Part shown: one piece after another, positions 1 to 35,688 of the stretch
Layout of the letters: each line of letters opens with the position of its first letter
Position numbering within the stretch: the stretch's first letter is position 1
Source of the DNA: a virus
UHGV virus genome: UHGV-0123446
Reading direction: 5' to 3' (one strand)
Length of the DNA stretch: 35,688 nucleotides
Made by a program: the position numbers and the translations under genes
The notes under the pieces: generated by a model
What the model was told of the DNA's origin: nothing
Database searches by the model: none
The model's input: only the letters and a program-made list of their open reading frames with translations

Positions 1-49
1 TTAGCAAGACTGTGTACATTTGTACACAATTGCAGAGAGAGGAAATGAC

Positions 50-586
50 ATGCGTCGCGCTAACGATCCGCAACGGCGAGAAAAAATTATCCAGGCCACG
101 CTGGAGGCGGTGAAACTTTACGGAATACATGCTGTTACACACCGCAAAATTGCTGCCCTTGCCGGGGTGCCGTTGGGATCGATGACCTACTATTTTTCAG
201 GAATTGATGAGTTGTTGCTGGAGGCGTTCAGCCGTTTTACTGAGATCATGTCCCGGCAATATCAGGCATTTTTTAGCGATGTTAGTGATGCTCCAGGCGC
301 ATGCCAGGCTATCACCGATATGATCTACAGCTCACAGGTCGCAACGCCGGATAATATGGAGCTGATGTACCAGCTCTACGCGCTGGCTAGCCGAAAACCG
401 CTCTTAAAAACGGTAATGCAAAACTGGATGCAGCGCAGTCAACAAACGCTCGAACAATGGTTTGAACCCGGAACCGCCCGCGCGCTTGATGCGTTTATTG
501 AGGGGATGACGCTGCATTTTGTCACCGACCGTAAGCCGCTATCACGCGAGGAGATTTTGAGGATGGTTGAGAGGATTGCTGGGTAG
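50..586 (+). CDS. rcdA: TetR-family transcriptional regulator RcdA (YbjK); the ORF-track start at 20 is probably an upstream in-frame extension
   Basis: N-terminal TetR-type HTH ([29 protein letters not shown]); recognised as E. coli YbjK/RcdA; neighbourhood with ybjL-ybjM-grxA matches the K-12-type locus. Confidence 0.8.
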
Positions 587-589
587 TAG

Positions 590-616
590 ATAAATTTCAG
601 GCAACAAAAAACCCAT
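590..616. repeat. attL core: 27-bp sequence ataaatttcaggcaacaaaaaacccat, repeated exactly at 32847..32873
   Basis: Exact 27-bp direct repeat bracketing the prophage; integrase gene lies immediately inside this copy. Confidence 0.75.
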
Positions 617-635
617 TTATGTAAACGGGTTAATG

Positions 636-667
636 AAAACAATAAGTTAGAGTAAAAACAATAAGTT
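636..667. repeat. Two direct copies of aaaacaataagtt (636..648 and 655..667), candidate integrase arm-type binding sites
   Basis: 13-bp direct repeat 19 bp apart, between att core and int; arm-site role is inference. Confidence 0.35.
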
Positions 668-690
668 GGGTTGGTGGTCAGTGGTGGTTA

Positions 691-1743
691 TTACGGGGTA
701 ATGCCAACCGCTGCCGCCACTTTGTCGCCACTTGGCAGCGTTGCCAGAGGATTGAAACGGAGCGCCGTTTCCAGATGATCTGGTGCCAGATGTGCGTAAC
801 GCATAGTCATTTTTATATCGTGGTGTCCGAGAATTTTTTGTAAGGCGAGAATGTTTCCACCCGACATCATGAAGTGCGCCGCAAATGTATGGCGCAGAAC
901 GTGTGTGAGTTGACCGCGAGGGAGCACGATAGACGTTTTTTCCATCACGGATAAAAATTGAAAATAGCAGTCTGTAAAGAAATTGAACCCATCAAGCGCC
1001 ATGATCTCTTCGTAAAGCTCTTTACTGATAGGGATGCTTCTGTTTTTCTTCCCCTTCGTTCTGACAAAGGTAATTCGGTATTTGGTCACCTGTGAGCGGG
1101 TAAGATTTACGGCTTCACGCCAGCGTGCGCCTGTGCTTAAGCATATCTTAACTACCAGTGCCAGAATCGGGTCCTGACGTTTACAATCAGCCAGCAATTC
1201 AACAATCTGCTCATGGGTAAGCCATGCCATCTCTTTTTCTGCGATGGTGAATTTTCGCATGTTCTCCAGTGGGTTCGGATACGACCATTCGCCCAGGCGG
1301 GATAGTTCGCTAAAAACACTACTTAGATAGCTTTGCTCCAGGTTAATGGTGACCGGGCTTGCTCCTTTCTTCCATTTCTCGCTGAAGTAGATCTCACCTG
1401 TCAGGCGTTTATCTCGATAGTGGGCAAACATTTTAGAGGTGAGATCGGTTGCAAGGGGATTGCCCAGAGCGTCAACCATCAACAGCAATTTATCATAGAC
1501 ATGCTGCCCAGCGGTTAGAGATTTACCATGTAGTTTGAACCATAGCTCAACCACGTCTTTCAGTGTTCGACGATCCACTGATTCTCCCAGCCAGGGCTTT
1601 GCTTCGGTTTCTTCCATCGTATGGCGCTCAAAAGCCAGAGCTTCGCCTTTGGTGGCGAATTGTTTACGCACACGACGCCCACTACGTCCGGCGGGGTAAC
1701 ATTCGCAAAGCCATTTTCCTGTGGTGAGTTTTCGTACTGCCAT
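691..1743 (-). CDS. int: Phage integrase, tyrosine recombinase (P2/186 family); start taken at the internal ATG giving MAVRKLTTGKW
   Basis: C-terminal catalytic region with conserved R...HxxR...Y pattern (LTHVLRHTFAAHFMMSGGNILALQKILGHHDIKMTMRYAHL); adjacent to attL. Confidence 0.9.
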   Translation of the reverse strand: MAVRKLTTGKWLCECYPAGRSGRRVRKQFATKGEALAFERHTMEETEAKPWLGESVDRRTLKDVVELWFKLHGKSLTAGQHVYDKLLLMVDALGNPLATDLTSKMFAHYRDKRLTGEIYFSEKWKKGASPVTINLEQSYLSSVFSELSRLGEWSYPNPLENMRKFTIAEKEMAWLTHEQIVELLADCKRQDPILALVVKICLSTGARWREAVNLTRSQVTKYRITFVRTKGKKNRSIPISKELYEEIMALDGFNFFTDCYFQFLSVMEKTSIVLPRGQLTHVLRHTFAAHFMMSGGNILALQKILGHHDIKMTMRYAHLAPDHLETALRFNPLATLPSGDKVAAAVGITP

Positions 1744-1929
1744 AAAAAATGCCCTCCAATAGAGAGCATTTTTACTGTATGCATAACCAGTGTCAATGTA
1801 TGAAATCCTGCGACCATACATCTCACTGAAGCCATAATGAAGTTGGCTATTTTTTGCTATGTGAGTATGTGACTTTTGCGGTTAGCCTGCGGCTCATTGT
1901 TATATTAGGCGCAGATATAAAAGCAAAAT

Positions 1930-2121
1930 TTATCGCGAGTTTTTAGTACAGATTTTTTTTGATTTACTAATAGTTCCATCATTGCAAACGAACTTTCCAT
2001 CGGAGGTACAGTGAGAGACACCTCCCTTTTTCCCAGAACAAGGATAATTTTTAGCATAGGTAGTTAGTGGGTTTAATAACAAAGAGCATGATAAAACCAC
2101 AAAAAATACCTTACCAAGCAT
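1930..2121 (-). CDS. Small secreted cysteine-rich, lysine-rich protein (63 aa, predicted signal peptide), moron-like cargo between cI and int
   Basis: Hydrophobic N-terminal signal [23 protein letters not shown] then a 40-aa mature part with 4 Cys; strong SD (ggagg) upstream of the ATG; AT-rich relative to neighbours. Confidence 0.5.
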
Positions 2122-2136
2122 AGTTTCCTCCCGGTA

Positions 2137-2712
2137 TTACCTAACGTACTTAATTGTTAAACTTATAATTTTCCCAATTATTTCAACATCTTCTATCTTG
2201 CACTCGAAGGCTCTGTTTCCACCTTCAACGAAGATTTTTCCACCGGGTAAACGAGTAATGTCGCGGATTGTTATTTCGCCATCAATACTTATTACCCATT
2301 TACCGTCACGTATATCATCAAATTCTTTATCACAAATAAATTCAGAATTGTTATCTGTGATGACAAAAGGTTTTTTAAACGTAGAGGGTAGAAATCCCTT
2401 ATCAAAAATATAAAAACCGTCTTCACGCAAGGCACCATCAGATAATACATATTTAGCAACTTCCATAGTATTTGTATTACCTGAAGTTTGCTTTGAACCA
2501 TGTCCGGTTGTGAGCCAATTAAGCGAGGTGCCCGTTTCAAGGGCGCACTGGATTACCCATTCTGCTGGGAATGAGTCACGCATGTAGCGTGTGGCGAGTG
2601 TACTTTTAGAGATTCCTAAATGATCGCACAACGCCTGTCGAGTTTTGAATCCATAAGCTTCTACCATGCGCTCTATAGCGCCTCGTCCGCCTTTCTCCAA
2701 ATTCATGGTCAC
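2137..2712 (-). CDS. cI: Prophage immunity repressor, phage 186 CI-like (191 aa, N-terminal HTH)
   Basis: Size and position (upstream of int, divergent from apl/cII); HTH-like segment TRQALCDHLGISKSTLATRYMR; resembles 186 CI rather than the ~99-aa P2 C. Confidence 0.7.
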   Translation of the reverse strand: MTMNLEKGGRGAIERMVEAYGFKTRQALCDHLGISKSTLATRYMRDSFPAEWVIQCALETGTSLNWLTTGHGSKQTSGNTNTMEVAKYVLSDGALREDGFYIFDKGFLPSTFKKPFVITDNNSEFICDKEFDDIRDGKWVISIDGEITIRDITRLPGGKIFVEGGNRAFECKIEDVEIIGKIISLTIKYVR

Positions 2713-2730
2713 TCCAAGTGAACTTTTATC

Positions 2731-2759
2731 TTGACGATTTCACTGTGCGATCGTATGTT
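2731..2759 (+). promoter_or_regulatory. Candidate early lytic promoter (pR-like): TTGACG, 17-bp spacer, TATGTT
   Basis: sigma70-like -35/-10 hexamers with 17-bp spacing in the cI/apl intergenic region, oriented toward apl-cII. Confidence 0.35.
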
Positions 2760-2831
2760 TATGGTGTTCACAAAATACAAACGATCCGTATTCGTCCTGA
2801 TTAATCATCATTAAACGAGGAATGTTGCATC

Positions 2832-3053
2832 ATGAGACCTAACATTTCAATCACTCTTACCACGCCTCATGTGACTATTGAACGCTATAGCGAGCTGACA
2901 GGGCTGTCCATCGATACCATCAATGACATGTTGGCTGACGGACGCCTTATCCGTCACCGTCTGCGCAAAGATAAAAAACGTGAAAAAGTGATGATCAACA
3001 TAGCAGCCATGACCGTTGATGCGCTTTCAGAATGCAATCTAAACCTTAATTAG
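2832..3053 (+). CDS. Apl/Cox-like small DNA-binding protein (excisionase / early repressor of lysogenic promoter)
   Basis: 73-aa basic protein, first gene of the rightward early operon, as in 186 apl / P2 cox. Confidence 0.5.
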
Positions 3054-3079
3054 TTCGATTCTGAAATACATCAGAGGCA

Positions 3080-3595
3080 TTGACCATGTTTGATTACCAA
3101 GTTTCCAAACATCCACATTTTGATGAAGCCTGTCGTGCATTCGCATTGCGCCACAACCTAGTGCAACTGGCAGAACGTGCAGGCATGAATGTGCAGATTC
3201 TGCGGAACAAGCTGAACCCAGCTCAACCTCATTTATTAACCGCACCAGAAATCTGGTTGCTTACCGATCTGACTGAAGATTCAACGCTGGTAGATGGCTT
3301 TCTGGCACAGATTCACTGCCTGCCATGTGTACCGATTAATGAGGTGGCAAAAGAGAAACTGCCGCATTACGTCATGAGTGCAACTGCAGAGATAGGGCGT
3401 GTCGCGGCAGGTGCGGTTTCTGGCGATGTAAAAACCAGTGCAGGCCGTCGTGATGCGATCAGCAGCATTAACTCTGTTACACGACTGATGGCGCTGGCTG
3501 CTGTTTCATTGCAGGCCAGTTTACAGGCTAATCCTGCGATGGCGAGTGCAGTTGATACCGTGACTGGCCTCGGTGCTTCATTCGGTTTGCTGTGA
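3080..3595 (+). CDS. CII-like transcriptional activator (phage 186 CII family)
   Basis: N-terminus [45 protein letters not shown] matches my recollection of 186 CII; about 170 aa; position after apl. Confidence 0.6.
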
Positions 3596-3602
3596 GGTGC
3601 TT

Positions 3603-3803
3603 ATGCTGACGAAAGAACCATCATTTGCATCGCTGCTGGTAAAACAAAGTCCGGCAATGCACTACGGTCACGGCTGGATCATGGGTGAGGATGGTAAACG
3701 CTGGCATCCGTGCCGTTCACAAGATGAATTGCTGGCAGAACTATCTACGAAAAAACGGGGGAACAAATGGCTATTGAAGGCGCTGCGGCGACTGTTCCAT
3801 TAA
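3603..3803 (+). CDS. Hypothetical early protein (66 aa from the internal ATG)
   Basis: ORF in the early operon with ATG preceded by gagg; function unknown. Confidence 0.4.
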   Translation: MLTKEPSFASLLVKQSPAMHYGHGWIMGEDGKRWHPCRSQDELLAELSTKKRGNKWLLKALRRLFH

Positions 3804-4108
3804 GACCCGGTGAACGCCTGAATGGACTTAATCATATTGCGGAGTTAAGGGCGAAAGTTTTTGGTTTGAATATTGAGTCAGAGCTTGAGCGGTTTATTAA
3901 AGATATGCGTGATCCTCGGGATATCAATAATGAACAAAATAAACGGGCACTGGCTGCCATATTCTTTATGGCAAAAATTCCAGCTGAACGTCATAGCATC
4001 AGCATTAATGAGCTGACCACTGACGAAAAGCGGGAGTTGATTAAAGCAATGAATCATTTTCGTGCAGTGGTGAGCTTATTTCCCAGACGGCTAACCATGC
4101 CGAATTAA
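3767..4108 (+). CDS. Hypothetical early protein (113 aa)
   Basis: ORF in the early operon, same strand, overlaps the upstream ORF end; function unknown. Confidence 0.45.
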   Translation: MAIEGAAATVPLRPGERLNGLNHIAELRAKVFGLNIESELERFIKDMRDPRDINNEQNKRALAAIFFMAKIPAERHSISINELTTDEKRELIKAMNHFRAVVSLFPRRLTMPN

Positions 4109-4175
4109 CCAACTAATGAAATTAATGGCGTAAACCCGCCGGGCATCCCTTTATCTAAATTCAGGAGAATTGCTT

Positions 4176-4409
4176 ATGCGTAATATTGAAACCCTCACGA
4201 CCAAAACCGGACCGGATGATGCAGGTCTTAATCTTTTACTGACAGAGGCTCGTCTGGAAGAACGCCGGGCAAGGGCTGAAGCAATGGCTGCTCGCCTCGA
4301 TAGCCTGGCGTGTCATATCACCTCCCGCCAGCTAAACCACGTCGAAGCGGCAGAACTGCTGCGTGTGACTGCTGAAGCAATCCAGAACGAAGCGCAGGAG
4401 ATCCACTGA
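4176..4409 (+). CDS. Hypothetical early protein (77 aa from ATG 4176)
   Basis: aggag SD 8 nt upstream of ATG 4176; stop overlaps the start of the next gene (ATGA). Confidence 0.45.
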   Translation: MRNIETLTTKTGPDDAGLNLLLTEARLEERRARAEAMAARLDSLACHITSRQLNHVEAAELLRVTAEAIQNEAQEIH

Positions 4410-4636
4410 TGGCTGATGCAATGGATCTCGTACAGCAGCGCGTTGAAGAAGAACGCCAACGCCATATCCGTGCTGCCCGTGCCAAAACGCCGGGCGTGTC
4501 CCGCGTGCTTTGCGTTGAGTGTGAAGCGCCAATTCCGCCAGCACGCCGCCGTGCCATTCCGGGTGTGCAGCTTTGCATTACCTGTCAGGAAATCGCAGAG
4601 CTGAAAGGCAAACATTACAACGGAGGTGCTGTATGA
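4409..4636 (+). CDS. TraR/DksA-family C4 zinc-finger protein
   Basis: CVECEAPIPPARRRAIPGVQLCITCQ four-Cys motif typical of phage/plasmid TraR-like proteins; translationally coupled to flanking genes. Confidence 0.65.
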   Translation: MADAMDLVQQRVEEERQRHIRAARAKTPGVSRVLCVECEAPIPPARRRAIPGVQLCITCQEIAELKGKHYNGGAV

Positions 4637-5487
4637 GCACCATCCTGAAATGGGCAGGAAATAAAACCGCCATAATGTCCGAACTGAAAAAGCATCTTCC
4701 TGCTGGCCCGCGACTGGTTGAACCTTTCGCGGGTTCCTGTGCAGTGATGATGGAGACGGATTATCCCAGCTATCTTGTTGCGGATATTAATCCTGATTTA
4801 ATCAACCTCTATAAAAAGGTTGCTGCTGATTGTGAGGCGTTTATATCTCGTGCCAGAGCTTTATTTGAGGAAGCAAACAGGGAGGTGGCTTATTACAACA
4901 TAAGGCAGGAGTTTAATTACTCCACTGAAATTACTGATTTCATGAAAGCGGTATATTTCCTGTATCTCAATCGTCACGGTTACCGTGGTTTATGTCGCTA
5001 TAACAAGAGCGGGCATTTCAACATTCCCTACGGTAATTATAAAAATCCGTATTTCCCTGAAAAAGAAATTCGCGCATTTGCAGAGAAAGCCCAGCGGGCA
5101 ACGTTTATCTGCGCCAGCTTTGATGAAACGCTGGCGATGTTGAAGGTGGGGGATGTGGTGTATTGCGATCCGCCTTATGACGGTACGTTTTCCGGCTATC
5201 ACACTGATGGTTTCACTGAAGATGATCAGTATCACCTGGCATCCATTCTTGAACATCGGTCATCAGAAGGACATCCGGTCATTGTTTCTAACAGTAACAC
5301 GTCTTTGACCCGGTCCCTTTATCGTAATTTCACTCACCACTACATCAGGGCGAAACGCAGCATCGGCGTTGCAGCGGGGGAGGGAAAATTTGCAACAGAG
5401 ATGATTGCCACTAAATCTGCTAATTGGTTTAGTGCCGATTTTAGTAGGGGACGTGACTCTACTGTTATTTTCGGGGTGCAAGTGTGA
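4633..5487 (+). CDS. Orphan DNA adenine methyltransferase (Dam family, N6-adenine); ORF-track start 4573 is an extension
   Basis: N-terminal SAM-binding motif LKWAGNK...EPFAGSCAV and catalytic DPPY motif ([10 protein letters not shown]); no adjacent restriction endonuclease. Confidence 0.85.
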
Positions 5488-6314
5488 AAGAAATGCACCA
5501 CGGAATTCATCATTTCCATGGGACGCCTGTCTGGGGAAGTGCTGGCGACGTTCATCGTATTGCGGTGAGCGGAGCTGGCGCTTTCGTCTCCTATGTACGA
5601 CCAGATCAGATTGCGGCGTCCATTCAGCACGCTCAGGTCGTCGGCATTGATAACGGCGCATTTTCTGCATGGGTGCGTGGGCTAAAAATTAACTGGAGTG
5701 ATTTTTATAAATGGCTCCTGAACTATTACCACCATCCTAAGGTCGCTTTTTTTGTCATTCCTGATGTTGTGGACGGAGGTGAACGTGACAATGATGCCCT
5801 GATAAACGAAGTTCCGAAAATGTTCTACGGGAAGGCAACTCCCGTCTGGCATCTGCACGAGTCAATCGATCGGCTTATCGAGCTATGTCGTGAATGGCCT
5901 CGTGTCTGCTTTGGATCGTCTGGTGAATATGCGGCTATCAGAACTGCGCACTGGCATCGTCGTATGCAGGACGCTTTTGAAGCAATTTATTGCCGACACA
6001 ATTTCAAAACAGCTGTTCATGGTTTGCGCATGCTTGACGGTCGTGTGTTGGGAAATTACCCACTGGCGACTGCCGACAGTACAAATCTTGCCTGCAATGT
6101 CCCCAAATTTAATAGCAAATATCCTGAGCTGACGCGGGCTATTCAGGAGGCTGAGTATTCGCGCAATCTGACGGAAAAGGAGCTGAAAGCTGTCATTCTG
6201 AAAAACCGTTGCGCAATTTTAAAAGGTGCAATTGAAGCTGTTCGCCCACCTTCAGTTTCTGATTGGCTGTCGAATGGTTTGCAGCCTTCACAGCTCGAAC
6301 TGGAGATTGCGTAA
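5484..6314 (+). CDS. Uncharacterised protein (about 275 aa) translationally coupled to dam; function unknown
   Basis: GTG start overlaps the dam stop (GTGA), stop overlaps the gene A start (TAATG); no recognisable nucleotide-binding or zinc motif. Confidence 0.5.
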
Positions 6315-8686
6315 TGAACTACAGCTATTCCTGGAATGCTGAGAAAAAAGCAATCAATCCTTACGTAGAGACAGAAGAGCAATCTTCAGTTTCTGCGCTT
6401 TCAAACCTGATCGCTCTGTACGCTGCCGATAACGAGCAGGAACAGCTGCGCCGCGAGGCACTGAGTGATCAGGTCTGGGAGCGTTATTTCTTTAATGAAT
6501 CCCGTGATCCTGTCCAGCGCGAAATGGAGCAGGATAAGCTCATTAGTCGGGCAAAGCTGGCGCATGAGCAGCAGCGTTTTAATCCAGATATGGTCATTCT
6601 GGCGGACGTCAATGCCCAGCCTTCCCATATCAGCAAGCCGCTGATGCAACGTATTGAATACTTCAGCAGCCTGGGCAGGCCAAAGGCTTATTCCCGCTAT
6701 TTGCGTGAGACGATTAAGCCATGTCTGGAACGGCTGGAGCATGTACGCGACTGTCAGCTATCCACTTCTTTTCGCTTTATGGCAAGCCATGAAGGGCTGG
6801 ACGGCCTGCTGATCCTGCCTGAAATGAGTCAGGATCAGGTGAAACGCCTGTCCACCCTGGTAGCTGCGCATATGAGCATGTGCCTTGATGCAGCTTGTGG
6901 CGATTTGTATGTCACCGATGACGTTAAGCCAGAAGAAATCCGCAAGACATGGGAAAAGGTGGCAGCGGAAACCCTGCGTCTGGATGTCATCCCGCCTGCG
7001 TTTGAGCAACTCCGCCGGAAAAGAAACCGCCGTAAACCCGTGCCCTATGAACTCATTCCGGGTTCGCTGGCGCGTATGTTGTGCGCTGACTGGTGGTACC
7101 GGAAATTATGGAAGATGCGTTGCGAATGGCGGGAAGAGCAGTTGCGTGCTGTCTGCCTGGTCAGCAAAAAAGCATCTCCCTATGTCAGCTATGAAGCCGT
7201 GATGCATAAACGTGAGCAGCGCCGTAAGTCGCTGGAGTTTTTTCGTTCTCATGAACTGGTGAACGAAGACGGCGACACGCTGGACATGGAGGATGTGGTA
7301 AACGCCAGCAGCAGCAACCCTGCGCATCGCCGCAATGAGATGATGGCCTGTGTTAAAGGCCTGGAGCTTATCGCGGAAATGCGCGGTGACTGCGCCGTTT
7401 TCTACACCATCACCTGTCCGTCACGTTTCCATTCCACGCTAAATAATGGCAGGCCCAACCCAACTTGGACAAATGCGACGGTAAGACAAAGCAGTGATTA
7501 TCTGGTCGGCATGTTTGCTGCATTTCGTAAGGCGATGCACAAAGCCGGATTGCGGTGGTATGGCGTGCGGGTGGCTGAGCCGCATCATGACGGTACAGTT
7601 CACTGGCACCTGTTGTGTTTTATGCGCAAAAAAGACCGCCGCGCCATCACTGCATTACTGCGTAAGTTTGCCATCCGTGAAGACCGCGAGGAACTGGGCA
7701 ATAACACTGGGCCGCGCTTTAAGTCTGAGTTGATTAACCCGCGCAAAGGTACGCCAACAAGCTACATCGCGAAATACATCAGTAAGAACATTGACGGGCG
7801 TGGTCTGGCTGGCGAGATCAGCAAGGAAACGGGTAAATCTCTGCGTGATAACGCTGAATACGTTAATGCCTGGGCGTCTCTGCATCGTGTTCAGCAATTC
7901 CGCTTCTTTGGCATTCCGGGGCGTCAGGCTTACCGTGAACTGCGATTGCTGGCTGGTCAGGCGGCAAGGCAACAGGGTGACAAAAAAGCAGGTGCGCCGG
8001 TACTGGATAACCCGCGCCTTGATGCCATTCTGGCTGCAGCTGATGCTGGTTGCTTTGCCACCTACATCATGAAGCAGGGCGGCGTACTGGTTCCCCGTAA
8101 ATATCACCTCATCAGAACCGCTTATGAAATCAACGAAGAGCCGACCGCCTATGGCGATCACGGTATTCGTATTTATGGCATCTGGTCACCCATTGCAGAG
8201 GGCAAGATCTGCACTCATGCAGTGAAGTGGAAAATGGTTCGTAAAGCCGTTGACGTTCAGGAGGCGGCAGCCGACCAGGGCGCTTGCGCCCCTTGGACTC
8301 GTGGCAATAACTGTCCCCTTGCTGAAAGCTTGTACCAACAAGGGAAAGACAAATCAGCTGATGGGGATACCAGAACGGATATCACCCGCATGGATGACAA
8401 GGAATTGCACGATTACCTGCACAGTATGAACAAAAAAGAGCGCCGGGAACTGGCTGCAAGGTTACGCCTGGTGAAACAGAAACGGCGTAGAGACTACAAA
8501 CAGCGAATTACAGATCATCAGCGACAGCAGCTCGTCTATGAACTGAAGTCCAGAGGATTTGATGGCAGCGAGAAAGAGGTCGATTTACTCCTTCGCGGTG
8601 GCAGTATTCCGTCAGGAGCAGGCCTGCGTATCTTCTATCGGAACCAGCGTTTGCAGGAAGATGATAAGTGGCGGGATCTGTATTAA
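6314..8686 (+). CDS. A: Replication initiation protein gpA (rolling-circle replication endonuclease), P2/186 family
   Basis: About 790 aa, last gene of the early operon; start ATG overlaps the upstream stop; ORF-track start 6263 is an extension. Confidence 0.85.
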
Positions 8687-8778
8687 TTACGCGGGTTAAC
8701 AATTCGTGCTCTTAATAATACCAGGCATATCAGGCTGATGAACGTAAAAAAACGTTTTACATCAGTAAGATTATTATA

Positions 8779-8798
8779 TACTGTAAATATAAACAGTG
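8779..8798. promoter_or_regulatory. LexA (SOS) box taCTGTaaatataaACAGtg
   Basis: CTGT-N8-ACAG with AT-rich spacer, about 40 bp upstream of the 8839 ORF and the DinI-like gene. Confidence 0.6.
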
Positions 8799-8838
8799 GT
8801 TATGTATACAGTATTGCTTTGGTGTCATAGGAGGAAAG

Positions 8839-9027
8839 ATGCAGGACTATTTTTTGGAGTCTTTGAAGCTCCAGCGCATTGATTTTTTTCTTAAGCTTGT
8901 AGCGGCTAGTGAGTGTAGTGATGAAGAGAAGGGGCTGGCCCTGCAGTGGGTTTCTGAACTGACAGATGAACTCATGGCAAAAATCAGAACCCATGAATAC
9001 AACCGCTCAATGGATGTCATCAGCTGA
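8839..9027 (+). CDS. Small protein (62 aa) downstream of the LexA box; possible N-terminal part or partner of a Tum-like antirepressor
   Basis: aggagg SD just upstream of the ATG; ends 10 bp before the DinI-like ORF in a different frame. Confidence 0.4.
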   Translation: MQDYFLESLKLQRIDFFLKLVAASECSDEEKGLALQWVSELTDELMAKIRTHEYNRSMDVIS

Positions 9028-9037
9028 GGTGACTTTT

Positions 9038-9271
9038 ATGCGCATTGAAATAATGATCGATAAAGAGCAGAAGATTAGCCAGTCTACACTGGACGCCCTT
9101 GAATCCGAGCTTTACCGCAATCTGCGCCCCCTGTATCCCAAAACGGTAATTCGTATCCGCAAAGGTAGCTCTAACGGTGTGGAACTGACCGGACTGCAAC
9201 TGGACGAAGAAAGAAAACAAGTGATGAAAATTATGCAGAAGGTGTGGGAAGACGACAGCTGGCTGCATTAA
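9038..9271 (+). CDS. DinI-like protein (77 aa)
   Basis: MRIEIMIDKEQKISQSTLDALESELYRNLRPLYPKTVIRIRKGSSNGVELTGLQ...VWEDDSWL resembles E. coli DinI (MRIEVTIAK...) along its length; LexA box upstream. Confidence 0.7.
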   Translation: MRIEIMIDKEQKISQSTLDALESELYRNLRPLYPKTVIRIRKGSSNGVELTGLQLDEERKQVMKIMQKVWEDDSWLH

Positions 9272-9404
9272 GAAACGTTGCTGGCGTCTGAACTTGTTTC
9301 TGGCGTCAGCAAGGTTGAACAACGAGCCCTTGCGAGGCGTTAGCTCTGTAGTGCATGTCTATGCCGCATGAGATCGCATGATCGTTTGAGGATCGTTTTT
9401 GCTA

Positions 9405-9431
9405 AGGCCCGCCAGAACTGGCGGGCTTTTG
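9405..9431 (+). terminator. Rho-independent terminator (GC-rich 9-bp stem gcccgccag/ctggcgggc then TTTTG)
   Basis: Inverted repeat followed by a T-run, downstream of the DinI-like gene. Confidence 0.5.
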
Positions 9432-9475
9432 CGTAGATCATGCAGGTGCATGAAAACCACTACATAAAGCGGGCA

Positions 9476-9494
9476 GGCGTGGCGGGGATACGAG
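9476..9494. other. Candidate cos site (cohesive-end sequence)
   Basis: GGCGTGGCGGGGATACGAG: the first 13 nt match my recollection of the 186 cohesive end (GGCGTGGCGGGGAAAGCAT; P2 GGCGAGGCGGGGAAAGCAC); lies in the A-to-Q interval where cos is expected. Confidence 0.4.
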
Positions 9495-9504
9495 CGCGCG
9501 CTCA

Positions 9505-9533
9505 CTGACAGTTTTCAGAAAAGTATATATAAT
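9505..9533 (+). promoter_or_regulatory. Near-consensus sigma70 promoter (CTGACA, 17-bp spacer, TATAAT) for the 9571 gene
   Basis: -35 at 9505..9510 and -10 at 9528..9533; gene start at 9571. Confidence 0.45.
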
Positions 9534-9570
9534 CGCCTGAAAGATCTATACGTGCAGTGGAAATCATCAA

Positions 9571-10605
9571 ATGGATAAAAGATATCAGGTTTTTGTTAGT
9601 TCAACTTTTGCTGATCTTGAAGAAGAAAGACAGGAAGTAATGCAAGCACTGCTGGAGCTTGATTGTATGCCAGCAGGAATGGAATTATTTCCAGCAACAA
9701 ATAGTGATCAGTGGAGTTTAATAAAAAAAATAATTGACGATAGTGATTATTATATTGTTATCTTGGCAGGGCGTTATGGTTCAATTGGTCCTGATGGAAT
9801 AAGCTATACAGAAATGGAGTATCGTTATGCTTTGGAAACTGGTAAGCCAGTTATAGGTTTTATTCATAAAGATAAAAGTAACCTCCCCGCAAAACGTTGT
9901 GAGTCAAACCCTGAAGGCGTAGAAAAACTAAAGGCTTTCGAAGAGCTAGTTAAAACAAAATTATGTCGTTTTTGGGAGTCTCCTGCAGAGTTAGGTAGCC
10001 AGGTTAGCAGAAGTTTGATTAGACTAATTAAAGAATGTCCTGCAATTGGGTGGGTTAAAGGAAATTTAGTAACTAATGATGGTGATGCAAAGGAAATATT
10101 GAAATTAAAAAGGCGAATTGAGGAGCTTGAAAGTCAACTTGTATCAAGTATGACTGAAGCGCCTGCAGGTGCAGAAAAACTATCTCAAGGAGATGAGCTT
10201 TTTGAATTGGATTATGAATTCTGTGTGTCGCCTACAGAATGGAGACATAATGGTGAAGAATATACCGATAAGGTCAAATTAAGCTGGAACGATATTTTTT
10301 CATATGTTTCGCCTTTGATGATAGATGAGATAGTGGATGATAAGCTATATAGTGCTTTAAATAACTGTGTGCGAAATGCAGTTCAAGATATCATCTATGA
10401 GGATTTTAAAGATATGAATTTATTATCTTTAAAAGTATCTAATTCTGATTTCCAAACAATAAAAGTGCAGTTTAGGGCGCTTGGGTTAATTATTAAAAGT
10501 GAAAAGAGTAGAAGTGTTAAAGATAAAGGTACTTATTGGACTTTAACACCGTATGGCGAAAATTTAATGACAACATTGAGAGCGATTAAAAAAACTTTGG
10601 TATAG
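9571..10605 (+). CDS. Cargo protein of 344 aa with DUF4062/TIR-like N-terminal domain; candidate anti-phage defence protein
   Basis: Clean ORF with its own promoter and terminator; AT-rich; N-terminal pattern YQVFVSSTFADLEEER...DYYIVILAGRYGS...SYTEMEYRYA...GKPVIGFI recalled as the DUF4062 signature; no Walker A; coiled-coil-like stretch KEILKLKRRIEELESQL; unknown C-terminal half. Confidence 0.6.
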   Translation: MDKRYQVFVSSTFADLEEERQEVMQALLELDCMPAGMELFPATNSDQWSLIKKIIDDSDYYIVILAGRYGSIGPDGISYTEMEYRYALETGKPVIGFIHKDKSNLPAKRCESNPEGVEKLKAFEELVKTKLCRFWESPAELGSQVSRSLIRLIKECPAIGWVKGNLVTNDGDAKEILKLKRRIEELESQLVSSMTEAPAGAEKLSQGDELFELDYEFCVSPTEWRHNGEEYTDKVKLSWNDIFSYVSPLMIDEIVDDKLYSALNNCVRNAVQDIIYEDFKDMNLLSLKVSNSDFQTIKVQFRALGLIIKSEKSRSVKDKGTYWTLTPYGENLMTTLRAIKKTLV

Positions 10606-10610
10606 ATAAC

Positions 10611-10645
10611 AAAGGCCGTTCATATATGAACGGCCTTTGTTTTAT
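10611..10645. terminator. Perfect 28-bp palindrome (aaaggccgttcatat|atatgaacggccttt) with T-runs on both sides; bidirectional terminator between the cargo gene and Q
   Basis: Perfect inverted repeat 10611..10638 between convergent genes, followed by gtttta on the + strand. Confidence 0.6.
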
Positions 10646-11679
10646 TGTGTGGGAAAGCTATATGATTCGAATTTTATAATAACTTTACCAAGCCATTTAT
10701 TTACTTCTTGTATATGCTTTTGCAGTGGTGTTAGCTCATTTCGCACAAAGACGCGGCTGGCCTTCTCCACATCCCCAAACCCCCCGACATTATTAGGCAT
10801 AATCCCCATCATTTGCGGTGGCACACGATGCGCCGCCATCATGTCATCCCGGCTCACGTTCTTGATATTCAAAAACTCATCCTTCGCTGCGACCTCTGAC
10901 AACGGGATAATCTGAAGCCCGTCCTTTTTGCCGTTAGGCGAGTACATAAACAGGTTGCGGAAGTTGCCTGGACCTTTGGCGCTTTTCATCGCGTTGCGGA
11001 GGTTGTTCACATCCTCCTGGTTCTGCGCGGCATCGGTCATATACATGATGAAGCCTGCATGACTGCCGTTAATGTAATACTTGCGGCGGAACAGCGTGGC
11101 AGACTCGTTGAGCAGGGCGGATGGAATAGCAGAAAGATAACCGGGCAGACCGTAGATCTCCTGGTTGATGTCCGGTTCCATCAGATGAAAGATGCTGCCT
11201 TTCGTGAACTGATATGGCTGCGTGGCCATACCGTATTGCACAAACCAGTAGGTATCCAGGTCTAACCCGCGTCGGGTGTATTTTGCCAGGGCAGGTTCAA
11301 GGGCGATAACTTCACCGAAGCGGTTCGTGCGTTTCTCCAGGTAGGCGTTACCAAATACCAGATAGTCCTGCACAAAACGCGAAAAAGCCTGCTGGCTGAG
11401 CAGCGGGTGAGGGATGTAGGTGCTGGTCAGAATGTTGCACTTTACTGCAATCGGGGAACTATGATGCACGGCAGCGCGGAAGGTGCGCGCCAGTCCGTCA
11501 AAGCTGACGGGCGGTTCATACCAGCGGTCCATCTGTACGCATTCCACATAATCCAGCAGTTCTCGGCGGTCCAGAACAGGAACGGGATCGCCGAAACTGA
11601 ATGCTTCGGCTGTAGTTTGACTTTTAAGCTGGATCTGTTTCGTCGCCGCAGCGCGGTTCTTCTTACTCTTTCCCATCAA
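10642..11679 (-). CDS. Q: Portal (capsid portal) protein gpQ
   Basis: 345 aa, adjacent to and co-oriented with the large terminase; P2 Q-P arrangement. Confidence 0.9.
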   Translation of the reverse strand: MMGKSKKNRAAATKQIQLKSQTTAEAFSFGDPVPVLDRRELLDYVECVQMDRWYEPPVSFDGLARTFRAAVHHSSPIAVKCNILTSTYIPHPLLSQQAFSRFVQDYLVFGNAYLEKRTNRFGEVIALEPALAKYTRRGLDLDTYWFVQYGMATQPYQFTKGSIFHLMEPDINQEIYGLPGYLSAIPSALLNESATLFRRKYYINGSHAGFIMYMTDAAQNQEDVNNLRNAMKSAKGPGNFRNLFMYSPNGKKDGLQIIPLSEVAAKDEFLNIKNVSRDDMMAAHRVPPQMMGIMPNNVGGFGDVEKASRVFVRNELTPLQKHIQEVNKWLGKVIIKFESYSFPTQ

Positions 11680-13442
11680 AAAATCTCCACAATATTGCTG
11701 GTATTGGCGGATTCGCCCTGCAGCGGTTCGTTAAACAGTGCGTGCATCGTTGCCCAGGCCAGATCGGCGTGGCTGGCTTCTTCGCTGCGGCTGGCTTCAT
11801 AGGTCGGGCGGTTGCCACTGGCGGTGGTGGCGCGACGGATTGCCATAAAGGACTGCGCTATGTCGGTGTGTCCGGCGTCAAACTCCAGACGGCGGTGGCT
11901 GATAATGTCGTAGGCCTTGAGTACCAGGGCGTTTTTAACGTTGGGGTTGTAGACAAACTCCCGGACGGCAGGAAAAAACGCTTTCACGTTCTCGTAAACC
12001 CCGTGACCAACGCCGGTTGAGTCGATACCGATATAGGTCACGTTGTACTGTTCGGTCAGTTTTTTGATGGCGTCAGCCTGGGCGCGGAAGTCCATTCCGC
12101 GCCACTGGTGACGCTCAAGAATGCGGAACTTACCGCCCGGCACGGCTGGCGGCGCCACCACCACGCATCCGGCGCTGTCGCCGTTCTGCGTACCTTTCGC
12201 CGGGTCATATCCGATCCACACTTCGCGCCAGCCAAACGGGCGCAGGGCCAGTGCATGAAAGTCGGTCCAGACTTCCCAACTGTCCACCATGCACGCCTGC
12301 AGCTCGCTGAGCGGGAACACAGACGCGAGATCGTCCACGAACTCACACATCAGCAGGTTCTGGTATTCGTCCGGGCTGTACTCCATGCGCAACTGGTCGA
12401 GGTCGAACAGGTTACAGCCGCCGCGCACCGCATCTTCCACAGTGACTATCTGGCGGTACTGCCCGTCTGCGCACAGCAGGCCGGGGGCCAGATTGCTGTG
12501 GGACAGGTCGATGTCCACCTTATCGGCTTTGTTGCGCCCTCGGTTGAACAGTGCACCGGACCAGAACGGATAAGCACTGTGTGTCAGGCTGGATGGCGTG
12601 GAAAAATAGGTTTGTCGCCATTTTTTGTGAATAGCCATACCGGAAGCCACTTTGCGCAGCTCCTGGAATTTCGGTATCCAGAAATATTCATCCAGATACA
12701 GGTTGCCGTGGTAACTCTGGGCCGTGCGGGCATTGGTGCCGAGGAAGTACAGTGTGGCCCCGTTAGGAAGCACCATCGGATCGCCTTTCAGCTCCACCTC
12801 CACTTCTTTGGCGAAGTCGATGATGTACTGCTTAAAGACGTGGGCCTGAGCCTTGCTGGCGGAAAGGAAAATCTGGTTACGCCCGGTTAGCAGGGCGTCA
12901 ATCAGGGCTTCACGGGCAAAATAGAAGGTCGCGCCGATCTGGCGTGACTTCAGCAGGTTGCGGATGCGGTTGGTTTTTCCGGCTTCCCACCAGTGGCGCT
13001 GGTAGTTGAACATGGAGGAATGGAAGATTTCTTCCAGCTTCTCAATCTGTTCATCGGTGAAAACGTTCTTTTCCGGCTGACGGCGCGGGCCTTTGTTGCG
13101 GTTGGCGACGTTAGGGTTTAAGTCGGCTTCGTTGCCGCCATTGTTAAACTTGCCGATCCGCGCATGGCGCTCCGACTGGCGCGCCAGCAGGTCAATCTCT
13201 TTGAAATCTTTCCCTTCTTTGTGCTCCTTCATAATGAGCTGGCAGTAGCGTGCGGCGGTGGTGAGCTGCATCTGATCCAGCGGCCCATAGTCACCCCACT
13301 TGTCGCGTTTTTTCCAGCTGTGAACGGTTGCAACTTTCTCGCCCAGCATTTCAGCAATGCGGGCTACGCGGTATCCCTGAAAGTACAGCAGCATGGCCTG
13401 CCGACGGGGATCGAGATCTGCGGGTGTCAGTGTGGTGTTCAT
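11676..13442 (-). CDS. P: Terminase large (ATPase) subunit gpP
   Basis: 588 aa; terminase-like ATPase region (Walker B-like LYLDEYFWIP); divergent from the O-N-M-L operon. Confidence 0.9.
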   Translation of the reverse strand: MNTTLTPADLDPRRQAMLLYFQGYRVARIAEMLGEKVATVHSWKKRDKWGDYGPLDQMQLTTAARYCQLIMKEHKEGKDFKEIDLLARQSERHARIGKFNNGGNEADLNPNVANRNKGPRRQPEKNVFTDEQIEKLEEIFHSSMFNYQRHWWEAGKTNRIRNLLKSRQIGATFYFAREALIDALLTGRNQIFLSASKAQAHVFKQYIIDFAKEVEVELKGDPMVLPNGATLYFLGTNARTAQSYHGNLYLDEYFWIPKFQELRKVASGMAIHKKWRQTYFSTPSSLTHSAYPFWSGALFNRGRNKADKVDIDLSHSNLAPGLLCADGQYRQIVTVEDAVRGGCNLFDLDQLRMEYSPDEYQNLLMCEFVDDLASVFPLSELQACMVDSWEVWTDFHALALRPFGWREVWIGYDPAKGTQNGDSAGCVVVAPPAVPGGKFRILERHQWRGMDFRAQADAIKKLTEQYNVTYIGIDSTGVGHGVYENVKAFFPAVREFVYNPNVKNALVLKAYDIISHRRLEFDAGHTDIAQSFMAIRRATTASGNRPTYEASRSEEASHADLAWATMHALFNEPLQGESANTSNIVEIF

Positions 13443-13488
13443 GGCACAAACCTACAGCCTTGAATGAAGGCTTTCCCCGCCTGCGGTT

Positions 13489-13506
13489 TGTGTGGTTGTC
13501 GGTACA
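13489..13506. promoter_or_regulatory. Late-promoter activator (Ogr-type) site TGT-N12-ACA in the P/O divergent region
   Basis: tgtgtggttgtcggtaca, about 80 bp upstream of the O start codon. Confidence 0.45.
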
Positions 13507-13584
13507 AATACCGCGCATTGTTTCACTGCCCCCATCACCGCAACCATAAGGCTCCAGTAAGTTTTTTCTAACGGAGCACGGCTC

Positions 13585-14418
13585 ATGACAGTGAAAGCAA
13601 AGCGTTTTCGCATCGGGGTGGAAGGTGCCACCACCGACGGACGCGAAATCCAGCGTGAATGGCTGGAACAGATGGCAGCCAGCTACAACCCGGCGGTGTA
13701 TACCGCGCTGATTAACCTTGAGCACATCAAGTCTTATCTGCCGGACAGCACCTTTAACCGCTACGGCAAGGTGACGGCGCTGTTTGCTGAAGAAATCGCG
13801 GAAGGTCCGCTGGCAGGCAAGATGGCGCTGTATGCCGACGTTGAGCCAACGGAGTCCCTGGTGGAACTGGTGAAAAAAGGCCAGAAATTATTCACCTCTA
13901 TGGAAGTCAGCCCGAAGTTCGCTGATACGGGCAAAGCCTACCTGATCGGCCTGGCTGCCACTGATGACCCTGCCAGTCTGGGTACGGAAATGCTGACATT
14001 CAGCGCCAGTGCAGCCCATAACCCGCTGGCAAACCGCAAGCAGAATCCTGCCAATCTCTTTACCGCTGCAGAGGAAACGGTGATCGAACTGGAAGAAATC
14101 CAGGACGACAAACCGTCCCTGTTTGCCCGCGTCACAGCGCTGTTTACCAAAAAAGAGCAGTCCGATGACGCCCGGTTCTCTGATGTGCATAAGGCCGTGG
14201 AGCTGGTCGCCACTGAGCAGCAGAACCTGAGCGCACGCACCGAAAAATCCCTGTCTGAGCAGGAAGAACGCCTGTCTGAGCTGGAGACTGCCCTGCAGGC
14301 ACAGCAAACCGCCTTTAACGAACTGGTGGACAAGCTGAGTCATGAAGACAGTCGCCAGGACTACCGCCAGCGTGCAACAGGCGGTAACGCCCCCGCTGAC
14401 ACTCTGACCAATTGCTGA
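13585..14418 (+). CDS. O: Capsid scaffolding protein gpO
   Basis: 277 aa, acidic C-terminal half, first gene of the rightward head operon before the major capsid gene. Confidence 0.85.
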   Translation: MTVKAKRFRIGVEGATTDGREIQREWLEQMAASYNPAVYTALINLEHIKSYLPDSTFNRYGKVTALFAEEIAEGPLAGKMALYADVEPTESLVELVKKGQKLFTSMEVSPKFADTGKAYLIGLAATDDPASLGTEMLTFSASAAHNPLANRKQNPANLFTAAEETVIELEEIQDDKPSLFARVTALFTKKEQSDDARFSDVHKAVELVATEQQNLSARTEKSLSEQEERLSELETALQAQQTAFNELVDKLSHEDSRQDYRQRATGGNAPADTLTNC

Positions 14419-14434
14419 TGGAGCACAAAACCCG

Positions 14435-15493
14435 ATGAAGAAGAATACCCGCTTTGCTTTTAACGCTTACCTGCAGCAGCTGGCGCGTCTGAACGGTGTG
14501 GCAGTTGAAGAACTGTCCAGCAAGTTCACCGTGGAGCCGTCTGTGCAGCAGACGCTGGAAGACCAGATCCAGCAGTCCGCCGCTTTCCTGACGCTGATTA
14601 ACGTCACGCCAGTGACTGAGCAGTCCGGTCAGCTGCTGGGGCTGGGTGTTGGCAGCACCATTGCCGGAACCACTGACACCACCGCGAAAGAGCGTGAACC
14701 TGTCGATCCGACGCTGATGGTCGATGTGGAATATAAATGCGAGCAGACCAACTTTGACACGGTGCTGACCTACGCGAAGCTGGACCTGTGGGCGAAGTTT
14801 CAGGATTTCCAGGTGCGTATCCGTGACGCCATCGTGAAACGTCAGGCACTGGACCGCATCATGATCGGCTTTAACGGCGTGAAGCGTGCGAAAACCTCCA
14901 ACCGTAGTGAAAACCCGCTGCTGCAGGATGTGAACAAAGGCTGGCTGCAGAAAATCCGTGAGGATGCACCGGATCACGTCATGGGCAGCACCACCACGGG
15001 CGGCGAAACCACACCGGGTGCGGTGACAGTCGGGAAAGGTGGCGAATATGCCAACCTGGACGCTGTGGTGATGGATGCGGTCAATGAGCTTATCGACGTG
15101 GTCTACCAGGACGATGACGATCTGGTGGTGATTTGCGGTCGTGAACTGCTGTCTGACAAGTATTTCCCGCTGGTCAACAAAGAGCAGGAAAACAGTGAAA
15201 AACTGGCTGCCGATATGATTATCAGTCAGAAACGCATGGGCGGTCTGCAGGCCGTGCGTGCGCCGTTCTTCCCGCCGAATGCGCTGCTGATCACCCGTCT
15301 GGATAACCTGTCCATCTACTGGCAGGAAGACACCCGCCGCCGTTCAGTTATCGACAACCCGAAACGTGACCGGATTGAAAATTTTGAATCCGTTAACGAA
15401 GCCTACGTGGTTGAGGACTACCGCTGCGCCGCACTGGTGGAAAACATCCAGATTGGCGACTTCAGCGCCGCCGCAGCAGAAACCGGAGCGTAA
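14435..15493 (+). CDS. N: Major capsid protein gpN
   Basis: 352 aa, position after scaffold; P2-type order O-N-M. Confidence 0.9.
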   Translation: MKKNTRFAFNAYLQQLARLNGVAVEELSSKFTVEPSVQQTLEDQIQQSAAFLTLINVTPVTEQSGQLLGLGVGSTIAGTTDTTAKEREPVDPTLMVDVEYKCEQTNFDTVLTYAKLDLWAKFQDFQVRIRDAIVKRQALDRIMIGFNGVKRAKTSNRSENPLLQDVNKGWLQKIREDAPDHVMGSTTTGGETTPGAVTVGKGGEYANLDAVVMDAVNELIDVVYQDDDDLVVICGRELLSDKYFPLVNKEQENSEKLAADMIISQKRMGGLQAVRAPFFPPNALLITRLDNLSIYWQEDTRRRSVIDNPKRDRIENFESVNEAYVVEDYRCAALVENIQIGDFSAAAAETGA

Positions 15494-15496
15494 TTC

Positions 15497-16147
15497 ATGA
15501 GCCTGAGTCCCGCACGGCAGCATCGCCTGCGCGTTCAGGCTGAACAGGCCGCTCGCGAGGGTGGCAGTGTTCGCCACGCGTCGGGCTATGACCTGATGCT
15601 GCTGCAACTGGCGGAAGACCGCCGCCGTCTCAAGGGCGTTCAGTCCACGGTCAAAAAAGCGGAAATCAAAGTGGAGCTGCTGCCGAAGTACGCCGCCTGG
15701 GCAGAGGGTGTCCTGGCTGCCGGAGGCGCTCAACAGGATGACGTGCTGATGTACGTGATGCTGTGGCGCATTGATGCCGGAGATTATGCCGGAGCGCTGG
15801 AGATCGGGCGTCATGCCCTTCGTCATGGCTGGGTGATGCCGCTGGGTAACCGCAACGTGCAGACCGTGCTGGCAGAGGAAATGTCAGACGCGGCGCAGAG
15901 CGCAATGCTTGCCGCCACCGGCTTTGATGCGGATCTATTACTGCAGACGCTGGAACTGACAGACGGTCTGGATATGCCGGACCAGTCACGGGCGCGTCTG
16001 CATAAAGCGATTGGCGCTGTCCTGAGTGAAAGCAATCCGGCGTCCGCCCTTAATCATCTCAACCATGCGTTACAGCTCGATCCCCGCTGTGGCGTGAAAA
16101 AAGACAAACAGCAGCTGGAGCGCAGACTGCGCAATGACAGCCGCTGA
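15497..16147 (+). CDS. M: Terminase small/endonuclease subunit gpM
   Basis: 216 aa following N; P2-type order. Confidence 0.8.
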   Translation: MSLSPARQHRLRVQAEQAAREGGSVRHASGYDLMLLQLAEDRRRLKGVQSTVKKAEIKVELLPKYAAWAEGVLAAGGAQQDDVLMYVMLWRIDAGDYAGALEIGRHALRHGWVMPLGNRNVQTVLAEEMSDAAQSAMLAATGFDADLLLQTLELTDGLDMPDQSRARLHKAIGAVLSESNPASALNHLNHALQLDPRCGVKKDKQQLERRLRNDSR

Positions 16148-16242
16148 CAGAACGTGCCCCCGCGCACGGGCGGCACGGGGTGGCGAAAGGCACTGCCACA
16201 TCAAAACCCCGTCCACCGCCCTCTATTTCAGGAGAAAGCAGC

Positions 16243-16707
16243 ATGAAGTTTGTTGCGCCAGAACAGGCACCGGAACAGGCGGAAATCATCAGGAATACGC
16301 CGTTCTGGCCTGATGTGGACCTGTCGGAGTTTCGCAGCGTGATGCGCACTGACGGCACGGTGACGCAGCCGCGTTTAAAGCAGGTTGCGCTGTCGGCAAT
16401 TTCGGAGGTCAACGCAGAGCTGTATGAGTTTCGCAGACGCCAGCAGATGCTGGGGTATGCCTCGCTGGCAGAGGTTCCGGCGGAACAGCTGGACGGCAAA
16501 AGTGAGCGCATTCAGCACTATTTCAACGCGGTTTACTGCTGGGCACGCGCCATGCTCAACGAACGTTACCAGGACTATGACGCCACGGCGTCCGGTGTGA
16601 AGCGGGGCGAGGAACTGGCGGAAGCAAGCGGTGATTTGTGGCGTGACGCCCGCTGGGCCATCAGCCGGGTGCAGGATGCGCCGCACTGCACAGTGGAGCT
16701 TATCTGA
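16243..16707 (+). CDS. L: Head completion/stabilisation protein gpL (start taken at ATG 16243, MKFVAPEQ, after an aggag SD)
   Basis: Position after M and before X; ORF-track start 16180 lacks a convincing RBS. Confidence 0.7.
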   Translation: MKFVAPEQAPEQAEIIRNTPFWPDVDLSEFRSVMRTDGTVTQPRLKQVALSAISEVNAELYEFRRRQQMLGYASLAEVPAEQLDGKSERIQHYFNAVYCWARAMLNERYQDYDATASGVKRGEELAEASGDLWRDARWAISRVQDAPHCTVELI

Positions 16708-16910
16708 TGAAAGTGCGTGCGCATCAGTATGACACGGTGGACGCGCTTTGCTGGCGTCATTACGGGCGCACGCAGGGTGTCACGGAGCAGGTACTGAAGG
16801 CAAATCCGGGGCTTGCCGAATACGGCCCCTTTTTACCTCACGGGCTGCAGGTGGAGCTGCCGGACATTCCGACCACCACCACCGTGCAGACCGTCCAGCT
16901 ATGGGACTGA
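16707..16910 (+). CDS. X: Tail protein gpX (67 aa)
   Basis: Size identical to P2 gpX and same position before the lysis cassette. Confidence 0.7.
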   Translation: MKVRAHQYDTVDALCWRHYGRTQGVTEQVLKANPGLAEYGPFLPHGLQVELPDIPTTTTVQTVQLWD

Positions 16911-16913
16911 ATT

Positions 16914-17129
16914 ATGACGCTTGAGCGAATCAGCGCCTTTATCACGTATTGCATCGCCGTCGTGCTGGCCTGGCTGGGCGATTTGTCCATCAAGGATGCC
17001 TCAACGCTGGGCGGCCTGATGATTGGTGTGCTGATGCTGGCTATCAACTGGTACTACAAACACAAAGCCTACCAGCTTCTGCGCGACGGGCAGATCACGC
17101 GGGAGGACTATGAATCCATCAATCGTTAA
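16914..17129 (+). CDS. Putative holin (gpY-like small membrane protein)
   Basis: 71 aa with two hydrophobic segments and a charged C-terminus; directly upstream of the lysozyme gene. Confidence 0.6.
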   Translation: MTLERISAFITYCIAVVLAWLGDLSIKDASTLGGLMIGVLMLAINWYYKHKAYQLLRDGQITREDYESINR

Positions 17130-17622
17130 ACGCTGCCTTGTCGGGGTCGTGCTGGCTATTGCTGCCACGCTGCCGGGGTTTCAGCAGCTTCACACCTCCG
17201 TGGAGGGACTGAAACTGATTGCCGATTACGAAGGCTGTCGTCTGCAGCCGTATCAGTGCAGCGCGGGTGTCTGGACCGACGGCATTGGTAATACATCGGG
17301 CGTCATTCCCGGCAAAACAATCACGGAACGACAGGCAGCAGAAGGGCTGATCTCCAACGTGCTGCGTGTGGAGCGGGCACTGGAAAGGTGTGTGAAGCAA
17401 CAGCCACCACAGAAGGTGTATGACGCTACGGTGTCGTTTGCCTTCAACGTGGGGACGGGCAATGCCTGTAGTTCCACGCTGGTGAAATTGCTCAATCAGC
17501 GGCGCTGGGCGGATGCGTGCCGACAGTTGCCGCGCTGGGTTTATGTAAAAGGTGTGTTTAATCAGGGGCTGGATAATCGCCGTGCGCGGGAGATGGCCTG
17601 GTGTTTACAGGGAGCAAACTGA
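17110..17622 (+). CDS. K: Phage lysozyme/endolysin gpK (T4-lysozyme-like), possible N-terminal signal-anchor
   Basis: LIADYEGCRLQPYQCSAGVWTDGIGNT catalytic-region pattern of phage lysozymes; N-terminal hydrophobic segment LVGVVLAIAATLPG. Confidence 0.85.
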   Translation: MNPSIVKRCLVGVVLAIAATLPGFQQLHTSVEGLKLIADYEGCRLQPYQCSAGVWTDGIGNTSGVIPGKTITERQAAEGLISNVLRVERALERCVKQQPPQKVYDATVSFAFNVGTGNACSSTLVKLLNQRRWADACRQLPRWVYVKGVFNQGLDNRRAREMAWCLQGAN

Positions 17623-17623
17623 A

Positions 17624-18001
17624 ATGAAAAAGAAATTAATCAGCGGACTGTTTCTGGTGTTATGGATGGCGCTGTTAATCGCAGCAATGGTGTATCCGCA
17701 GGGGATCTTTCCGGTACTGGCAGCGTCCGGCGTTTGGGTAGCCTGTTTGCTGACATGGGCGGTAATTCCGGTAGCACTGGCTGCGTTAATTAAGAATGGC
17801 CCGCTCTGGCAGGAGTTGAGGGCATCTTTGCTGAAGACCATTACCCGAAAAGAAAACGTATTTATCAGCTGGGTGATGCGATTGCTGATTGTCGTAAGTC
17901 TCGCCTGGACGGGGTGGGCTATTACCCTGGTCTTTTATCTGCTGACCGTTATTGCCTTCTGGATGACCCGTAATCAGATTGCGCAACAGGTATCAGCATG
18001 A
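17624..18001 (+). CDS. LysA-like membrane protein (lysis timing accessory)
   Basis: 125 aa with several predicted TM segments; position between lysozyme and lysB; ORF-track start 17552 is an extension. Confidence 0.55.
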   Translation: MKKKLISGLFLVLWMALLIAAMVYPQGIFPVLAASGVWVACLLTWAVIPVALAALIKNGPLWQELRASLLKTITRKENVFISWVMRLLIVVSLAWTGWAITLVFYLLTVIAFWMTRNQIAQQVSA

Positions 18002-18426
18002 ACCGGTTGCTGCTGGTTGTGCTGGCGTTATTACTGGCGGCGCTGGGCTGGCAGACGTGGCGGCTGGCTGATGCCAGCCAGACCATCAGCACGCAGGCAG
18101 ACGAGCTGCAGAGCAAAAGCCAGGCACTGGCAAAGAGCAACAGCCAGCTTATCAGCCTGTCCATTCTGACTGAAACCAATAACCGGGAGCAGGCGCGGCT
18201 CTATGCCGAAGCAGAACAGACCAGCGCACTGCTGAGACAACGACAACACCGGATCGAGGAACTGAAACGTGAGAACGAGGATTTACGCCGCTGGGCTGAT
18301 ACTCCTTTGCCTGCTGACATTATCCGGCTGCGGGAACGTCCGGCACTCACCGGAGGTACAGCTTACCGTCAGTGGTTGTCCGCGAGTGACGCCGTGTCGG
18401 CTGGATCAGGCAACGCCGCGCACTAA
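17998..18426 (+). CDS. LysB, Rz-like inner-membrane spanin
   Basis: N-terminal TM segment, then Gln/Arg/Glu-rich coiled-coil-like region; contains the start of the embedded lysC. Confidence 0.6.
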   Translation: MNRLLLVVLALLLAALGWQTWRLADASQTISTQADELQSKSQALAKSNSQLISLSILTETNNREQARLYAEAEQTSALLRQRQHRIEELKRENEDLRRWADTPLPADIIRLRERPALTGGTAYRQWLSASDAVSAGSGNAAH

Positions 18427-18559
18427 CGGTGATCTGAACGCGTTGCTGGATGAAACGGAGGCCGCCTGGGCGGTCTGTGCAGACAAAGTGGACATGATTA
18501 TTGCGTGTCAGGAGCGAAACAGTGAACAAACCACAATCCCTGCGCCACGCCCTCAATAA
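18269..18559 (+). CDS. LysC, Rz1-like outer-membrane lipoprotein spanin, starts inside lysB in another frame
   Basis: Signal peptide with lipobox (LLCLLTLSGC); Pro-rich; overlaps the lysB 3' end. Confidence 0.55.
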   Translation: MRTRIYAAGLILLCLLTLSGCGNVRHSPEVQLTVSGCPRVTPCRLDQATPRTNGDLNALLDETEAAWAVCADKVDMIIACQERNSEQTTIPAPRPQ

Positions 18560-18953
18560 AGCGGTGCCTTATGTCCGCAATAACCCGGACAAACTGCATC
18601 TGTTTGTGGATAACGGTTCGCTGGTTGCCACGGGGGCCAGTTCCATGTCGTGGGAGTACCGTTACACCCTGAACGCGGTGATTGAGGATTTCAGCGGCGA
18701 CCAGAATCTGCTGATGGCCCCGGTTTTGCTGTGGCTGCGGGATAACCAGCCCGATGCCATCAATAACCCGGCGTTACGGGAAAAACTATTTACCTTTGAG
18801 GTGGATATTCTGCGCAACGATGTCTGTGATATCAGCCTTAACCTGCAACTGACGGAACGTGTGCTGGTCAGCACTGACGGCAGTGTGTCGAGCGTTGAAG
18901 CTGTAGCAGAACCCGATGAACCTGAAGAAATGTGGACGGTGAAACGTGGCTGA
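18522..18953 (+). CDS. R: Tail completion protein gpR (start taken at in-frame GTG 18522 after ggag)
   Basis: Position after the lysis genes and before S; ORF-track start 18501 overlaps lysC. Confidence 0.65.
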   Translation: MNKPQSLRHALNKAVPYVRNNPDKLHLFVDNGSLVATGASSMSWEYRYTLNAVIEDFSGDQNLLMAPVLLWLRDNQPDAINNPALREKLFTFEVDILRNDVCDISLNLQLTERVLVSTDGSVSSVEAVAEPDEPEEMWTVKRG

Positions 18954-19392
18954 ACTGCAGAAGGTGGACGACTGGCTTAGTGCCTTACTGGCGAATCTGG
19001 AACCAGTCGCAAGAAGCCGCATGATGCGCCAGCTGGCGCAGGAACTGCGCCGGACACAGCAGCAGAATATCAGGATGCAGCGCAATCCAGATGGCAGCAG
19101 TTATGAACCGCGCAGGGTAACAGCACGCAGCAAGAAGGGGCGCATCAAACGTCAGATGTTTGCAAAGCTGCGCACCACAAAATACCTGAAAACTGCCGCC
19201 AGCGCCGACTCTGCCAGCGTACAGTTTGAAGGCAAGGTGCAGCGTATTGCCCGTGTTCACCATTACGGCCTGCGTGATCGCGTCAGTCGCAAAGGACCGG
19301 AGGTCCGTTACGCAGAGCGCCGCCTGCTGGGTGTAAATGATGATGTTGAGGCAATGACCCGCGACATGATTCTGCAATGGCTGGCGGGGTGA
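18946..19392 (+). CDS. S: Tail completion / virion morphogenesis protein gpS
   Basis: 148 aa; GTG start overlaps the R stop; P2 order R-S. Confidence 0.75.
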   Translation: MAELQKVDDWLSALLANLEPVARSRMMRQLAQELRRTQQQNIRMQRNPDGSSYEPRRVTARSKKGRIKRQMFAKLRTTKYLKTAASADSASVQFEGKVQRIARVHHYGLRDRVSRKGPEVRYAERRLLGVNDDVEAMTRDMILQWLAG

Positions 19393-19396
19393 TCTT

Positions 19397-19414
19397 TGTA
19401 TCAGCACTGATACA
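19397..19414. promoter_or_regulatory. Late-promoter activator site TGT-N12-ACA upstream of V (near-perfect dyad TGTATCAGCACTGATACA)
   Basis: Palindromic TGT-N12-ACA about 50 bp upstream of the V start. Confidence 0.5.
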
Positions 19415-19460
19415 AGTTGCAGCACTGCCGCCTTTCTTCCCCTGATGGCAACCTTTCCCT

Positions 19461-20039
19461 ATGAACGCACAATTAACCGAAATCATGCGCCTTATCACCA
19501 ACCTGATCCGCACAGGGGTAGTCACCGAAGTGGACAGGGAAAACTGGCTTTGCCGGGTGAAAACGGGCGAGCTTGAAACCAACTGGATCAGCTGGCTGAC
19601 GCTGCGTGCCGGGAATGCCCGCACATGGTGGCGACCATCAGAAGGTGAGCAGGTGGTGCTGCTGAGTCTGGGCGGCAATCTGGAAACCGCCTTTGCGTTA
19701 CCCGCCATCTATTCGAATCAGTTCGCGCCACCGTCGACGTCGGCGGACGCCTGCGTGACAGAACATCCTGACGGTGGCTGGTTTGAATACGAACCAGCCA
19801 CCGGGCGCTGGTATGTCAGGGGCATCAAATCAATGGTCATTGAGGCCGCCGACAATATCACCCTGAAAACCAGTGAGTTTGTGCTGGAGGCTGACCGCAC
19901 GCGTATTAACAGCGAAGTGGTGATCAATGGTGGCGTTACCCAGGGCGGCGGAGCGATGAGTTCTAACGGGATCGTGGTTGATGCGCATCAGCATACTGGC
20001 GTTCTGAAAGGCGGCGACACAACCGGAGGCCCGGTATGA
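19461..20039 (+). CDS. V: Baseplate assembly/spike protein gpV
   Basis: 192 aa, first gene of the V-W-J-I-H-G operon. Confidence 0.8.
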   Translation: MNAQLTEIMRLITNLIRTGVVTEVDRENWLCRVKTGELETNWISWLTLRAGNARTWWRPSEGEQVVLLSLGGNLETAFALPAIYSNQFAPPSTSADACVTEHPDGGWFEYEPATGRWYVRGIKSMVIEAADNITLKTSEFVLEADRTRINSEVVINGGVTQGGGAMSSNGIVVDAHQHTGVLKGGDTTGGPV

Positions 20040-20395
20040 CGCTTTATAGCGGGATGAACAATACCAGCGGCAAAGCCATTACTGATATTGACCATCTGCG
20101 CCAGTCGGTGCGGGACATTCTGCTGACGCCGCAGGGTAGCCGCATTGCTCGCCGTGAATATGGTTCCCTGCTGTCAGCACTGATAGACCAGCCACAAAAT
20201 CCGGCGTTACGCCTGCAGGTCATGTCGGCAGTGTATGTGGCGCTGAGTCGCTGGGAGCCACGGCTGACGCTGGATTCCATCACCATCAACAGCCATTTTG
20301 ACGGTTCAATGGTGGTGGAGCTGAGCGGGCGGCGTAATAACGGTGTGCCTGTTTCCCTTTCCGTATCAACAGGAGCAGAGAATGGCAGTGATTGA
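20036..20395 (+). CDS. W: Baseplate protein gpW (gp25-like)
   Basis: 119 aa, overlapping start/stop with V and J. Confidence 0.8.
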   Translation: MTLYSGMNNTSGKAITDIDHLRQSVRDILLTPQGSRIARREYGSLLSALIDQPQNPALRLQVMSAVYVALSRWEPRLTLDSITINSHFDGSMVVELSGRRNNGVPVSLSVSTGAENGSD

Positions 20396-21290
20396 CCTTT
20401 CGCAGTTGCCTGCGCCGCAGATTGTGGATGTGCCGGACTTTGAGACGCTGCTTGCCGAACGCAAGGCAGAATTTGTGGCGCTTCATCCGAAAGATGAGCA
20501 GGAAGCAGTGATCCGCACGCTGGAACTGGAATCTGAACCCGTTACCAAATTGTTGCAGGAGAACGCTTATCGTGAGTTGCTTCTGCGTCAGCGCATTAAC
20601 GAAGCCGCGCAGGCGGTGATGGTGGCTTATGCCATAGGGAGCGATCTGGACCAGCTTGCTGCCAATTACAACGTGAAACGCCTGACGGTGACACCTGCTG
20701 ATAATGACGCTGTGCCGCCCGTTGCGGCTGTGATGGAAAGTGATGAAGCGTTACGCCTGCGTGTGCCTGCCGCCTTTGAAGGGCTTTCAGTTGCGGGGCC
20801 AACTGCAGCTTATGAGTTTCATGCACGAAGCGCCGACGGTCGGGTGGCGGATGCCAGTGCAACCAGCCCGGCACCTGCAGAGGTGGTGCTGACTGTCCTT
20901 AGCCGCGAAGGGGACGGAACAGCAGAAAAAGACCTGCTGGATTTGGTGGAGAAAGCCCTGAACAGTGAGAACGTCCGCCCGGTGGCTGACCGTCTGACGG
21001 TTCGCAGCGCAGAAATCATCCCGTACCGCGTGGAGGCCACCATTTTTCTCTATCCGGGACCGGAAGCAGAGCCGGTAATGGCAGCGGCAAAAGCCAGTCT
21101 GCAGAAGTACATTGCCAGCCAGACGAGGCTTGGTCGGGATATTCGCCGTAGCGCCATATTTGCTGCTCTGCATGTTGAGGGTGTTCAACGTGTGGAACTG
21201 GCTTCTCCGCTGGCGGATGTGGTCCTGAACAAAACACAGGCGGCATCATGTACGCAGTGGAGCGTAACCAACGGAGGAACGGATGAATAG
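20382..21290 (+). CDS. J: Baseplate protein gpJ (302 aa from ATG 20382)
   Basis: Size identical to P2 gpJ; ORF-track start 20343 is an extension. Confidence 0.85.
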   Translation: MAVIDLSQLPAPQIVDVPDFETLLAERKAEFVALHPKDEQEAVIRTLELESEPVTKLLQENAYRELLLRQRINEAAQAVMVAYAIGSDLDQLAANYNVKRLTVTPADNDAVPPVAAVMESDEALRLRVPAAFEGLSVAGPTAAYEFHARSADGRVADASATSPAPAEVVLTVLSREGDGTAEKDLLDLVEKALNSENVRPVADRLTVRSAEIIPYRVEATIFLYPGPEAEPVMAAAKASLQKYIASQTRLGRDIRRSAIFAALHVEGVQRVELASPLADVVLNKTQAASCTQWSVTNGGTDE

Positions 21291-21888
21291 TCTGCTGCCA
21301 CCGGGTTCAACGCCACTGGAGCGCCGACTGGCGCAAACCTGTAGCGGGATTTCTGATTTGCAGGTGCCGCTGCGTGACTTGTGGAATCCGGCTACCTGTC
21401 CGGTCAGCTTCCTGCCTTATCTCGCCTGGGCGTTCTCTGTGGATCGCTGGGACGAGGGCTGGACAGAAAGCGTCAAACGCCAGGTAGTGAAGGATGCTTT
21501 TTATATTCATCAGCATAAAGGAACCACCAGTGCCGTGCGGCGGGTGGTGGAACCGTTCGGATTCCTGATCCGCATTATTGAGTGGTGGCAGACCGGAGAA
21601 ACACCGGGCACGTTTCGCCTGGATATCGGCGTGCAGGACCAGGGCATCACTGAAGATACCTATCTGGAACTTGAGCGACTGATAAGCGATGCCAAACCAT
21701 GTAGCCGCCACATGATCGGCATGTCCATCAATCTGCAGACCAGCGGCCCGCATTGGGTGGGAGCCGCCAGCTATCTTGGCGAAGAAATCACGATCTATCC
21801 GTATATCAACGAAACGATTATTTCCGGTGGCACCGCGCATGAAGGCGGGGCGGTCCATGTTATTGACACAATGAGAGTGAATCCATGA
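21283..21888 (+). CDS. I: Baseplate/tail protein gpI
   Basis: 201 aa, between J and the tail-fibre gene. Confidence 0.8.
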
Positions 21889-23285
21889 GCACAAAATTTT
21901 ATACCCTGCTGACGGATATTGGCGCGGCGAAACTTGCCAGCGCCGCCGCGCTCGGTGTGCCGCTAAAAATTACCCATATGGCGGTGGGCGATGGCGGCGG
22001 AGCATTGCCAACGCCGGACGCAAAGCAGACGGTACTGGTAAATGAGAAACGCCGGGCTGCGCTGAATATGCTCTATATCGACCCGCAGAACAGCAGCCAG
22101 ATTATTGCTGAACAGGTGATCCCTGAAAACGAGGGCGGTTGGTGGATACGTGAAGTGGGCCTGTTTGATGAGTCCGGGGCATTGATTGCCGTGGGCAACT
22201 GCCCGGAAAGCTATAAGCCGCAACTGGCTGAAGGCAGCGGGCGCACCCAGACCGTGCGCATGGTGCTGATTACCAGCAGCACGGACAATATCATCCTGAA
22301 AATCGACCCTGCTGTAGTGCTGGCAACCCGTAAATACGTCGATGATAAAGTCCTGGAATTAAAGCTGTATGTGGATGACCAGATGAGAAACCACATTGCC
22401 GCACAAGATCCTCATACCCAGTATGCGCAGAAACATAATCCGACATTTACCGGAGAACCAAAAGCGCCGACGCCTGCAGCAGGAAATAACACCACTCGGA
22501 TTGCGACCACAGAGTTTGTTCAGGCCGCTATTACTGCTCTGATTAACGGTGCGCCAGCCACGCTGGACACACTGAAAGAAATTGCCGTAGCAATTAACAA
22601 TGACCCGAAATTCAGTACCACTATTAATAATGCGCTGGCACTGAAAGCGCCGCTGTCGAGTCCGGCACTTACCGGAACGCCAACAGCACCTACTGCGGCA
22701 CAGTCGGTCAACAATACACAGATTGCCACTACGGCTTTTGTGAAATCGGCGATTGCAGGAATGGTGGGTTCTGCACCTGCGGCACTGGATACATTGAACG
22801 AACTGGCGGCGGCGCTGGGGAATGACCCGAACTTTGCCACGACAATGCTTAATGCGCTAGCAGGTAAACAACCGCTGGACAATACGCTGACTAATTTGAG
22901 TGGAAAGGATGTAGCTGGTCTTCTCGCATACCTTGGTTTGGGAGAAGCGGCTAAAAGGAATGTAGGGACAGGGGCGAATCAGATACCTGATATGGGTAGC
23001 TTCACGCTTTCTGTTTCAGGTACTGGATATCAAAAATTACCATCAGGTTTTATTCTTCAGTGGGGCTCAATCGGCGCACCAGGCATTGCACAGGATGTAG
23101 TAACCCATTTCCCGATTGCATTTCCAAACAGATGTCTGCGTGTTTTGGTCTCACAAGACTACACACCAGATAGCGGGGCTGTTGGTTATATTGCCTGTGC
23201 AGGTTTTAGTCCCGACCCGGTTAAATTTATATCCAGAGCCAGTACTCCTGGCCTAGGCGCTTCATTTTTAGCGTTAGGCTGTTAA
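21885..23285 (+). CDS. H: Tail fibre protein gpH; the C-terminal part (from about 22935) lies inside the invertible segment
   Basis: Conserved P2 gpH-like N-terminus [18 protein letters not shown]...; repeated A/T/N-rich fibre repeats; C-terminus follows the hix-like site. Confidence 0.85.
22921..22946. other. hix/gix-like invertase recombination site (left), inside gene H
   Basis: ttctcgcataccttggtttgggagaa; its reverse complement shares the half-site TTCTCCCAAACCAA with the site at 24846..24871 and resembles hixL (TTCTTGAAAACCAAGGTTTTTGATAA). Confidence 0.55.
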
Positions 23286-23306
23286 TTTAGCTATATGGAG
23301 TGAAAA

Positions 23307-23747
23307 ATGAATTACATATATTCCGCGACTACAAACTCTTTCTATCCGCTGGAGATGAAAGAGGATTACACTCAAGCTGACTCATGGCCAGATGATGCTG
23401 TTGAAGTTGATGAGCAAGTGTATATTGCGTTTTCCGGATTACCGCCGAAAGGAAAAATCCGTATCGCTGGAGAAAATGGTTTTCCTGCATGGTCCGAAAT
23501 TCCACCACCAACACATGAGGAACAAATTGCTGCAGCCGAACTGGAGAAGCAGCAATTGATTAATCAGGCCAACGATTATATGAACAGTAAACAATGGCCT
23601 GGTAAAGCGGCTATTGGTCGTCTGAAAGGTGACGAACTGGCGCAATATAATTTGTGGCTGGATTACCTGGACGCACTGGAACTGGTCGATACTTCCGGTG
23701 CGCCAGATATTGAATGGCCTACGCCTCCGGCAGTTCAGGCCAGATGA
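23307..23747 (+). CDS. G: Tail fibre assembly chaperone gpG (currently expressed orientation)
   Basis: 146 aa, conserved Tfa C-terminal pattern (LELVDTSGAPDIEWPTPP); directly after H. Confidence 0.8.
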   Translation: MNYIYSATTNSFYPLEMKEDYTQADSWPDDAVEVDEQVYIAFSGLPPKGKIRIAGENGFPAWSEIPPPTHEEQIAAAELEKQQLINQANDYMNSKQWPGKAAIGRLKGDELAQYNLWLDYLDALELVDTSGAPDIEWPTPPAVQAR

Positions 23748-24324
23748 CATCCGGCGCGGTGCTGGTATCTGTTGCCGTCACCGCGTCAATGTAATCCAGC
23801 ACAGCGTTAAGTCGGGTGGTTTCTGCCTGCGTCAGCTTCCGCCCGGCCTGCAATTTCAGTTGAATCAGACTGATGGAAGCCATTGCAGTATCAATCAGTG
23901 ACTGACGCTGTGCTTCTGCCGCGTCTACTGCGGCGCTATGCTGTGCCTCAGTATCGGTCACCCATTTCTTACCATCCCATTTATCGAATGGCGTTAACGG
24001 GGCGATAGTGGTTGTATTTTCAGGATAATCACCCGGAGCTGTGATTTCTTTGGCGTCTCCCGTTTCGGTGTTATAGACGATTTCACCGCGATGGTCTGGC
24101 ACATATTCCCATGCGTTTAAATCCATCGAACGGCAGATAGCATAACCCGCCTTATGTGTGCCAGGAGCATCTAAACAGGAATATGCAGGGATACCGACAC
24201 CCACAGCAAGATATTCAGTTGATGCAGAAATATACTCCCGTGTCTCACTGTCATAGTTATAAACGGTAATCTCTCCTGCCTTTGTGGCAATAAATTTACT
24301 ATTCAAGATGGCGTTATACATCAT
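23719..24324 (-). CDS. Alternative tail fibre assembly chaperone (inverse-orientation partner)
   Basis: 201 aa, Tfa-like C-terminus (DTSTAPDVIWPELPEA); convergent with and overlapping G; downstream of the alternative fibre tip segment. Confidence 0.75.
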   Translation of the reverse strand: MMYNAILNSKFIATKAGEITVYNYDSETREYISASTEYLAVGVGIPAYSCLDAPGTHKAGYAICRSMDLNAWEYVPDHRGEIVYNTETGDAKEITAPGDYPENTTTIAPLTPFDKWDGKKWVTDTEAQHSAAVDAAEAQRQSLIDTAMASISLIQLKLQAGRKLTQAETTRLNAVLDYIDAVTATDTSTAPDVIWPELPEA

Positions 24325-24857
24325 GCAGCCCTCACAATGTAATTAAATGAAATATTACGTGGGCGTGTCTCTGCTGCACCGACAATACTGGTACTCAACC
24401 CCGTCGCTGTTCGTTTGTTATTTTTATTTCCTTCAATCAGACAGTTGTAATCATCATTACCAATTAACGAATTAGTGGCATCAATACCGTCCGGGGACAA
24501 GGCATTAGTTGTAGAACTTAAAGTCAGCATCTCGTCTGAACTTGGAAGATTTTTTAATGGTATTTCATTGCGAGAAATACCCGCGTAAAAAAAGGACTCA
24601 TGCCTGTGCGCTTCAAAAGAGTCATCCTGAAGACTTAGCAAGGCACGTCCCGCATCCACACCACGCCCGTCATCCCAGCCACGAATAAACTCACCACGTA
24701 AATCAGGCAATTTATTTGTCGGATAAGCCTTTGCCAGTTCCGGGTATTCTTCAGCAGAAAAAGCGGCACCGTTACATTTCAGCCAGCCTGTTGGCGGAGT
24801 GGCGGAAGGCCACGGAACAGGCACGCCAACGGGTAATGCCGAACCTTCTCCCAAACC
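24321..24857 (-). CDS. Alternative tail-fibre C-terminal segment (promoterless; would be fused to the H constant part after inversion)
   Basis: Begins at the hix-like site with the same GLGE junction as H; contains the LPVGVPVPWPS...GWLKCNG...LPDLRG motif typical of Mu/P1/e14-type fibre variable parts. Confidence 0.7.
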   Translation of the reverse strand, partial: GLGEGSALPVGVPVPWPSATPPTGWLKCNGAAFSAEEYPELAKAYPTNKLPDLRGEFIRGWDDGRGVDAGRALLSLQDDSFEAHRHESFFYAGISRNEIPLKNLPSSDEMLTLSSTTNALSPDGIDATNSLIGNDDYNCLIEGNKNNKRTATGLSTSIVGAAETRPRNISFNYIVRAA

Positions 24858-24871
24858 AACGTTTAAGGAAA
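24846..24871. other. hix/gix-like invertase recombination site (right)
   Basis: ttctcccaaaccaacgtttaaggaaa; inverted relative to the site at 22921..22946; about 50 bp upstream of the invertase gene. Confidence 0.55.
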
Positions 24872-24920
24872 TGCAGAGGTAACAGCTAACTGGCATCATC
24901 TCCGGTTTTTATTCAGGGGG

Positions 24921-25493
24921 ATGATCATGCTTATTGGCTATGTACGCGTGTCAACAAATGACCAGAACACCGATTTGCAACGTAATGCACTGAACTGCGC
25001 GGGATGTGAGCGGATTTTTGAGGACAAAATCAGTGGCACTAAGTCCGACAGACCGGGGCTGAAAAAACTACTCAGGACACTATCGGCAGGAGACACGCTG
25101 GTTGTCTGGAAGCTGGACAGGTTGGGACGCAGTATGCGGCATCTTGTTACGCTGATAGAAGAGTTGCGCCAGCGTGGCGTGAATTTCCGAAGCCTGACTG
25201 ACAGTATTGATACCAGTACCCCAATGGGCCGTTTCTTTTTTCATGTCATGGGTGCCCTGGCTGAAATGGAACGCGAACTGATAGTTGAACGTACCAGGGC
25301 GGGGATTGCTGCAGCTCGCGACAAAGGCAGAGTAGGTGGACGCCGTCCTAAGTTGACCACCGAACAGTGGGCACAGATTGGACGTTTACTAGAGGCCGGA
25401 GAATCAAGACAGCGTATTGCACTGATTTTTGATGTGGGCGTTTCTACCATTTATAGAAAATTTCCGGCAAATAAGAGCAGTGAATCCCCCTGA
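24921..25493 (+). CDS. Serine DNA invertase (Hin/Gin/Pin/Cin family)
   Basis: N-terminal resolvase catalytic domain IGYVRVSTNDQ...VVWKLDRLGRS...MGRFFFHVMGALAEMERELIVERT and C-terminal HTH; closely resembles Hin. Confidence 0.9.
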   Translation: MIMLIGYVRVSTNDQNTDLQRNALNCAGCERIFEDKISGTKSDRPGLKKLLRTLSAGDTLVVWKLDRLGRSMRHLVTLIEELRQRGVNFRSLTDSIDTSTPMGRFFFHVMGALAEMERELIVERTRAGIAAARDKGRVGGRRPKLTTEQWAQIGRLLEAGESRQRIALIFDVGVSTIYRKFPANKSSESP

Positions 25494-25541
25494 ATCAGCA
25501 TAATTTTGATTATCCCTGCAAGCAGACAAATACCGTCATTT

Positions 25542-25559
25542 TGTGTGAATAACTGTACA
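25542..25559. promoter_or_regulatory. Late-promoter activator site TGT-N12-ACA upstream of FI
   Basis: tgtgtgaataactgtaca, about 80 bp upstream of the FI start. Confidence 0.45.
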
Positions 25560-25635
25560 ACTACACTTAGCTGTTTGTCGGGCACAATCACTTCAACATA
25601 GGGCGAAGCCTAATCCAATCAGGAGGTTCGCCGCT

Positions 25636-26808
25636 ATGGCTCAGGATTACCACCACGGGGTGCGCGTTGTTGAAATCAACGAAGGCACCCGATCCATTAC
25701 CACGGTGAGCACCGCCATCGTGGGTATGGTCTGCACGGGCGATGATGCCGATGCAAAAATGTTTCCTCTTAATAAACCCGTGCTGATCACTGATGTGCTG
25801 ACTGCCAGCGGTAAAGCGGGTGAGTCCGGCACGCTGGCCCGTTCGCTGGATGCCATCGCTGACCAGGCAAAACCCGTGACCGTTGTTGTACGTGTGCCGC
25901 AGGGTGAAACGGAAGAAGAAACCACGACCAATATCATCGGCGCAGTGACTGCTGAAGGTAAAAAAACAGGCATGAAAGCCCTGTTATCTGCCCAGACACA
26001 GCTCGGCGTTAAACCGCGCATTCTCGGCGTGCCAGGTCACGATAACAAAGCCGTTGCTACTGAGTTGCTGAGTGTGGCGCAAAGCCTGCGTGGGTTTGCT
26101 TACCTGTCAGCGTATGGCTGCAAGACGGTGCAGGAGGCGATCACTTACCGTGAAAACTTCAGCCAGCGCGAAGGAATGCTGATCTGGCCCGACTTTACTG
26201 GCTGGGACACGGTGCTGAATGCCGAAGCAACGGCATATGCCACCGCCCGTGCGCTTGGTCTGCGTGCCAAAATTGATGAGCAGACTGGGTGGCACAAAAG
26301 CCTGTCCAACGTGGGCGTGAACGGTGTCACCGGAATTTCTGCAGATGTTTTCTGGGATCTGCAGGACCCGGCAACCGATGCAGGTCTGCTGAACCAGAAC
26401 GACGTCACCACGCTTGTGCGTAAAGACGGTTTCCGCTTTTGGGGTTCCCGCTGCCTGAGTGATGACCCGCTCTTTGCCTTCGAAAACTACACCCGCACGG
26501 CGCAGGTGCTGACGGACACAATGGCAGAAGCGCACATGTGGGCGGTGGACAAACCGCTTAACCCGTCGCTGGCCCGCGACATTATCGAAGGTATCCGCGC
26601 CAAAATACGCAGCCTGGTCAGTCAGGGCTATCTCATTGGTGGTGATTGCTGGCTGGATGAGTCGGTGAACGACAAAGACACGTTGAAAGCCGGAAAACTC
26701 ACCATCGACTATGACTACACGCCAGTGCCGCCACTTGAAAATCTGATGCTGCGCCAGCGCATCACCGATCAGTACCTGGTGAATTTTGCCAGCCAGGTCA
26801 GCGCGTAA
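25636..26808 (+). CDS. FI: Contractile tail sheath protein gpFI
   Basis: 390 aa, first gene of the FI-FII-E-T-U-D operon. Confidence 0.9.
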
Positions 26809-26817
26809 GGGGGATAC

Positions 26818-27333
26818 ATGGCATTACCACGCAAGTTAAAACACCTGAACCTGTTTAACGACGGGAATAACTGGCAGGGGATCGTTGAGTCGCTGACGCT
26901 GCCGAAATTCACCCGCAAATATGAGAAGTATCGCGGCGGCGGAATGCCGGGTGCAGTGGATGTGGATCTGGGGCTTGATGACAGTGCGCTGGACACAGAA
27001 TTTTCCATTGGTGGTACTGAACTGCTGCTGTTTAAACAGATGGGCAAAGCCACGGTGGATGGCATCCAGTTGCGCTTTACCGGCTCTATCCAGCGTGATG
27101 ATACCGGGGAAGTGCAGGCCGTGGAGCTTGTGGTGCGTGGACGTCACAAAGAAGTGGATTCCGGCGAGTGGAAGACGGGCGAAAGCAACACCACTAAAGT
27201 GACCAGTACCAACAGCTACGCGAAGCTGACTATCAATGGTGAGGTGCTCTATGAAGTGGACCTTATCAACATGGTGGAAATTGTGGACGGTGTGGACTTG
27301 ATGGAAGCGCACCGCAACGCCCTCGGCCTCTGA
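26818..27333 (+). CDS. FII: Tail tube protein gpFII
   Basis: 171 aa immediately after the sheath gene. Confidence 0.9.
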   Translation: MALPRKLKHLNLFNDGNNWQGIVESLTLPKFTRKYEKYRGGGMPGAVDVDLGLDDSALDTEFSIGGTELLLFKQMGKATVDGIQLRFTGSIQRDDTGEVQAVELVVRGRHKEVDSGEWKTGESNTTKVTSTNSYAKLTINGEVLYEVDLINMVEIVDGVDLMEAHRNALGL

Positions 27334-27387
27334 TGTATCTGAACTGCGCGGAATGCCGCGCCAGAACCCAATTTACAGGACAGCAAA

Positions 27388-27690
27388 ATGAGCGATAAGC
27401 AGACTGAAAAGACCATTCTACTGGATACCCCCATCATGCGTGGTAAAACTGAAATCACCGAAATTGTGCTGCGTAAACCGCAGTCCGGTGCGCTGCGCGG
27501 TACACGCCTGCAGGCCATTATGGATATGGATGTGAACGCGATGATGACCGTGATCCCCCGCATCTCCAGCCCGGCGCTGACTGCACAGGAAATTGCAGAG
27601 ATGGACCCGGCAGATCTCACTGCCATGTCGGTTGAGGTTGTCACTTTTTTGTTGAAGAAGTCGGTGCTTGCCGGTTTACCGACAGCCTGA
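27388..27690 (+). CDS. E: Tail assembly chaperone gpE
   Basis: 100 aa; contains the slippery heptamer near its 3' end. Confidence 0.8.
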   Translation: MSDKQTEKTILLDTPIMRGKTEITEIVLRKPQSGALRGTRLQAIMDMDVNAMMTVIPRISSPALTAQEIAEMDPADLTAMSVEVVTFLLKKSVLAGLPTA

Positions 27691-27824
27691 TGGTTGACGA
27701 TCTGGTGGCAGATATCGCCACCATTTTTCACTGGCCGCCATCCGTTACTGACGTTATGCCGCTGACCGAAGTGCTGGAATGGCGGTATAAAGCGATTCAG
27801 AGAAGCGGGGCTAACGATGAGTGA
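27388..27824 (+). CDS. gpE+E' fusion produced by programmed -1 ribosomal frameshift at T_TTT_TTG (27645..27651)
   Basis: Canonical slippery heptamer in the zero frame of E; the -1 frame stays open to a TGA at 27822..27824 overlapping the T start. Confidence 0.65.
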
Positions 27825-30800
27825 TAATAACCTGCGCCTGCAGGTCATTCTTAATGCGGTTGACAAACTTACCCGCCCATTCCGTGCTGCACAGGCCAGT
27901 TCGAAAGAGCTGGCTGGCGCAATTCAGAATACCCGAAACAGCCTCAAAGAACTGAATAAGCAGGCTGGCAGAATTGATGAATTTCGCAAGATGCGCTCGC
28001 AACTAGCCATAACAGCCAACAACCTGAACGCAGCCCGCGAAGAGGCGGCAAAACTCGCCACACAATTTGCTGCCACTAACAGGCCAACCGCCGCGCAGGC
28101 AAAGTTATTCAGTCAGGCCAAAACACGAGTACAGGAACTTCAGCAGACCTATAACGGCTTGTTGGGGGCGGTCCAGAGACAACGTCAGGCACTTAAAGAA
28201 TCAGGGATTGATACCAGACAACTCAGTAGTGCCCAGCGAGAACTTAAGAAAAATGCTGAAGAAACAAGGCAGGCACTGGAGGGCCAGCAAAAAGCACTTA
28301 AACGTCTGGGTGAACAACAGGCACGGATGAACGCTGCCAGAGAACAATACTCAAGACGGCTTGAAGTGCGCGATCGCATCGCAGGAGCCGGAGCCACTAC
28401 CACGGCTGCAGGGCTGGCAATGGGTGCGCCAGTGATGGCGGCAGTAAAAAGCTATACCAGCATGGAAGATGCCATGAAAGGTGTGGCAAAGCAGGTCAAT
28501 GGTCTGCGTGACGATAATGGCAACCGCACTGCACGCTTTTATGAAATGCAGGATGCCATCAAGGCTGCCAGCGAACAGTTGCCGATGGAAAACGGTGCGG
28601 TGGACTTCGCTGCACTGGTTGAAGGTGGTGCGCGCATGAACGTCGCAAACCCTGACGACAGCTGGGAAGACCAGAAACGTGACCTGCTGGCCTTCGCCAG
28701 TACGGCAGCAAAGGCGGCAACAGCCTTTGAGCTGCCAGCGGATGAACTGTCAGAAAGTCTGGGGAAAATCGCCCAGCTCTACAAAATACCTACCCGCAAT
28801 ATTGAACAGCTCGGCGATGCGCTGAACTATCTGGATGATAACGCCATGTCGAAAGGGGCGGACATCATTGATGTGATGCAACGTCTGGGCGGTGTGGCTG
28901 ACCGTCTGGATTATCGTAAAGCGGCGGCACTGGGTTCCACCTTTCTGACACTGGGCGCTGCGCCGGAGGTTGCAGCCAGTGCAGCAAACGCGATGGTGCG
29001 TGAATTGTCCATTGCCACCATGCAAAGCAAGAGTTTCTTTGAAGGGATGAATCTGCTGAAACTCAATCCTGAAGTGATTGAAAAGCAGATGACGAAGGAT
29101 GCGATGGGAACTATCCAGCGTGTGCTGGAGAAGGTGAACGCACTGCCGCAGGACAAGCGTCTGTCTGCCATGACCATGTTGTTTGGTAAAGAGTTTGGTG
29201 ATGATGCGGCGAAACTGGCAAACAACCTTCCGGAACTGCAGCGCCAGCTAAAACTGACAGCGGGCAATGATGCGCTCGGTTCCATGCAGAAAGAATCCGA
29301 CATCAACAAAGACTCACTTTCTGCTCAGTGGTTGCTGGTCAAAACCGGAGCGCAGAACACCTTCAGCAGCCTGGGCGAAACGCTGCGCCAGCCGCTGATG
29401 GATATTCTGTACACGGTGAAAAGCATCACGGGGGCGTTGCGCCGCTGGGTGGAAGCTAATCCGGAACTGACAGGCACACTGATGAAAGTAGCGGCTGTTG
29501 TGGCTGCGGTTACAGTAGGCCTCGGCACCTTAGCGGTGGCGCTGGCTGCAGTGCTGGGGCCGCTGGCAGTGATCCGTCTGGGATTCTCTGTGCTGGGTAT
29601 CAAAACGTTACCTTCTGTTACGGCAGCAGTAACTCGAACCAGCAGCGCGTTGTCCTGGTTGGCTGGCGCACCACTGGCACTGCTGCGACGCGGGCTTGCT
29701 TCATCGGGCAACGCCGCAGGTTTACTTACTGCGCCGTTGTCGTCTTTACGCCGCACGGCATCACTGACGGGAAATGTCCTGAAAACTGTAGCAGGTGCGC
29801 CGGTTGCACTTTTGCGGTCTGGATTATCCGGTTTACGTGCTGTTGCTGTGATGTTTATGAATCCTCTGGCGGTACTGCGCGGTGGACTGGTCGCCGCAGG
29901 CACGGTGCTGCGAGTACTGGCATCTGGTCCACTGGCGATGCTGCGCGTTGCCCTGTATGCCGTATCTGGTCTGTTAGGTGCTCTGCTCAGCCCGATAGGT
30001 CTTGTGGTTACTGCACTGGCGGGCGTGGCGCTGGTTGTCTGGAAATACTGGCAACCCATCACCGCATTTCTTGGTGGCGTGGTGGAAGGATTCAAAGCGG
30101 CGGCAGGTCCCGTCAGTGCAGCATTCGAACCGCTTAAGCCCGTGTTCCAGTGGATTGGCGACAAAGTACAGGCGTTGTGGGGCTGGTTTACTGATCTGCT
30201 GACGCCCGTTAAGTCGACCTCTGCCGAACTGCAGAGTGCAGCGGCAATGGGGCGGCGATTCGGAGAGGCACTGGCGGAAGGGCTGAATATGGTCATGCAT
30301 CCGCTGGACTCCCTGAAATCCGGCGTTTCCTGGTTGCTGGAGAAACTTGGCATTGTCAGTAAAGAGGCCGCAAAGGCAAAACTGCCGGAAAGCGTGACGC
30401 GTCAGCAACCTGCGACGGTGAATGCAGACGGTAAAGTGATGATGCCATCGGGTGGTTTTCCGTCATGGGGATATGGCTTTGCGGGGATGTATGACAGCGG
30501 CGGGTATATCCCGCGCGGGCAGTTTGGCATCGTCGGTGAAAACGGGCCGGAAATTGTTAACGGCCCGGCAAATGTGACCAGCCGGAGAAATACAGCTGCA
30601 CTGGCTGCCGTTGTTGCCGGAATGATGGGCGTTGCTGCCGCGCCAGCAGAGCTTCCACCGTTGCACCCTTTGGCACTTCCCGCGAAAGGTGGAGAAGCAA
30701 TTGTGAGTCGCGCAGCCACTGTGCCGCTCGTTCAACGGATTGAGGCACCGACGCAGATCATCATTCAGACGCAGCCAGGACAAAGTGCGCAGGATATTGC

Positions 30801-30894
30801 GCGGGAGGTGGCACGCCAGCTTGATGAACGTGAACGCAGGCTGAAGGCAAAAGCCAGGAGTAACTACAGCGATCAGGGGGGATACGACGCATGA
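27817..30894 (+). CDS. T: Tail tape measure protein gpT
   Basis: 1025 aa, Ala/Leu-rich with coiled-coil N-terminal part and repeated hydrophobic segments; downstream of E/E'. Confidence 0.9.
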   Translation: MSDNNLRLQVILNAVDKLTRPFRAAQASSKELAGAIQNTRNSLKELNKQAGRIDEFRKMRSQLAITANNLNAAREEAAKLATQFAATNRPTAAQAKLFSQAKTRVQELQQTYNGLLGAVQRQRQALKESGIDTRQLSSAQRELKKNAEETRQALEGQQKALKRLGEQQARMNAAREQYSRRLEVRDRIAGAGATTTAAGLAMGAPVMAAVKSYTSMEDAMKGVAKQVNGLRDDNGNRTARFYEMQDAIKAASEQLPMENGAVDFAALVEGGARMNVANPDDSWEDQKRDLLAFASTAAKAATAFELPADELSESLGKIAQLYKIPTRNIEQLGDALNYLDDNAMSKGADIIDVMQRLGGVADRLDYRKAAALGSTFLTLGAAPEVAASAANAMVRELSIATMQSKSFFEGMNLLKLNPEVIEKQMTKDAMGTIQRVLEKVNALPQDKRLSAMTMLFGKEFGDDAAKLANNLPELQRQLKLTAGNDALGSMQKESDINKDSLSAQWLLVKTGAQNTFSSLGETLRQPLMDILYTVKSITGALRRWVEANPELTGTLMKVAAVVAAVTVGLGTLAVALAAVLGPLAVIRLGFSVLGIKTLPSVTAAVTRTSSALSWLAGAPLALLRRGLASSGNAAGLLTAPLSSLRRTASLTGNVLKTVAGAPVALLRSGLSGLRAVAVMFMNPLAVLRGGLVAAGTVLRVLASGPLAMLRVALYAVSGLLGALLSPIGLVVTALAGVALVVWKYWQPITAFLGGVVEGFKAAAGPVSAAFEPLKPVFQWIGDKVQALWGWFTDLLTPVKSTSAELQSAAAMGRRFGEALAEGLNMVMHPLDSLKSGVSWLLEKLGIVSKEAAKAKLPESVTRQQPATVNADGKVMMPSGGFPSWGYGFAGMYDSGGYIPRGQFGIVGENGPEIVNGPANVTSRRNTAALAAVVAGMMGVAAAPAELPPLHPLALPAKGGEAIVSRAATVPLVQRIEAPTQIIIQTQPGQSAQDIAREVARQLDERERRLKAKARSNYSDQGGYDA

Positions 30895-31376
30895 TGATGG
30901 TACTGGGATTGTACGTGTTTATGCTGCGCACCGTTCCGTATCAGGAACTGCAGTATCAACGCAGCTGGCGACATGCGGCAAACAGCCGGGTAAACCGTCG
31001 TCCGTCCACGCAGTTTCTGGGACCGGAAAACGACATGCTGACGCTTTCCGGTGTTCTTATGCCGGAGATAACAGGCGGCAGGCTGTCGTTGTTGGCACTG
31101 GAGCAGATGGCAGAACAGGGGAAAGCATGGCCCCTGATTGAAGGCAGCGGCACGATTTACGGCATGTATGTGATTGAGGGACTGAATCAGACTAAAACGG
31201 AGTTTTTCCGCGACGGTATGCCGCGCAGGATTGAGTTCACCCTTTCGCTAAAACGGGTGGATGAATCCCTGTCCGATATGTTCGGTGATCTCAGTACTCA
31301 ACTGAATAATCTGCAGGACACGGCAACGTCTGCCTTAAGCGATATCAGTAAAACGGTGGGAGGGCTGCTGTCGTGA
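30891..31376 (+). CDS. U: Tail protein gpU
   Basis: 161 aa, overlapping stop/start with T and D. Confidence 0.8.
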   Translation: MMMVLGLYVFMLRTVPYQELQYQRSWRHAANSRVNRRPSTQFLGPENDMLTLSGVLMPEITGGRLSLLALEQMAEQGKAWPLIEGSGTIYGMYVIEGLNQTKTEFFRDGMPRRIEFTLSLKRVDESLSDMFGDLSTQLNNLQDTATSALSDISKTVGGLLS

Positions 31377-32473
31377 ATTTCAGCTCTGAACTGCTTAACA
31401 AAGGCAACAAAACTCCCGCATTCAGCATCAGTATTGAGGGGAAGGATATCACCACTGTGCTGGATAACCGCCTGATGAGTCTGACGTTGACGGACAATCG
31501 GGGCTTTGAAGCAGACCAGCTTGATCTGGAGCTGGACGACGCCGACGGAAAAATCGTGCTGCCGCGCCGTGGTGCGGTCATCACGCTGGCGCTGGGCTGG
31601 AAGGGGCAGCCGCTTTTCCCGAAAGGGGCATTCACGGTGGATGAAATTGAACACACTGGCGCACCGGACCGCCTGACTATCCGGGCGCGAAGTGCTGATT
31701 TTCGGGAAACGCTGAATACCCGCCGTGAAAAGTCGTGGCACAAGACCACCGTTGGGGAAGTGGTAAAGGAAATAGCTGCGCGGCACAAACTGAAGATGGC
31801 ACTGGGTAAAGACCTGTCTGATAAACCCGTGGAGCATATAGACCAGACTAATGAGAGTGACGGCAGTTTTCTGATGCGGCTGGCGCGACAGTACGGTGCT
31901 ATTGCGTCGGTGAAAAATGGCAATCTGTTATTCATCCGGCAGGGACAGGGTAAAAGCGCCAGCGGTAAACCACTACCGGTGATCACTATCACACGTAAGG
32001 ACGGCGACAGTCACCGCTTTACCCTGGCGGATCGCGGAGCTTACACGGGTGTAATTGCCAGCTGGTTGCATACCCGCGAACCCGCGAAGAAAGAAAGCAC
32101 CACGGTGAAGCGTAAGCGCAGGACTAAGAAGCAGAAGAAAGAGCCGGAAGCGAAGCAGGGCGATTACCTGGTGGGTACGGATGAAAACGTGCTGGTACTT
32201 AATCGCACTTATGCCAACCGGAGCAACGCCGAACGAGCGGCGAAAATGCAGTGGGAACGCCTGCAACGCGGAGTTGCGTCATTCTCGCTACAACTGGCGG
32301 AAGGGCGGGCAGATCTCTACACGGAAATGCCAGTGAAAGTCAGTGGCTTTAAACAGCCGATAGATGATGCGGAATGGACCATTACGACTCTGACGCATAC
32401 CGTCAGCCCGGATAACGGTTTTACGACCAGTCTGGAGCTTGAAGTGAGGATTGATGATTTCGAAATGGAATGA
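31373..32473 (+). CDS. D: Tail protein gpD
   Basis: 366 aa, last gene of the tail operon. Confidence 0.85.
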   Translation: MNFSSELLNKGNKTPAFSISIEGKDITTVLDNRLMSLTLTDNRGFEADQLDLELDDADGKIVLPRRGAVITLALGWKGQPLFPKGAFTVDEIEHTGAPDRLTIRARSADFRETLNTRREKSWHKTTVGEVVKEIAARHKLKMALGKDLSDKPVEHIDQTNESDGSFLMRLARQYGAIASVKNGNLLFIRQGQGKSASGKPLPVITITRKDGDSHRFTLADRGAYTGVIASWLHTREPAKKESTTVKRKRRTKKQKKEPEAKQGDYLVGTDENVLVLNRTYANRSNAERAAKMQWERLQRGVASFSLQLAEGRADLYTEMPVKVSGFKQPIDDAEWTITTLTHTVSPDNGFTTSLELEVRIDDFEME

Positions 32474-32563
32474 TTCTTCGCAATGGAGAACTTTTAAGTT
32501 TGCAAAATGGAATAATGCGGTATCATTATTGTGAATTTAGCAAAAATGGGGAGAACTCGAAAA

Positions 32564-32782
32564 ATGATGATTTGCCCACTGTGTGGAAGTGCCGCCCATA
32601 CTCGCAGCAGTTTTCAGGTATCTTCATTGACCAAAGAGCGTTACAACCAGTGCCAGAACATTAACTGCAGCCATACTTTTGTTACCCATGAAACTTTTGT
32701 TCGTTCGATTGCAACGCCAAAAGAGTCAAATCCGGTTCAGCCGCATCCAATGAAATCAGGACAGGTGGCGCTCTCTCTTTGA
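32564..32782 (+). CDS. ogr: Ogr-type zinc-finger late-gene transcriptional activator (start taken at the internal ATG, MMICPLCG)
   Basis: CPLCG...CQNINCSHTF four-Cys motif and overall similarity to P2 Ogr (CPLCQ...CQNVNCSATF); about 72 aa. Confidence 0.8.
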   Translation: MMICPLCGSAAHTRSSFQVSSLTKERYNQCQNINCSHTFVTHETFVRSIATPKESNPVQPHPMKSGQVALSL

Positions 32783-32846
32783 CGCTGCCGCCATTTTGTC
32801 GCCATCGTTAAAAAACAGTGCTTCTAACATCATGATTTTAAAAGGC

Positions 32847-32873
32847 ATAAATTTCAGGCAACAAAAAACCCAT
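32847..32873. repeat. attR core (27-bp copy of the attL core)
   Basis: Exact repeat of 590..616. Confidence 0.75.
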
Positions 32874-32905
32874 CAACCTTGAACCGAAATGGCGGGGTTG
32901 ATGGG
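32860..32905 (-). terminator. Probable ybjL rho-independent terminator (10-bp stem cccatcaacc/ggttgatggg, then a T6 run on the minus strand); the att core overlaps its stem and T-tract
   Basis: Perfect 10-bp inverted repeat with 16-nt loop, followed on the minus strand by TTTTTTG; downstream of the ybjL stop. Confidence 0.4.
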
Positions 32906-33018
32906 CTCCACAAAATGGGGACATCAAAGAAAAGCAGTGGCACTAATTAAGACTGATGCCCTGCGGAAAAGTTCTGCGGTTGTGCAAAAAAAATTTCATT
33001 TTCAGGGCAACTTCAGTT

Positions 33019-34704
33019 TTATCCTAATCCTGGCCATACCATGACGATGATTGTCCCTGCCAGCGTCAGCAGGACGTTGGCGATTGCATAGGTGCCCGCA
33101 TAGCCCAGCGCCGGGATGTTACTGCGAGCTGTATCACTGATGATCTCCATTGCCGGCGCGCAGGTGCGTGCGCCCATCATTGCGCCGAATAACAGTGCGC
33201 GGTTCATTCGCAATACATAAGCACCGAACAAGAAACAGATAACCACTGGCACAAGACTGACAATCAATCCGGCAATCAACATCTGACCGCCAATCGCGCC
33301 CAGGCCGTTATTAATACCGCTACCGGCGCTCAGACCAACGCCTGCCATAAACACCATTAAGCCGAACTCTTTCACCATGCTTAATGCACCCTGCGGAATG
33401 TAACCGAAGGTCGGGTGGTTAGCGCGCATAAATCCCAGCATAATTCCGGCGAATAACAACCCGGCAGCGTTCCCCATGCCGAAACTGAATGTGCTGAACT
33501 GGAAGGTGATCATCCCGATCATCAGCCCAATAACAAAGAAGGCGCAGAATGCCAGCAAGTCAGTGACCTGGCTGTGAATCGAGATAAAGCCGATGCGATC
33601 GGCGATGGTTTTTACGCGACGGGCATCGCCGCTGACTTGTAAAACGTCACCTTTGTTAAGCACGACGTTGTCATCTATCGGCATCTCAATCTGGCTACGA
33701 ATGACGCGGTTAAGGAAGCAACCGTGATCGGTCAACTTCAGTTGTGCGAGACGTTTGCCCACGGCGTTATGGTTTTTAACGACCACTTCTTCAGTGACGA
33801 TACGCATGTCGAGAAGGTCACGATCGAAAACTTCTTTGCCGTTACGGAAGCTGGGATCGAGTCGGGCGTGGGCGTCGGGATAGCCTACCAACGCTATTTC
33901 ATCTCCCATTTGTAGCACAGCATCACCGTCTGGATTCGCCAGAATCCCGTTACGTCGAATACGTTCAATGTAGCAGCCGGTTTGTCGATAAATACCCAGT
34001 TCACGCAGATTTTTGCCGTCGGTCCAGGCCACCAGCTCCGGGCCGACGCGGTAGGCGCGGATCACCGGTAAATAAACCTTACGGTTGGCATCAGTGTCCA
34101 GGCCACGTTCGCGGGCGATTTGCTGGGCGCTGGTCTGTAAGTCCTGATGCTGCAATTTCGGCAAGTAACGCGCACCAACAATCAAACTCACCAGACCGAT
34201 TAAATAGGTTAAGGCATACCCGAGGCTCAGATTATCCAGTGCCAGTGAGAGCTGCCTGCTTTCCATGCCGGAATGACGCAGTGTATCGCCAGCACCGACC
34301 AGAACCGGTGTCGACGTCATAGAGCCAGCTAACATACCGGCCGTCAGGCCAATATCCCAGCCAAACAGCTTACCTAACCCTAAGGCGATCACCAGCGCAC
34401 TGCCAACCATCACCAGTGCTAACATTAGGTAATTTTTCCCATCGCGAAAAAAAATGGAAAAAAAGTTCGGTCCGGCTTCGACCCCGACGCAGAAAATAAA
34501 CAGCATAAAGCCAAGATTAAGCGCGTCGGTGTTAATGCTGAAATGTTGTTGGCCTAATAACAGCGATACGACTAAAACGCCAATGGAATTACCCAGTTGG
34601 ATCGAACCAAGTCGTAATTTCCCGAGACATAGCCCAAGCGCGAGGACCACAAATAATAACAGAATGTAATTCCCATTTAACAATTCGGCGACGTTTATAT
34701 TCAC
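33019..34704 (-). CDS. ybjL: Putative transport protein YbjL (AAE-family transporter with two cytoplasmic regulatory domains)
   Basis: 561 aa with multiple TM segments at both ends and a central soluble region; recognised as E. coli YbjL; position next to ybjM/grxA. Confidence 0.85.
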
Positions 34705-34973
34705 GGAGGCTAACTTCTTGTTTACTAGTAAGCTGTTGAAAGAAATGGTAATTTACGATAATGTTTTTTACCAGAATTCAGGGCGCAGATTCATTCAGCG
34801 CACCTAAACGATAGTAAAGTAACAATATATTTTACTAGTGTAATCACATTAGGTATCAACGGCTATATGAATTGCGTTGGCCTATATTAGCATGGAATGC
34901 GAAGCGGCTTTATCTTACTGAACGCCACACTGGCGAAAAATGTGTTCGATAGACGCAGTGTCAGGAGGAACGA

Positions 34974-35351
34974 GTGAAACATAAACAACGTTGGGCGGGG
35001 GCAATCTGCTGTTTTGTCCTCTTCATTGTGGTGTGTCTTTTTCTGGCGACGCACATGAAAGGCGCTTTTCGGGCTGCCGGGCATCCTGAAATCGGTTTGC
35101 TATTTTTCATTCTTCCTGGTGCAGTTGCCAGCTTCTTTTCACATCGTAGAGAAGTCCTGAAACCTCTGTTTGGCGCAATGCTGGCGGCACCCTGTTCGAT
35201 GCTCATTATGCGGCTGTTTTTTTCACCGACGCGCTCATTCTGGCAAGAGCTGGCATGGTTATTAAGTGCGGTGTTCTGGTGTGCGCTGGGGGCATTGTGT
35301 TTCTTATTTATCAGTAGCTTGTTTAAACCACAGCACAGAAAAAATCAATAA
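34974..35351 (+). CDS. ybjM: Inner membrane protein YbjM
   Basis: 125 aa, four hydrophobic segments; locus context. Confidence 0.7.
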   Translation: MKHKQRWAGAICCFVLFIVVCLFLATHMKGAFRAAGHPEIGLLFFILPGAVASFFSHRREVLKPLFGAMLAAPCSMLIMRLFFSPTRSFWQELAWLLSAVFWCALGALCFLFISSLFKPQHRKNQ

Positions 35352-35374
35352 AGCCCTCAACGCGAGGGCTTGTC
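35351..35374. terminator. Bidirectional rho-independent terminator between ybjM and grxA (gccctc aacgc gagggc)
   Basis: 6-bp GC-rich stem, 5-nt loop, between convergent genes. Confidence 0.45.
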
Positions 35375-35380
35375 AGACGA

Positions 35381-35638
35381 TCAGGCGTCCAGATTCTCTT
35401 TCACCCATGCAGCAAAATCGGTATAGCCGCCGATATGTTGCTGATCGACAAAAATCTGCGGCACGGTTTCTACGGGTTTACCTGCCTTTTGTTGTAGATC
35501 TTCTTTAGTGATCCCTTCCGCACGAATATCTACATACTGATACTGGAAATCATCGCGTTCATTGCTCAATTTCTCAGCCAGATCTTTTGCACGCACACAG
35601 TAAGGGCAACCCGGACGACCAAAAATAACGGTTTGCAT
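35381..35638 (-). CDS. grxA: Glutaredoxin 1 (start at MQTVIFGRPGCPYC; ORF-track start 35653 is an extension)
   Basis: CPYC active-site motif and full-length match to E. coli GrxA (85 aa). Confidence 0.85.
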   Translation of the reverse strand: MQTVIFGRPGCPYCVRAKDLAEKLSNERDDFQYQYVDIRAEGITKEDLQQKAGKPVETVPQIFVDQQHIGGYTDFAAWVKENLDA

Positions 35639-35688
35639 TATTTCTCTCCTCATAGATTTATGCCTGTAATGATCACGCTAAAATGTAT

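Follow-up and report, generated by a model that had tools for sequence, protein, structure and literature searches.

That rybB is an attachment site of P2-like prophages is already published: the rybB-integrated P2-like E. coli prophages Rybb*B (with retron Ec86), Rybb*W and Rybb*Cr were described by Archer et al. 2011 (PMC3032704), and rybB was reported as defence hotspot #29 by Hochhauser et al. 2023 (PMC10121019). Klebsiella phage 4LV2017, the type of the genus Elveevirus, also sits at rybB. Phage 186 (Eganvirus) integrates in a tRNA-Ile gene and directs int and cI leftward and apl, cII and fil rightward. P2 (Peduovirus) uses other att sites, has a short C repressor and possesses no CII, Fil or DinI/Tum genes. 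RybB itself is a key envelope-stress regulator, expressed in dependence on sigma-E and repressing omp mRNAs with the help of Hfq.

The window analysed here, a stretch of 35,688 nt (UHGV virus genome UHGV-0123446), holds a 32.3-kb P2-family prophage bracketed by an exact 27-bp direct repeat, ATAAATTTCAGGCAACAAAAAACCCAT, with rcdA on one side and ybjL on the other. We are highly confident that this is a complete temperate Peduoviridae phage that has integrated at the 3' end of rybB, an sRNA gene located between rcdA and ybjL. The two copies of the core, at 590-616 (attL) and 32847-32873 (attR), were recovered by exact repeat search exactly where the initial annotation had placed them; by our own arithmetic about 3.5e-8 such 27-bp pairs are expected by chance in 35.7 kb. 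An empty-site allele, set beforehand as a check, was found in NZ_CP033762, where a single core copy lies between rcdA and ybjL, which are convergent with 174 bp between them. Joining window positions 1-616 to 32874-end reproduces this allele, apart from two rcdA substitutions and a 1-nt difference in an A-run near 32993. Among the matches listed, of more than 4,000 genomes without the junction, the homology of unoccupied genomes breaks exactly at the core edges, ending at 615/616 on the left and beginning at 32847 on the right. The 27-bp core and these breaks bear out the claim of an intact-looking prophage inserted by site-specific recombination between rcdA and ybjL. A tRNA or tmRNA gene was dropped as the target, since neither gene type was found within the window.

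Occupation of this site is common. The left junction was detected in 1,067 and the right junction in 1,115 of 5,426 complete E. coli genomes, i.e. about 20% are occupied. As a prophage at a published site in about one fifth of complete E. coli genomes, the finding is therefore real but ordinary. With its core in RybB and its rcdA and ybjL flanks, the element belongs to the rybB-integrating P2-like prophages of hotspot #29; compared with these prophages as described in the papers, its cargo is a Swarozyc/DUF4062 homologue instead of a retron.

The main weight of our analysis lies in a correction of the target. Judged from the sequence, this is an sRNA gene, at the 3' end of rybB, and not a protein-gene terminator, and RybB is kept intact. 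The Rfam model RF00110 matched the minus strand at 32860-32938 over model positions 1-79 of 79, scoring 105.3 bits where the gathering score is 40. The whole gene was set to 32860..32941 (minus strand), the +1 at 32941 being placed by eye, unscored, at the known RybB 5' end (GCCACUGC). Its terminator consists of a stem at 32905-32896/32878-32869 and a U-tract at 32868-32863. It was missed by the terminator scan because its loop exceeds the limit of the scan, and was identified by folding together with Rfam. The core covers the last 14 nt of RybB, corresponding to model positions 66-79. Its minus-strand sequence is ATGGG-TTTTTT-GTTGCCTGAAATTTAT, in which ATGGG closes the RybB terminator stem, the six T are the U-tract, and the remaining 16 nt lie downstream.

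With this composition, a mechanism can be proposed. The phage tyrosine integrase recombined the 27-bp core of attP with an attB of the same sequence. Since the phage brings these bases along, attR rebuilds an unchanged rybB, promoter included; the phage copies the 3' half of the terminator, so RybB is preserved. At attL, the core bases complete a phage-encoded hairpin (610..631, minus strand; AACCCGTTTACATAAATGGGTT followed by TTTTGTTGCC, the core T-tract), which was detected by the terminator scan, folds with -9.2 kcal/mol and probably serves as the int terminator. As the same core bases are present at attR and attL, both transcripts ending in the core would retain an intrinsic terminator after integration. 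Phages entering tRNA and tmRNA 3' ends follow the same logic, which has been documented before for rybB. Which bases were exchanged within the core can be narrowed by comparison with Klebsiella phage 4LV2017, with which the shared core is only 19 bp, pointing to the inner 19 bp CAGGCAACAAAAAACCCAT. Excision would use Int and the Apl-like protein.

The att arms fit this scheme. In phage KP12, the predicted attP, in the order ogr, core, int (…TTTTAAAAGGC-core-TTATGTAAACGGG…), is found as one uninterrupted stretch of 800 bp with 98.5% identity; the record, a ‘partial sequence’ clone whose taxonomic label is odd, shows a contiguous attP but not a characterised virion. Int arm-type motifs matching the 186 consensus YAYCGCCAYTY occur on the plus strand in the P' arm, as the tandem TGCCGCCACTT TGTCGCCACTT (712..733), and in the P arm, as TGCCGCCATTT TGTCGCCATCG (32786..32807). 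Two copies of AAAACAATAAGTT in direct orientation (636..667, plus strand), located between the core and int, are candidate Apl/IHF-type accessory sites, in the position of the Apl sites annotated at 186 attP.

Regarding gene content, the initial annotation had described a complete set from int through ogr, and this holds: the structural genes all align near full length to their P2 and 186 homologues. The tyrosine integrase (691..1743, minus strand; Pfam Int_N and Phage_integrase) shares 54% identity with 186 Int and 35% with P2 Int. The plus-strand region 4573..8686 encodes a Dam methylase (PF02086), a 276-aa ORF (5484-6314) and the rolling-circle replication protein A, which is 31-35% identical to P2 and 186 A and matches phrog_91, ‘nicking at origin of replication’ (E = 3e-287). 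The 276-aa ORF had no Pfam, NCBIfam or PDB match and bears only a PHROG label of doubtful meaning. The cos site, GGCGTGGCGGGGATACGAG, lies at 9476..9494 (plus strand); over its first 13 nt it is identical to 186 cos, and the sequence upstream aligns as well. By tblastn against P2 and 186, Pfam and PHROGs, the head, lysis, tail-completion, baseplate and tail-fibre genes follow in P2 order at 10642..23747 (Q, P, O, N, M, L, X, holin, lysozyme, LysA/B/C, R, S, V, W, J, I, H, G). Sheath, tube, E/E', tape measure, U, D and ogr (about 32564-32782) lie on the plus strand at 25636..32782 (tblastn, Pfam), with the E/E' slippery site TTTTTTG at 27645-27651. The family arrangement Q-P / O-N-M-L-X-lysis-R-S / V-W-J-I-H-G / FI-FII-E-E'-T-U-D, then ogr, was thus recovered by tblastn, the last gene encoding an Ogr/Delta zinc-finger activator (Ogr_Delta, PF04606), alongside a P2/186-type cos and a rolling-circle A protein as in Peduoviridae.

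The lysogeny region is of the 186 type, as had been proposed. The CI repressor (2137..2712, minus strand) has two domains, PF07022 and PF16452, and is 33% identical to 186 CI; tblastn gave no match between CI and P2 C. The early lytic genes for an Apl/Cox-type excisionase-repressor (phrog_575, Cox-like excisionase), CII and Fil follow on the plus strand at 2832..3803, CII and Fil being 68% and 81% identical to their 186 counterparts by tblastn. An SOS module on the plus strand (8781..9271) begins with a LexA box (8781-8796), the sole CTGT-N8-ACAG in the window, and continues with a 62-aa ORF (8839-9027; phrog_698) and a DinI-like gene (9038-9271; DinI, PF06183) sharing 41% identity with the C-terminal part of 186 Tum. 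For the N-terminal, antirepressor part of Tum no counterpart was detected, and the 62-aa ORF had no tblastn match at 1e-3, so that SOS inducibility is suggested only by the LexA box. The prophage would remain inducible through this LexA-controlled operon.

Beside cos, the plus strand carries a cargo cassette (9505..10641) composed of a promoter-like site (11/12 match), a gene with a DUF4062 domain (9571-10605; PF13271) and a terminator hairpin with a 15-bp stem. Its GC content is 34.8%, compared with 52% for the prophage. Homology to other prophages ends about 10 bp past cos, and the strong hairpin closes the cassette. By its full-length match to KpSwz (PDB 10wc, E = 6.6e-69 in the PDB sequence search), the cargo gene is identified as a Swarozyc defence homologue, with an N-terminal DUF4062 domain that has the catalytic Glu and a C-terminal auxiliary domain like that of KpSwz. 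The alignment pairs residues 1-341 with residues 2-324 of the KpSwz chain, and Glu81 falls on chain residue 82, which is taken to be E97 in the 16-C construct numbering of the preprint. PADLOC (2023) returned no match for the gene. At this cos-adjacent position the homologue is rare, occurring in only 7 of the 5,426 complete genomes. Work of Dodd and Egan (1996, Virology 219:115, cited in PMC6868368) reportedly showed that in 186-related prophages with the retrons Ec67 and Ec86 foreign DNA replaces the stretch from cos to a transcription terminator; the foreign DNA here likewise lies between cos and a terminator, and the type of cargo differs. KpSwz and a homologue from Enterobacteriaceae/E. 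coli are reported to act by portal-activated NAD+ depletion and abortive infection (bioRxiv 10.64898/2026.05.01.722283). Swarozyc was described only in 2026, and the cassette adds a further case of P2-family prophages as exchangeable carriers of anti-phage defence.

Such cargo raises the question of whether the prophage only looks intact and is in fact a defective or non-inducible, domesticated defence-gene carrier. The defence cassette aboard, the Tum antirepressor domain that tblastn did not detect and the fact that intactness is known from sequence alone are in line with this. Against it, every essential gene of the P2 family has its full length, cos is intact, as are the frameshift site and the two att arms, and near-identical genomes have been deposited as phages, one of them with a joined attP. 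We consider a defective element unlikely, while giving it more weight than the other alternatives, and retain the reading of a complete temperate phage.

The consequences for the host were then considered at the left flank. The ORF of rcdA (50..586, plus strand; a TetR-family regulator), annotated under this name in all matching RefSeq genomes, ends at 586, and the core starts 3 bp on, at 590, in agreement with the initial annotation. When the site is empty, rcdA and rybB are convergent, about 20 nt separate the rcdA stop from the RybB 3' end, and the RybB hairpin lies just beyond the stop; the prophage puts 32 kb between the two, and rcdA now converges on int. Insertion could in this way alter host regulation, in that rcdA would lack a strong hairpin, transcription would run antisense into int, and RcdA levels, and with them biofilm and curli, would change. 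The folding results point in this direction: on the plus strand, the empty site shows a hairpin of -22.1 kcal/mol (z = -3.2) 27 nt beyond the rcdA stop, compared with only a weak phage hairpin of -5.5 kcal/mol (z = -0.4) at attL, and the next plus-strand terminator-like site lies as far as 791-805. On the other side, a U-tract follows neither of these plus-strand hairpins, so neither is a canonical rcdA terminator, and the insertion is present in about 20% of genomes. A regulatory change of this kind appears improbable to us, and a host-side regulatory cost or benefit of occupying the rybB site slightly more so. If true, RcdA (biofilm/curli) output or int expression could change in the approximately 20% of E. 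coli that are lysogenic at rybB.

The identity of the hairpin at the right flank requires a comment. The initial annotation had the attR copy overlapping the terminator of ybjL (33019..34704, minus strand; an aspartate:alanine antiporter by genome matches). The overlap itself was reproduced, as the core overlaps a minus-strand hairpin and T-tract of -23.3 kcal/mol (z = -3.1), and the assignment was revised to the rybB terminator. A ybjL terminator with no separate gene would agree with the fact that this is the first strong hairpin and T-tract past the ybjL stop, and with the terminator scan, which showed no other candidate in 32500-33100; ybjL transcripts may therefore also end at the RybB hairpin. 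This reading is very improbable given that the 79 nt up to the T-tract fit the RybB covariance model end to end (105 vs 40 bits) and that a putative sigma-E-type promoter lies just upstream (32947..32974, minus strand; GAACTT, 16 nt, TCTTAA), read by eye with no tool score and compared with the established sigma-E consensus. Furthermore, a Klebsiella record has nearly the same sequence over this stretch, which is what a conserved sRNA would show, and two papers name rybB as the site (PMC3032704, PMC10121019). Integration in rybB remains our reading. As rybB sits between rcdA and ybjL, the host genes, said to be adjacent and convergent, are convergent (NZ_CP033762) and not strictly adjacent.

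By ICTV convention, phages belong to one genus when their genome-wide nucleotide similarity is 70% or more. Expressed as blastn coverage times identity, which approximates a VIRIDIC-type measure and is not the official tool, the similarity is 77.1% to 4LV2017, 16.6% to 186 and 16.3% to P2. By this approximation the prophage falls within Elveevirus, and nucleotide comparison identifies 4LV2017 as its nearest classified relative, with a 186-like regulatory layout. Nucleotide identity to 4LV2017, whose relatives include KP12, the Kp48xx series and Escherichia phage vB_EcoM-813R9, is 95.8% over 80% of the prophage. In 4LV2017, the att arms are the same, RybB is found at the right end, and in our own coordinate comparison most ORF lengths, including most structural genes, equal the annotated ones, H and G being slightly different. 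Replacements affect five segments, namely 1802-2817 (the immunity region), 5409-6388, the tail-fibre tip and invertase region (22947-25634), part of the tape measure and the cos-proximal cargo, which in 4LV2017 is a retron St85-family effector and polymerase gene. The prophage family is common to Escherichia and Klebsiella at an orthologous site.

With 186, the prophage shares the directions of the lysogeny genes, a DinI-like gene within a LexA-controlled operon that follows gene A, a similar cos and a similar Int arm-type motif; it differs in genome similarity, integration site and the Tum N-terminal domain, not found here by tblastn. With P2 it shares the structural gene order, the Ogr activator, the E/E' -1 frameshift and the 27-bp length of the att core. 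The initial annotation had called the element a P2/186 hybrid. A recombinant joining a 186 lysogeny module to P2 structural genes would explain why homologues of CI, CII, Fil and the DinI-like gene exist in 186 but not in P2, yet per-gene tblastn and whole-genome blastn rule it out and leave it practically no likelihood, as nucleotide similarity is about 16% to each parent and 77% to 4LV2017, and the structural proteins are no nearer P2 than 186. By tblastn, these are 36-70% identical and about equally far from both (capsid 59% and terminase 63% to each; sheath 70% to 186 vs 68% to P2), within 25-81% for the proteins overall. Since 186 itself has the P2 structural gene order, this order is no sign of a hybrid.

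A further observation concerns the tail fibres. An 18-nt inverted repeat, 94% complementary, with predicted crossover sites at 22930-22947 and 24845-24862, marks an invertible tail-fibre segment (22930..25493). It includes minus-strand genes for an alternative fibre tip and for fibre assembly (Caudo_TAP, Collar) and a serine invertase (24921-25493; Resolvase and HTH_7), whereas in 186 an inversion crossover site survives only as a relic and an invertase is lacking. From the crossover repeats and the invertase, a tail-fibre switch is predicted.

The exact 27-bp direct repeat ATAAATTTCAGGCAACAAAAAACCCAT, of which about 3.5e-8 pairs are expected by chance in 35.7 kb according to our arithmetic, brackets the prophage at 590-616 and 32847-32873 of the window. 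On the left, this core begins 3 bp past the end of rcdA (position 586); on the right lie ybjL (33019-34704, minus strand) and then ybjM. An unoccupied allele was found in E. coli FDAARGOS_536, where rcdA and ybjL are convergent and separated by 174 bp with a single copy of the core. Joining window positions 1-616 to 32874-end reproduces this allele, the only differences being two rcdA substitutions and an additional A near 32993. The rcdA-int junction was detected in 1,067 of 5,426 complete E. coli genomes and the ogr-ybjL junction in 1,115, so that about one fifth of them have a prophage at this site. Among the matches listed, genomes without a junction lose homology on the left at 615/616 and regain it on the right at 32847, exactly at the core edges. 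Repeat, flanks and homology breaks confirm the placement between rcdA and ybjL made in the initial annotation, and the single-core allele provides the uninterrupted site that it had proposed for comparison.

The main value of the analysis is a corrected target, rybB. Folding of the minus strand from 32915 to 32850 gave a hairpin of -23.3 kcal/mol followed by UUUUUUGUU. When the entire window was scanned against Rfam, the single match was RybB (RF00110; 32860-32938, minus strand), aligned across the full model at 105.3 bits (gathering score 40). Directly 5' of it are GAACTT, 16 nt, TCTTAA and then GCCACUGC. We take GCCACUGC to be the known RybB 5' end and, by the established sigma-E consensus (not a tool score), GAACTT-16 nt-TCTTAA to be the sigma-E-type promoter of rybB. 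The core covers the last 14 nt of this sRNA gene (32860-32941, minus strand), namely 5 nt from the 3' arm of the stem, then the U-tract and GUU, and extends a further 13 nt downstream of the gene. Lysogen and empty site are identical across 32847-32992, and therefore rybB and its promoter are rebuilt unchanged at attR, the right junction. The overlap of the attR core with a terminator hairpin and T-tract, as first described, stands; its assignment to ybjL does not, because the hairpin is the terminator of rybB. Since a terminator scan found no other terminator-like structure on the way from the ybjL stop to this hairpin, ybjL transcripts may end there too.

In all RefSeq E. coli records returned, rybB was absent from the annotated features under the match. 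Anyone relying on annotation thus overlooks the sRNA, and this probably explains why the site resembles an ordinary rcdA-ybjL intergenic region. The rybB-integrated prophage is real and is an ordinary member of a class already known, as rybB has been published as an attachment site. For P2-type prophages of E. coli W, B and Crooks, 'rybB ncRNA' is listed as the place of insertion, and the copy in E. coli B carries retron Ec86 (Archer et al. 2011, PMC3032704). Defence hotspot #29 has Felsduovirus-type prophages, inserted in rybB, as its only occupants (109 genomes), with up to two defence systems each at dedicated positions (Hochhauser et al. 2023, PMC10121019).

At attL, the left junction, a phage-encoded hairpin, AACCCGTTTACATAAATGGGTT (631-610, minus strand), lies 60 nt beyond the int stop. 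The end of its 3' arm is the core ATGGGTT and its tail is the core T-tract; we infer that it is the int terminator. The terminator of attP, the phage site before integration, would then have a 3' half identical to that of rybB, and recombination would leave an intrinsic terminator on both transcripts. Each arm carries tandem motifs that fit YAYCGCCAYTY, the arm-type consensus of 186 Int (712-733 and 32786-32807), and AAAACAATAAGTT occurs twice between core and int, at the position of the Apl sites in 186, whose role these copies may share. The predicted attP (ogr, core, int) is contiguous in the record of Klebsiella phage KP12 (800-bp match, 98.5% identity), with one core mismatch, G-to-A (KP12 record 670-700). 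Klebsiella phage 4LV2017 (genus Elveevirus), deposited in prophage form, shares the att arms and, at its right end, also carries a complete RybB (103 bits). Its attL and attR have only CAGGCAACAAAAAACCCAT in common, 19 bp (4LV2017 record 1-30 and 33420-33445), and strand exchange must therefore fall inside those 19 bp. Core identity between attP and the empty chromosomal site is 27 bp in E. coli and only 19 bp in Klebsiella (4LV2017); a single phage lineage, ~96% identical in nucleotide sequence, occupies rybB in both genera.

Integration does change the 3' context of rcdA. On the plus strand, the empty site has a hairpin of -22.1 kcal/mol (z = -3.2) just beyond the rcdA stop, compared to only -5.5 kcal/mol (z = -0.4) at attL, where the next terminator-like site is at 791-805, within int. 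Neither hairpin has a U-tract downstream on that strand, and about one fifth of genomes have this arrangement; a real regulatory effect of the insertion on rcdA seems unlikely.

All P2 structural and lysis genes were found, in P2 order and with near full-length alignment to P2 and 186, and most ORF lengths equal those of annotated 4LV2017 genes in our coordinate comparison. The alignment of the cos site (9476-9494) with that of 186 extends into the upstream context, and the E/E' slippery site TTTTTTG is intact; the prophage is thus intact-looking, as initially described. The label of a P2/186 hybrid was not supported: the structural proteins are equally far from both phages (capsid 59% and terminase 63% identical to each, sheath 70% to 186 vs 68% to P2), and blastn coverage x identity was 16.6% to 186 and 16.3% to P2, versus 77.1% to 4LV2017.

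The layout of the lysogeny region is indeed 186-like, with CI domains, a Cox/Apl-like protein, CII, Fil, a LexA box and a DinI-like gene. CI (PF07022 and PF16452) is 33% identical to its 186 counterpart, CII 68% and Fil 81%. The perfect LexA box (8781-8796), the sole CTGT-N8-ACAG in the window, opens a plus-strand SOS operon (8781-9271) with a 62-aa ORF (phrog_698) followed by a DinI-like gene of its own (77 aa), whose product shares 41% identity with the C-terminal portion of 186 Tum; 186 has one 146-aa Tum at this position. No N-terminal antirepressor portion of Tum was detected here, the 62-aa protein having no detectable similarity to it, and SOS induction is therefore plausible but unproven; the 62-aa protein may be an antirepressor. 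A conserved 63-aa ORF lies between int and cI (1930-2121, minus strand; phrog_6000; NCBIfam PRK10040.1-2, 'hypothetical protein'). As 4LV2017 has another hypothetical gene there (349 aa) and also a longer CI, this interval is one more variable spot.

Directly after cos lies a plus-strand cargo cassette (9505-10641; GC 34.8% vs 52% for the prophage), equipped with a promoter-like site of its own (11/12 match) and a terminator with a 15-bp stem. Its product, a 344-aa DUF4062 protein without a match in PADLOC 2023, gives a full-length alignment with KpSwz (PDB 10wc, E = 6.6e-69), an NADase of Swarozyc, a portal-activated defence system described in 2026. From this alignment we take Glu81 to be at the position of the catalytic E97 of KpSwz. 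If the protein senses phage portals like KpSwz, the portal made by the prophage itself must not activate it. Only 7 of the 5,426 complete genomes have the cassette; homology in the remaining genomes among the listed matches stops ~10 bp past cos.

A 276-aa ORF (5484-6314, plus strand) follows the Dam methylase gene and precedes replication gene A, inside a segment (5409-6388) that differs from 4LV2017. It had no match in Pfam, NCBIfam, PADLOC or PDB, its sole match being phrog_887, labelled 'queuine tRNA-ribosyltransferase'. Finally, the tail-fibre region contains an inversion switch of the Mu-G/P1-C type (22930-25493). Its 18-nt crossover sites, TTCTCCCAAACCAA(G/C)GT, stand in inverted orientation at 22930-22947 and 24845-24862. 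The minus strand encodes an alternative fibre tip (24321-24899) and an assembly gene (23719-24324), and a serine invertase gene lies at 24921-25493. In the case of 186 there is a relic crossover site only, and 4LV2017 is without the entire invertible segment.

Follow-up and report, generated by a model that had tools for sequence, protein, structure and literature searches.

The 63-codon open reading frame (ORF) at positions 1930..2121 (minus strand) of the window, the 35,688-nt stretch of virus DNA analyzed here, is a genuine protein-coding gene under purifying selection, and its product belongs to the YdcA family. The gene sits directly behind the immunity repressor gene cI of a P2/186-type prophage, and relative to phage 186 itself it is an extra gene. 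The available evidence supports a product with the hallmarks of a periplasmic mini-protein that is exported by Sec and bonded by disulfides. We tentatively favor, at somewhat under an even chance and largely by analogy, a role as an envelope-level protective factor of the superinfection-exclusion type that the prophage would provide to its host. That the gene exists was already known from annotation, its family had been catalogued, and envelope-protein genes in lysogeny modules are an established kind. What is new is the linkage of the family to cI across genera, including an unannotated gene in phage HP2, together with its homology to Legionella Dis2, its fusions to nucleases, and a hairpin that separates the gene from int.

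The gene between cI and int

The window begins in the host gene rcdA (TetR family, 20..586) and then enters the P2/186-type prophage, in which int, the ORF and cI all lie on the minus strand, with the ORF between the other two genes. The upstream gene, the 186-type immunity repressor gene cI (2137..2712; PGAP-type start at 2706), matches PF07022 (2.8e-33) and PF16452 (1.3e-28), is named "phage repressor protein CI" in RefSeq copies, and probably belongs to the same transcription unit as the ORF. The downstream gene, int (691..1743), encodes a P2/186-type tyrosine integrase (PF24624 and PF00589); its ATG at 1743 agrees with the PGAP-annotated 1053-nt int of the copy L005, which places the spacer between the ORF and int at 1744..1929. 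On the plus strand, past cI, apl-like and cII genes are followed by fil-region genes, a Dam-type methylase gene and gpA. The order and sizes of the window ORFs of at least 120 aa, seven of which were scanned against Pfam, are of the P2 type.

An earlier note on this DNA had singled out the ORF (ATG start, 63 codons plus stop), and its position between cI and int, its strand and its translation are exactly as quoted there. The cI stop codon (2139..2137) is separated from the ORF by a 15-nt spacer (2122..2136, minus strand), which reads TACCGGGAGGAAACT and holds the Shine-Dalgarno sequence GGGAGGA (2132..2126), located 6 nt 5′ of the ATG and as strong as had been claimed; this Shine-Dalgarno sequence is kept in copies L004–L006. 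In phage 186, the start of int is overlapped by the stop of cI; the phage record assigns pL and pE to a lysogenic operon, cI-int-orf69, with a terminator past attP at its end, in agreement with the 186-type operon that the earlier note had invoked. Because cI and int overlap in phage 186, the window has 393 extra bases (1744..2136) within that operon. The surroundings of the ORF had been described as AT-rich in comparison with int and cI, and this holds in part: the ORF has a GC content of 0.35 and the ORF–int spacer one of 0.38, but the C-terminal half of cI is low as well (0.34), with higher values only in int (0.49) and in the N-terminal half of cI (0.47).

The coding status of the ORF follows from its pattern of substitution. 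Compared with the most diverged of the sampled E. coli copies (L004), the ORF carries 11 synonymous differences and one conservative non-synonymous difference (K24R), corresponding to a pN/pS of 0.007/0.257 (ratio ~0.03). In comparisons with the Escherichia, Hafnia, Klebsiella and Yersinia copies, the mature part has a pN of 0.03–0.08 with pS saturated, and between genera the signal peptide has a pN of 0.44–0.60; such a pattern is the one that would be expected of an exported protein with a tightly constrained mature domain. A 501-bp region is present in 998 of the 5426 complete E. coli genomes, and the int–ORF–cI stretch (1400–2500) is covered to at least 80% in 588 of the 5426, about 1 in 9. 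The carriers of the cI-ydcA-int arrangement include ATCC 8739 and a BL21(DE3) derivative; the ORF of BL21(DE3) is identical to that of the window. All 27 full-length matches sampled from the 588 genomes (88.7–100% identity) have an annotated CDS beneath them, and the names given to it are "hypothetical protein" or "YdcA family protein".

The converse reading, which the earlier note had kept as an alternative, is that the frame arose by chance in a non-coding, AT-rich spacer, such as an Int/IHF-binding or regulatory region, and although the ORF is short and low in GC and the adjoining spacer has regulatory-looking RNA structure, the synonymous-dominated substitutions against L004 and the retention of the mature peptide while synonymous sites are saturated refute it, and with a product that exceeds a curated NCBIfam cut-off and a family of 460 representatives whose domain also recurs within larger proteins, its probability is negligible.

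The predicted product and the YdcA family

Residues 1–23 (2053..2121, minus strand) constitute a predicted Sec signal peptide with cleavage after A23, as judged by inspection from hydropathy (9-residue Kyte-Doolittle) and the −3/−1 rule. The n-region, MLGK, is followed by a hydrophobic core with 9-residue means of 2.2–2.7 and by a c-region, NPLTTYA, with threonine at −3 and alanine at −1. In the family alignment, A23 (position −1) is at least 90% conserved, and the other leader positions vary freely. The mature part (1933..2052, minus strand) is a YdcA domain of 40 aa (4.26 kDa, pI 9.6, net charge +7) with four invariant cysteines, an assignment that draws on the family alignment, the pN values, the AlphaFold2 model and the Dis2 homology described below; the predicted signal peptide and the four-cysteine mature part agree with those of the earlier note. 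We infer with high confidence that, following Sec export and cleavage behind A23, the product is oxidized to a ~4.3-kDa, strongly basic, two-disulfide periplasmic mini-protein, with DsbA as the enzyme that would carry out the oxidation. A lipoprotein reading of the lipobox-like stretch VLS-C12 was considered and rejected, as Cys12 is too near the N-terminus and the equivalent residues in relatives (LLF-C, LLI-C) violate the lipobox rule.

Family membership is indicated by several profiles. The product exceeds the cut-off of NCBIfam NF007463 (PRK10040.1-2), with 116.1 bits against 93, and matches PHROG 6000 over its full length (4.6e-34). Nearly all homologues carry a precomputed match to the Pfam family PF27300 (YdcA), among them the 97%-identical cluster to which the exact window protein belongs; a Pfam scan of the product with a copy of the database without PF27300 gave only a spurious sub-threshold match. 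The homology and structure searches of the mature peptide that the earlier note had called for thus lead to the YdcA family and, as described below, to a lobe of Dis2. That note had missed that the protein belongs to a catalogued family and already carries the label "YdcA family protein" in RefSeq.

The mature part is 73% identical to E. coli K-12-type YdcA over 37 aligned residues. On the second PRK10040 equivalog, NF007462, which we take to be the model of the chromosomal YdcA, the product scores 68 bits, below the cut-off of 118, and the window gene therefore represents a paralogous, phage-borne subfamily outside that equivalog. The name itself calls for some care: the B. subtilis rhomboid, the pS88 plasmid methylase and the toxin-antitoxin gene of the gonococcal genetic island that are also called "ydcA" are unrelated. 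The name "Conjugal transfer protein" given to the UniRef cluster of the window protein is likewise unsupported, with the gene matched in only 5 of 72,556 plasmid records.

A family profile search of 1.84 billion representatives (E ≤ 0.001) returned 460 members, counted as representatives at 50% identity. A search with a 63-column alignment gave 543 matches; all 120 matches listed are stand-alone, and no new fusions appear among them. In an alignment of 132 diverse sequences the invariant columns are C28, S29, G30, G33, G34, C38, F44, C46, G49, S52, S54 and C58, every one of which is found in the window protein. The four cysteines fall within the family motif PCSGxKGG[IV]xxC...F[VI]CxDGxxSxSKKxC, and throughout the family alignment the domain starts directly past the predicted signal-peptide cleavage site.

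In several genera, prophages carry a homologue, 62–72% identical to the window protein, directly 3′ of their 186-type cI. The gene order is cI-YdcA-KAP NTPase-int in both Escherichia and Klebsiella, cI-YdcA-347-aa protein-int in Hafnia, and cI-YdcA-int in Yersinia. The Haemophilus phages HP2 and S2 contain a 60-codon homologue (49% identity, E = 2e-18); in HP2, where the record leaves it unannotated, its ATG overlaps the cI stop, beginning at the last base of that codon, and orf1(S) and int come next. The protein encoded by orf1(S) has a signal peptide and an OB-fold tRNA_anti-like domain. Linkage to cI in five genera identifies the gene as a long-standing companion of this repressor type and argues against a one-off insertion.

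The linkage to cI is not universal, since members of the family also occupy a lambdoid nin region in Citrobacter, structural modules of siphophages from Moraxella and Acinetobacter, a site beside ogr in Xenorhabdus, small plasmids of Acinetobacter, and chromosomes. Phage records with family members come from Haemophilus, Moraxella, Acinetobacter and Pseudomonas, and no cultured enterobacterial phage in a collection of 50,697 phage records carries the gene.

The AlphaFold2 model of the protein (43 sequences) contains a short β-hairpin and has a mean pLDDT of 79, rising to ~90 at residues 31–50. Foldseek against the PDB returned a single meaningful match, chain AN of 7MUC/7MUD, which is Legionella Dis2 (Lpg0823), with a probability of 0.99 and 39% identity over 38 columns; against the viral structures of BFVD, nothing better than E = 1.5 was found. 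Dis2 is also reached by sequence, with phmmer (E = 3.1e-5) and with the family profile (E = 3e-4), and the agreement of the structure and sequence searches indicates that each lobe of Dis2 is a YdcA-like unit. The Dis2 papers PMC8486379 and PMC12716638 make no mention of this relationship. In these studies Dis2 is located near the outer membrane, pinned by disulfides, where it touches DotK, DotC and DotD (PMC8486379; PMC12716638).

The domain also occurs within longer proteins. Among the 60 longest of the 150 representatives listed, the fusions consist of a signal peptide, the YdcA domain, a linker and a second domain. In 5 of these 60 the second domain is a nuclease (three Endonuclease_NS, one staphylococcal nuclease and one of PLD type), and the partner families, PF01223, PF00565 (SNase) and PF13091, have unrelated folds. 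Other partners are VasL, DUF4124, a PBCV basic-adaptor domain, tandem YdcA repeats, and coiled-coil or low-complexity tails. Of 258 copies, 79% have a basic core domain, and the mean charge of the family is +3.6. Together, the Dis2 homology, the fusions, the charge and the HP2 neighbor mark the YdcA lobe as a docking module of the periplasm. Its ligand may be a protein or lipid surface close to the outer membrane, as for Dis2, or nucleic acid, as the nuclease partners suggest.

Probable transcription with cI and the hairpin before int

A consensus promoter scan revealed no promoter-like site upstream of the ORF inside cI, and a terminator scan revealed no terminator-like site between cI and the ORF. 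In the absence of a promoter-like site of its own, and with a strong Shine-Dalgarno sequence 15 nt behind cI, the gene would naturally be expected to be expressed by the resident prophage. We infer with high confidence, from these sequence features, that the ORF is cotranscribed with cI from the lysogenic promoters and that its product is made continuously in the lysogen. The earlier proposal that the gene is embedded in the cI–int operon is thus supported on the cI side and must be qualified on the int side, where a hairpin intervenes.

The ORF–int spacer (1744..1929, minus strand) is 186 nt long, and its int-proximal 60 nt (to ~1803) form part of the int module, being common to prophages of other immunity types. 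The RNA of the spacer folds far above shuffled controls (z = −4.4). The main element is a terminator-like 13-bp hairpin, AAAAAUGCUCUCU-AUU-GGAGGGCAUUUUU (1745..1773, minus strand; ΔG = −16.4 kcal/mol, z = −6.5), which is followed by one more U (1744) and then by the AUG of int (1743..1741), such that the U-run abuts the AUG and the 3′ arm of the hairpin is the Shine-Dalgarno sequence of int. The hairpin is kept in L004 and L008, a G·U pair is replaced by G-C in one diverged copy, and the Hafnia copy L015 has a hairpin of other sequence in an equivalent layout 5′ of int. A simple terminator scan of the minus strand between the ORF and int returned nothing; the hairpin was found by RNA folding, and its A/U extensions probably hid the U-run from the scan. 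An Rfam search of positions 1..5000 at E ≤ 1 also returned nothing.

A consensus scan further finds a promoter-like site upstream of int, TTGACA-17-AAAAAT (1768..1796, minus strand), which matches at 10 of 12 positions as a pattern and overlaps the 5′ arm of the hairpin. Transcripts that come from cI and the YdcA gene would end at the hairpin or else have their int ribosome-binding site occluded, and transcripts from the int-proximal promoter would be without the 5′ arm. If the hairpin acts as proposed, the YdcA gene would be the distal gene of the maintenance transcript.

Candidate functions and related systems

The interval between cI and int is occupied by different genes in different prophages. 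Prophages of other immunity types that share this int diverge from the window at ~1803 (query position ~404 of 1400–2500) and fill the cI–int interval with different cargo, such as the PADLOC candidate PDC-M11A/B. The KAP NTPase gene that lies behind the YdcA gene in some lineages is the PADLOC candidate PDC-S20, and the Klebsiella phage 4LV2017 has a 349-aa protein of unknown family in the slot. The cI–int interval of K139-like Vibrio prophages is a hotspot for defence systems (Rousset et al., PMC9122126), and according to a survey from 2026, 8% of the defence systems in P2 lie between integrase and primase (PMC13586616). In the record of the Vibrio cholerae phage K139, glo lies between cI and int in the PL operon and is annotated as "periplasmic protein; involved in phage exclusion".

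The step from a periplasmic protein to the tentatively favored exclusion role is taken on three grounds: the conserved linkage to cI, which is kept in four enterobacterial genera and in Haemophilus HP2/S2 (49–72% identity), the exclusion or defence cargo that the slot holds elsewhere (glo, PDC-S20 and PDC-M11A/B), and the precedent of Glo. The envelope docking of the relative Dis2 is consistent with this role, and the nuclease fusions and the basic core domain provide a link to nucleic acid. In the proposed mechanism, the lobe, small and pinned by disulfides, would attach to an envelope structure close to the outer membrane, as in Dis2; alternatively, in line with the nuclease fusions, it would dock on periplasmic nucleic acid. 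Either mode of docking would hinder the entry of foreign DNA, and the repressor made from the same transcript would meanwhile silence homoimmune phage.

Several observations weigh against a protective role. The window protein matches no family among the PADLOC-DB 2.0 models at E ≤ 0.001, Glo is not homologous to it, the nuclease fusions are few, and the family also occurs outside the cI slot. Deletion of Dis2 has only subtle effects (PMC12716638), so that this structural relative says little about function, and the stress-type phenotypes that are the only ones of the paralogue ydcA fit host fitness equally well.

These last phenotypes bear directly on the main rival reading, in which the protein would be a lysogenic-conversion fitness factor that acts as the chromosomal YdcA does, in envelope or stress tolerance (for example, of organic acid or low pH). 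The lysogen would then gain regardless of other phages. The literature gives no function for YdcA; deletion of ydcA renders E. coli W sensitive to 300 mM 3-hydroxypropionate, and the gene is reported to be up-regulated at pH 5 (PMC7642389). A SELEX site for the RpoS holoenzyme lies in the rydC/ydcA intergenic region, upstream of ydcA (PMC5493296). Together with the 73% identity between the mature parts of the two proteins and with a family that is mostly stand-alone and often chromosomal, these findings are what would be expected of a fitness factor. The tight and repeated placement of the gene behind cI, in a slot for exclusion and defence genes, speaks instead for a phage-centered role, and the window gene falls in NF007463, a different equivalog from NF007462. 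On balance a pure fitness role appears somewhat unlikely, though it deserves serious weight.

A further reading takes the basic lobe to bind nucleic acid, such that it would sequester or block phage, transforming or conjugative DNA in the periplasm. This is a sub-mechanism of the protective role and competes with the version in which the lobe docks on an envelope protein. It would account for the presence of N-terminal YdcA domains on three unrelated folds of secreted nucleases, for the net charge of +7 here and of +3.6 on average in the family, and for the OB-fold domain encoded next to the HP2 gene, and it would suit phage carriers from Haemophilus, Moraxella, Acinetobacter and Pseudomonas, as several of these genera are competent for natural transformation. 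The contacts reported for Dis2, the sole solved relative, are with protein and not with DNA, and the fusion partners other than nucleases fit a general anchoring module better. Phage DNA, moreover, is normally shielded within the tail channel as it crosses the periplasm. We consider binding to DNA the most interesting variant of the proposed function and, at the same time, an unlikely one.

That the product is a bacteriocin-like peptide secreted to kill competitors, as the earlier note had also suggested, is very improbable: it is indeed small, cationic and cysteine-rich, but its leader is of the Sec type, as opposed to a dedicated one such as a double-glycine leader, and would reach only the periplasm of a Gram-negative cell, its flanks are cI and int with no genes for immunity, processing or export, the domain occurs internally in periplasmic proteins and in a type IV secretion system (T4SS) component, and its strong conservation across genera is unlike that of fast-evolving bacteriocins. 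The wider proposal of that note, a small exported protein acting as a moron, is retained in so far as the gene is real and extra and its product has Sec and periplasmic features, with the bacteriocin-like option weakened.

A broader and decidedly speculative proposal, to which we assign a low probability, is that the YdcA lobe represents a hitherto unrecognized and widespread module of the periplasm, also present in Dis2, that directs proteins to the site near the outer membrane at which DNA passes the envelope or itself binds that DNA, and that several temperate phage families have captured stand-alone copies of it behind their repressors as a minimal 40-residue entry-exclusion protein. The incoming DNA concerned could be that of phages, conjugative elements or transformation. 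The repressor-linked position, the Dis2 homology and the nuclease fusions together turn a "hypothetical protein" into a cheaply testable hypothesis. The YdcA family comprises at least 460 diverged representatives, and Dis2 is structurally solved and functionally opaque; if the exclusion role is true, the window protein would be among the smallest known exclusion proteins and would offer the first functional handle on both YdcA and Dis2.

A close known relative is YdcA of E. coli K-12 (b1419), which has the same architecture of a predicted signal peptide and domain and the same four invariant cysteines as the window protein. The two differ in genomic setting: K-12 ydcA lies at the chromosomal cybB-ydcA-hokB locus (PMC5072838), whereas the window gene lies directly behind cI in a 186-type prophage. 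With Dis2 the window protein shares a homologous lobe that is pinned by disulfides in the periplasm, disulfides and location both being predicted for the window protein. Dis2, with 124 aa, two lobes and five disulfides, is built stoichiometrically into the T4SS outer-membrane cap; the window protein, in contrast, is a single lobe with four cysteines, and no T4SS genes were seen among the window ORFs of at least 120 aa, seven of which were scanned against Pfam.

With respect to exclusion proteins, Ltp of the Streptococcus phage TP-J34 and SieA of P22 are encoded in lysogeny modules and expressed by the prophage, and they counter incoming phage DNA from outside the cytoplasm (PMC3952083). Both are membrane-anchored proteins or lipoproteins of unrelated sequence, whereas the window protein is predicted to be soluble and is much smaller. 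A further parallel is Glo of phage K139, which is described in a passage of PMC3952083, citing Nesper et al. 1999, as a soluble periplasmic exclusion protein. Glo, for which the exclusion phenotype has been shown, has 137 aa and another composition, and BLASTP detects no sequence similarity to the window protein (E = 0.17); as the two are not homologous, the analogy is one of position and compartment only. Glo has an N-terminal signal peptide and, like the predicted product of the window gene, is a periplasmic protein encoded in the lysogenic operon of a P2-related phage, in the slot between cI and int.

Hairpin and Promoter-Like Site Preceding int

Between the YdcA gene and int, RNA folding predicts a 13-bp hairpin resembling a terminator (−16.4 kcal/mol, z = −6.5) that, together with an overlapping promoter-like site, spans window positions 1745–1796 on the minus strand. 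The 3′ arm of the hairpin is the Shine-Dalgarno sequence of int, the AUG of which directly adjoins the U-run, and the 5′ arm is overlapped by a pattern match to a promoter-like TTGACA-17-AAAAAT. This hairpin is kept in diverged Escherichia coli copies, and a Hafnia prophage carries a hairpin of the same layout in a different sequence. These features suggest that the transcript of cI and int are uncoupled.

Apparent Junctions and Cargo in the cI-int Slot

Two apparent recombination junctions are visible around the 63-aa YdcA-family ORF (window 1930–2121, minus strand), at about 1803 and about 1953. Homology of the window to prophages of other immunity types stops near the former, and homology to a lineage carrying a KAP-family NTPase starts near the latter, within the 3′ end of the ORF, where it gives an alternative C terminus (…KKTCIK).

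Candidate defence genes occupy the cI-int slot of relatives at L007 1142–2473, L012/L017 4198–5529, and L008 2923–4342. The KAP-family NTPase, which matches the PADLOC candidate system PDC-S20, directly follows the YdcA gene in relatives, and a prophage with a different immunity type has PDC-M11A/B as its cargo. In Haemophilus phage HP2, the next gene of the lysogenic operon, orf1(S) (L001 3112–3876, plus strand), encodes a protein that combines a signal-peptide-like N terminus and an OB-fold tRNA_anti-like domain (PF12869, 2.8e-13); this product is possibly a second periplasmic nucleic-acid-binding protein.

YdcA Domains in Other Contexts

In representative fusion proteins (P0104, P0153, P0194, P0206, and P0097), the YdcA domain directly follows a signal peptide and is joined to SNase, Endonuclease_NS, or PLD-type nuclease domains or to a VasL (type VI secretion) domain. 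Other proteins (P0065–P0069) contain two or three YdcA repeats in tandem. Very small Acinetobacter plasmids of about 4 kb (NZ_CP139254 and NZ_CP016902) carry a gene that is 74–76% identical, at the nucleotide level, to a portion of the window's YdcA-family ORF.

Prophage Context and Other Regions of the Window

The prophage is flanked by the host gene rcdA (window 20–586) and by ybjL/ybjM-like host genes (33019–35351). From the sizes of its ORFs alone, its P2-type gene set appears to be complete. Decay has affected the copy of a BL21(DE3) derivative and that of ETEC4075, in which cII is truncated and runs into fragments of late or replication genes, but both retain intact cI, int, and YdcA genes.

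The region at window 23719–24899 (minus strand) and 24921–25493 (plus strand) encodes a C-terminal piece of a tail fibre, with a Collar domain, and a tail-fibre assembly protein, both on the strand opposite to the remaining tail module, and next to them a 190-aa ORF; this layout looks like an invertible host-range segment. A 344-aa DUF4062 protein (9571–10605, plus strand), which has no match in PADLOC, is encoded between gpA (6263–8686) and the portal gene region, an interval that has been published as a defence hotspot (gpA-gpQ) in P2-like phages.

Follow-up and report, generated by a model that had tools for sequence, protein, structure and literature searches.

Phage DpdA proteins form a known family within the tRNA-guanine transglycosylase (TGT) superfamily that swaps guanine in DNA for host-made 7-deazaguanine bases. 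The DpdA1 enzymes of the Escherichia phages CAjan and 9g (Queuovirinae) are encoded beside FolE, QueD, QueE, QueC, and a YhhQ-like transporter, and these phages replace 25–32% of G. Deletion of dpdA in CAjan leads to the loss of dPreQ0, and expression of 9g dpdA by itself is enough for plasmid DNA in E. coli to acquire host preQ0 (PMC6884629). Other phages encode a "singleton" DpdA with no precursor genes, and their hosts possess the preQ0 pathway (Hutinet 2019, PMC6884629). Salmonella phage 7-11, a large lytic phage with a "group 3" singleton DpdA and a host with the full queuosine pathway, carries dADG at 0.02% of G, and for the singleton DpdA of Mycobacterium phage Orion no modification was found (PMC6884629). 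The lytic siphovirus vB_PagS_MED16 (MED16), a Pantoea phage, carries dADG at 0.13% of G, a modification that blocked no restriction enzyme tested, and the closest viral relatives of its DpdA are Salmonella phage SEN1 gp38 and SW9 gp39 (PMC8306585). The mention of SEN1 and SW9 in the MED16 paper is all that we found in the literature on DpdA in P2-like phages or prophages. Three further members of the superfamily are relevant here. Bacterial DpdA, from the Dpd restriction-modification system of Salmonella Montevideo (PDB 7UI4; 413 aa), requires the DpdB ATPase as a partner for preQ0 insertion and works with DpdC and restriction components; Cap10 of type IV CBASS (PDB 9NTN) binds a protein N-terminus carrying 7-amido-7-deazaguanine and works with Cap9 and a CD-NTase in host defense; and E. 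coli Tgt (375 aa), the founder of the superfamily, acts on tRNA position 34 with preQ1.

The window analyzed here, by which we mean the whole 35,688-nt stretch of virus genome UHGV-0123446, represents an E. coli P2-like prophage inserted between rcdA and ybjL. Its early operon carries a Dam-family methylase, followed by an ORF of 276 aa and then by gene A, in the following arrangement:

2137-2712, minus strand: CI repressor gene, divergent from the early operon
2731..2759, plus strand: candidate early lytic promoter, TTGACG-17-TATGTT, upstream of a cox/apl-like gene (from a consensus scan only)
4409..4636, plus strand: TraR/DksA-type C4 zinc-finger gene, the upstream member of the coupled early-operon string
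4633..5487, plus strand: dam, encoding an orphan D12-class N6-adenine DNA methyltransferase of 284 aa
5484..6314, plus strand: dpdA-like gene, encoding a 276-aa singleton phage DpdA of the TGT superfamily, a predicted DNA guanine/7-deazaguanine transglycosylase
6314..8686, plus strand: gene A, P2-type replication endonuclease (from the ORF and sequence; RefSeq product "replication endonuclease")

These genes are tightly packed. The end of the TraR/DksA gene (PF01258, 4e-11; TIGR02419, 67 bits; phrog_54, 2e-30) overlaps the dam start at 4633 (ATGA), the dam stop TGA at 5485-5487 overlaps the first start codon of the 276-aa ORF, GTG at 5484-5486 (junction GTGA), and the TAA stop of that ORF at 6312-6314 has one base in common with the gene A ATG at 6314-6316 (TAATG). 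The sequence thus confirms the gene coordinates and stop-start overlaps of the original prediction. The candidate promoter lies between the divergent CI gene and the first early gene, a position that fits the P2/186 architecture, and dam and dpdA would be transcribed from it with the rest of the operon; the total number of matches in the promoter consensus scan was below chance expectation, and a terminator scan likewise gave no more matches than chance.

The upstream enzyme was predicted to be a Dam-type methylase with a DPPY motif, and this is borne out by matches to PF02086 (2e-76; 257 bits against a cut-off of 22) and TIGR00571 (318 bits against a cut-off of 115), as well as by the motif itself at residues 179-182 (nt 5167-5178). 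An EPFAGSC segment, corresponding to the SAM-binding FxGxG motif, is also present, and residues 4-260 align with E. coli Dam (structure 2G1P) at 4e-73. It scores 288 with the E. coli Dam equivalog model, under the cut-off of 441, and is therefore a family member rather than the host orthologue. By its similarity to E. coli Dam across the full extent of 2G1P, it is probably GATC-specific. The absence of a restriction partner also held up: neither the cargo ORFs that we scanned nor the RefSeq-annotated genes of a near relative of this prophage with the same allele include anything endonuclease-like, and the best PADLOC model for the protein was "orphan methyltransferase" (6e-110). PADLOC gave no match for the DUF4062 cargo protein.

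The 276-aa protein is a homologue of DpdA. It matches phrog_887, "queuine tRNA-ribosyltransferase," at 2.4e-96, and the same PHROG is matched by CAjan DpdA, MED16 DpdA, and the BTP1 and SEN1 proteins at 1e-70 to 1e-102. By tblastn, it is 75% identical to the proteins of SEN1 and SI22, 55% identical to that of MED16 (over 96% of its length), and 34% identical to that of 7-11 (also over 96% of its length), while an hhalign comparison of an 80-sequence family profile with CAjan DpdA gave a probability of 98.9% (E 2.8e-17, 173 columns). A search at E<=1e-5 recovered 4313 homologues, which group into 863 clusters at 50% identity, and the ORF is therefore a real coding sequence rather than a chance one. 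Membership in this superfamily had been proposed tentatively from residues 54-63, a ten-residue segment whose motif counterpart in E. coli Tgt is TDSGGFQ, and the proposal is borne out by the finding that the segment aligns with LDSGAFSAH of the validated CAjan DpdA, in addition to the PHROG shared with CAjan, the 55% identity to MED16 DpdA, and a TGT-like barrel (see below). No confident homology to an unrelated family was found. The protein, described earlier as uncharacterized and named "hypothetical" in RefSeq, belongs to a known phage DpdA family. Searches of Pfam, NCBIfam, PADLOC, and the PDB (phmmer) gave no match for the protein, PDB searches with 38- and 80-sequence family profiles returned coiled-coil noise alone and no TGT or DpdA chain, PF01702 (TGT) had no match at E<=1 in the protein or any of 80 relatives, and when the family profile was aligned by hhalign with E. 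coli Tgt as a single sequence, the probability was 0.6%. The connection to TGT runs through the intermediate CAjan DpdA, the structure, and the published HHpred result for MED16.

The AlphaFold model of the protein (pLDDT 89) contains eight beta-alpha units arranged in a (β/α)8 barrel, the TGT-type fold expected of a phage DpdA, and the structures most similar to it are those of Cap10, bacterial DpdA, and archaeal TGT. In BFVD, the named matches at E<=1e-3 are all queuine tRNA-ribosyltransferases except for one at rank 31. Six residues (D56, D94, H123, H179, D198, and S199) are invariant in 80 diverse homologues, down to 27% identity, and are located in the model at or near the C-terminal ends of the barrel strands, their order and spacing agreeing with those of the residues to which function has been ascribed in bacterial DpdA and Cap10. 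Their codons are as follows:

5649..5651, plus strand: D56, in the I-D-N-G-A-F loop, aligned with the D of CAjan LDSGAF
5763..5765, plus strand: D94, in I-P-D-V, invariant in the 80 homologues
5850..5852, plus strand: H123, in P-V-W-H-L-H-E-S, conserved in CAjan DpdA and at the end of a beta strand in the model
6018..6020, plus strand: H179, in H-G-L-R-M-L, conserved in CAjan DpdA
6075..6080, plus strand: D198-S199, in A-D-S-T-N, aligned with CAjan CDSS

The catalytic Asp pair, D56 in IDNGAF and D198 in ADS, is thus present and matched in CAjan, with roles assigned by analogy and not by superposition. D56 is predicted to be the general acid/base and a base-recognition Asp, in the manner of D95 in bacterial DpdA and D73 in Cap10 (PMC10164549; bioRxiv 10.1101/2025.04.06.647259), and D198 to be the nucleophile, like D256 in bacterial DpdA, D248 in Cap10, and D264 in E. 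coli Tgt. [quoted passage not shown] The assignment of D94 as a second base-recognition Asp is tentative; CAjan DpdA has Ser at this position and an Asp three residues later. The zinc site CXCX2CX22H is absent, as the cysteines of the protein (C135, C142, C170, C204, and C243) form no CxCxxC. This site is found as CDCYTC...H in E. coli Tgt and as C368/C370/C373/H395 in bacterial DpdA, and it is lacking in CAjan DpdA and Cap10 as well. We also considered whether a subfamily cysteine, C204 or C243, might hydrate the preQ0 nitrile to give dADG, and rejected it, as MED16 has Ser204 and 7-11 has Ile204 and Ala243.

Comparison with the described systems places the protein closest to the MED16 group. 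MED16 DpdA (gp38), SEN1 gp38, and SW9 gp39 belong to the same subfamily, with the MED16 and SEN1 relatives also having its C-terminal extension KYPE.T ... RCAIL ... E.V.PP, and all three phages, like that in the window, are singletons with no preQ0 genes. SEN1 is also P2-like and has dpdA directly upstream of its replication gene, but it has no dam, and an ORF of 92 aa precedes dpdA. In MED16, unlike in the window, dpdA is not beside a replication endonuclease; MED16 also encodes an adenine methylase, but it is six genes from dpdA and of a different family from the window Dam. The DpdA of 7-11 appears to be without the N-terminal H-x-H-G-T-P conserved in the family of the window protein. CAjan and 9g DpdA1 resemble the 276-aa protein in the D-x-G-A-F loop, the His, and the H...D-S motifs and in having no zinc motif, but CAjan DpdA is only 17% identical to it, and the phage in the window is temperate and has none of the precursor genes found beside their dpdA. 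There is no detectable sequence similarity to bacterial DpdA 7UI4 (structure-based identity, 12%), whose four insertions are absent here, and identity to Cap10 is 11%. The reaction expected of the 276-aa protein is of the same type as that of E. coli Tgt, whose TDSGGFQ and MFDCV correspond to IDNGAFS and TADST, although the two would differ in substrate and precursor base and do differ in zinc motif and size.

No homologues of folE, queD, queE, queC, or yhhQ were found in the scanned prophage cargo ORFs or in the RefSeq annotation of the related prophage, and since the prophage combines the lack of preQ0 genes with a small, zinc-less protein, the latter is best described as a singleton DpdA that should depend on host preQ0. 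preQ0 is made by E. coli. DpdB, DpdC, and the restriction components DpdD-K were likewise absent from the scanned cargo ORFs and the related annotation, the neighbors of dpdA being TraR, Dam, and gene A. Cap9 (QueC-like) and a CD-NTase with an N-terminal M(G/S)G(G/S)GG were not found in the window, and PADLOC gave no match to such a system either; the likeness to Cap10 is structural only.

Taken with the homology, we consider it probable, at roughly 65%, that the 276-aa protein is a singleton phage DpdA that places sparse, host-derived 7-deazaguanine in the phage DNA, likely for anti-restriction. The early lytic operon would supply DpdA together with Dam and the replication endonuclease A, and DpdA would flip out selected guanines of the phage DNA during lytic replication. 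The guanine would then be displaced by D198, held by H179, through a covalent ribosyl-enzyme intermediate with D56 as general acid/base, and the intermediate would be resolved by a 7-deazaguanine base drawn from the queuosine precursors of the host, either preQ0 or the corresponding amide, ADG. By analogy with the two tested singleton-DpdA phages, the product is probably sparse, site-specific dPreQ0 or dADG, well below 1% of G, and it would stand beside the m6A made by Dam on the same genomes. The likeliest benefit is the evasion of host restriction or of other DNA-targeting defenses. The protective role is nevertheless unproven, since modification is very sparse in both of those phages and the MED16 mark blocked none of the enzymes tried.

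The close coupling of dam and dpdA had been taken to suggest a related function, and this was correct in its outcome, as both genes encode DNA-modifying enzymes, although adjacency by itself is insufficient given that each gene is separable from the other. Klebsiella phage 4LV2017 differs from the window by a replaced stretch:

5409..6388, plus strand: mosaic cassette relative to Klebsiella phage 4LV2017 (blastn), made up of the 3' 79 nt of dam, the complete dpdA gene, and the 5' 75 nt of gene A

In place of these 980 nt, 4LV2017 has 195 nt and no dpdA, and its annotation passes from dam directly to gpA; identity to the window is 95.4% up to 5408 and 97.4% from 6389 on. The same direct joining of dam to A, with dpdA absent, is seen in the other close, 95%-identical Klebsiella relatives. 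Conversely, dpdA occurs without dam in many P2-like phages, and there is no methylase within 4-6 kb of many dpdA genes, including those of SEN1, most 186-type loci, and most BTP1-type loci. A conserved dam-dpdA operon pair, as a rule, was therefore rejected, each gene occurring without the other, and we regard the two genes as independent modules that occupy one accessory slot immediately before gene A. Their repeated co-occurrence, and the fusions found in some phages, would follow from both enzymes modifying DNA.

A functional link between the two is supported by the independent recurrence of their association. dpdA lies directly downstream of dam in three lineages, whose Dam alleles are 100%, 68-74%, and 67-70% identical to the window Dam, and in-frame fusions of DpdA to D12 Dam occur in Rosenbergiella (L013, 577 aa) and in a second, diverged version (P0272, 575 aa; 42% identical to L013) present on two independent contigs. 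DpdA is also fused to an MT-A70 methylase (P0274), and in further loci D12, MT-A70, or MED16-gp32-like methylases are immediately beside dpdA. Three other apparent fusions, DpdA-gpA (P0273), Dam-DpdA (P0011), and DpdA-gpD (P0125), look like frameshift or deletion artifacts and were set aside. The family is tied to the 7-deazaguanine pathway by a fusion of QueD to DpdA (P0210) and by genes of the YhhQ family (Vut_1) that immediately precede dpdA in several phage loci unrelated to one another.

The recurrent adjacency and fusions, together with the dependence of bacterial DpdA on DpdB, would also be expected if Dam and DpdA formed a mechanistically coupled module that lays down two marks, with the methylase supplying sequence-specific DNA binding, base flipping, or an m6A guide, so that the deazaguanine would fall in or next to the methylase site, for example, at the G of GATC. 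We regard this as unlikely. Not only is each gene often found without the other, but 9g DpdA works alone in E. coli, and the base rate of adjacency is high, since these parts of the genome often carry methylases among their accessory genes. The MED16 genome has 244 GATC sites against ~58 m6dA and ~33 dADG, numbers that leave no stoichiometric shared GATC mark and gave no support to the idea that deazaguanine and m6A share GATC sites. A broader version of the same idea, in which the singleton DpdA of temperate phages is the second half of a composite marking unit and is targeted or licensed by the adjacent or fused methylase (D12 Dam, MT-A70, or phage Dam-like), seems to us unlikely as well. 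Were it true, it would produce a defined dual motif of m6A plus dPreQ0 or dADG, with the methylase replacing the DpdB ATPase, and the dam-dpdA pair of a genetically tractable E. coli P2-like prophage would be a natural test system.

The position of dpdA relative to gene A raises a different alternative, namely, that a small number of deazaguanine marks, positioned at specific regulatory sites like cos or the origin/nick site used by protein A, act as an epigenetic or replication signal and not in anti-restriction. Of 93 related loci, 85 have dpdA immediately before the A gene, a count that includes many near-identical contigs, and at all of the dereplicated P2-like loci listed, the two genes meet in ATGA or TAATG. 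This holds for P2-type and 186-type A proteins alike, which are only 30-35% identical to one another, while the genes upstream of dpdA vary. A signaling role would also suit the small number of modified bases in singleton-DpdA phages, about 9-33 per genome (computed from PMC6884629 and PMC8306585), and the lack of detectable restriction protection in MED16. However, no A-type gene is found near the homologues in BTP1 (P22-like), MED16, and 7-11, close relatives that lack dpdA still replicate, and the slot upstream of A, which elsewhere holds dam or small unrelated ORFs, resembles a generic accessory-gene hotspot, and such a signal is accordingly improbable in our judgment.

We give even less credence to a substrate other than DNA, whether host or phage tRNA, as for TGT, or a protein-attached deazaguanine, as for Cap10. 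That the founder of the superfamily acts on tRNA speaks for it, but the 276-aa protein is far closer to the DpdAs of phages with modified DNA, its relatives are fused to DNA methyltransferases, the zinc subdomain and other tRNA-holding insertions of TGTs are absent, the host already has Tgt, and the window has neither of the Cap10 partners. Least probable of all is that dpdA is a functionless passenger with negligible activity spread by recombination among P2-like phages: its patchy distribution, the cassette missing from 95%-identical relatives, the very low or zero modification in other singleton-DpdA phages, and the frameshifted or chimeric copies noted above are outweighed by strong purifying selection (75 invariant positions in 38 sequences at 59-100% identity), the invariance of the six putative active-site residues down to 27% identity, the conservation of the allele at 99-100% in 102 of 5426 complete E. 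coli genomes (a 103rd has a 90-nt fragment only), and the stop-start overlap with A maintained at all of the dereplicated P2-like loci listed.

A singleton DpdA acting on phage DNA thus being the preferred reading, this prophage would encode a neighboring pair of DNA-marking enzymes, of which standard annotation recognizes only one. As the DpdA family is invisible to Pfam, NCBIfam, PADLOC, and PGAP, 7-deazaguanine DNA modification borne by prophages of the Enterobacterales is likely to be under-counted. The locus also bears on the puzzle posed by singleton DpdAs, namely, why the base is the amide dADG rather than dPreQ0, why levels are so low, and what the benefit is. An inducible E. coli P2-like prophage with dpdA offers a simple system for these questions, as host queC, queD, queF, and dam mutants and deazaguanine-targeting defenses exist, and the adenine-methylase fusions and YhhQ-type transporter neighbors provide leads to composite anti-restriction modules.

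A final observation concerns the start of dpdA. RefSeq/PGAP begins the gene at ATG 5493, which gives a protein of 273 aa (WP_001420002.1, "hypothetical protein") and a 5-nt gap after dam instead of an overlap. The 276-aa form that begins at GTG 5484 is plausible but unproven; GGGGTG lies 5 nt upstream of 5484, and homologous loci have GTG or ATG at the equivalent position, in some cases with no alternative Met.

The 276-aa protein encoded between dam and gene A adds a new E. coli P2-like member to a group that is already known, the singleton DpdAs (phage DpdA proteins without preQ0 synthesis genes in the same phage), and therefore does not represent a new kind of system. The window as a whole is an E. 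coli prophage of the P2-like type (Peduoviridae), flanked by host sequence, and its first 25 kb are 95-97% identical to hundreds of E. coli chromosomes. The features that frame the gene are as follows:

20-586, TetR-family gene (RefSeq: rcdA), left host flank
691-1821, minus strand, integrase
2137-2712, minus strand, CI repressor
3573-3803, plus strand, fil-type cell-division-inhibitor gene (phrog_816)
3767-4108, plus strand, DUF5347 gene
4409-4636, rightward, TraR/DksA zinc-finger gene
4633-5487, rightward, dam
5484-6314, rightward, 276-aa ORF (dpdA)
6314-8686, rightward, gene A
33019-35653, ybjL, ybjM and grxA homologues, right host flank

The rightward early operon runs in the order cox/apl-like, cII, fil, DUF5347, DUF2732, TraR/DksA, dam, 276-aa ORF and gene A. 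The overlaps originally predicted on both sides of the 276-aa ORF are real and can be read directly as GTGA (from dam) and TAATG (into gene A), and TraR is joined to dam by ATGA. The 37-nt overlap of the fil-type and DUF5347 genes marks the left part of the operon as 186-like, though gene A is P2-type. PGAP places the start of the 276-aa ORF at ATG 5493, giving 273 aa; the position equivalent to 5484 is GTG or ATG in homologous loci, some of which have no other Met, so the 276-aa form was kept as preferred and is, from sequence comparison, the more likely of the two.

The protein has no match in Pfam, NCBIfam or PADLOC and none by sequence in the PDB, and every one of the 102 full-length copies among complete E. 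coli genomes carries the annotation 'hypothetical protein'. In PHROGs, it falls in phrog_887, 'queuine tRNA-ribosyltransferase' (2.4e-96), which is also matched by the DpdA of phage CAjan (8e-96), chosen as the reference because its activity is genetically proven. By tblastn against phage genomes, identity is 75% in the P2-like Salmonella phages SEN1 and SI22, 55% in the lytic Pantoea siphovirus MED16, 34% in the large lytic Salmonella phage 7-11, and about 40% over the core in the P22-like phages BTP1 and SfI. MED16 gp38 has been described as DpdA (PMC8306585), and phage 7-11, with dADG at 0.02% of G, falls in the group that Hutinet et al. call 'DpdA only' (PMC6884629). A family profile built from 80 aligned, diverse relatives, down to 27% identity, matched CAjan DpdA with a probability of 98.9% (E 2.8e-17, 173 aligned columns). 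The tentative suggestion of a TGT/DpdA-type enzyme in the original prediction was thus correct, given the phrog_887, MED16 and CAjan matches. The value of the gene lies in an annotation fix, in a tractable model for singleton DpdA biology, and in a pointer to composite methylase-transglycosylase modules. Three database chimeras (P0273, P0011, and P0125) join DpdA to gpA, the N-terminal part of Dam, or tail protein D; they resemble frameshifts, deletions or degraded prophages, were set aside as evidence of domain fusion, and could mislead searches for such fusions.

Structure prediction, proposed earlier as a check, agrees with this assignment. The AlphaFold model, built with 38 homologues, has a pLDDT of 89 and eight alternating strand-helix units, and all named BFVD matches at E<=1e-3 except one are phage queuine tRNA-ribosyltransferases. 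Six residues (D56, D94, H123, H179, D198, and S199) are invariant across 80/80 relatives. D56 lies within I-D-N-G-A-F, which aligns to L-D-S-G-A-F of CAjan DpdA and has T-D-S-G-G-F as its counterpart in E. coli Tgt; D198-S199 aligns to C-D-S-S of CAjan DpdA, and both histidines are shared with that protein. D94 is ambiguous, as the aligned CAjan residue is Ser and the CAjan Asp lies three residues on. In bacterial DpdA, D95 is the general acid/base, D130 and H181 recognize the base, and D256 is the nucleophile (PMC10164549), while the functional residues of the type IV CBASS protein Cap10 are D73/S74, D122, K154, and the H226/D248 pair (bioRxiv 10.1101/2025.04.06.647259). The order and spacing of the six invariant residues fit both descriptions, and we infer the residue mapping from this. 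The CXCX2CX22H zinc site found in TGT and in bacterial DpdA is missing from the 276-aa protein and likewise from CAjan DpdA and Cap10. The N-terminal motif H-x-H-G-T-P-x-W-G, fully or almost fully conserved in the family, appears to be missing from 7-11 DpdA (L097:3501-4274 in the 7-11 locus), where a stop codon lies just 5' of the first possible Met; its absence might be linked to the very low dADG of that phage.

The assignment of the 4633-5487 product as Dam is solid. It matches PF02086 at 2e-76 and TIGR00571 at 318 bits (cut-off 115), residues 4-260 align with the E. coli Dam structure 2G1P (E 4e-73), and DPPY occupies residues 179-182, as expected for the Dam-type N6-adenine methyltransferase originally predicted; its predicted specificity is GATC. 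The absence of a restriction partner also held up, as no endonuclease gene was found among the scanned cargo ORFs of the prophage or in the RefSeq annotation of a close relative with this allele, and the top PADLOC model is an orphan methyltransferase.

Fusions and neighbors among relatives bear on the substrate. The 335-aa protein P0210, from the representative search, joins QueD (6-pyruvoyl-tetrahydropterin synthase family, residues 7-134) to DpdA (130-334), a direct link between the DpdA family and preQ0 synthesis. Methylase fusions and PF02592 (Vut_1, YhhQ preQ0-transporter family) genes of about 155 aa were found at these phage or prophage loci:

L013:3977-5710, in-frame DpdA-D12 Dam fusion, 577 aa, Rosenbergiella metrosideri prophage
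L100/L101:5001-6728, in-frame DpdA-D12 Dam fusion P0272, 575 aa
L102:721-2172, in-frame DpdA-MT-A70 fusion P0274, 483 aa
L100:4564-5031; L102:275-748; L183:5564-6028; L167 and L178:5534-5998; L184:3030-3467, PF02592 genes

P0272, present on one NCBI contig and one Logan contig, is 42% identical to the Rosenbergiella fusion. The PF02592 gene lies directly 5' of dpdA or overlaps its start at the P0272 and P0274 loci and at four further IMG/VR loci, which represent several unrelated temperate-phage loci, and at several of them an adenine methylase immediately flanks dpdA, often just 3'. Transporter, DpdA and methylase thus form a recurring module, and the CAjan dpdA cluster likewise has a YhhQ-like gene. 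A tRNA or protein substrate for the family is argued against by the precursor-pathway fusion, the transporter neighbors and the DNA methylase fusions, which instead argue that the family uses 7-deazaguanine precursors and has DNA as its substrate.

It had also been tentatively proposed that the coupling of dam and dpdA points to a related function. Klebsiella phages 95% identical through TraR and dam have no dpdA, and dam joins A directly; 195 nt take the place of a 980-nt mosaic segment (window 5409-6388) made up of the whole of dpdA flanked by the last 79 nt of dam and the first 75 nt of gene A. In a set of 93 related loci that includes many redundant entries, dpdA is directly upstream of A in 85, whereas Dam is its upstream neighbor in only 51, which comprise three lineages with different Dam alleles. 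The remaining loci have TraR upstream, alone or with a small ORF; SEN1 is an example. The A genes that follow dpdA are of the P2 type or the 186 type, with an ATGA or TAATG overlap at the junction in all dereplicated P2-like loci listed, and the BTP1, MED16, and 7-11 loci have neither an A gene nor an adjoining Dam. A fixed dam-dpdA pair is therefore rejected, and the two are separable cassettes that share an accessory slot ahead of A. The recurrent pairing and the fusions nevertheless show that they are often selected together. The proposed functional relation is right in outcome, as both genes encode predicted DNA-modifying enzymes. A weak hairpin (8 pairs, 3 G-C) followed by TTATTTTCGG (5442-5474, plus strand) lies within the 3'-terminal 45 nt of dam, immediately before dpdA starts and inside the mosaic cassette; terminator-like matches nearby did not exceed the chance level, so the hairpin may have no significance.

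We propose that DpdA and Dam would modify DNA in the lytic cycle. As the phage DNA replicates, DpdA would swap a few of its guanines for preQ0 or ADG made by the host, via a covalent Asp198-ribosyl intermediate, Dam would meanwhile hold GATC fully methylated, and both marks would blunt host defenses aimed at DNA. Host supply is invoked because 9g DpdA alone in E. coli puts preQ0 into plasmid DNA and singleton-DpdA phages infect hosts that possess the queuosine pathway (PMC6884629). A singleton phage DpdA that modifies DNA in this way, alongside Dam, is our main explanation, with a probability of roughly 65%. Sharing of GATC by the two marks was not supported, as MED16 has 244 GATC sites versus ~58 m6dA and ~33 dADG per genome. 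The sparse mark in MED16 blocked none of the restriction enzymes tested (PMC8306585). Deazaguanine DNA is itself a target of some defense systems, a cost that could account for how patchily the cassette is distributed.

Other features of the window are as follows:

1930-2121, minus strand, 63-aa ORF that has several cysteines and an N-terminus resembling a signal peptide
9571-10605, plus strand, 344-aa DUF4062-domain protein (phrog_15411, unknown function)
23719-24899, minus strand, tail-collar fiber fragment and tail-fiber assembly gene
24921-25493, plus strand, DNA invertase gene (Resolvase and HTH_7)

The DUF4062 protein, which has no PADLOC match, lies in the variable region from gene A/dinI to the portal gene, the usual site of defense cargo in P2-like phages. 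The fiber genes adjoin the invertase gene, and the region (23719-25493) suggests an invertible tail-fiber host-range switch. The 63-aa ORF lies between integrase and CI repressor, a position used for lysogeny-expressed cargo, where a related prophage of strain RM10466 instead carries an AAA ATPase and DUF4276 gene pair.

What the first reader, a model, noticed from the sequence alone, without database searches (positions are those of the whole stretch)
8779..9271. LexA-boxed module with a DinI-like gene, resembling the phage 186 SOS (tum) operon, possibly as two separate ORFs
Seen: a well-formed LexA box (CTGT-N8-ACAG, 8779..8798) sits about 40 bp upstream of a 62-aa ORF (8839..9027, strong aggagg SD), followed 10 bp later in another frame by a 77-aa ORF (9038..9271) that aligns along its length with DinI. 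Established (recalled): phage 186 is SOS-inducible through a LexA-controlled operon at the right end of its genome encoding the Tum antirepressor, whose C-terminal portion is DinI-like. Inference: this prophage carries a Tum-type SOS-induction module, unlike P2 itself, which is not UV-inducible. The 62-aa plus 77-aa arrangement could be a natural two-gene form or a frameshift-split tum, which would matter for inducibility.
Basis: partly seen in the sequence, partly recalled or inferred. Interest (0 to 1): 0.55.

Follow-up and report, generated by a model that had tools for sequence, protein, structure and literature searches.

The report
Known two-gene Tum SOS-induction module
This is the DNA-damage switch of a Fels-2/186-type prophage: a LexA-repressed pair of small genes, an antirepressor and a DinI-like protein. 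It is already known from phages PSP3, Fels-2 and the E. coli HS prophage DuoHS, so it is correctly read but ordinary.

Summary

- **What is there:** a LexA box (8779-8798), a 62-aa ORF (8839-9027) and a 77-aa DinI-family ORF (9038-9271), all as described. They lie between replication gene A and cos of a Fels-2-like prophage inserted between rcdA and ybjL in E. coli.
- **The 62-aa ORF:** BLASTP finds no match to 186 Tum. Profile methods show it is a remote homologue of the Tum N-terminal domain (hhalign 96.8%, E 2.5e-10; reciprocal PHROG hits).
- **Direct experimental link:** it is 98% identical to ECHS_RS04495, the gene named tum in prophage DuoHS. Deleting that gene, or making lexA non-cleavable, abolishes mitomycin C induction (PMC12055606).
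- **Split or frameshift:** the split is natural. In 33 species-level loci the 62-codon ORF is kept under purifying selection (dN/dS 0.03-0.15). The 20 DinI-like ORFs found downstream start 8-12 nt later, in all three relative frames.
- **Immunity:** the repressor is 186 CI-type, not P2 C-type.

Three additions go beyond the finding. A second, overlapping LexA box forms a colicin-type double operator. The DinI-like gene is missing in about a third of relatives. Near-identical antirepressors sit beside CI proteins that have diverged strongly.

The parts
8756..8761 (+). Putative -35 hexamer TTTACA of the tum-operon promoter, the positional equivalent of 186 p95. An A-tract at 8746-8752 precedes it.
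   Evidence: Read. TTTAC is nearly invariant in 26 aligned loci. It lies 17 nt before TACTGT, as in the annotated 186 p95 (TTCACA, 18 nt, TACTGT). The generic promoter scan did not call it, because the -10 matches only 3 of 6.
8779..8784 (+). Putative -10 hexamer TACTGT. It is the left half of LexA box 1. An alternative -10, TATACT at 8777-8782, would give a 15-nt spacer.
   Evidence: Same hexamer, and same overlap with the LexA box, as the annotated p95 -10 of phage 186. Assigned by positional homology, not mapped.
8779..8798 (.). LexA box 1 (distal): TACTGTAAATATAAACAGTG
   Evidence: Only CTGT-N8-ACAG in the window. 17/20 to consensus, with 0 of 100 shuffles matching. Present with 0-1 core mismatch upstream of the orthologue in 31 of the 33 species loci; L010 is cut short upstream and L038 is decayed.
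8794..8813 (.). LexA box 2 (proximal, weak left half): CAGTGGTTATGTATACAGTA. It overlaps box 1 by 5 bp, giving a colicin-type double SOS operator.
   Evidence: The pattern occurs once in the window against 0.02 expected, and once in each of 20 fetched loci, always upstream of the tumA-like gene. Window 8779-8816 matches the ColE1 cea operator at 31 of 38 positions with the same geometry. Box 2 of Fels-2 is identical to the proximal ColE1 box.
8829..8834 (+). Shine-Dalgarno AGGAGG of the tumA-like gene
   Evidence: GGAGG is conserved in the alignment of 26 loci.
8839..9027 (+). tumA-like gene: a 62-aa antirepressor, remote homologue of the N-terminal domain of 186 Tum
   Evidence: phrog_698 at 3.6e-38, plus cross-hits shared with 186 Tum and PSP3 TumA. 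hhalign of family against family: 96.8%, E 2.5e-10, residues 1-46 on 1-46. 98% identical to ECHS_RS04495 and to Fels-2 STM2728. dN/dS 0.03-0.15. AlphaFold2 gives a helical hairpin, pLDDT 88.
9026..9031 (+). Ribosome-binding site GAGGTG of the DinI-like gene. It overlaps the tumA stop codon, a layout that would allow translational coupling.
   Evidence: A G-rich stretch directly after the stop is present in the junctions of most loci with a DinI-like gene, although the stop codon and the gap length vary.
9038..9271 (+). tumB / dinI-like gene, 77 aa
   Evidence: Pfam DinI 6.6e-23. 78% identical to PSP3 TumB and 41% to 186 Tum residues 71-145. Matches E. coli DinI 1GHH at E 2.7e-6. dN/dS 0.07-0.15. 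The upstream in-frame extension listed as a 101-aa ORF is not conserved.
9274..9316 (+). Strong hairpin directly after the operon's last stop codon. It has no T-run. It is the positional counterpart of the partial terminator t95a of 186.
   Evidence: RNA fold of 9272-9445: -72.8 kcal/mol, z -3.75. 186 annotates t95a at the same place. A similar sequence (GTTGCTGGCG...) follows the tumA stop directly in three DinI-less loci, L017, L027 and L040.
9404..9431 (+). Intrinsic terminator: GC-rich stem GGCCCGCCA / TGGCGGGC followed by TTTT. Likely end of the operon transcript.
   Evidence: The simple terminator scan did not list it.
9476..9494 (.). cos site GGCGTGGCGGGGATACGAG. The tum operon therefore sits at the right end of the packaged genome, as in 186.
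   Evidence: The first 13 bases equal the 186 cohesive end GGCGTGGCGGGGAAAGCAT. The bases before it resemble the 186 right end.
2137..2712 (-). 186-type CI immunity repressor, the presumed target of the antirepressor
   Evidence: Pfam Phage_CI_repr 2.8e-33 and Phage_CI_C 1.3e-28. 33% identical to 186 CI and 95% to DuoHS CI.

Best explanation
This is the SOS-induction operon of a Fels-2/DuoHS-type prophage of the P2/186 family (Peduoviridae), in its usual two-gene form.

In a lysogen, LexA binds an operator that overlaps the -10 of the operon promoter and keeps the operon off. The operator here is a double, colicin-type one. DNA damage activates RecA, LexA cleaves itself, and the operon is transcribed from about 8790 to the terminator at about 9431.

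The first product, a 62-aa helical-hairpin protein equivalent to PSP3 TumA and to the N-terminal domain of 186 Tum, binds the 186-type CI repressor and stops it binding DNA. That releases the early lytic promoter and starts lytic growth. The second product, equivalent to PSP3 TumB and the C-terminal part of 186 Tum, is a DinI homologue that probably acts on RecA filaments to tune the SOS signal. It is an accessory, not the trigger.

Shown here:
- the sequence features and their conservation;
- homology of both ORFs to the two parts of Tum;
- the 186-type immunity region;
- near-identity to a gene whose deletion blocks induction.

Inferred:
- LexA occupancy of both boxes;
- binding of the 62-aa protein to CI;
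- the role of the DinI-like protein.
For: - **Context:** gpA replication gene (Pfam Phage_GPA 8.2e-128), then the LexA box, two ORFs, terminator and cos. This is the layout of 186 A-p95-tum-cos and of PSP3 A-tumA-tumB.
- **LexA box:** unique in the window, and beyond chance at the 20-mer level (17/20, 0 of 100 shuffles). It is conserved in 31 of 33 species loci.
- **Homology to the Tum N-terminus:** 186 Tum residues 7-44 hit the ORF62 family phrog_698 in register (2.4e-5). Both proteins hit phrog_8554 (2.4e-8 and 1.4e-11). ORF62 hits the PSP3 TumA family phrog_1993 (2e-3). hhalign gives 96.8%, E 2.5e-10.
- **DinI-like ORF:**
- **186-type CI and CII:**
- **Functional proof in an orthologue:** ORF62 differs by one residue from ECHS_RS04495 and CI is 95% identical. 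[quoted passage not shown]
- **Literature on the split:** PMC3121763 states that Fels-2 and PSP3 have tum split in two and that the upstream PSP3 gene carries the antirepressor activity.
- **Mechanism of Tum:**
- **Natural split:** all 20 DinI-like ORFs found in the 33 loci are separate genes. Gaps are 8-12 nt, in relative frames 0, 1 and 2, after TAA, TAG or TGA stops. Both genes are under purifying selection.
- **DinI is dispensable:** 13 loci have no DinI-like gene behind the tumA-like ORF, 12 of them with an intact ORF and box, and 4 have a truncated one.
Against: - BLASTP sees no similarity between ORF62 and 186 Tum or PSP3 TumA. Identity is about 16-18%, so homology rests on profiles.
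- Pfam has no family for ORF62.
- No LexA binding, transcript or protein data exist for this exact element.
- The promoter hexamers are weak and were not called by the generic scan.
- The DuoHS deletion could in principle lower expression of the coupled downstream DinI-like gene.
- The primary paper on Fels-2 (Bunny et al. 2002) could not be read. Its content is taken from the citing text.
Confidence: 0.9

Rival explanations
1. The two ORFs are the halves of a fused 186-type tum gene broken by a recent frameshift or nonsense mutation, so the prophage would be non-inducible or poorly inducible.
For: 186 Tum is a single 146-aa protein with both parts. The two ORFs here are in different frames only 10 nt apart.
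Against: - The same 62 + 77 aa arrangement, each gene with its own ribosome-binding site and ATG, is found in Fels-2, DuoHS and 813R9.
- All 20 DinI-like ORFs found in the species loci are separate from the upstream ORF. Gap lengths of 8-12 nt fall in all three frames, after three different stop codons.
- The reading frame upstream of the DinI ATG is open for only 1-25 codons.
- There is no homopolymer at 9020-9040 longer than TTTT.
- Both genes have dN/dS of 0.15 or less.
- DuoHS, which has this arrangement, is inducible.
- A match to the region (8690-9460) is found in 1144 of 5426 complete E. coli genomes, 707 of them covering at least 80% of it.
Confidence: 0.02
2. The DinI-like protein is the real inducer, acting through RecA, and the 62-aa ORF is a leader or accessory peptide without antirepressor activity.
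For: Only the DinI-like ORF has a curated family. ORF62 has no Pfam hit and no BLASTP similarity to Tum.
Against: - An in-frame deletion of the ORF62 orthologue alone abolishes induction.
- 12 species loci keep the LexA box and an intact ORF62 homologue but have no DinI-like gene, and 4 more have a truncated one.
- ORF62 is under strong purifying selection and is a profile-level homologue of the antirepressor part of Tum.
- In PSP3 the upstream gene is reported to carry the antirepressor activity.
- CI here has only a sub-threshold S24 peptidase match (17 bits against a 23.3-bit cut-off), so a RecA route through CI self-cleavage is not expected.
Confidence: 0.04
3. The operon is an SOS-regulated cargo module that benefits the host, for example by modulating RecA or LexA during stress, and is not the prophage induction switch in this element.
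For: It lies next to the cargo hotspot around cos. DinI homologues are common prophage cargo, for instance in the Gifsy phages.
Against: The genetic evidence from the near-identical DuoHS prophage, the homology to the 186 antirepressor, and its constant association with 186-type CI phages.
Confidence: 0.04

Closest known systems
tum (ECHS_RS04495) plus the DinI-like gene (ECHS_RS04500) of prophage DuoHS in E. coli HS
   Same: Same integration site (rcdA | prophage | ybjL) and same operon layout. TumA is 61/62 identical, the DinI-like protein 100%, CI 95%, and the double LexA operator is the same. Induction was shown to depend on tum and on cleavable LexA.
   Different: One amino-acid change (T52S), three substitutions in the operator spacer, and different cargo genes after the operon.
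Fels-2 STM2728 / STM2726.1 (Salmonella LT2)
   Same: TumA is 98% and the DinI-like protein 100% identical, with the same operator. The literature describes it as a split tum.
   Different: Fels-2 CI is only 43% identical overall (N-terminal domain 69%, C-terminal domain 28%). Fels-2 has an orf97-like gene after the operon, which is absent here.
PSP3 tumA / tumB
   Same: Two-gene form under a LexA box after gene A. TumB is 78% identical. TumA belongs to a sister family reachable by profile (phrog_1993).
   Different: TumA is not alignable by BLASTP. PSP3 has a single LexA box about 40 nt from the start and a 3-nt intergenic gap.
Phage 186 Tum (p95 SOS operon)
   Same: LexA box over the -10, position between A and cos, an antirepressor domain followed by a DinI-like domain, and a 186-type CI target.
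   Different: 186 encodes one 146-aa fusion protein with internal starts. It has a single LexA box and also carries orf97. N-terminal identity is about 16%.
Gifsy prophage dinI-gfoA / gftA operons (Salmonella)
   Same: A LexA-controlled operon that pairs a small antirepressor with a DinI homologue.
   Different: The gene order is reversed (dinI first), and the phage type and repressor family differ. No sequence comparison with the Gifsy antirepressors was made here; PMC3121763 presents them as a separate example.
ColE1 colicin (cea) double SOS operator
   Same: Two 20-bp LexA boxes offset by 15 bp. The window matches at 31 of 38 positions, and the Fels-2 proximal box is identical. Colicin operators of this kind bind two LexA dimers.
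   Different: In ColE1 the operator lies downstream of the likely -10. Here box 1 overlaps the -10. Binding of two LexA dimers has not been shown here.

Membership tests
186 Tum-type LexA-controlled antirepressor module | LexA operator overlapping the promoter of the operon | tested here: met
   Consensus-like box at 8779-8798 over the putative -10, conserved in relatives. Only the sequence was tested; LexA binding itself was not.
186 Tum-type LexA-controlled antirepressor module | Located after replication gene A, at the right end of the genome before cos | tested here: met
   gpA at 6263-8686 and cos at 9476-9494, matching the 186 layout.
186 Tum-type LexA-controlled antirepressor module | Protein homologous to the antirepressor (N-terminal) part of Tum | tested here: met
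   BLASTP is negative. Profile methods are positive: hhalign 96.8%, E 2.5e-10, and reciprocal PHROG hits.
186 Tum-type LexA-controlled antirepressor module | Partner repressor is a non-cleavable 186-type CI | tested here: met
   Pfam Phage_CI_repr and Phage_CI_C; the S24 peptidase match is below the cut-off. 33% identical to 186 CI.
186 Tum-type LexA-controlled antirepressor module | Gene is required for SOS induction; protein binds CI and blocks DNA binding | not testable with these tools
   The requirement is shown for the 98%-identical DuoHS orthologue and the binding for 186 Tum. Neither was shown for this element.
Fused single-polypeptide Tum (186 form) | Antirepressor and DinI-like parts in one reading frame | tested here: not met
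   Stop at 9025-9027, a 10-nt gap and a frame change. All 20 DinI-like ORFs found in relatives are likewise separate.
DinI family (PF06183) | Score above the Pfam gathering threshold over the whole domain | tested here: met
   81.3 bits against 24.2, profile positions 1-63 of 63. Full-length alignment with E. coli DinI 1GHH.
DinI family (PF06183) | Binds RecA filaments and modulates their coprotease activity | not testable with these tools
   Inferred from family membership only.
Colicin-type double overlapping SOS operator | Two 20-bp LexA boxes overlapping by 5 bp, the second with a degenerate left half | tested here: met
   8779-8813, matching ColE1 at 31 of 38 positions over 8779-8816. Conserved in 20 fetched loci.
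Colicin-type double overlapping SOS operator | Cooperative binding of two LexA dimers, giving tight and delayed derepression | not testable with these tools
   Known for colicin operators; inference here.
P2-type non-inducible immunity (C repressor) | P2 C-type repressor and no tum | tested here: not met
   The repressor is 186 CI-type, a CII is present, and a tum operon is present.

The most novel reading that the evidence does not exclude
The Fels-2/DuoHS-type tum operon may differ from the 186 paradigm in two untested ways.

1. Its colicin-like double LexA operator would set a higher or later SOS threshold for induction than the single box of 186 and PSP3.
2. Its antirepressor would be a 'universal' key. 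Proteins 98-100% identical sit beside CI repressors whose C-terminal domains are only about 29% identical, while a block in the N-terminal domain (RD-FPA-W-IQC-LETG) is kept. That would mean TumA targets the CI DNA-binding domain and could cross-induce co-resident Fels-2-like prophages.

The DinI-like gene would be an optional tuner.
Probability: 0.35. Interest if true: 0.4.

Novelty: already known. Interest (0 to 1): 0.2.

Why it matters
- **For annotation:** the 62-aa gene is labelled 'hypothetical protein' in RefSeq and in most of the phage records examined. A match to the region (8690-9460) is found in about a fifth of complete E. coli genomes (1144 of 5426). Naming the gene as the tumA-type antirepressor tells a reader at once that such prophages are SOS-inducible, unlike P2.
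- **For biology:** nothing here overturns current knowledge. The side observations (double operator, dispensable DinI, one antirepressor sequence beside many CI variants) are cheap to test. They bear on induction thresholds and on cross-talk between co-resident prophages.

Tried and rejected
- **BLASTP:** ORF62 against 186 Tum and PSP3 TumA, and PSP3 TumA against 186 Tum, gave no alignment. This reflects short, diverged sequences, not absence of homology.
- **Other library searches for ORF62:** nothing from Pfam, PADLOC or a PDB sequence profile search.
- **Structure:** the AlphaFold2 model is a generic two-helix hairpin. Foldseek against PDB gave only non-significant helical-hairpin matches (best E 0.49), so the fold says nothing about function.
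- **Rfam, 8600-9650:** only one chance-level miRNA hit.
- **Junction hairpin at 9016-9033:** it covers the DinI-like ribosome-binding site. I considered it as a coupling device and dropped it, because the junction sequences of relatives do not keep the pairing.
- **The 101-aa ORF at 8966-9271:** the extension is not conserved.
- **Technical failures:** The search for related loci with family alignments A3 and A5 failed for lack of conserved stretches, so the single protein was used, which limits the loci to at least 71% identity. Bunny et al. 2002 (PMC151935) is not held.
- **Heterology index:** not computed for the LexA boxes, because I do not have the published matrix.

Full report
**1. What is in the sequence**

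The window holds a complete P2/186-family prophage. It lies between rcdA (20-586) and ybjL (33019-34704), the site occupied by prophage DuoHS in E. coli HS.

The region of the finding follows the gpA replication gene (6263-8686; Pfam Phage_GPA 8.2e-128). Reading directly, it contains in order:
- an A-tract and TTTACA (8756-8761);
- 17 nt, then TACTGT (8779-8784);
- the 20-bp LexA box TACTGTAAATATAAACAGTG (8779-8798);
- AGGAGG (8829-8834);
- a 62-codon ORF (8839-9027);
- GAGGTG overlapping its TGA;
- a 77-codon ORF (9038-9271);
- a strong hairpin (9274-9316);
- a GC-rich stem plus TTTT (9404-9431; fold);
- GGCGTGGCGGGGATACGAG (9476-9494).

The first 13 bases of that last element equal the 186 cohesive end. 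Every coordinate in the finding is correct.

The CTGT-N8-ACAG core occurs once in the window, but 35 of 100 shuffles also gave at least one match, so the core alone is weak evidence. The 17/20 match to the 20-mer consensus was reached by 0 of 100 shuffles.

**2. The DinI-like ORF**

It scores 81 bits on Pfam DinI against a cut-off of 24. It aligns end to end with E. coli DinI (PDB 1GHH, E 2.7e-6). It is 41% identical to residues 71-145 of 186 Tum and 78% identical to PSP3 TumB. Across 15 species loci its dN/dS against the window copy is 0.07-0.15. The longer 101-aa reading listed by the ORF finder is not conserved.

**3. The 62-aa ORF**

BLASTP finds nothing against 186 Tum or PSP3 TumA. PSP3 TumA, annotated as 'similar to 5' end of 186 tum', is equally invisible to BLASTP against Tum, so the negative result is uninformative.

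Profile methods settle the question:
- ORF62 hits phrog_698 (3.6e-38), phrog_8554 (2.4e-8) and phrog_1993 (2e-3).
- 186 Tum hits phrog_1993 (1e-22), phrog_8554 (1.4e-11) and phrog_698 (2.4e-5, residues 7-44 on profile 7-44).
- PSP3 TumA hits phrog_1993 (2.7e-32) (all).
- I built an alignment of 28 diverse ORF62 relatives (A3) and one of 21 relatives of the 186 Tum N-terminus (A4). hhalign aligns residues 1-46 with 1-46 at 96.8% probability, E 2.5e-10.
- The shared core is E7, R13, a hydrophobic helix, C26 and the A34-L35 pair.

AlphaFold2 predicts two helices (2-23 and 28-61) at pLDDT 88. This fold is too generic for fold search to add anything. Across 29 species loci with an ungapped 62-codon orthologue, dN/dS is 0.03-0.15, so this is a real gene.

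**4. Direct link to experiments**

ORF62 is 61/62 identical to ECHS_RS04495 of E. coli HS and to STM2728 of Fels-2. The Phollow study (PMC12055606) names ECHS_RS04495 'tum'. It deleted the gene in frame, start codon fused to stop codon. The deletion mutant and a lexA(Ind-) mutant both fail to lyse or form virions after mitomycin C. CI of that prophage is 95% identical to the CI in the window.

[quoted passage not shown] The mechanism of 186 Tum is summarised: it binds CI, prevents operator binding, and is expressed from the LexA-repressed p95.

**5. Natural two-gene form, not a frameshift**

In 33 species-level loci from Enterobacterales, plus Fels-2, DuoHS and 813R9, the DinI-like ORF, wherever one is present, starts 8-12 nt after the stop of the first ORF. 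It falls in relative frames 0, 1 and 2, after TAA, TAG or TGA. No locus has a fused reading frame, and the frame upstream of the DinI ATG is open for only 1-25 codons. Many close relatives of the 186 Tum N-terminus are themselves stand-alone proteins of 63-78 aa, some named 'Tum protein' by their sources.

Of the 33 loci:
- 16 have an intact 77-aa DinI-like gene.
- 4 have a truncated one. Some of these may be assembly errors.
- 13 have none. In 12 of these the tumA-like ORF and a LexA box with 0-1 core mismatch are intact. The 13th, L038, is itself a decayed copy.

The antirepressor plus the LexA box is therefore the conserved core, and the DinI-like gene is optional.

**6. Immunity type**

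The repressor (2137-2712, minus strand) has the 186 CI helix-turn-helix and C-terminal domains and is 33% identical to 186 CI. A CII homologue follows.

**7. The operator is double**

Fifteen bp downstream of box 1 lies CAGTGGTTATGTATACAGTA (8794-8813). It has a perfect right half, an AT-rich spacer and a degenerate left half. The 38 bp at 8779-8816 match the ColE1 colicin operator (TGCTGTATATAAAACCAGTGGTTATATGTACAGTA, followed by TTT) at 31 positions with identical geometry. That sequence lies upstream of an ORF beginning METAVAYYKDG, which I take to be the colicin E1 gene; PLSDB lists no feature there. Box 2 of Fels-2 equals the proximal ColE1 box.

The combined pattern occurs once in the window against 0.02 expected. 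It occurs once in each of 20 fetched loci, always just upstream of the tumA-like gene. It is absent from 186, PSP3 and the Pantoea, Erwinia and Tatumella loci, which have one box about 40 nt, or in Tatumella about 96 nt, from the start.

Colicin operators of this kind bind two LexA dimers and give very tight repression. That the same holds here is an inference.

**8. One antirepressor beside many CI variants**

Phage records whose TumA is 98-100% identical to the window's carry CI proteins only 39-54% identical to the window's CI. For nine such elements, the median pairwise identity is 68% in the N-terminal domain and 29% in the C-terminal domain. A conserved block, SKST-A-R-(x)-RD-FPA-W-IQC-LETG, differs in 186 CI.

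This fits TumA acting on the N-terminal DNA-binding domain. It also fits simple mosaic exchange of the tum module. Because the putative recognition helix is also conserved, I do not claim that these phages are heteroimmune.

**9. Verdict**

The finding is a correct reading of a known system. The element is a member of the Tum-type SOS-induction module in the tumA/tumB form already annotated in PSP3, described for Fels-2, and genetically tested in a near-identical E. coli prophage. A match to the region (8690-9460) is present in 1144 of 5426 complete E. coli genomes. Interest is therefore low. The operator architecture and the relation between antirepressor and repressor are modest leads.

Noticed in passing
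window 9505-10605: A 344-aa protein with an N-terminal DUF4062 domain (Pfam 1.5e-29) and its own near-consensus promoter (CTGACA, 17 nt, TATAAT at 9505-9533). It sits between cos and the portal gene, where related prophages (Fels-2, DuoHS, 813R9) carry different cargo. PADLOC 2023 has no model for it. Preprints from 2026 describe DUF4062 as a TIR-like NADase antiphage defence domain ('Swarozyc', 'Evangelion', 'NIR'). It is a likely defence gene.
   Followed up: partly
window 8794-8813: A second LexA box overlaps the first. Together they form an operator almost identical to the ColE1 colicin double SOS operator. It is conserved in most enterobacterial Fels-2-type loci and absent from 186 and PSP3.
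   Followed up: yes
window 2137-2712 (CI) against 8839-9027 (TumA); loci L042-L049: TumA is 98-100% identical across E. coli, Salmonella and Klebsiella phages whose CI repressors share a median of only 29% identity in the C-terminal domain and 68% in the N-terminal domain. This suggests either a conserved N-terminal target or independent exchange of the tum module.
   Followed up: partly
loci L013, L017, L023, L027, L031-L038, L040: 13 of the 33 species loci have no DinI-like gene after the tumA-like ORF; in 12 of them the ORF and a LexA box are intact, and L038 is decayed. In L017, L027 and L040 a sequence resembling the post-operon hairpin follows the tumA stop directly, as if the DinI gene were a cleanly removable cassette.
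   Followed up: partly
window 1930-2121 (minus strand): A 63-aa ORF between cI and int, with a signal-peptide-like N-terminus and six cysteines. The equivalent ORF in E. coli HS is annotated as hypothetical (ECHS_RS23290). It may be a secreted lysogenic-conversion peptide. It has no Pfam or PADLOC hit.
   Followed up: no
window 5484-6314 (plus strand): A 276-aa ORF lies between the DNA adenine methylase gene and gpA. DuoHS and Fels-2 have no such gene there: in both, the methylase gene abuts or overlaps gpA. It was not analysed.
   Followed up: no
(relatives of the 186 Tum N-terminus): Many close relatives (74-97% identity) of the N-terminal 70 residues of 186 Tum are stand-alone proteins of 63-78 aa, some named 'Tum protein'. 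The fused 146-aa form of 186 may be the exception even within its own subfamily.
   Followed up: no

Follow-up and report, generated by a model that had tools for sequence, protein, structure and literature searches.

A predicted P2/186-type cos site adjoins a Swarozyc-type DUF4062 gene in a complete-looking prophage

The window, meaning the whole 35,688-nt stretch of DNA analysed here, carries a prophage of about 32.26 kb between two copies of a 27-bp att core (ATAAATTTCAGGCAACAAAAAACCCAT), attL at 590..616 on the plus strand and attR at 32847..32873. An integrase gene (691..1821, minus strand) and a gpA-family replication gene (6263..8686) are present, together with P2-type portal, terminase, scaffold, capsid and head-completion genes. 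The portal gene, a homologue of P2 Q and 186 W, lies at 10642..11679 on the minus strand (Pfam Phage_portal). Next to it is the gene for a terminase large subunit of the P2 gpP type, the enzyme expected to cut cos (11676..13442, minus strand; Pfam Terminase_5, Terminase_6N and Terminase_6C), and a small subunit of the P2 gpM type is encoded at 15497..16147 on the plus strand (Pfam Phage_term_smal, E = 7e-40). Integrase, CI, CII, Dam, gpA, portal, both terminase subunits, scaffold, capsid, gpL and gpD are all full length by Pfam coverage, and the prophage looks complete.

A full-length gene for the RybB small RNA (Rfam RF00110, 105 bits) is found at 32860..32938 on the minus strand. Because its 3′ end overlaps the 27-bp att core, the prophage is integrated into the 3′ end of rybB, regenerating the gene. 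The host flanks carry a TetR-family gene (20..586) and an Asp-Al_Ex/TrkA_C permease gene (33019..34704, minus strand). Within the prophage, a tail-fibre gene (21885..23285) and an assembly gene (23307..23747) are both on the plus strand, while an alternative tail-collar/receptor-binding fragment (24321..24899) and a second assembly gene (23719..24324) are on the minus strand. A serine invertase gene of the resolvase family (24921..25493) adjoins the alternative tail-fibre genes, and the stretch 21885..25493 looks like an invertible tail-fibre region.

The interval of interest lies between the replication gene and the portal gene. Its first element is a plus-strand module (8779..9271) made up of a LexA-box-like site (TACTGTAAATATAAACAGTG, CTGT-N8-ACAG at 8781..8796), a 62-aa ORF (8839..9027) and a gene for a 77-aa DinI-family protein (9038..9271; Pfam DinI). 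This module is the counterpart of the tum operon of phage 186, whose record shows p95, a LexA site and tum at the equivalent relative position. The 62-aa ORF and the DinI gene look as if the single tum gene of 186 had been divided in two, and the analogy suggests that the module may provide SOS-inducible antirepression as in 186. Downstream, already within the conserved cos block described below, is a hairpin with a T-run (9401..9432, plus strand; inverted repeat I1; fold −24.6 kcal/mol, z-score −5.1), the probable terminator of the SOS/DinI operon. A hairpin occupies the equivalent position in 186, where the record annotates the terminator t95b upstream of cos, so that the p95-tum-t95b arrangement as a whole is mirrored by window 8781..9432.

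Beyond this terminator the order is a 19-mer at 9476..9494, the heptamer CGCGCGC, a promoter-like site, a gene of 344 codons, a hairpin and the convergent portal gene. The candidate promoter is sigma-70-like (CTGACA-17-TATAAT, 9505..9533, plus strand), matches the consensus at 11 of 12 positions and falls within sequence specific to the cassette in the 7 E. coli genomes that carry it; judged from these matches, it would be active. The gene (9571..10605, plus strand) is the single ORF between promoter and terminator and encodes a 344-aa DUF4062 protein, described below as the cargo. Between it and the portal gene lies a hairpin with a perfect 15-bp stem (10608..10641), which folds at −24 kcal/mol on either strand with z-scores of −5.8 and −9.2 and is probably a bidirectional terminator.

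The 19-mer GGCGTGGCGGGGATACGAG (9476..9494, plus strand) is unique within the window and lines up, gap-free, with the 19-nt ends annotated for 186, P2 and P4, which makes it the predicted cohesive-end sequence (cosN core). A previous reading made from sequence only had quoted the cos sequences of 186 and P2, and both are correct: cosL of P2 is annotated in NC_001895 (1..19) as GGCGAGGCGGGGAAAGCAC, and cos of 186 in NC_001317 (1..19) as GGCGTGGCGGGGAAAGCAT. The match that it reported also holds against these records, with 13 of 13 leading bases of the window 19-mer shared with 186 and 12 of 13 with P2, and the 19-mer carries the GGCG(A/T)GGCGGGG start of cohesive ends in the P2/186 family. The remaining positions (14-19) read TACGAG in the window, AAGCAT in 186 and AAGCAC in P2. 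A search of both strands of the window found the 13-mer GGCGTGGCGGGGA exactly once, against about 0.0014 exact matches expected from base composition, in agreement with the earlier statement that a chance match of this length is unlikely. At two or fewer mismatches, 3 matches were found against a shuffle mean of 1.16, which is chance level. The site is also where cos is expected, between the A and Q genes, with the gpA-family gene on one side and the portal gene on the other.

Joining the two ends of the P2, 186 and P4 records recreated their circular junctions, which we aligned with the window, a comparison that had been proposed for 186 and P2 along with the original cos call. The flanks of the 19-mer are homologous, without gaps, at all three junctions. 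The window, P2, 186 and P4 share a common order of several TGCAT motifs, (G/C)TGCAT(T/G)AAAACC, AAAG(C/T)GGGC(A/G), the 19-mer and (T/C)GCGCGC, with complete divergence beyond. On the side of the DinI gene, the conserved block at 9350..9475 (plus strand) is the probable terminase recognition region, as judged from this alignment and from conservation across 51 loci (below). It contains the stretch GTGCATGAAAACC...AAAGCGGGCA, and the AAAACC...AAGCGGGC stretch and repeated TGCAT motifs are common to P2, 186, P4 and the window. Motifs of the form GCATG/CATGC occur 5 times (starts at 9353, 9366, 9376, 9439 and 9448) against 0.27 expected. On the portal side the only conserved bases are CGCGCGC (9495..9501, plus strand), probably a second half-site for nicking; (T/C)GCGCGC stands at the same position in P2, 186 and P4, and the sequences diverge afterwards. 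Read by eye, the reverse complement of this heptamer, GCGCGCG, resembles GCGGGCA on the opposite flank of the 19-mer.

The block has a further feature in the direct repeat GATCGTTT, present twice at 9380..9398 and giving two GATC sites inside the putative recognition region. Both sites are conserved at 0.8-0.9 in the 51-locus profile, and the phage encodes an adenine methyltransferase of the D12 class (Dam-type) at 4573..5487; methylation and packaging may be linked.

To see how far this arrangement extends among relatives, we scanned one genome per species with the portal protein of the window, which yielded 80 loci. In 70 of these GGCG(A/T)GGCGGGG (one mismatch allowed) was present upstream of the portal gene, and these 70 were analysed for cos, though a few of the most distant (e.g. 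L081) may be chance motif matches. The identical 19-mer was found in 34 of the 70. For the conservation profile we used 51 distinct loci, from different species, with the NTACGAG form of the end. Mean column conservation in this profile is 0.79 at −125..−60 relative to the 19-mer, 0.88 at −60..−1, 0.98 across the 19-mer itself and 0.97 at +19..+26, falling to 0.49 at +26..+40 and 0.36 at +40..+79. BLAST gave the same limits: homology to relatives begins at about 9351-9353, and homology to 93 phage records stops at 9501/9502. In window coordinates the conserved cos block is therefore about 9350..9501 (~150 bp). Two of the loci (L008 and L028) are short contigs of a single assembly, Escherichia sp. 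E1V33, and both start exactly 40 nt upstream of the cos 19-mer, with cos-to-portal intervals of 1207 bp and 159 bp respectively. These starts probably represent an assembly break at a cos block common to two co-resident P2-like prophages.

Taken together, we consider it highly likely that 9476..9494 is the cos cohesive-end core of a complete 32.3-kb prophage of the P2/186 type (Peduoviridae, Fels-2/Wadgaonvirus-like). The exact nick positions and the elements bound by terminase are predictions from homology, and because overhang positions 14-19 differ from both 186 and P2, the bottom-strand nick is placed by alignment only. For two isolated phages, SEN8 and EtG, the record is linearised at precisely the point that corresponds to 9475/9476. 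That of phage Cartapus stops at the counterpart of window 9443, which we take as an arbitrary linearisation. In the literature and records searched, we found no mapped termini for the ATACGAG variant of the end; the annotations that we found are similarity based, and that of SEN8 reads ‘putative’.

After excision and replication, the terminase encoded at 11676..13442 and 15497..16147 would recognise the ~125-bp block at 9350..9475 with its GCATG repeats. It would then introduce staggered nicks, on the top strand before 9476 and on the bottom strand after 9494, to leave 19-nt 5′ overhangs. On the portal side it would need only about 7 bp (CGCGCGC, 9495..9501), and the sequence from 9502 to the 3′ end of the portal gene would be free to vary, as a classical cargo slot. 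P4 offers a natural comparison for this last step. It is packaged by the P2 terminase (PMC9122126), yet it shares only the cos block with P2 and diverges 8 nt after the 19-mer into gop and beta, from which it follows that a few base pairs suffice for the terminase on that side.

Three other explanations of the 19-mer were weighed. The first accepts the cos site as genuine by descent and holds that the prophage is defective or the site unused, so that a ‘left end’ here would have no physical meaning. Many P2-like prophages are cryptic, and the related record 500465-1 has IS-disrupted replication genes and a split portal gene, both of which speak for this view. In the window, however, the ORFs examined (a subset of the prophage genes) are all full length by Pfam coverage, both att copies are intact, and the cos block agrees with the 51-locus consensus at nearly all highly conserved positions, so we regard a dead site as unlikely.

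The second places cos here as well but gives the cohesive end a length or register other than the 19 nt of 186, with the bottom nick shifted. This would fit the divergence of the 3′ third of the 19-mer from 186 and P2, the presence of A, C, G or T at position 13 among relatives, and the fact that no end mapping was found for the ATACGAG variant. Against it, (T/C)GCGCGC stands at an identical distance from GGCG in P2, 186, P4 and all 51 loci, with no indels. This constant distance argues for the same nick spacing, and a shifted nick is in our view quite improbable.

The third, that the resemblance is due to chance and the real cos lies elsewhere, for example at 10606..10642 beside the portal gene, draws on the position of cos only ~170 bp from the portal stop codon in P2 and 186 and on the chance-level frequency of the 13-mer at two mismatches, but it can be set aside as extremely improbable given that the exact 13-mer is unique, that ~125 bp of flank align with P2, 186 and P4 and are conserved in 51 loci, that 10608..10641 is a perfect hairpin terminator containing no cos-like sequence, and that the two 2-mismatch matches (24655 and 30475) sit within tail genes and lack cos flanks.

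With 9476..9494 as cos, the virion map would be fixed, the left end falling at 9476 and the right one at 9475 with the 19-nt overhang added. Packaged DNA would then have the DinI module at its right end and, at its extreme left between cos and the Q homologue, the DUF4062 cassette, as the sequence-only reading had proposed. Its estimate that the cargo promoter begins about 10 bp from the cohesive end was also close, since the −35 hexamer starts 11 nt after the 19-mer.

The cassette occupies 9502 to ~10700, within the gpA-gpQ interval and adjoining cos. Its left boundary, at 9502, is sharp. GC content is 29-38% in the cassette, and remains so to ~10700, compared with 52% for the window. Homology to the closest phage backbones resumes at ~10691-10720, within the portal gene, and the last ~25 portal codons (~10642..10715) are AT-rich like the cassette and encode a protein sequence different from that of near-identical backbones. 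Among complete E. coli genomes, the DNA of this portal tail was found only in the 7 that have the DUF4062 cassette, and the tail of the portal gene appears to travel with the cassette. That the AT-rich cassette reaches into the 3′ part of the portal gene is consistent with ordinary recombination between that gene and the conserved cos block. We also considered cargo swaps driven by the joining of cos cohesive ends. This idea is unsupported, the boundaries being explicable without it, and P2 and P4 reportedly almost never exchange defence genes (2026 NAR study), which fits poorly with exchange through cos ends.

The cargo protein carries an N-terminal DUF4062 domain (PF13271; E = 1.5e-29, residues 6-87, full model covered). 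Over its full length it matches KpSwz, the Swarozyc protein of Klebsiella pneumoniae (PDB 10wc/11cq/11cv; E = 6.6e-69, residues 1-341 against 2-324), with the C-terminal alignment reaching residue 341 of 344. The two proteins are 41% identical overall; the N-terminal halves reach 51% and the C-terminal halves 30%. The catalytic glutamate of KpSwz, E82 in the PDB chain (E97 if numbering starts at native residue 16, as in the KpSwz 16-C construct), has residue E81 of the cargo as its counterpart in the alignment, and the motif S78-Y79-T80-E81 is invariant in 19 homologues of 58-75% identity. KpSwz is reportedly a TIR-like NADase that responds to a phage portal protein by depleting NAD+, with abortive infection as the outcome (bioRxiv 10.64898/2026.05.01.722283). 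Phage-triggered NAD+ hydrolysis and protection from phage are described for KpSwz (same preprint) and for an Enterobacteriaceae homologue, and DUF4062 (NIR) domains are assigned to several defence systems in two more preprints of 2026.

By homology, the cargo is predicted to be a single-gene defence system of the Swarozyc family, with a predicted TIR-like NADase domain and a C-terminal auxiliary domain. The NADase would deplete NAD+ when the C-terminal domain senses a protein of an infecting phage, the trigger in KpSwz being the portal. Since identity in the sensing domain is only 30%, the trigger of the window protein may differ and is not predictable. PADLOC-DB 2023 did not recognise the cargo, a result that is uninformative because this library predates the 2026 DUF4062 papers. 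Neither an accession nor a sequence for the ‘EcDUF4062’ that Osinski et al. tested could be found in their supplementary material, and in the literature searched there was no experimental test of this exact 344-aa protein.

Copies of the cassette were found in prophages of 7 complete E. coli genomes, and a 70%-identical version was found in Klebsiella prophage contigs, where it occupies the same slot, 67 nt after cos. A 74%-identical homologue sits in a non-phage chromosomal context. A BLAST search of the cassette against the phage collection gave no match.

The sequence-only reading had called the position of the cassette an unusual insertion point relative to P2, where tin and old lie on the other side of cos. 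The statement about P2 is correct, and the P2 lineage behaves as described: the cos-to-Q interval is empty (contiguous) in 1537 of 1624 genomes with P2-lineage E. coli prophages. The claim of an unusual position does not hold for the lineage of the window, in which cargo between cos and portal is the rule and the hotspot is catalogued. In the 70 loci the portal stop lies a median of 1.6 kb from cos (range 101 bp to >3 kb); 59 loci have an interval of >300 bp, and the other 11 have one of ≤300 bp, as in P2 and 186. Among 186-type E. coli prophages, 47/68 break homology between cos and the terminator/portal stop and 21/68 have the empty 186 arrangement. Retrons Ec67 and Ec86 are reportedly found between cos and the portal terminator in 186-related prophages (Dodd and Egan 1996, going by its title).

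Some phages match the window at 97-99% identity in the backbone as far as 9501 and have different genes in the slot, including a TIR-domain protein in 500465-1, Hypoth_Ymh in vB_EcoM-813R9, and a hypothetical protein with an HNH endonuclease in SEN8. At the same place in E. coli genomes we found PIN, DUF4145, HNH and other genes. In P2-like genomes, the stretch from cosL to the Q homologue had been suggested as a hotspot before (PMC5694545), and Rousset et al. (2022) described a cos-adjacent defence hotspot between gpA and gpQ with 1,650 gene arrangements in 18,150 loci (PMC9122126). The present cassette is itself in that catalogue. Table S5B of PMC9122126 lists ‘DUF4062’ as system #67 with 63 occurrences, the representative being identical over all 344 aa, and WP_001513676 appears there in a locus listed as hypothetical + DinI + ... 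+ DUF4062. Earlier work thus covers the cos family, the hotspot and also the identical cassette in its present position, the last in the 2022 catalogue.

Two E. coli relatives have a second insertion point on the gpA side, at ~9343/9351, where extra genes stand between the DinI gene and the cos block while the DUF4062 cassette is unchanged. One (L091, 2270..3000 in the numbering of that locus) has a single extra gene on the minus strand and the other (L092, 2544..3792 in its own numbering) has two on the plus strand. These loci show that cargo can also enter, independently, at a second slot to the right-end side of cos. Lineages differ in how they use each side of cos, which modestly refines the single A-Q locus as published.

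A broader reading would treat gpA-gpQ as two lineage-specific slots around the ~150-bp cos block and, in addition, would have the portal tail co-adapted to the cargo against self-triggering. We regard this combination as very doubtful. For the slots themselves, P2-type phages may use only the right-end side and Fels-2/186-type phages mostly the left-end side. If the co-adaptation were true, an induced prophage would not trigger its own abortive-infection gene. We found no support for a portal tail co-adapted to Swarozyc, as the 70%-identical Klebsiella Swz in the same slot adjoins a different portal tail. The 7 E. coli cassettes are 99% identical and so probably derive from one acquisition, which makes their linkage to the tail uninformative.

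The practical value of assigning 9476..9494 to cos is one of annotation, namely a predicted virion map for the prophage and the identification of its cargo as a Swarozyc-type defence gene. From sequence alone, the terminase of the P2 family appears to tolerate any sequence from 8 nt beyond the cohesive end, and such tolerance would explain the build-up of cargo there in P2-like phages and P4. Current understanding is unchanged, apart from a small refinement in the split between lineages, with the portal side empty in P2-type prophages and filled in the lineage of the window.

Among known systems, 186 resembles the window in the first 13 nt of cos, in the right-end flank (TGCAT repeats, CTGCATTAAAACC and AAAGTGGGCA) and in the GCGCGC of the +1..+7 flank. 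The neighbours are also alike: in both, cos is flanked by an SOS-controlled DinI/tum module and, across from it, by the portal gene. The differences are that 186 has 177 bp of non-coding DNA between cos and portal where the window has a 1.15-kb cassette, and that 186 has orf97 on the right-end side. P2 and P4 (NC_001895 and NC_001609) have the same cos architecture, the leading bases agreeing with P2 at all but one of 13 positions, and a 55-bp cos core shared by the two is attributed to Ziermann and Calendar (1990, as cited in PMC5694545). The cargo of P4 (gop, beta, cII) starts within a few bases of the left cohesive end, on the side that is also used in the window, whereas the tin and old genes of P2 are on the opposite side of cos from the window cargo. 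In the Salmonella phage SEN8 (NC_047753, Felsduovirus) an identical 19-mer stands at base 1 and is labelled ‘putative cos site’, an assignment made by annotation and not by end mapping. SEN8 also has two accessory genes (hypothetical protein and HNH endonuclease) between cos and portal, although these differ from the cargo of the window. Another close relative, Escherichia phage 500465-1 (NC_049342; L005 in our set), has a replication region interrupted by IS21/IS100-like genes, and its portal and terminase are annotated in pieces; the record may represent a defective prophage.

The cargo shares with KpSwz the form of a single-gene system, the N-terminal DUF4062 domain joined to a C-terminal auxiliary domain, and the conserved catalytic glutamate. 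Unlike KpSwz, the window protein is prophage-borne and is encoded back-to-back with the prophage's own portal gene. The locus resembles the gpA-gpQ hotspot in its sharp left boundary at cos, in its right boundary at the terminator/portal 3′ end, and in cargo that varies between near-identical phages, and it differs from it in no essential respect. In Rousset et al. (2022; PMC9122126) the gpA-gpQ region counts as a single locus; here the cargo of the window is resolved to the portal side of cos.

Follow-up and report, generated by a model that had tools for sequence, protein, structure and literature searches.

The AT-rich cassette between the cohesive-end site cos and the portal gene Q is very probably a single-gene abortive-infection (Abi) system that belongs to the Swarozyc (Swz) family and forms the cargo of the cos-Q slot in a P2-like prophage. 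It lies in the virus genome UHGV-0123446, of which a stretch of 35,688 nucleotides (the window) was analyzed, and the element hosting it is a P2-like prophage of 32 kb. The swz-like gene occupies positions 9571..10605 of the plus strand and encodes a Swarozyc-family protein of 344 amino acids, WP_001513676.1; the open reading frame is present as the original prediction described it. From the present analysis come the homology to the Klebsiella protein KpSwz over the full length, the conserved catalytic and structural residues, a TIR-like fold, expression signals that are autonomous and the location in a variable hotspot; the NADase chemistry, the activation by a portal and the Abi phenotype are taken from the literature on homologues. 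From this homology we infer that the swz protein acts like KpSwz.

The protein was analyzed for conserved domains and for its predicted fold. A DUF4062 signature had been proposed for the N-terminal part, and this is borne out by Pfam, where DUF4062 (PF13271) matches amino acids 6-87 over the whole length of the model with E=1.5e-29 and a score of 102.4 bits (cut-off 24.7). It is the sole passing family, as no TIR family, repeat family or NTPase was matched in Pfam, and a motif search of the swz protein found no Walker A motif, in line with the original prediction. The predicted DUF4062/NIR TIR-like NADase domain spans residues 1 to about 160 (9571..10050, plus strand) and consists of five beta-alpha units. 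In the AF2 model (pLDDT 84.2) its strands are located at residues 5-11, 32-35, 60-65, 94-99 and 131-135 with helices between them. The top Foldseek matches, comprising NADase TIR domains and N-glycosidases, were SPARTA TIR-APAZ, the TIR domain of RPP1, BcmB, SARM1 and DNPH1, with probabilities of 0.97-1.00, which agrees with the TIR- or nucleoside-deoxyribosyltransferase-like fold that had been proposed. The PDB copy used by Foldseek ends at 2026-04-08 and did not return KpSwz, which was returned from a newer PDB copy by sequence search. A helical stalk is predicted at residues 170-195 (10078..10155, plus strand), based on an AF2 helix that aligns with the stalk region of KpSwz; the coiled-coil-like stretch noted earlier corresponds to this helix. 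The C-terminal AUX (sensor) domain, residues 207-340 (10189..10590, plus strand), was assigned from its homology to the KpSwz AUX and from the AF2 model, in which a beta-hairpin (strands 210-220 and 229-238, tip W224-R225) precedes a winged-helix-like core of helices and strands (pLDDT about 86-94). PADLOC v2.0.0 (2023) and NCBIfam gave no match; both predate or do not model Swarozyc, and these blanks are read as a matter of library age or coverage and not as evidence against defence.

KpSwz from Klebsiella pneumoniae, the founding Swarozyc protein, is a TIR-like NADase which is activated by a portal and brings about abortive infection (Osinski et al. 2026, bioRxiv 10.64898/2026.05.01.722283). 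[quoted passage not shown] Residues 1-341 of the swz protein align with residues 2-324 of KpSwz (PDB 10wc/11cq/11cv) with E=6.6e-69, at an identity of 38.6% overall, 51% in the TIR-like domain (aa 1-165), 30% in the stalk and 27% in the AUX. Both proteins are products of a single gene of about 330-345 amino acids and share the order DUF4062, stalk and AUX over their full length. An NAD-processing effector with a C-terminal sensor, as originally suggested, is the architecture demonstrated by experiment for KpSwz (bioRxiv 10.64898/2026.05.01.722283), with which the swz protein aligns from end to end. The numbering of KpSwz was reconstructed and accounts for every residue that the paper names (D16, R18, D71, E97A, W176, W238, Y239). 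On this basis E83, the predicted catalytic residue (nucleotides 9817-9819), aligns with E97 of KpSwz, the position of E97A in the PDB chain; R4 corresponds to R18, W161 to W176 and the hairpin residue W224 to W238. The original prediction had pointed to a conserved glutamate in YTEMEY; the region was chosen correctly, and the catalytic equivalent is the second glutamate, E83. This residue is invariant in 50 homologues (58-75% identity, with about 90 invariant columns) and also in a set of 80 sequences that covers both subclades, across which Q47, W48, W161 and W239 are kept as well. The proteins differ at Y239 of KpSwz, which is replaced by arginine, and in the Q-W-E motif, which reads Q-W-S here and has serine or threonine as its third residue across the clade, an observation that counts against the favored explanation. 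The genomic surroundings differ too: KpSwz is encoded in an AlpA/DUF5906 island beside AAA and Peptidase_S8 genes, whereas swz resides in a P2-like prophage and adjoins the portal gene. The lists of the 120 top homologues of the two proteins are disjoint, no E. coli protein occurs among the 120 closest relatives of KpSwz, and the mean AUX identity is 0.21 between the clades compared to 0.57 within the swz clade. By sequence, the swz protein is a member of a subclade separate from that of KpSwz.

In the proposed mechanism, expression of swz in the lysogen would be driven by the cassette's own sigma70 promoter and would not depend on the phage late genes, and the protein would be kept as an autoinhibited oligomer by analogy with KpSwz. 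When a foreign phage infects the cell, one of its structural proteins (the assembled portal in the case of KpSwz) would bind to the AUX domains, and during infection by this other phage the DUF4062 NADase with its catalytic E83 would destroy the NAD+ of the cell. The homology to KpSwz in this way lends support to the earlier functional reading as a superinfection-exclusion or Abi protein. The portal as the trigger of the swz protein would be the least secure part of this scheme, because the AUX belongs to a diverged subclade. The AUX alone matches the KpSwz AUX in BLASTP with E=4e-16 and 28% identity, so that its identity amounts to 27-28% depending on the comparison; this divergence, the two insertions and the arginine in place of Y239 stand against the favored explanation. 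As the AUX identity between the clades averages 21%, the trigger specificity may differ. It is possible, although the balance tilts against it, that the same effector and the same Abi logic are combined with an AUX that senses a phage component other than the portal, for example a different structural protein or, as proposed for Eva01, an intermediate of replication or recombination. The divergence of the AUX points in this direction, as do other DUF4062 systems, which use terminase, lambdap79, nuclease A1-dependent signals and recombination functions. Moreover, a trigger of this kind would be safer beside the prophage's own portal gene, where a portal-sensing toxin raises an issue of self-compatibility. 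However, the AUX shows significant homology to the portal-binding domain and retains the hairpin tryptophan and the overall secondary structure. The Swarozyc authors selected five homologues with a similar C-terminal AUX, one of them from E. coli, whose defence spectra overlapped (bioRxiv 10.64898/2026.05.01.722283). In addition, no sequence similarity between the resident Q and the Bas14 portal could be detected (E=0.85), which makes non-recognition of self plausible without a new class of trigger.

The statement of the original prediction that no characterised defence system has this architecture is superseded. The exact 344-aa sequence, WP_001513676, was catalogued in 2022 as system #67, 'DUF4062', of the P2 hotspot with 63 occurrences (Rousset et al. 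2022, PMC9122126, Table S5); this was a catalogue entry only, and DUF4062 is absent from the cloned and tested systems of Table S2 (PMC9122126). Three preprints from 2026 describe defence by DUF4062 proteins (10.64898/2026.05.01.722283, 10.64898/2026.09.04.749371, 10.64898/2026.06.25.731849), and the latter two independently support DUF4062 as an NAD+-depleting defence effector (10.64898/2026.09.04.749371; 10.64898/2026.06.25.731849). The swz protein is a new member of this already characterised DUF4062/Swarozyc kind. A homologue named 'EcDUF4062' (UniParc UPI0002A39D72), assigned to E. coli/Enterobacteriaceae/'Shigella', has a similar AUX and confers strong and broad defence (bioRxiv 10.64898/2026.05.01.722283). 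WP_001513676 bears the NCBI title 'MULTISPECIES ... [Enterobacteriaceae]', and E. coli and Shigella are among the members of its 90% cluster. EcDUF4062 is rather likely to be the swz protein or a near-identical one.

The swz protein shares its DUF4062/NIR NADase effector type with Evangelion (Eva01-Eva04; 10.64898/2026.06.25.731849) and with Vulcan, Vesta and NIR-Avs (10.64898/2026.09.04.749371). These systems have catalytic Glu-Tyr/Phe and Q-W motifs, deplete NAD+, act by abortive infection and are often located on mobile elements (10.64898/2026.06.25.731849; 10.64898/2026.09.04.749371). They differ from swz in the accompanying parts. Vulcan carries C-terminal HEAT repeats, whereas the swz protein has no repeats in Pfam and ends in a mixed alpha/beta domain of about 140 amino acids. 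Vesta (vstA and vstB) is an operon with an alkaline phosphatase, whereas swz, a single gene, has cos on one side and the convergent portal gene on the other in 10 of 10 places. NIR-Avs combines a STAND/NACHT NTPase with repeats, whereas the swz protein comprises only 344 amino acids and lacks both a Walker A motif and an NTPase family. Eva01, compared by its description only, consists of a DUF4062 core, which swz has as well, and a short AUX. The Evangelion study places Swarozyc in a separate lineage (10.64898/2026.06.25.731849); Eva03, from an E. coli host and with activity against Dhillonvirus, could be a relative of the swz clade. Canonical TIR proteins such as Thoeris ThsB resemble the swz protein at the level of the fold only, as it has no Pfam TIR match, and OLD-family nucleases such as P2 old consist of a Walker A ATPase and a Toprim domain, whereas swz shows neither a Walker A or Toprim motif nor a Pfam or PADLOC match of this kind. 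P2 old and tin, LmuA/Lamassu and bSEFIR have the hotspot and the logic of lysogen-expressed exclusion in common with swz, but their proteins are unrelated to it. The position differs too, old and tin of P2 being located between gpA and cos and swz on the Q side.

The position of the cassette was defined by comparison with related phages. The putative cos core, a 19-nt cohesive-end sequence assigned by analogy with P2 and 186, is located at 9476..9494 and reads GGCGTGGCGGGGATACGAG, compared to GGCGTGGCGGGGAAAGCAT in 186 and GGCGAGGCGGGGAAAGCAC in P2. It was aligned with P2, 186 and three related prophages; the conserved backbone runs on to about 9501 and the homology between the phages stops at 9502/9503. 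The assignment of cos upstream of the cassette, previously a candidate, is supported by this sequence homology. On the other side, the portal gene Q of the resident prophage (10642..11676, minus strand) shares 61% identity with P2 gpQ. As noted originally, it converges with swz; its stop codon is located at 10642. The gap between cos and the portal gene measures 1147 bp here and about 167-176 bp in P2 and 186, in accordance with the short gap expected for P2. The composition of the cassette also sets it apart: swz has a GC content of 34.8% and a GC3 of 0.24, compared to 51-57% and 0.56-0.72 in A, Q and P, which confirms its AT-richness. The last approximately 27 codons of Q are AT-rich as well (GC3 0.21). 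A specific co-transfer of this tail with swz, as in a co-adaptation of portal and sensor, was considered and rejected, as the E. coli prophage L027, which lacks swz and carries other cargo, has a similar tail that aligns with that of the window from position 10659. From these sequences, the AT-rich tail seems to be a general trace left where cargo was exchanged through recombination within the 3' end of Q.

The region gpA-cos-gpQ is a documented defence hotspot of P2-like phages (PMC9122126), as had been stated for the A/cos/Q junction. In related phages the same slot harbors LmuA, bSEFIR or other cargo, and in 10 of 10 places read a distance of 36 bp separates swz from a portal gene of the P2 type. 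Among 5426 complete E. coli genomes the cassette was found in 7, whereas the portal backbone was present in 1236. This sporadic occurrence and the alternative cargo seen when the locus was aligned across P2-like prophages agree with the predicted variability: swz is accessory, and not a core gene universal in this backbone. The identical 344-aa sequence occurs on >600 contigs of E. coli, Salmonella, Klebsiella and Shigella, and distant homologues occupy other mobile-element islands. In the phage collection, megablast matched the flanks alone and tblastn gave only two 23.5%-identical matches in Acinetobacter phages; therefore no sequenced phage isolate in the collection carries the cassette. 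These data also bear on a function outside defence, either as a nucleotide-metabolism enzyme of benefit to the phage (of the nucleoside 2-deoxyribosyltransferase or N-glycosidase type) or as a lysogenic-conversion moron that affects host physiology. Although the fold resembles the CMP N-glycosidase BcmB and DNPH1, and DUF4062 belongs to the N-ribosyltransferase clan of Pfam (per bioRxiv 10.64898/2026.05.01.722283), such a role is very improbable in view of the homology to a demonstrated antiphage NADase over the full length, sensor included, the sporadic occurrence as hotspot cargo, the known defence genes that take its place in the slot and the mobile-element islands that house its distant homologues.

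The cassette appears to possess its own expression signals. A sigma70-type promoter is predicted at 9505..9533 on the plus strand (CTGACA-17-TATAAT); it matches the consensus in 11 of 12 positions, in keeping with the near-consensus site originally described, and is the sole site with at most one mismatch from TTGACA-N17-TATAAT in the 35.7-kb window, for which shuffled sequences predict 0.10. According to the alignment with related backbones, it falls past the junction between backbone and cassette. An origin of the -35 hexamer from the conserved cos flank, suggested by the presence of GCGCGCTGAC in P2 as well, was rejected, as close backbones diverge at 9502/9503, upstream of the hexamer. The promoter is identified by its consensus match only, which also weighs against the favored explanation. 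Upstream of it, a terminator-like hairpin (GCTAAGGCCCGCCAG/CTGGCGGGCTTTTGC followed by a T-run; 9401..9438, plus strand) marks the end of the early A-DinI operon. Its region is kept in phages without swz, so that, judged by sequence, it is a part of the backbone and not of the cassette, which it would shield from upstream transcription. Transcription of swz would end at an intrinsic terminator at 10608..10641, a perfect palindrome as predicted, measuring 34 bp instead of the 28 bp given originally, with a 15-bp stem and a 4-nt loop; on the plus strand it is followed by TTTTATTG. Its RNA fold has an energy of -25.4 kcal/mol (z = -6.3). It takes the place of tQ of P2 and tW of 186 directly after the stop codon of the portal gene, but is unrelated to these in sequence. 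An Rfam scan of 8600-11000 gave only sub-threshold chance matches, all on this terminator, and the short two-copy direct repeats that a repeat search found within swz are chance matches. That swz is a decaying or silent passenger, intact in appearance and unexpressed or non-functional in the prophage, may be dismissed as hardly credible: swz has a weak Shine-Dalgarno sequence (GGA, 9 nt upstream) and a locus comparison showed that the promoter is not conserved upstream of a 70%-identical Klebsiella homologue, but the near-consensus promoter is unique in the window, the terminator is strong, and both the spread of the identical protein and the number of invariant columns argue against decay.

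The identification as a predicted Swarozyc-family NADase gives a functional name to a gene that is annotated only as 'DUF4062 domain-containing protein'. It also presents the side of the P2 cos hotspot that is next to Q as a separate cargo slot in which Swz, Lamassu, bSEFIR and other cassettes are swapped. More speculatively, and with a rather low probability, the swz proteins could form a distinct conserved Swarozyc subclade that lives in P2-like prophages beside their own portal gene and thereby poses a question of self and non-self. If so, the AUX might tell foreign portals from the resident P2-type portal, which would make swz a weapon of the prophage against competing phages, or it might sense something besides portals. 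Alternatively, P2-type portals might indeed be triggers, and swz would then also act on superinfecting P2 relatives, on hijacking by P4-type satellites or on when the prophage itself is induced. How a prophage tolerates a portal sensor beside its own portal would define the rules of AUX specificity and the policing of related phages and satellites.

The 344-aa ORF swz (9571..10605, plus strand) was found as originally predicted, and the DUF4062 signature claimed for its N-terminus was confirmed by Pfam (E=1.5e-29). In PHROGs the full-length protein matched phrog_15411, a family of unknown function (E=2e-115); PADLOC v2 and NCBIfam gave no match. A search of solved-structure sequences aligned residues 1-341 with residues 2-324 of the chain 'KpSwz DUF4062' (E=6.6e-69; PDB 10wc, 11cq, 11cv). 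KpSwz is the founding member of Swarozyc, a single-protein abortive-infection system (Osinski et al., bioRxiv 10.64898/2026.05.01.722283). In KpSwz, DUF4062 acts as a TIR-like NADase; E97 is its catalytic residue, and the products are ADP-ribose and nicotinamide. The protein is autoinhibited as a 'bouquet' oligomer, and binding of its winged-helix C-terminal sensor domain (AUX) to the dodecameric Bas14 portal switches the enzyme on (10.64898/2026.05.01.722283). The KpSwz chain was rebuilt from the alignment, and an offset of 13 reproduced all residues named in that paper (D16, R18, D71, E97A, W176, W238, Y239), so the residue mapping is secure. The equivalents in the prophage protein are D2, R4, D57, E83, W161 and W224, with R225 in place of Y239. 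The glutamate motif singled out beforehand thus contains the counterpart of the catalytic E97, namely E83. Identity to KpSwz is 51% in the TIR-like domain (aa 1-165), 30% in the stalk and 27% in AUX; the AUX regions compared alone gave E=4e-16. In an AlphaFold2 model based on 50 homologues (pLDDT 84), a five-stranded beta/alpha domain and a long helix at 170-195 are followed in the C-terminal half by a beta-hairpin at 210-238, tipped by W224, and a helix/strand core. Foldseek, run against a PDB copy older than the KpSwz release, matched SPARTA TIR-APAZ, plant NLR TIR domains, SARM1, the CMP N-glycosidase BcmB and DNPH1. The same fold neighbours are given for DUF4062 in a preprint that names the domain NIR (10.64898/2026.09.04.749371). 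The protein lacks a Walker A motif, in agreement with the original prediction, and the defining features of Vulcan, Vesta, NIR-Avs and OLD-type systems are each absent from it.

The protein and KpSwz were also compared with regard to their closest relatives. The best 120 homologues of the prophage protein (58-100% identity; Enterobacteriaceae, Pseudomonas, Burkholderia and Xanthomonas among others) do not overlap with the best 120 of KpSwz (50-99%; Yersinia, Salmonella, Citrobacter, Serratia, Pantoea and others). A joint alignment (40 + 40 sequences) gave identities in the TIR-like domain and AUX of 79% and 57% within the clade of the prophage protein, 76% and 30% within the KpSwz clade, and 54% and 21% between them. 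E83, Q47, W48, W161 and W239 are common to both clades; in the 'Q-W-E' motif, the clade of the prophage protein has S/T as the third residue and the KpSwz clade has E. Judged by these comparisons, the protein is of Swarozyc architecture and belongs to a separate subclade with its own well-conserved sensor domain. At the KpSwz and Yersinia Swz loci (L023/L025, 2375-5859), a conserved AAA ATPase and Peptidase_S8 pair and a Fic gene immediately precede the KpSwz-clade gene, and these loci belong to an AlpA/DUF5906 integrative element. This setting is defence-island-like and differs from the P2 slot.

The exact protein has a prior record. As WP_001513676.1 it is titled 'MULTISPECIES: DUF4062 domain-containing protein [Enterobacteriaceae]' and occurs on >600 contigs. 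The identical 344-aa sequence is P2-hotspot system #67 'DUF4062' with 63 occurrences, and WP_001513676 is also entered in a hotspot arrangement (Rousset et al. 2022, Table S5, PMC9122126); system #67 was not among the systems tested in that study. The Swarozyc paper tested five homologues, one of which (UPI0002A39D72), termed 'E. coli' and also labelled 'Enterobacteriaceae' and 'Shigella', provided strong, broad defence (10.64898/2026.05.01.722283). Since none of the best 120 homologues in KpSwz's own clade is from E. coli, and the 90% cluster of the prophage protein includes E. coli and Shigella members, UPI0002A39D72 is probably this protein or a near-identical variant. The earlier view that no characterised defence system has this architecture has therefore been overtaken by three 2026 preprints and the 2022 catalogue entry. 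The prophage protein is a member of Swarozyc in a distinct subclade and prophage context, and possibly the very E. coli homologue already tested.

The window holds a 32.3-kb P2/186-like prophage together with flanking chromosomal DNA. A 27-bp direct repeat, ATAAATTTCAGGCAACAAAAAACCCAT (590-616 and 32847-32873), likely the attL/attR core, delimits the element on both sides. One flank carries a TetR-family gene that aligned with the rcdA region of an E. coli O9:H10 prophage locus (L001), the other genes for an Asp-Al_Ex permease and a YbjM-family protein. The gene set, assigned partly from the annotation of a related prophage, includes integrase, CI, CII, Dam methylase, gpA, DinI, portal Q (61% identity to P2 gpQ), terminase P, capsid and tail genes. 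The tail-fibre region (21885-25493) contains a fibre gene, two oppositely oriented tail-fibre-assembly genes, a minus-strand alternative fibre C-terminal segment and a serine invertase (Resolvase + HTH_7, 24921-25493), which suggests a Gin/Cin-type host-range switch. The cos core GGCGTGGCGGGGATACGAG (9476..9494) aligns with cos as annotated in 186 and P2. From cos to the portal stop the distance is 1147 bp, compared with about 167-176 bp in P2 and 186, whose terminators tQ/tW sit inside this short gap.

This interval is occupied by the swz cassette. The plus-strand sigma70-type promoter CTGACA-17-TATAAT (9505..9533) matches 11 of 12 consensus positions and is the only TTGACA-N17-TATAAT site with <=1 mismatch in the whole 35.7-kb window (0.10 expected from shuffles), which bears out its description as near-consensus. 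Directly 3' of the stop codon lies a palindromic terminator (10608..10641). It is perfect, as predicted, but measures 34 bp instead of 28, and both strands fold into a hairpin (15-bp stem, 4-nt loop). The plus-strand fold (-25.4 kcal/mol, z = -6.3) is followed by UUUUAUUG; that of the minus strand is equally good but lacks a U-tract. The AT-richness noted for swz was also found (34.8% GC, GC3 0.24, versus 51-57% GC and GC3 0.56-0.72 in A, Q and P).

In an alignment with three related backbones, conservation stops at 9501/9502, shortly before the -35 hexamer, and past this junction each phage has different content: a TIR-annotated gene matching the PADLOC bSEFIR model in phage 500465-1 (E=4e-66), an LmuA (Lamassu) gene in Klebsiella phage Kp4845-2 (E=2e-142), and a three-gene cassette including a STAS-like protein in a swz-less E. 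coli prophage (L027). Thus the cos-to-Q interval is a genuine cargo slot and part of the gpA-cos-gpQ hotspot, for which 1,650 arrangements in 18,150 loci were described (Rousset et al. 2022, PMC9122126). Over its final ~27 codons (10642-10725), Q is AT-rich (GC3 0.21 versus 0.65 in the remainder), which places the right-hand recombination junction of the cargo region inside Q. This tail is not specific to swz, as L027 has a similar one; it also occurs at the Klebsiella swz locus and is absent in P2, 186 and phage 500465-1. A second slot lies across cos on the gpA/DinI side (junction 9344-9350). In the window this slot is empty; in prophages with the same swz that are otherwise ~97% identical (L001-L011) it is taken up by DUF4145, HNH-like, DUF8087 or unannotated genes, and sets of 71+280-aa, 387+178-aa and 297+87+138-aa were also seen. 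This variable filling beside the same swz indicates that the P2 hotspot comprises two independent slots flanking cos. Elsewhere, a 276-aa plus-strand ORF between the Dam methylase gene and gpA (5484-6314) had no match in Pfam or PADLOC. Related 273-aa genes are present in L001, L005 and L010 and missing from L002-L004, L006-L009 and L011, a patchiness that marks it as another variable accessory gene. L001 carries an extra AAA-family ATPase and DUF4276 pair (9642-11375), absent from the window, in the integrase-CI interval, which may be a further defence cargo site.

Among 5426 complete E. coli genomes, 7 carry the cassette (99.9% identity), each time on the chromosome and adjoining a portal gene, versus 1236 with the backbone portal gene, so swz is variable rather than core, as proposed. 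No record in a collection of 50,697 phages contained it. A 70% identical Klebsiella homologue occupies the same cos-to-Q slot; Burkholderia and Pseudomonas homologues (62-63% identity) and KpSwz are found in other integrative-element or island settings. Such a distribution is what one would expect of defence cargo exchanged horizontally, not of a core phage gene.

These results support the original functional reading as anti-phage defence. In the lysogen, swz would be expressed from its own promoter, with a terminator-like hairpin (9401-9432) shielding it from the early operon and the 34-bp palindrome dividing it from the convergent late P-Q operon. The protein would wait as an autoinhibited oligomer until the portal, or another virion protein, of a foreign phage engages the hairpin and core of AUX. 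The stalks would then realign, the TIR-like domains hydrolyse NAD+ and the infection abort. Homology, conserved residues, fold and context were observed for this protein itself; chemistry and trigger come from KpSwz, and we infer both for this subclade by analogy, least firmly the identity of the trigger. Between resident Q and the Bas14 portal no sequence similarity could be detected (E=0.85), so self-tolerance by non-recognition would be plausible. The remaining interest of the system lies in the self/non-self question of a portal sensor that would be carried beside a portal gene.

Follow-up and report, generated by a model that had tools for sequence, protein, structure and literature searches.

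The analysed stretch of DNA (35,688 nucleotides of UHGV virus genome UHGV-0123446; hereafter the window) very probably carries a host-range switch with two states, driven by an invertase and similar in kind to the e14 P, Mu G and P1 C segments, located in the gap between the tail genes G and FI of an E. coli P2-like prophage. A segment of 1.9 kb between two recombination sites contains two convergent cassettes, each of which is composed of a fibre tip and a chaperone. The locus has the anatomy of the characterised switches and is homologous to them, its alternative tip joins the constant part of the fibre in frame when the segment is turned over in silico, and close relatives carry it in both orientations. 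It is an ordinary, well-known and common kind of phage host-range switch, which is not novel because many P2-like prophages carry it.

The switch belongs to a P2-like tail gene cluster. The Pfam families Baseplate_J, Tail_P2_I, Phage_tail_fib, Caudo_TAP and Phage_sheath_1 were found in an order that matches the P2 record, and the genes J, I, H and G are followed by the sheath gene FI and the tube gene FII, as in Peduoviridae. Two further families, replication gene A protein (GPA) and baseplate hub protein (GPD), were also found. A sequence-only reading made earlier on this DNA had proposed a P2-type tail operon, which the gene order bears out with one refinement: the P2-type morphogenesis genes are combined with CI and CII immunity genes of the 186 type. 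The G-FI gap is the Z/fun hotspot of P2-like phages. A TGT-N12-ACA dyad is present upstream of FI and might parallel the site at which the pF promoter of P2 is activated. A regular-expression search of the annotated activator site of that promoter found no TGT-N12-ACA.

The fibre gene H (21885-23285, + strand) consists of a constant N-terminal part (Hc) and a variable tip. Hc (21885..22934) contains the Pfam Phage_tail_fib N-terminal domain (E = 1.5e-63) and ends at the crossover dinucleotide, inside codon L350. The currently expressed tip A (22935..23285) contains a Gp53-like_C domain (E = 1.2e-13) and is matched in tblastn searches by the tail-fibre tips of other phages; residues 355-466 of H differ between orientations. 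Tip A is also found at 100% amino-acid identity in GenBank KM389307 ('Phi06_2974 B'), an unannotated and unverified contig with no associated paper. The gene G (23307..23747, + strand) encodes the tail fibre assembly chaperone for tip A (Pfam Caudo_TAP, E = 2.6e-37; PHROG 188). The silent cassette is on the - strand. It contains the StfE-like tip B (24321..24857; Pfam Collar domain, E = 1.7e-15), whose PDB sequence matches are the T4 gp37 tip and short tail fibres, and its TfaE-like chaperone (23719..24324; Pfam Caudo_TAP, E = 5.6e-33; PHROG 105), the 3' end of which overlaps the 3' end of G by 29 bp. The two minus-strand reading frames agree in strand and position with those that the earlier reading had listed, and H and G are on the + strand, as it had stated. 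Tip B has no start codon within the invertible segment, and its mechanical minus-strand open reading frame extends to 24899, past the right site. A scan for sigma-70-like promoters found no site for the minus-strand cassette, which is weak negative evidence.

Inversion of positions 22933-24859 in silico yields a fibre protein H' of 528 aa. Its reading frame is maintained, and residues 1-354 (...LAYLGLGE) are common to H and H', as had been predicted from the GLGE codons present at both junctions. In the flipped arrangement, tip B is followed by the TfaE-like chaperone via an overlapping ATGA stop/start. Tips A and B are unrelated in sequence (BLASTP E = 1.2), as had also been claimed; the two chaperones, however, are related, with 38% identity across 72 C-terminal residues (E = 1e-11). 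The two tips may confer two distinct receptor specificities.

The recombination sites were found at the positions proposed earlier, one inside H and one beyond tip B. The left site (22921-22946; hix/pix-like) has the sequence TTCTCGCATACC-TT-GGTTTGGGAGAA with a predicted crossover core at 22933-22934, and the right site (24846-24871) has the sequence TTCTCCCAAACC-AA-CGTTTAAGGAAA with a predicted core at 24858-24859. Both are 26 bp long, are composed of imperfectly inverted 12-bp half-sites and lie in inverted orientation, in which TT and AA are the same dinucleotide. The sharing of half-sites also holds: the 14-mer TTCTCCCAAACCAA is common to both sites, on opposite strands, and occurs just twice in the whole window with up to 2 mismatches (0.29 occurrences expected). 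The window was scanned with a 12-2-12 layout and the invertase half-site consensus TTMTCNNAAACC (maximum score 20), a procedure that also finds the annotated crossover points of P1 cix and the boundaries of the Mu G segment. The left and right sites scored 19 and 17, respectively, and the next best position in the window scored 14. The maxima of 200 shuffled sequences ranged from 13 to 17; a score of 17 was reached once and a score of 19 never. A third recombination site, the sign of a shufflon, was sought by the same scan across the whole window, and the two sites alone stood above background. A multiple-inversion system such as p15B Min or the three-site P2-like locus of EPEC, which has at least three sites, was rejected on this count.

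The invertase gene (24927..25493, + strand) encodes a serine DNA invertase of the Pin/Gin/Cin/Hin family with 188 aa. The protein contains an N-terminal resolvase domain with the nucleophilic serine (Pfam Resolvase, E = 7e-53) and a C-terminal helix-turn-helix (HTH_7, E = 1e-15), and it matches PHROG 125 (DNA invertase). The gene had been placed at 24921..25493. It is complete, and an upstream ATG at 24921 (open reading frame 24921-25493) is available, but the true start is probably the ATG at 24927, because RefSeq homologues start there and this residue aligns with residue 1 of Gin. The protein aligns with residues 1-184 of Mu Gin (PDB 3UJ3) with E = 7e-93, as against E = 3e-33 for gamma-delta resolvase, and is thus clearly nearer to the characterised invertases than to the resolvases. 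It shows 86%, 78% and 75% identity to PinE, Cin and Gin, respectively, which is in the range of the identities among those proteins (77-79%). The label of a Hin/Gin-family enzyme therefore stands in so far as this is a serine invertase of the Gin/Cin/Pin family, but its nearest counterparts are Pin and the P segment of e14, not Hin or Gin. An NCBIfam search gave sub-threshold matches only for the invertase and none for the fibre and chaperone proteins, and PADLOC gave no match for the invertase or the cargo open reading frames.

A putative Fis-dependent recombinational enhancer (24945..25016) lies in the 5'-terminal part of the invertase gene and was located by alignment to the annotated P1 enhancer (nt 19-90 of cin). 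The alignment is gapless with 78% identity, and identity to pinE over this stretch is 88%; the remainder of the gene is 68-74% identical, below the level of the candidate enhancer. The distance from the right site to the candidate is 96.5 bp, compared with 95.5 bp in Mu. The centres of the putative Fis sites, which were placed by alignment and delimited in this analysis, are 49 bp apart. The spacing given in the literature for Fis-site centres is 48 bp. The stretch is probably a Fis-dependent enhancer, and inversion here may depend on Fis.

Related prophages carry the segment in either orientation, and their breakpoints fall within the predicted sites. Among E. coli genomes with a related prophage that matched at a coverage of at least 80%, 43 carry the segment in the orientation of the window and 53 carry it flipped. 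The near-isogenic yak isolates LS4 and NQ3 have no mismatches over 9.7 kb outside an exact inversion of 1902 bp, which is bounded by TTGGTTTGGGAGAA and TTCTCCCAAACCAA and has its breakpoint within the homologous 14-mer. Dozens of E. coli prophages match the segment at 91-96% identity, the best database relatives reaching only ~96%, and several deposited P2-like phages with an annotated DNA invertase match 49-62% of the query at 86-94% DNA identity. Phase variation has been demonstrated experimentally in the P2-like prophages of EPEC E2348/69, the loci of which invert in culture (PMC4272514). For P2-like phages, a DNA invertase in the Z/fun hotspot, together with inversion of the genes beside it, has also been described (bioRxiv 10.1101/2024.10.15.618418). 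From these relatives we infer that the segment inverts in this particular strain as well.

It is unlikely that the locus is a frozen relic that has kept its sites and its invertase but has lost the ability to invert in this strain. Such a state could arise if a substitution had inactivated the invertase, if the right site had been weakened or if expression were lacking. In the right site, the outer half (TTTCCTTAAACG) is indeed degenerate and matches the consensus at 7/10 positions, and the sigma-70-like promoter scan found no site upstream of the invertase, although this is weak negative evidence. The scores of both sites nevertheless far exceed background, and the outer half of the e14 right site, located by the same scan, is similarly degenerate, yet e14 is reported to flip to ~1:1 in K-12 cultures (PMC4272514). 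The invertase open reading frame is of full length, its serine motif is VRVSTNDQ, the motif MLIGYVRVSTNDQ is identical to that of Gin, and the catalytic motif and the regulatory residues are the same as in Gin. The about equal frequency of the two orientations in close relatives also speaks against a relic.

It is highly improbable that the minus-strand tip open reading frame (24321-24899) is expressed on its own as a small tail protein and is not a silent cassette. An ATG is available at 24899, and RefSeq lists homologues as coding sequences for a 'phage tail protein' or a 'gp53-like domain-containing protein'. The first 14 codons, however, fall outside the segment, in a gap of 50 bp upstream of the invertase gene, where no promoter-like site was found, and the product would lack the N-terminal domain by which a fibre attaches to the baseplate. 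The equivalent gene of K-12, stfE, is annotated as a pseudogene fragment, and flipped genomes carry the tip sequence within a full-length H. The possibility that the inverted 14-mers are a by-product of conserved GLGE coding, the shared repeat encoding LGLGE in both cassettes, and that orientation changes by RecA-dependent homologous recombination can practically be dismissed, since a 14-bp repeat is well under the length needed for such recombination, each site continues past the 14-mer and forms a complete dyad of 26 bp that follows the invertase half-site consensus, the scan located nearly identical sequences at two positions in e14, and a dedicated invertase close to PinE with an enhancer-like 5' region adjoins the segment.

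The invertase-driven switch would operate as follows, by homology with the characterised systems. Dimers of the Pin-like serine invertase would bind both 26-bp sites and synapse on the Fis-bound enhancer, which would lie within the 5' part of the invertase's own gene. The enzyme would then cut at the central TT/AA dinucleotides and invert the 1.9-kb segment. The sequence itself shows that, in the present orientation, the late V-operon transcript encodes H with the gp53-like tip, followed by G. After inversion, the 354-residue N-terminus is joined in frame to the collar-domain, StfE-like tip, followed by the TfaE-like chaperone. A population of lysogens would consequently release two kinds of virions that differ in receptor specificity.

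A perfect 12-nt inverted repeat brackets the invertase open reading frame, with arms at 24911-24922 (ATTCAGGGGGAT) and 25484-25495 (ATCCCCCTGAAT). The upstream arm includes the Shine-Dalgarno sequence. Such a repeat is expected by chance once per 5.5 kb, and a check of four homologues showed an upstream arm that varies (ATTCAAGGAGAT, ATTCAGGGGATT) and a downstream arm that does not change to compensate. Long-range pairing in the mRNA could hide the ribosome-binding site and keep the level of the invertase and the rate of flipping low; we know of no such control described for this invertase family. The pair of gp53-like and StfE-like tips may target receptors not yet assigned. Taken jointly, these two proposals have only a slim chance of being right.

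The minus-strand open reading frames are best annotated as silent cassettes of a phase-variable fibre gene; public homologues are annotated as stand-alone 'phage tail protein' coding sequences. The orientation in the assembly is an arbitrary snapshot of a probably mixed population. Host-range prediction and phage engineering should assume two receptor-binding modules for this prophage. Beyond correct annotation, the significance of the locus is small: it is a further example of an invertible module of the e14/Mu/P1 type in the Z/fun cargo hotspot of P2-like phages.

The mechanism of the Mu G, P1 C and e14 P segments had been assigned to this locus earlier, and the comparison supports it, the layout being equal to those of the annotated Mu G segment and e14 P segment. 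The P segment of e14, a cryptic lambdoid prophage of E. coli K-12, has the same order of elements: fibre N-terminus, tip, tfaP-like gene, convergent tfaE-like gene, stfE-like tip and an invertase outside the segment. TfaE and the stfE fragment of e14 show 88% and 55% identity, respectively, to their counterparts in the window, and TfaP shows 61% identity to G over 102 aa. The e14 sites, located by the scan, differ from those of the window at 3/26 positions on the left (CTCTCGAAAACCTTGGTTTGGGAGAA) and at 2/26 on the right; the TT/AA core, the LGLGE junction and the 29-bp convergent overlap of the chaperone genes are the same. The element e14 is a defective lambdoid prophage, whereas the window contains a complete P2/186-like myovirus prophage. 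The constant part is StfP in e14 and P2 gpH, with the Phage_tail_fib N-terminal domain, in the window, and the StfP tip has little similarity to tip A (28% over 124 aa).

The Mu G/Gin and P1 C/Cin systems follow the same logic, with two cassettes of tip plus chaperone and an invertase just beyond the right site. An enhancer is annotated inside the 5' end of cin in P1, the location of the candidate here. The segment is shorter in the window (1.9 kb) than in Mu (3.06 kb) and P1 (4.3 kb), and its TT/AA core is shared with P1 cix, whereas Mu gix has TC/GA. The tips and chaperones encoded by Mu S, U, S' and U' are distantly related to those of the window (26-30% identity for the chaperones).

Canonical P2 (NC_001895) has the same J, I, H and G genes followed by FI and FII. 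It had been said to lack the switch, and this is correct: its fibre has one tip only, fun(Z) occupies the space between G and FI, and neither an invertase nor a second cassette is present. Many P2-like prophages, in contrast, carry the switch. The same G-FI position and gene content are found in EPEC E2348/69, the Z/fun-hotspot loci, pro483, Cartapus, 500465-1 and Klebsiella KP12, and a DNA invertase is annotated in the last four. Some P2-like relatives have three sites or three cassettes and are shufflon-like (PMC4272514), whereas the window has two sites. The pairing of tips varies among these relatives.

The tail fibre gene H is cut by the first of two 26-bp hix/pix-like recombination sites, which bound an invertible segment of about 1.9 kb. 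The left site (22921-22946, TTCTCGCATACC-TT-GGTTTGGGAGAA) and the right site (24846-24871, TTCTCCCAAACC-AA-CGTTTAAGGAAA) were recovered by a repeat finder as an inverted pair of 18 nt with 94% complementarity. The 14-mer TTCTCCCAAACCAA occurs exactly twice in the 35.7 kb, once per strand, with two mismatches allowed (expected, 0.29). Each 26-mer of the window was also scored for its fit to two invertase half-sites (consensus TTMTCNNAAACC) laid out as 12-2-12 (maximum 20). The left and right sites scored 19 and 17, respectively, and the next best 26-mer scored 14; in 200 shuffles the top score was mostly 14-15, reaching 17 once and 19 never. The scan was validated on P1, where it recovered the annotated cixL and cixR with the central dinucleotide at the annotated crossover points, and on Mu, where both G-segment boundaries were recovered. 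The inverted sites with a common half-site that the sequence-only reading had placed at these coordinates are present and stand above the shuffle background. No third site was found in the window by the consensus scan, which makes this a two-state switch rather than a shufflon.

The gene H (21885-23285, +) encodes a 466-aa protein whose N-terminal fibre domain is P2-type and whose tip is Gp53-like_C, and G (23307-23747, +) encodes its chaperone (Caudo_TAP). The minus strand carries an alternative tip with a collar domain (24321-24857) and a second Caudo_TAP chaperone gene (23719-24324); together with the invertase gene, these are the open reading frames listed earlier from the sequence alone. 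In-silico flipping of 22933-24859 gave a 528-aa fusion protein that is the same as H to residue 354 (...LAYLGLGE) and continues into the alternative tip, so the proposed in-frame joining to the constant H N-terminus was obtained. The alternative chaperone gene starts at an ATG that overlaps the stop codon of this tip. No similarity could be detected between the two tips, which had been claimed to be unrelated (E = 1.2), and both Pfam and PHROG place them in separate families. The collar tip has matches to the solved tip of T4 gp37 and to short tail fibres. The two tips would be expected to bind different receptors. Over the last 72 residues the two chaperones are related (38% identity, E = 1e-11). 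The convergent chaperone genes overlap by 29 bp at their 3' ends (23719-23747), so that both C-termini are encoded by the same DNA on opposite strands. This overlap is also found in the K-12 cryptic prophage e14 (tfaP/tfaE) and in the homologues of strains LS4, NQ3, EcPNK004 and GmM062, whereas U and U' of Mu do not overlap.

Taken mechanically, the minus-strand tip frame (24321-24899) begins with the ATG at 24899, 14 codons beyond the right site, and a promoter scan found no promoter-like site in the region of this ATG. RefSeq lists the silent tip cassette as a CDS of its own, named "phage tail protein" or "gp53-like domain-containing protein", with its start outside the invertible segment (5442-5987 and 5598-5990 in the homologous loci L001 and L002, respectively; the equivalent frame in the window is 24321-24899, -). 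Such entries probably arise as an artefact of annotating phase-variable fibre genes. The K-12 counterpart of the alternative tip, stfE, is an annotated pseudogene. The homologous locus of E. coli G5 (NZ_CP060065.1, 1156277-1160712) has, in the switch region, an IS1A transposase together with three genes for tail fibre assembly and may be a disrupted or expanded variant.

The invertase gene (24921/24927-25493, +) encodes Resolvase and HTH_7 domains. Its product aligns with residues 1-184 of Mu Gin (PDB 3UJ3; E = 7e-93; gamma-delta resolvase, E = 3e-33) and has the identical serine motif VRVSTNDQ. It is 86%, 78% and 75% identical to e14 PinE, P1 Cin and Gin, respectively, which are 77-79% identical among themselves, and its earlier assignment to the Hin/Gin family of serine invertases is upheld. 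A perfect 12-nt inverted repeat flanks the gene (24911-24922, ATTCAGGGGGAT; 25484-25495, ATCCCCCTGAAT), with the Shine-Dalgarno sequence within the upstream arm. One such repeat is expected by chance, and in four homologues the upstream arm varies without compensating change; the repeat probably does not form a structure.

In the P1 record, nt 19-90 of cin are annotated as the enhancer of inversion by Cin. The corresponding stretch of the window (24945-25016) gives ungapped alignments with the P1 enhancer (78% identity) and with pinE (88%); the remainder of the gene shows 68% and 74% identity, respectively. The first conserved G-N13-C element (GTGTCAACAAATGAC) lies 96.5 bp from the right-site centre, compared with 95.5 bp in Mu. 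The Hin enhancer contains A/T-rich ATTTA and TAATG elements between its Fis sites (PMC3798978), where the window has ATTTG and TAATG. This conservation supports, but does not prove, a putative Fis-dependent enhancer at 24945-25016, on which inversion here would depend together with Fis.

Both arrangements occur in relatives. Among 5,426 complete E. coli genomes searched with the observed and the in-silico flipped versions of the locus, matches at >= 80% coverage were found in 43 and 53 genomes, respectively; the best hits shared 96.0% and 95.8% identity with the query across all 3.7 kb. In the yak isolates LS4 and NQ3 (chromosomes of 5,196,956 and 5,196,957 bp), the homologous prophage regions do not differ over 9,691 bp save for an exact 1,902-bp reverse-complement. 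This segment is flanked by TTGGTTTGGGAGAA and TTCTCCCAAACCAA, which places its breakpoints within homologues of the predicted sites. Sequencing has detected invertible loci of P2-like prophages in both orientations within clonal cultures of EPEC E2348/69, one locus having three sites, and both orientations of e14 were confirmed by PCR (Goldberg et al., PMC4272514). The segment presumably flips in the present strain as well.

The window is E. coli chromosome, in which rcdA is followed by a prophage and then by ybjL, ybjM and grxA. At each end of the prophage stands one copy of a 27-bp direct repeat (ATAAATTTCAGGCAACAAAAAACCCAT; 590-616 and 32847-32873); the copies are probably attL and attR of an element inserted between rcdA and ybjL. 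The prophage looks complete. It carries genes for an integrase, 186-type CI and CII, replication gene A protein (GPA), a P2-type tail and baseplate hub protein (GPD), and annotations of matching genomes name ogr. The immunity genes are like those of phage 186 (2137-2712, -, Phage_CI_repr and Phage_CI_C; 3080-3595, +, CII protein CP76), so "P2-type" fits the tail genes and not the whole phage. At its N-terminus, a 344-aa protein (9571-10605, +; PHROG 15411, function unknown) carries a DUF4062 domain (Pfam E = 1.5e-29). Its gene, noted alongside an open reading frame at 8966-9271 (+), lies between the replication gene A/DinI-like gene and the expected portal-gene region, which is the old/tin cargo hotspot of P2-like phages. 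The protein had no PADLOC match and may therefore be an uncharacterised defence candidate.

The switch lies downstream of P2 J and I and upstream of the sheath and tube genes. A TGT-N12-ACA dyad (TGTGTGAATAACTGTACA) at 25542-25559, some 80-95 nt before the sheath gene begins (25636), resembles the activator site for Ogr/Delta in P2 late promoters, although the pattern was not matched in the pF site annotated in P2. If the dyad is such a site, the invertase cassette would separate the end of the V operon from the F promoter.

In canonical P2, fun(Z) lies between G and FI and there is no invertase, in line with the earlier statement that P2 lacks the switch; the switch occupies this cargo hotspot, which is known in P2-like phages. 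The variant with an invertase is widespread in E. coli, and Klebsiella, Salmonella and Shigella phages have it too. The Mu/P1/e14-type switch was correctly observed and interpreted in the sequence-only reading, and as a switch of an already known kind it will not surprise specialists. The e14 sites located by the same scan, CTCTCGAAAACCTTGGTTTGGGAGAA and TTCTCCCAAACCAACGTTTATGAAAA, differ from those of the window at 3 and 2 positions, respectively, and share the TT/AA core and the encoded LGLGE junction. In the alternative cassette, identity to the e14 counterparts is 88% for TfaE and 55% for StfE. The element belongs to the Pin/Gin/Cin/Hin invertible tail-fibre switches, and its close invertase, sites and cassette, with the 29-bp overlap, make the e14 P segment with Pin the closest characterised system.
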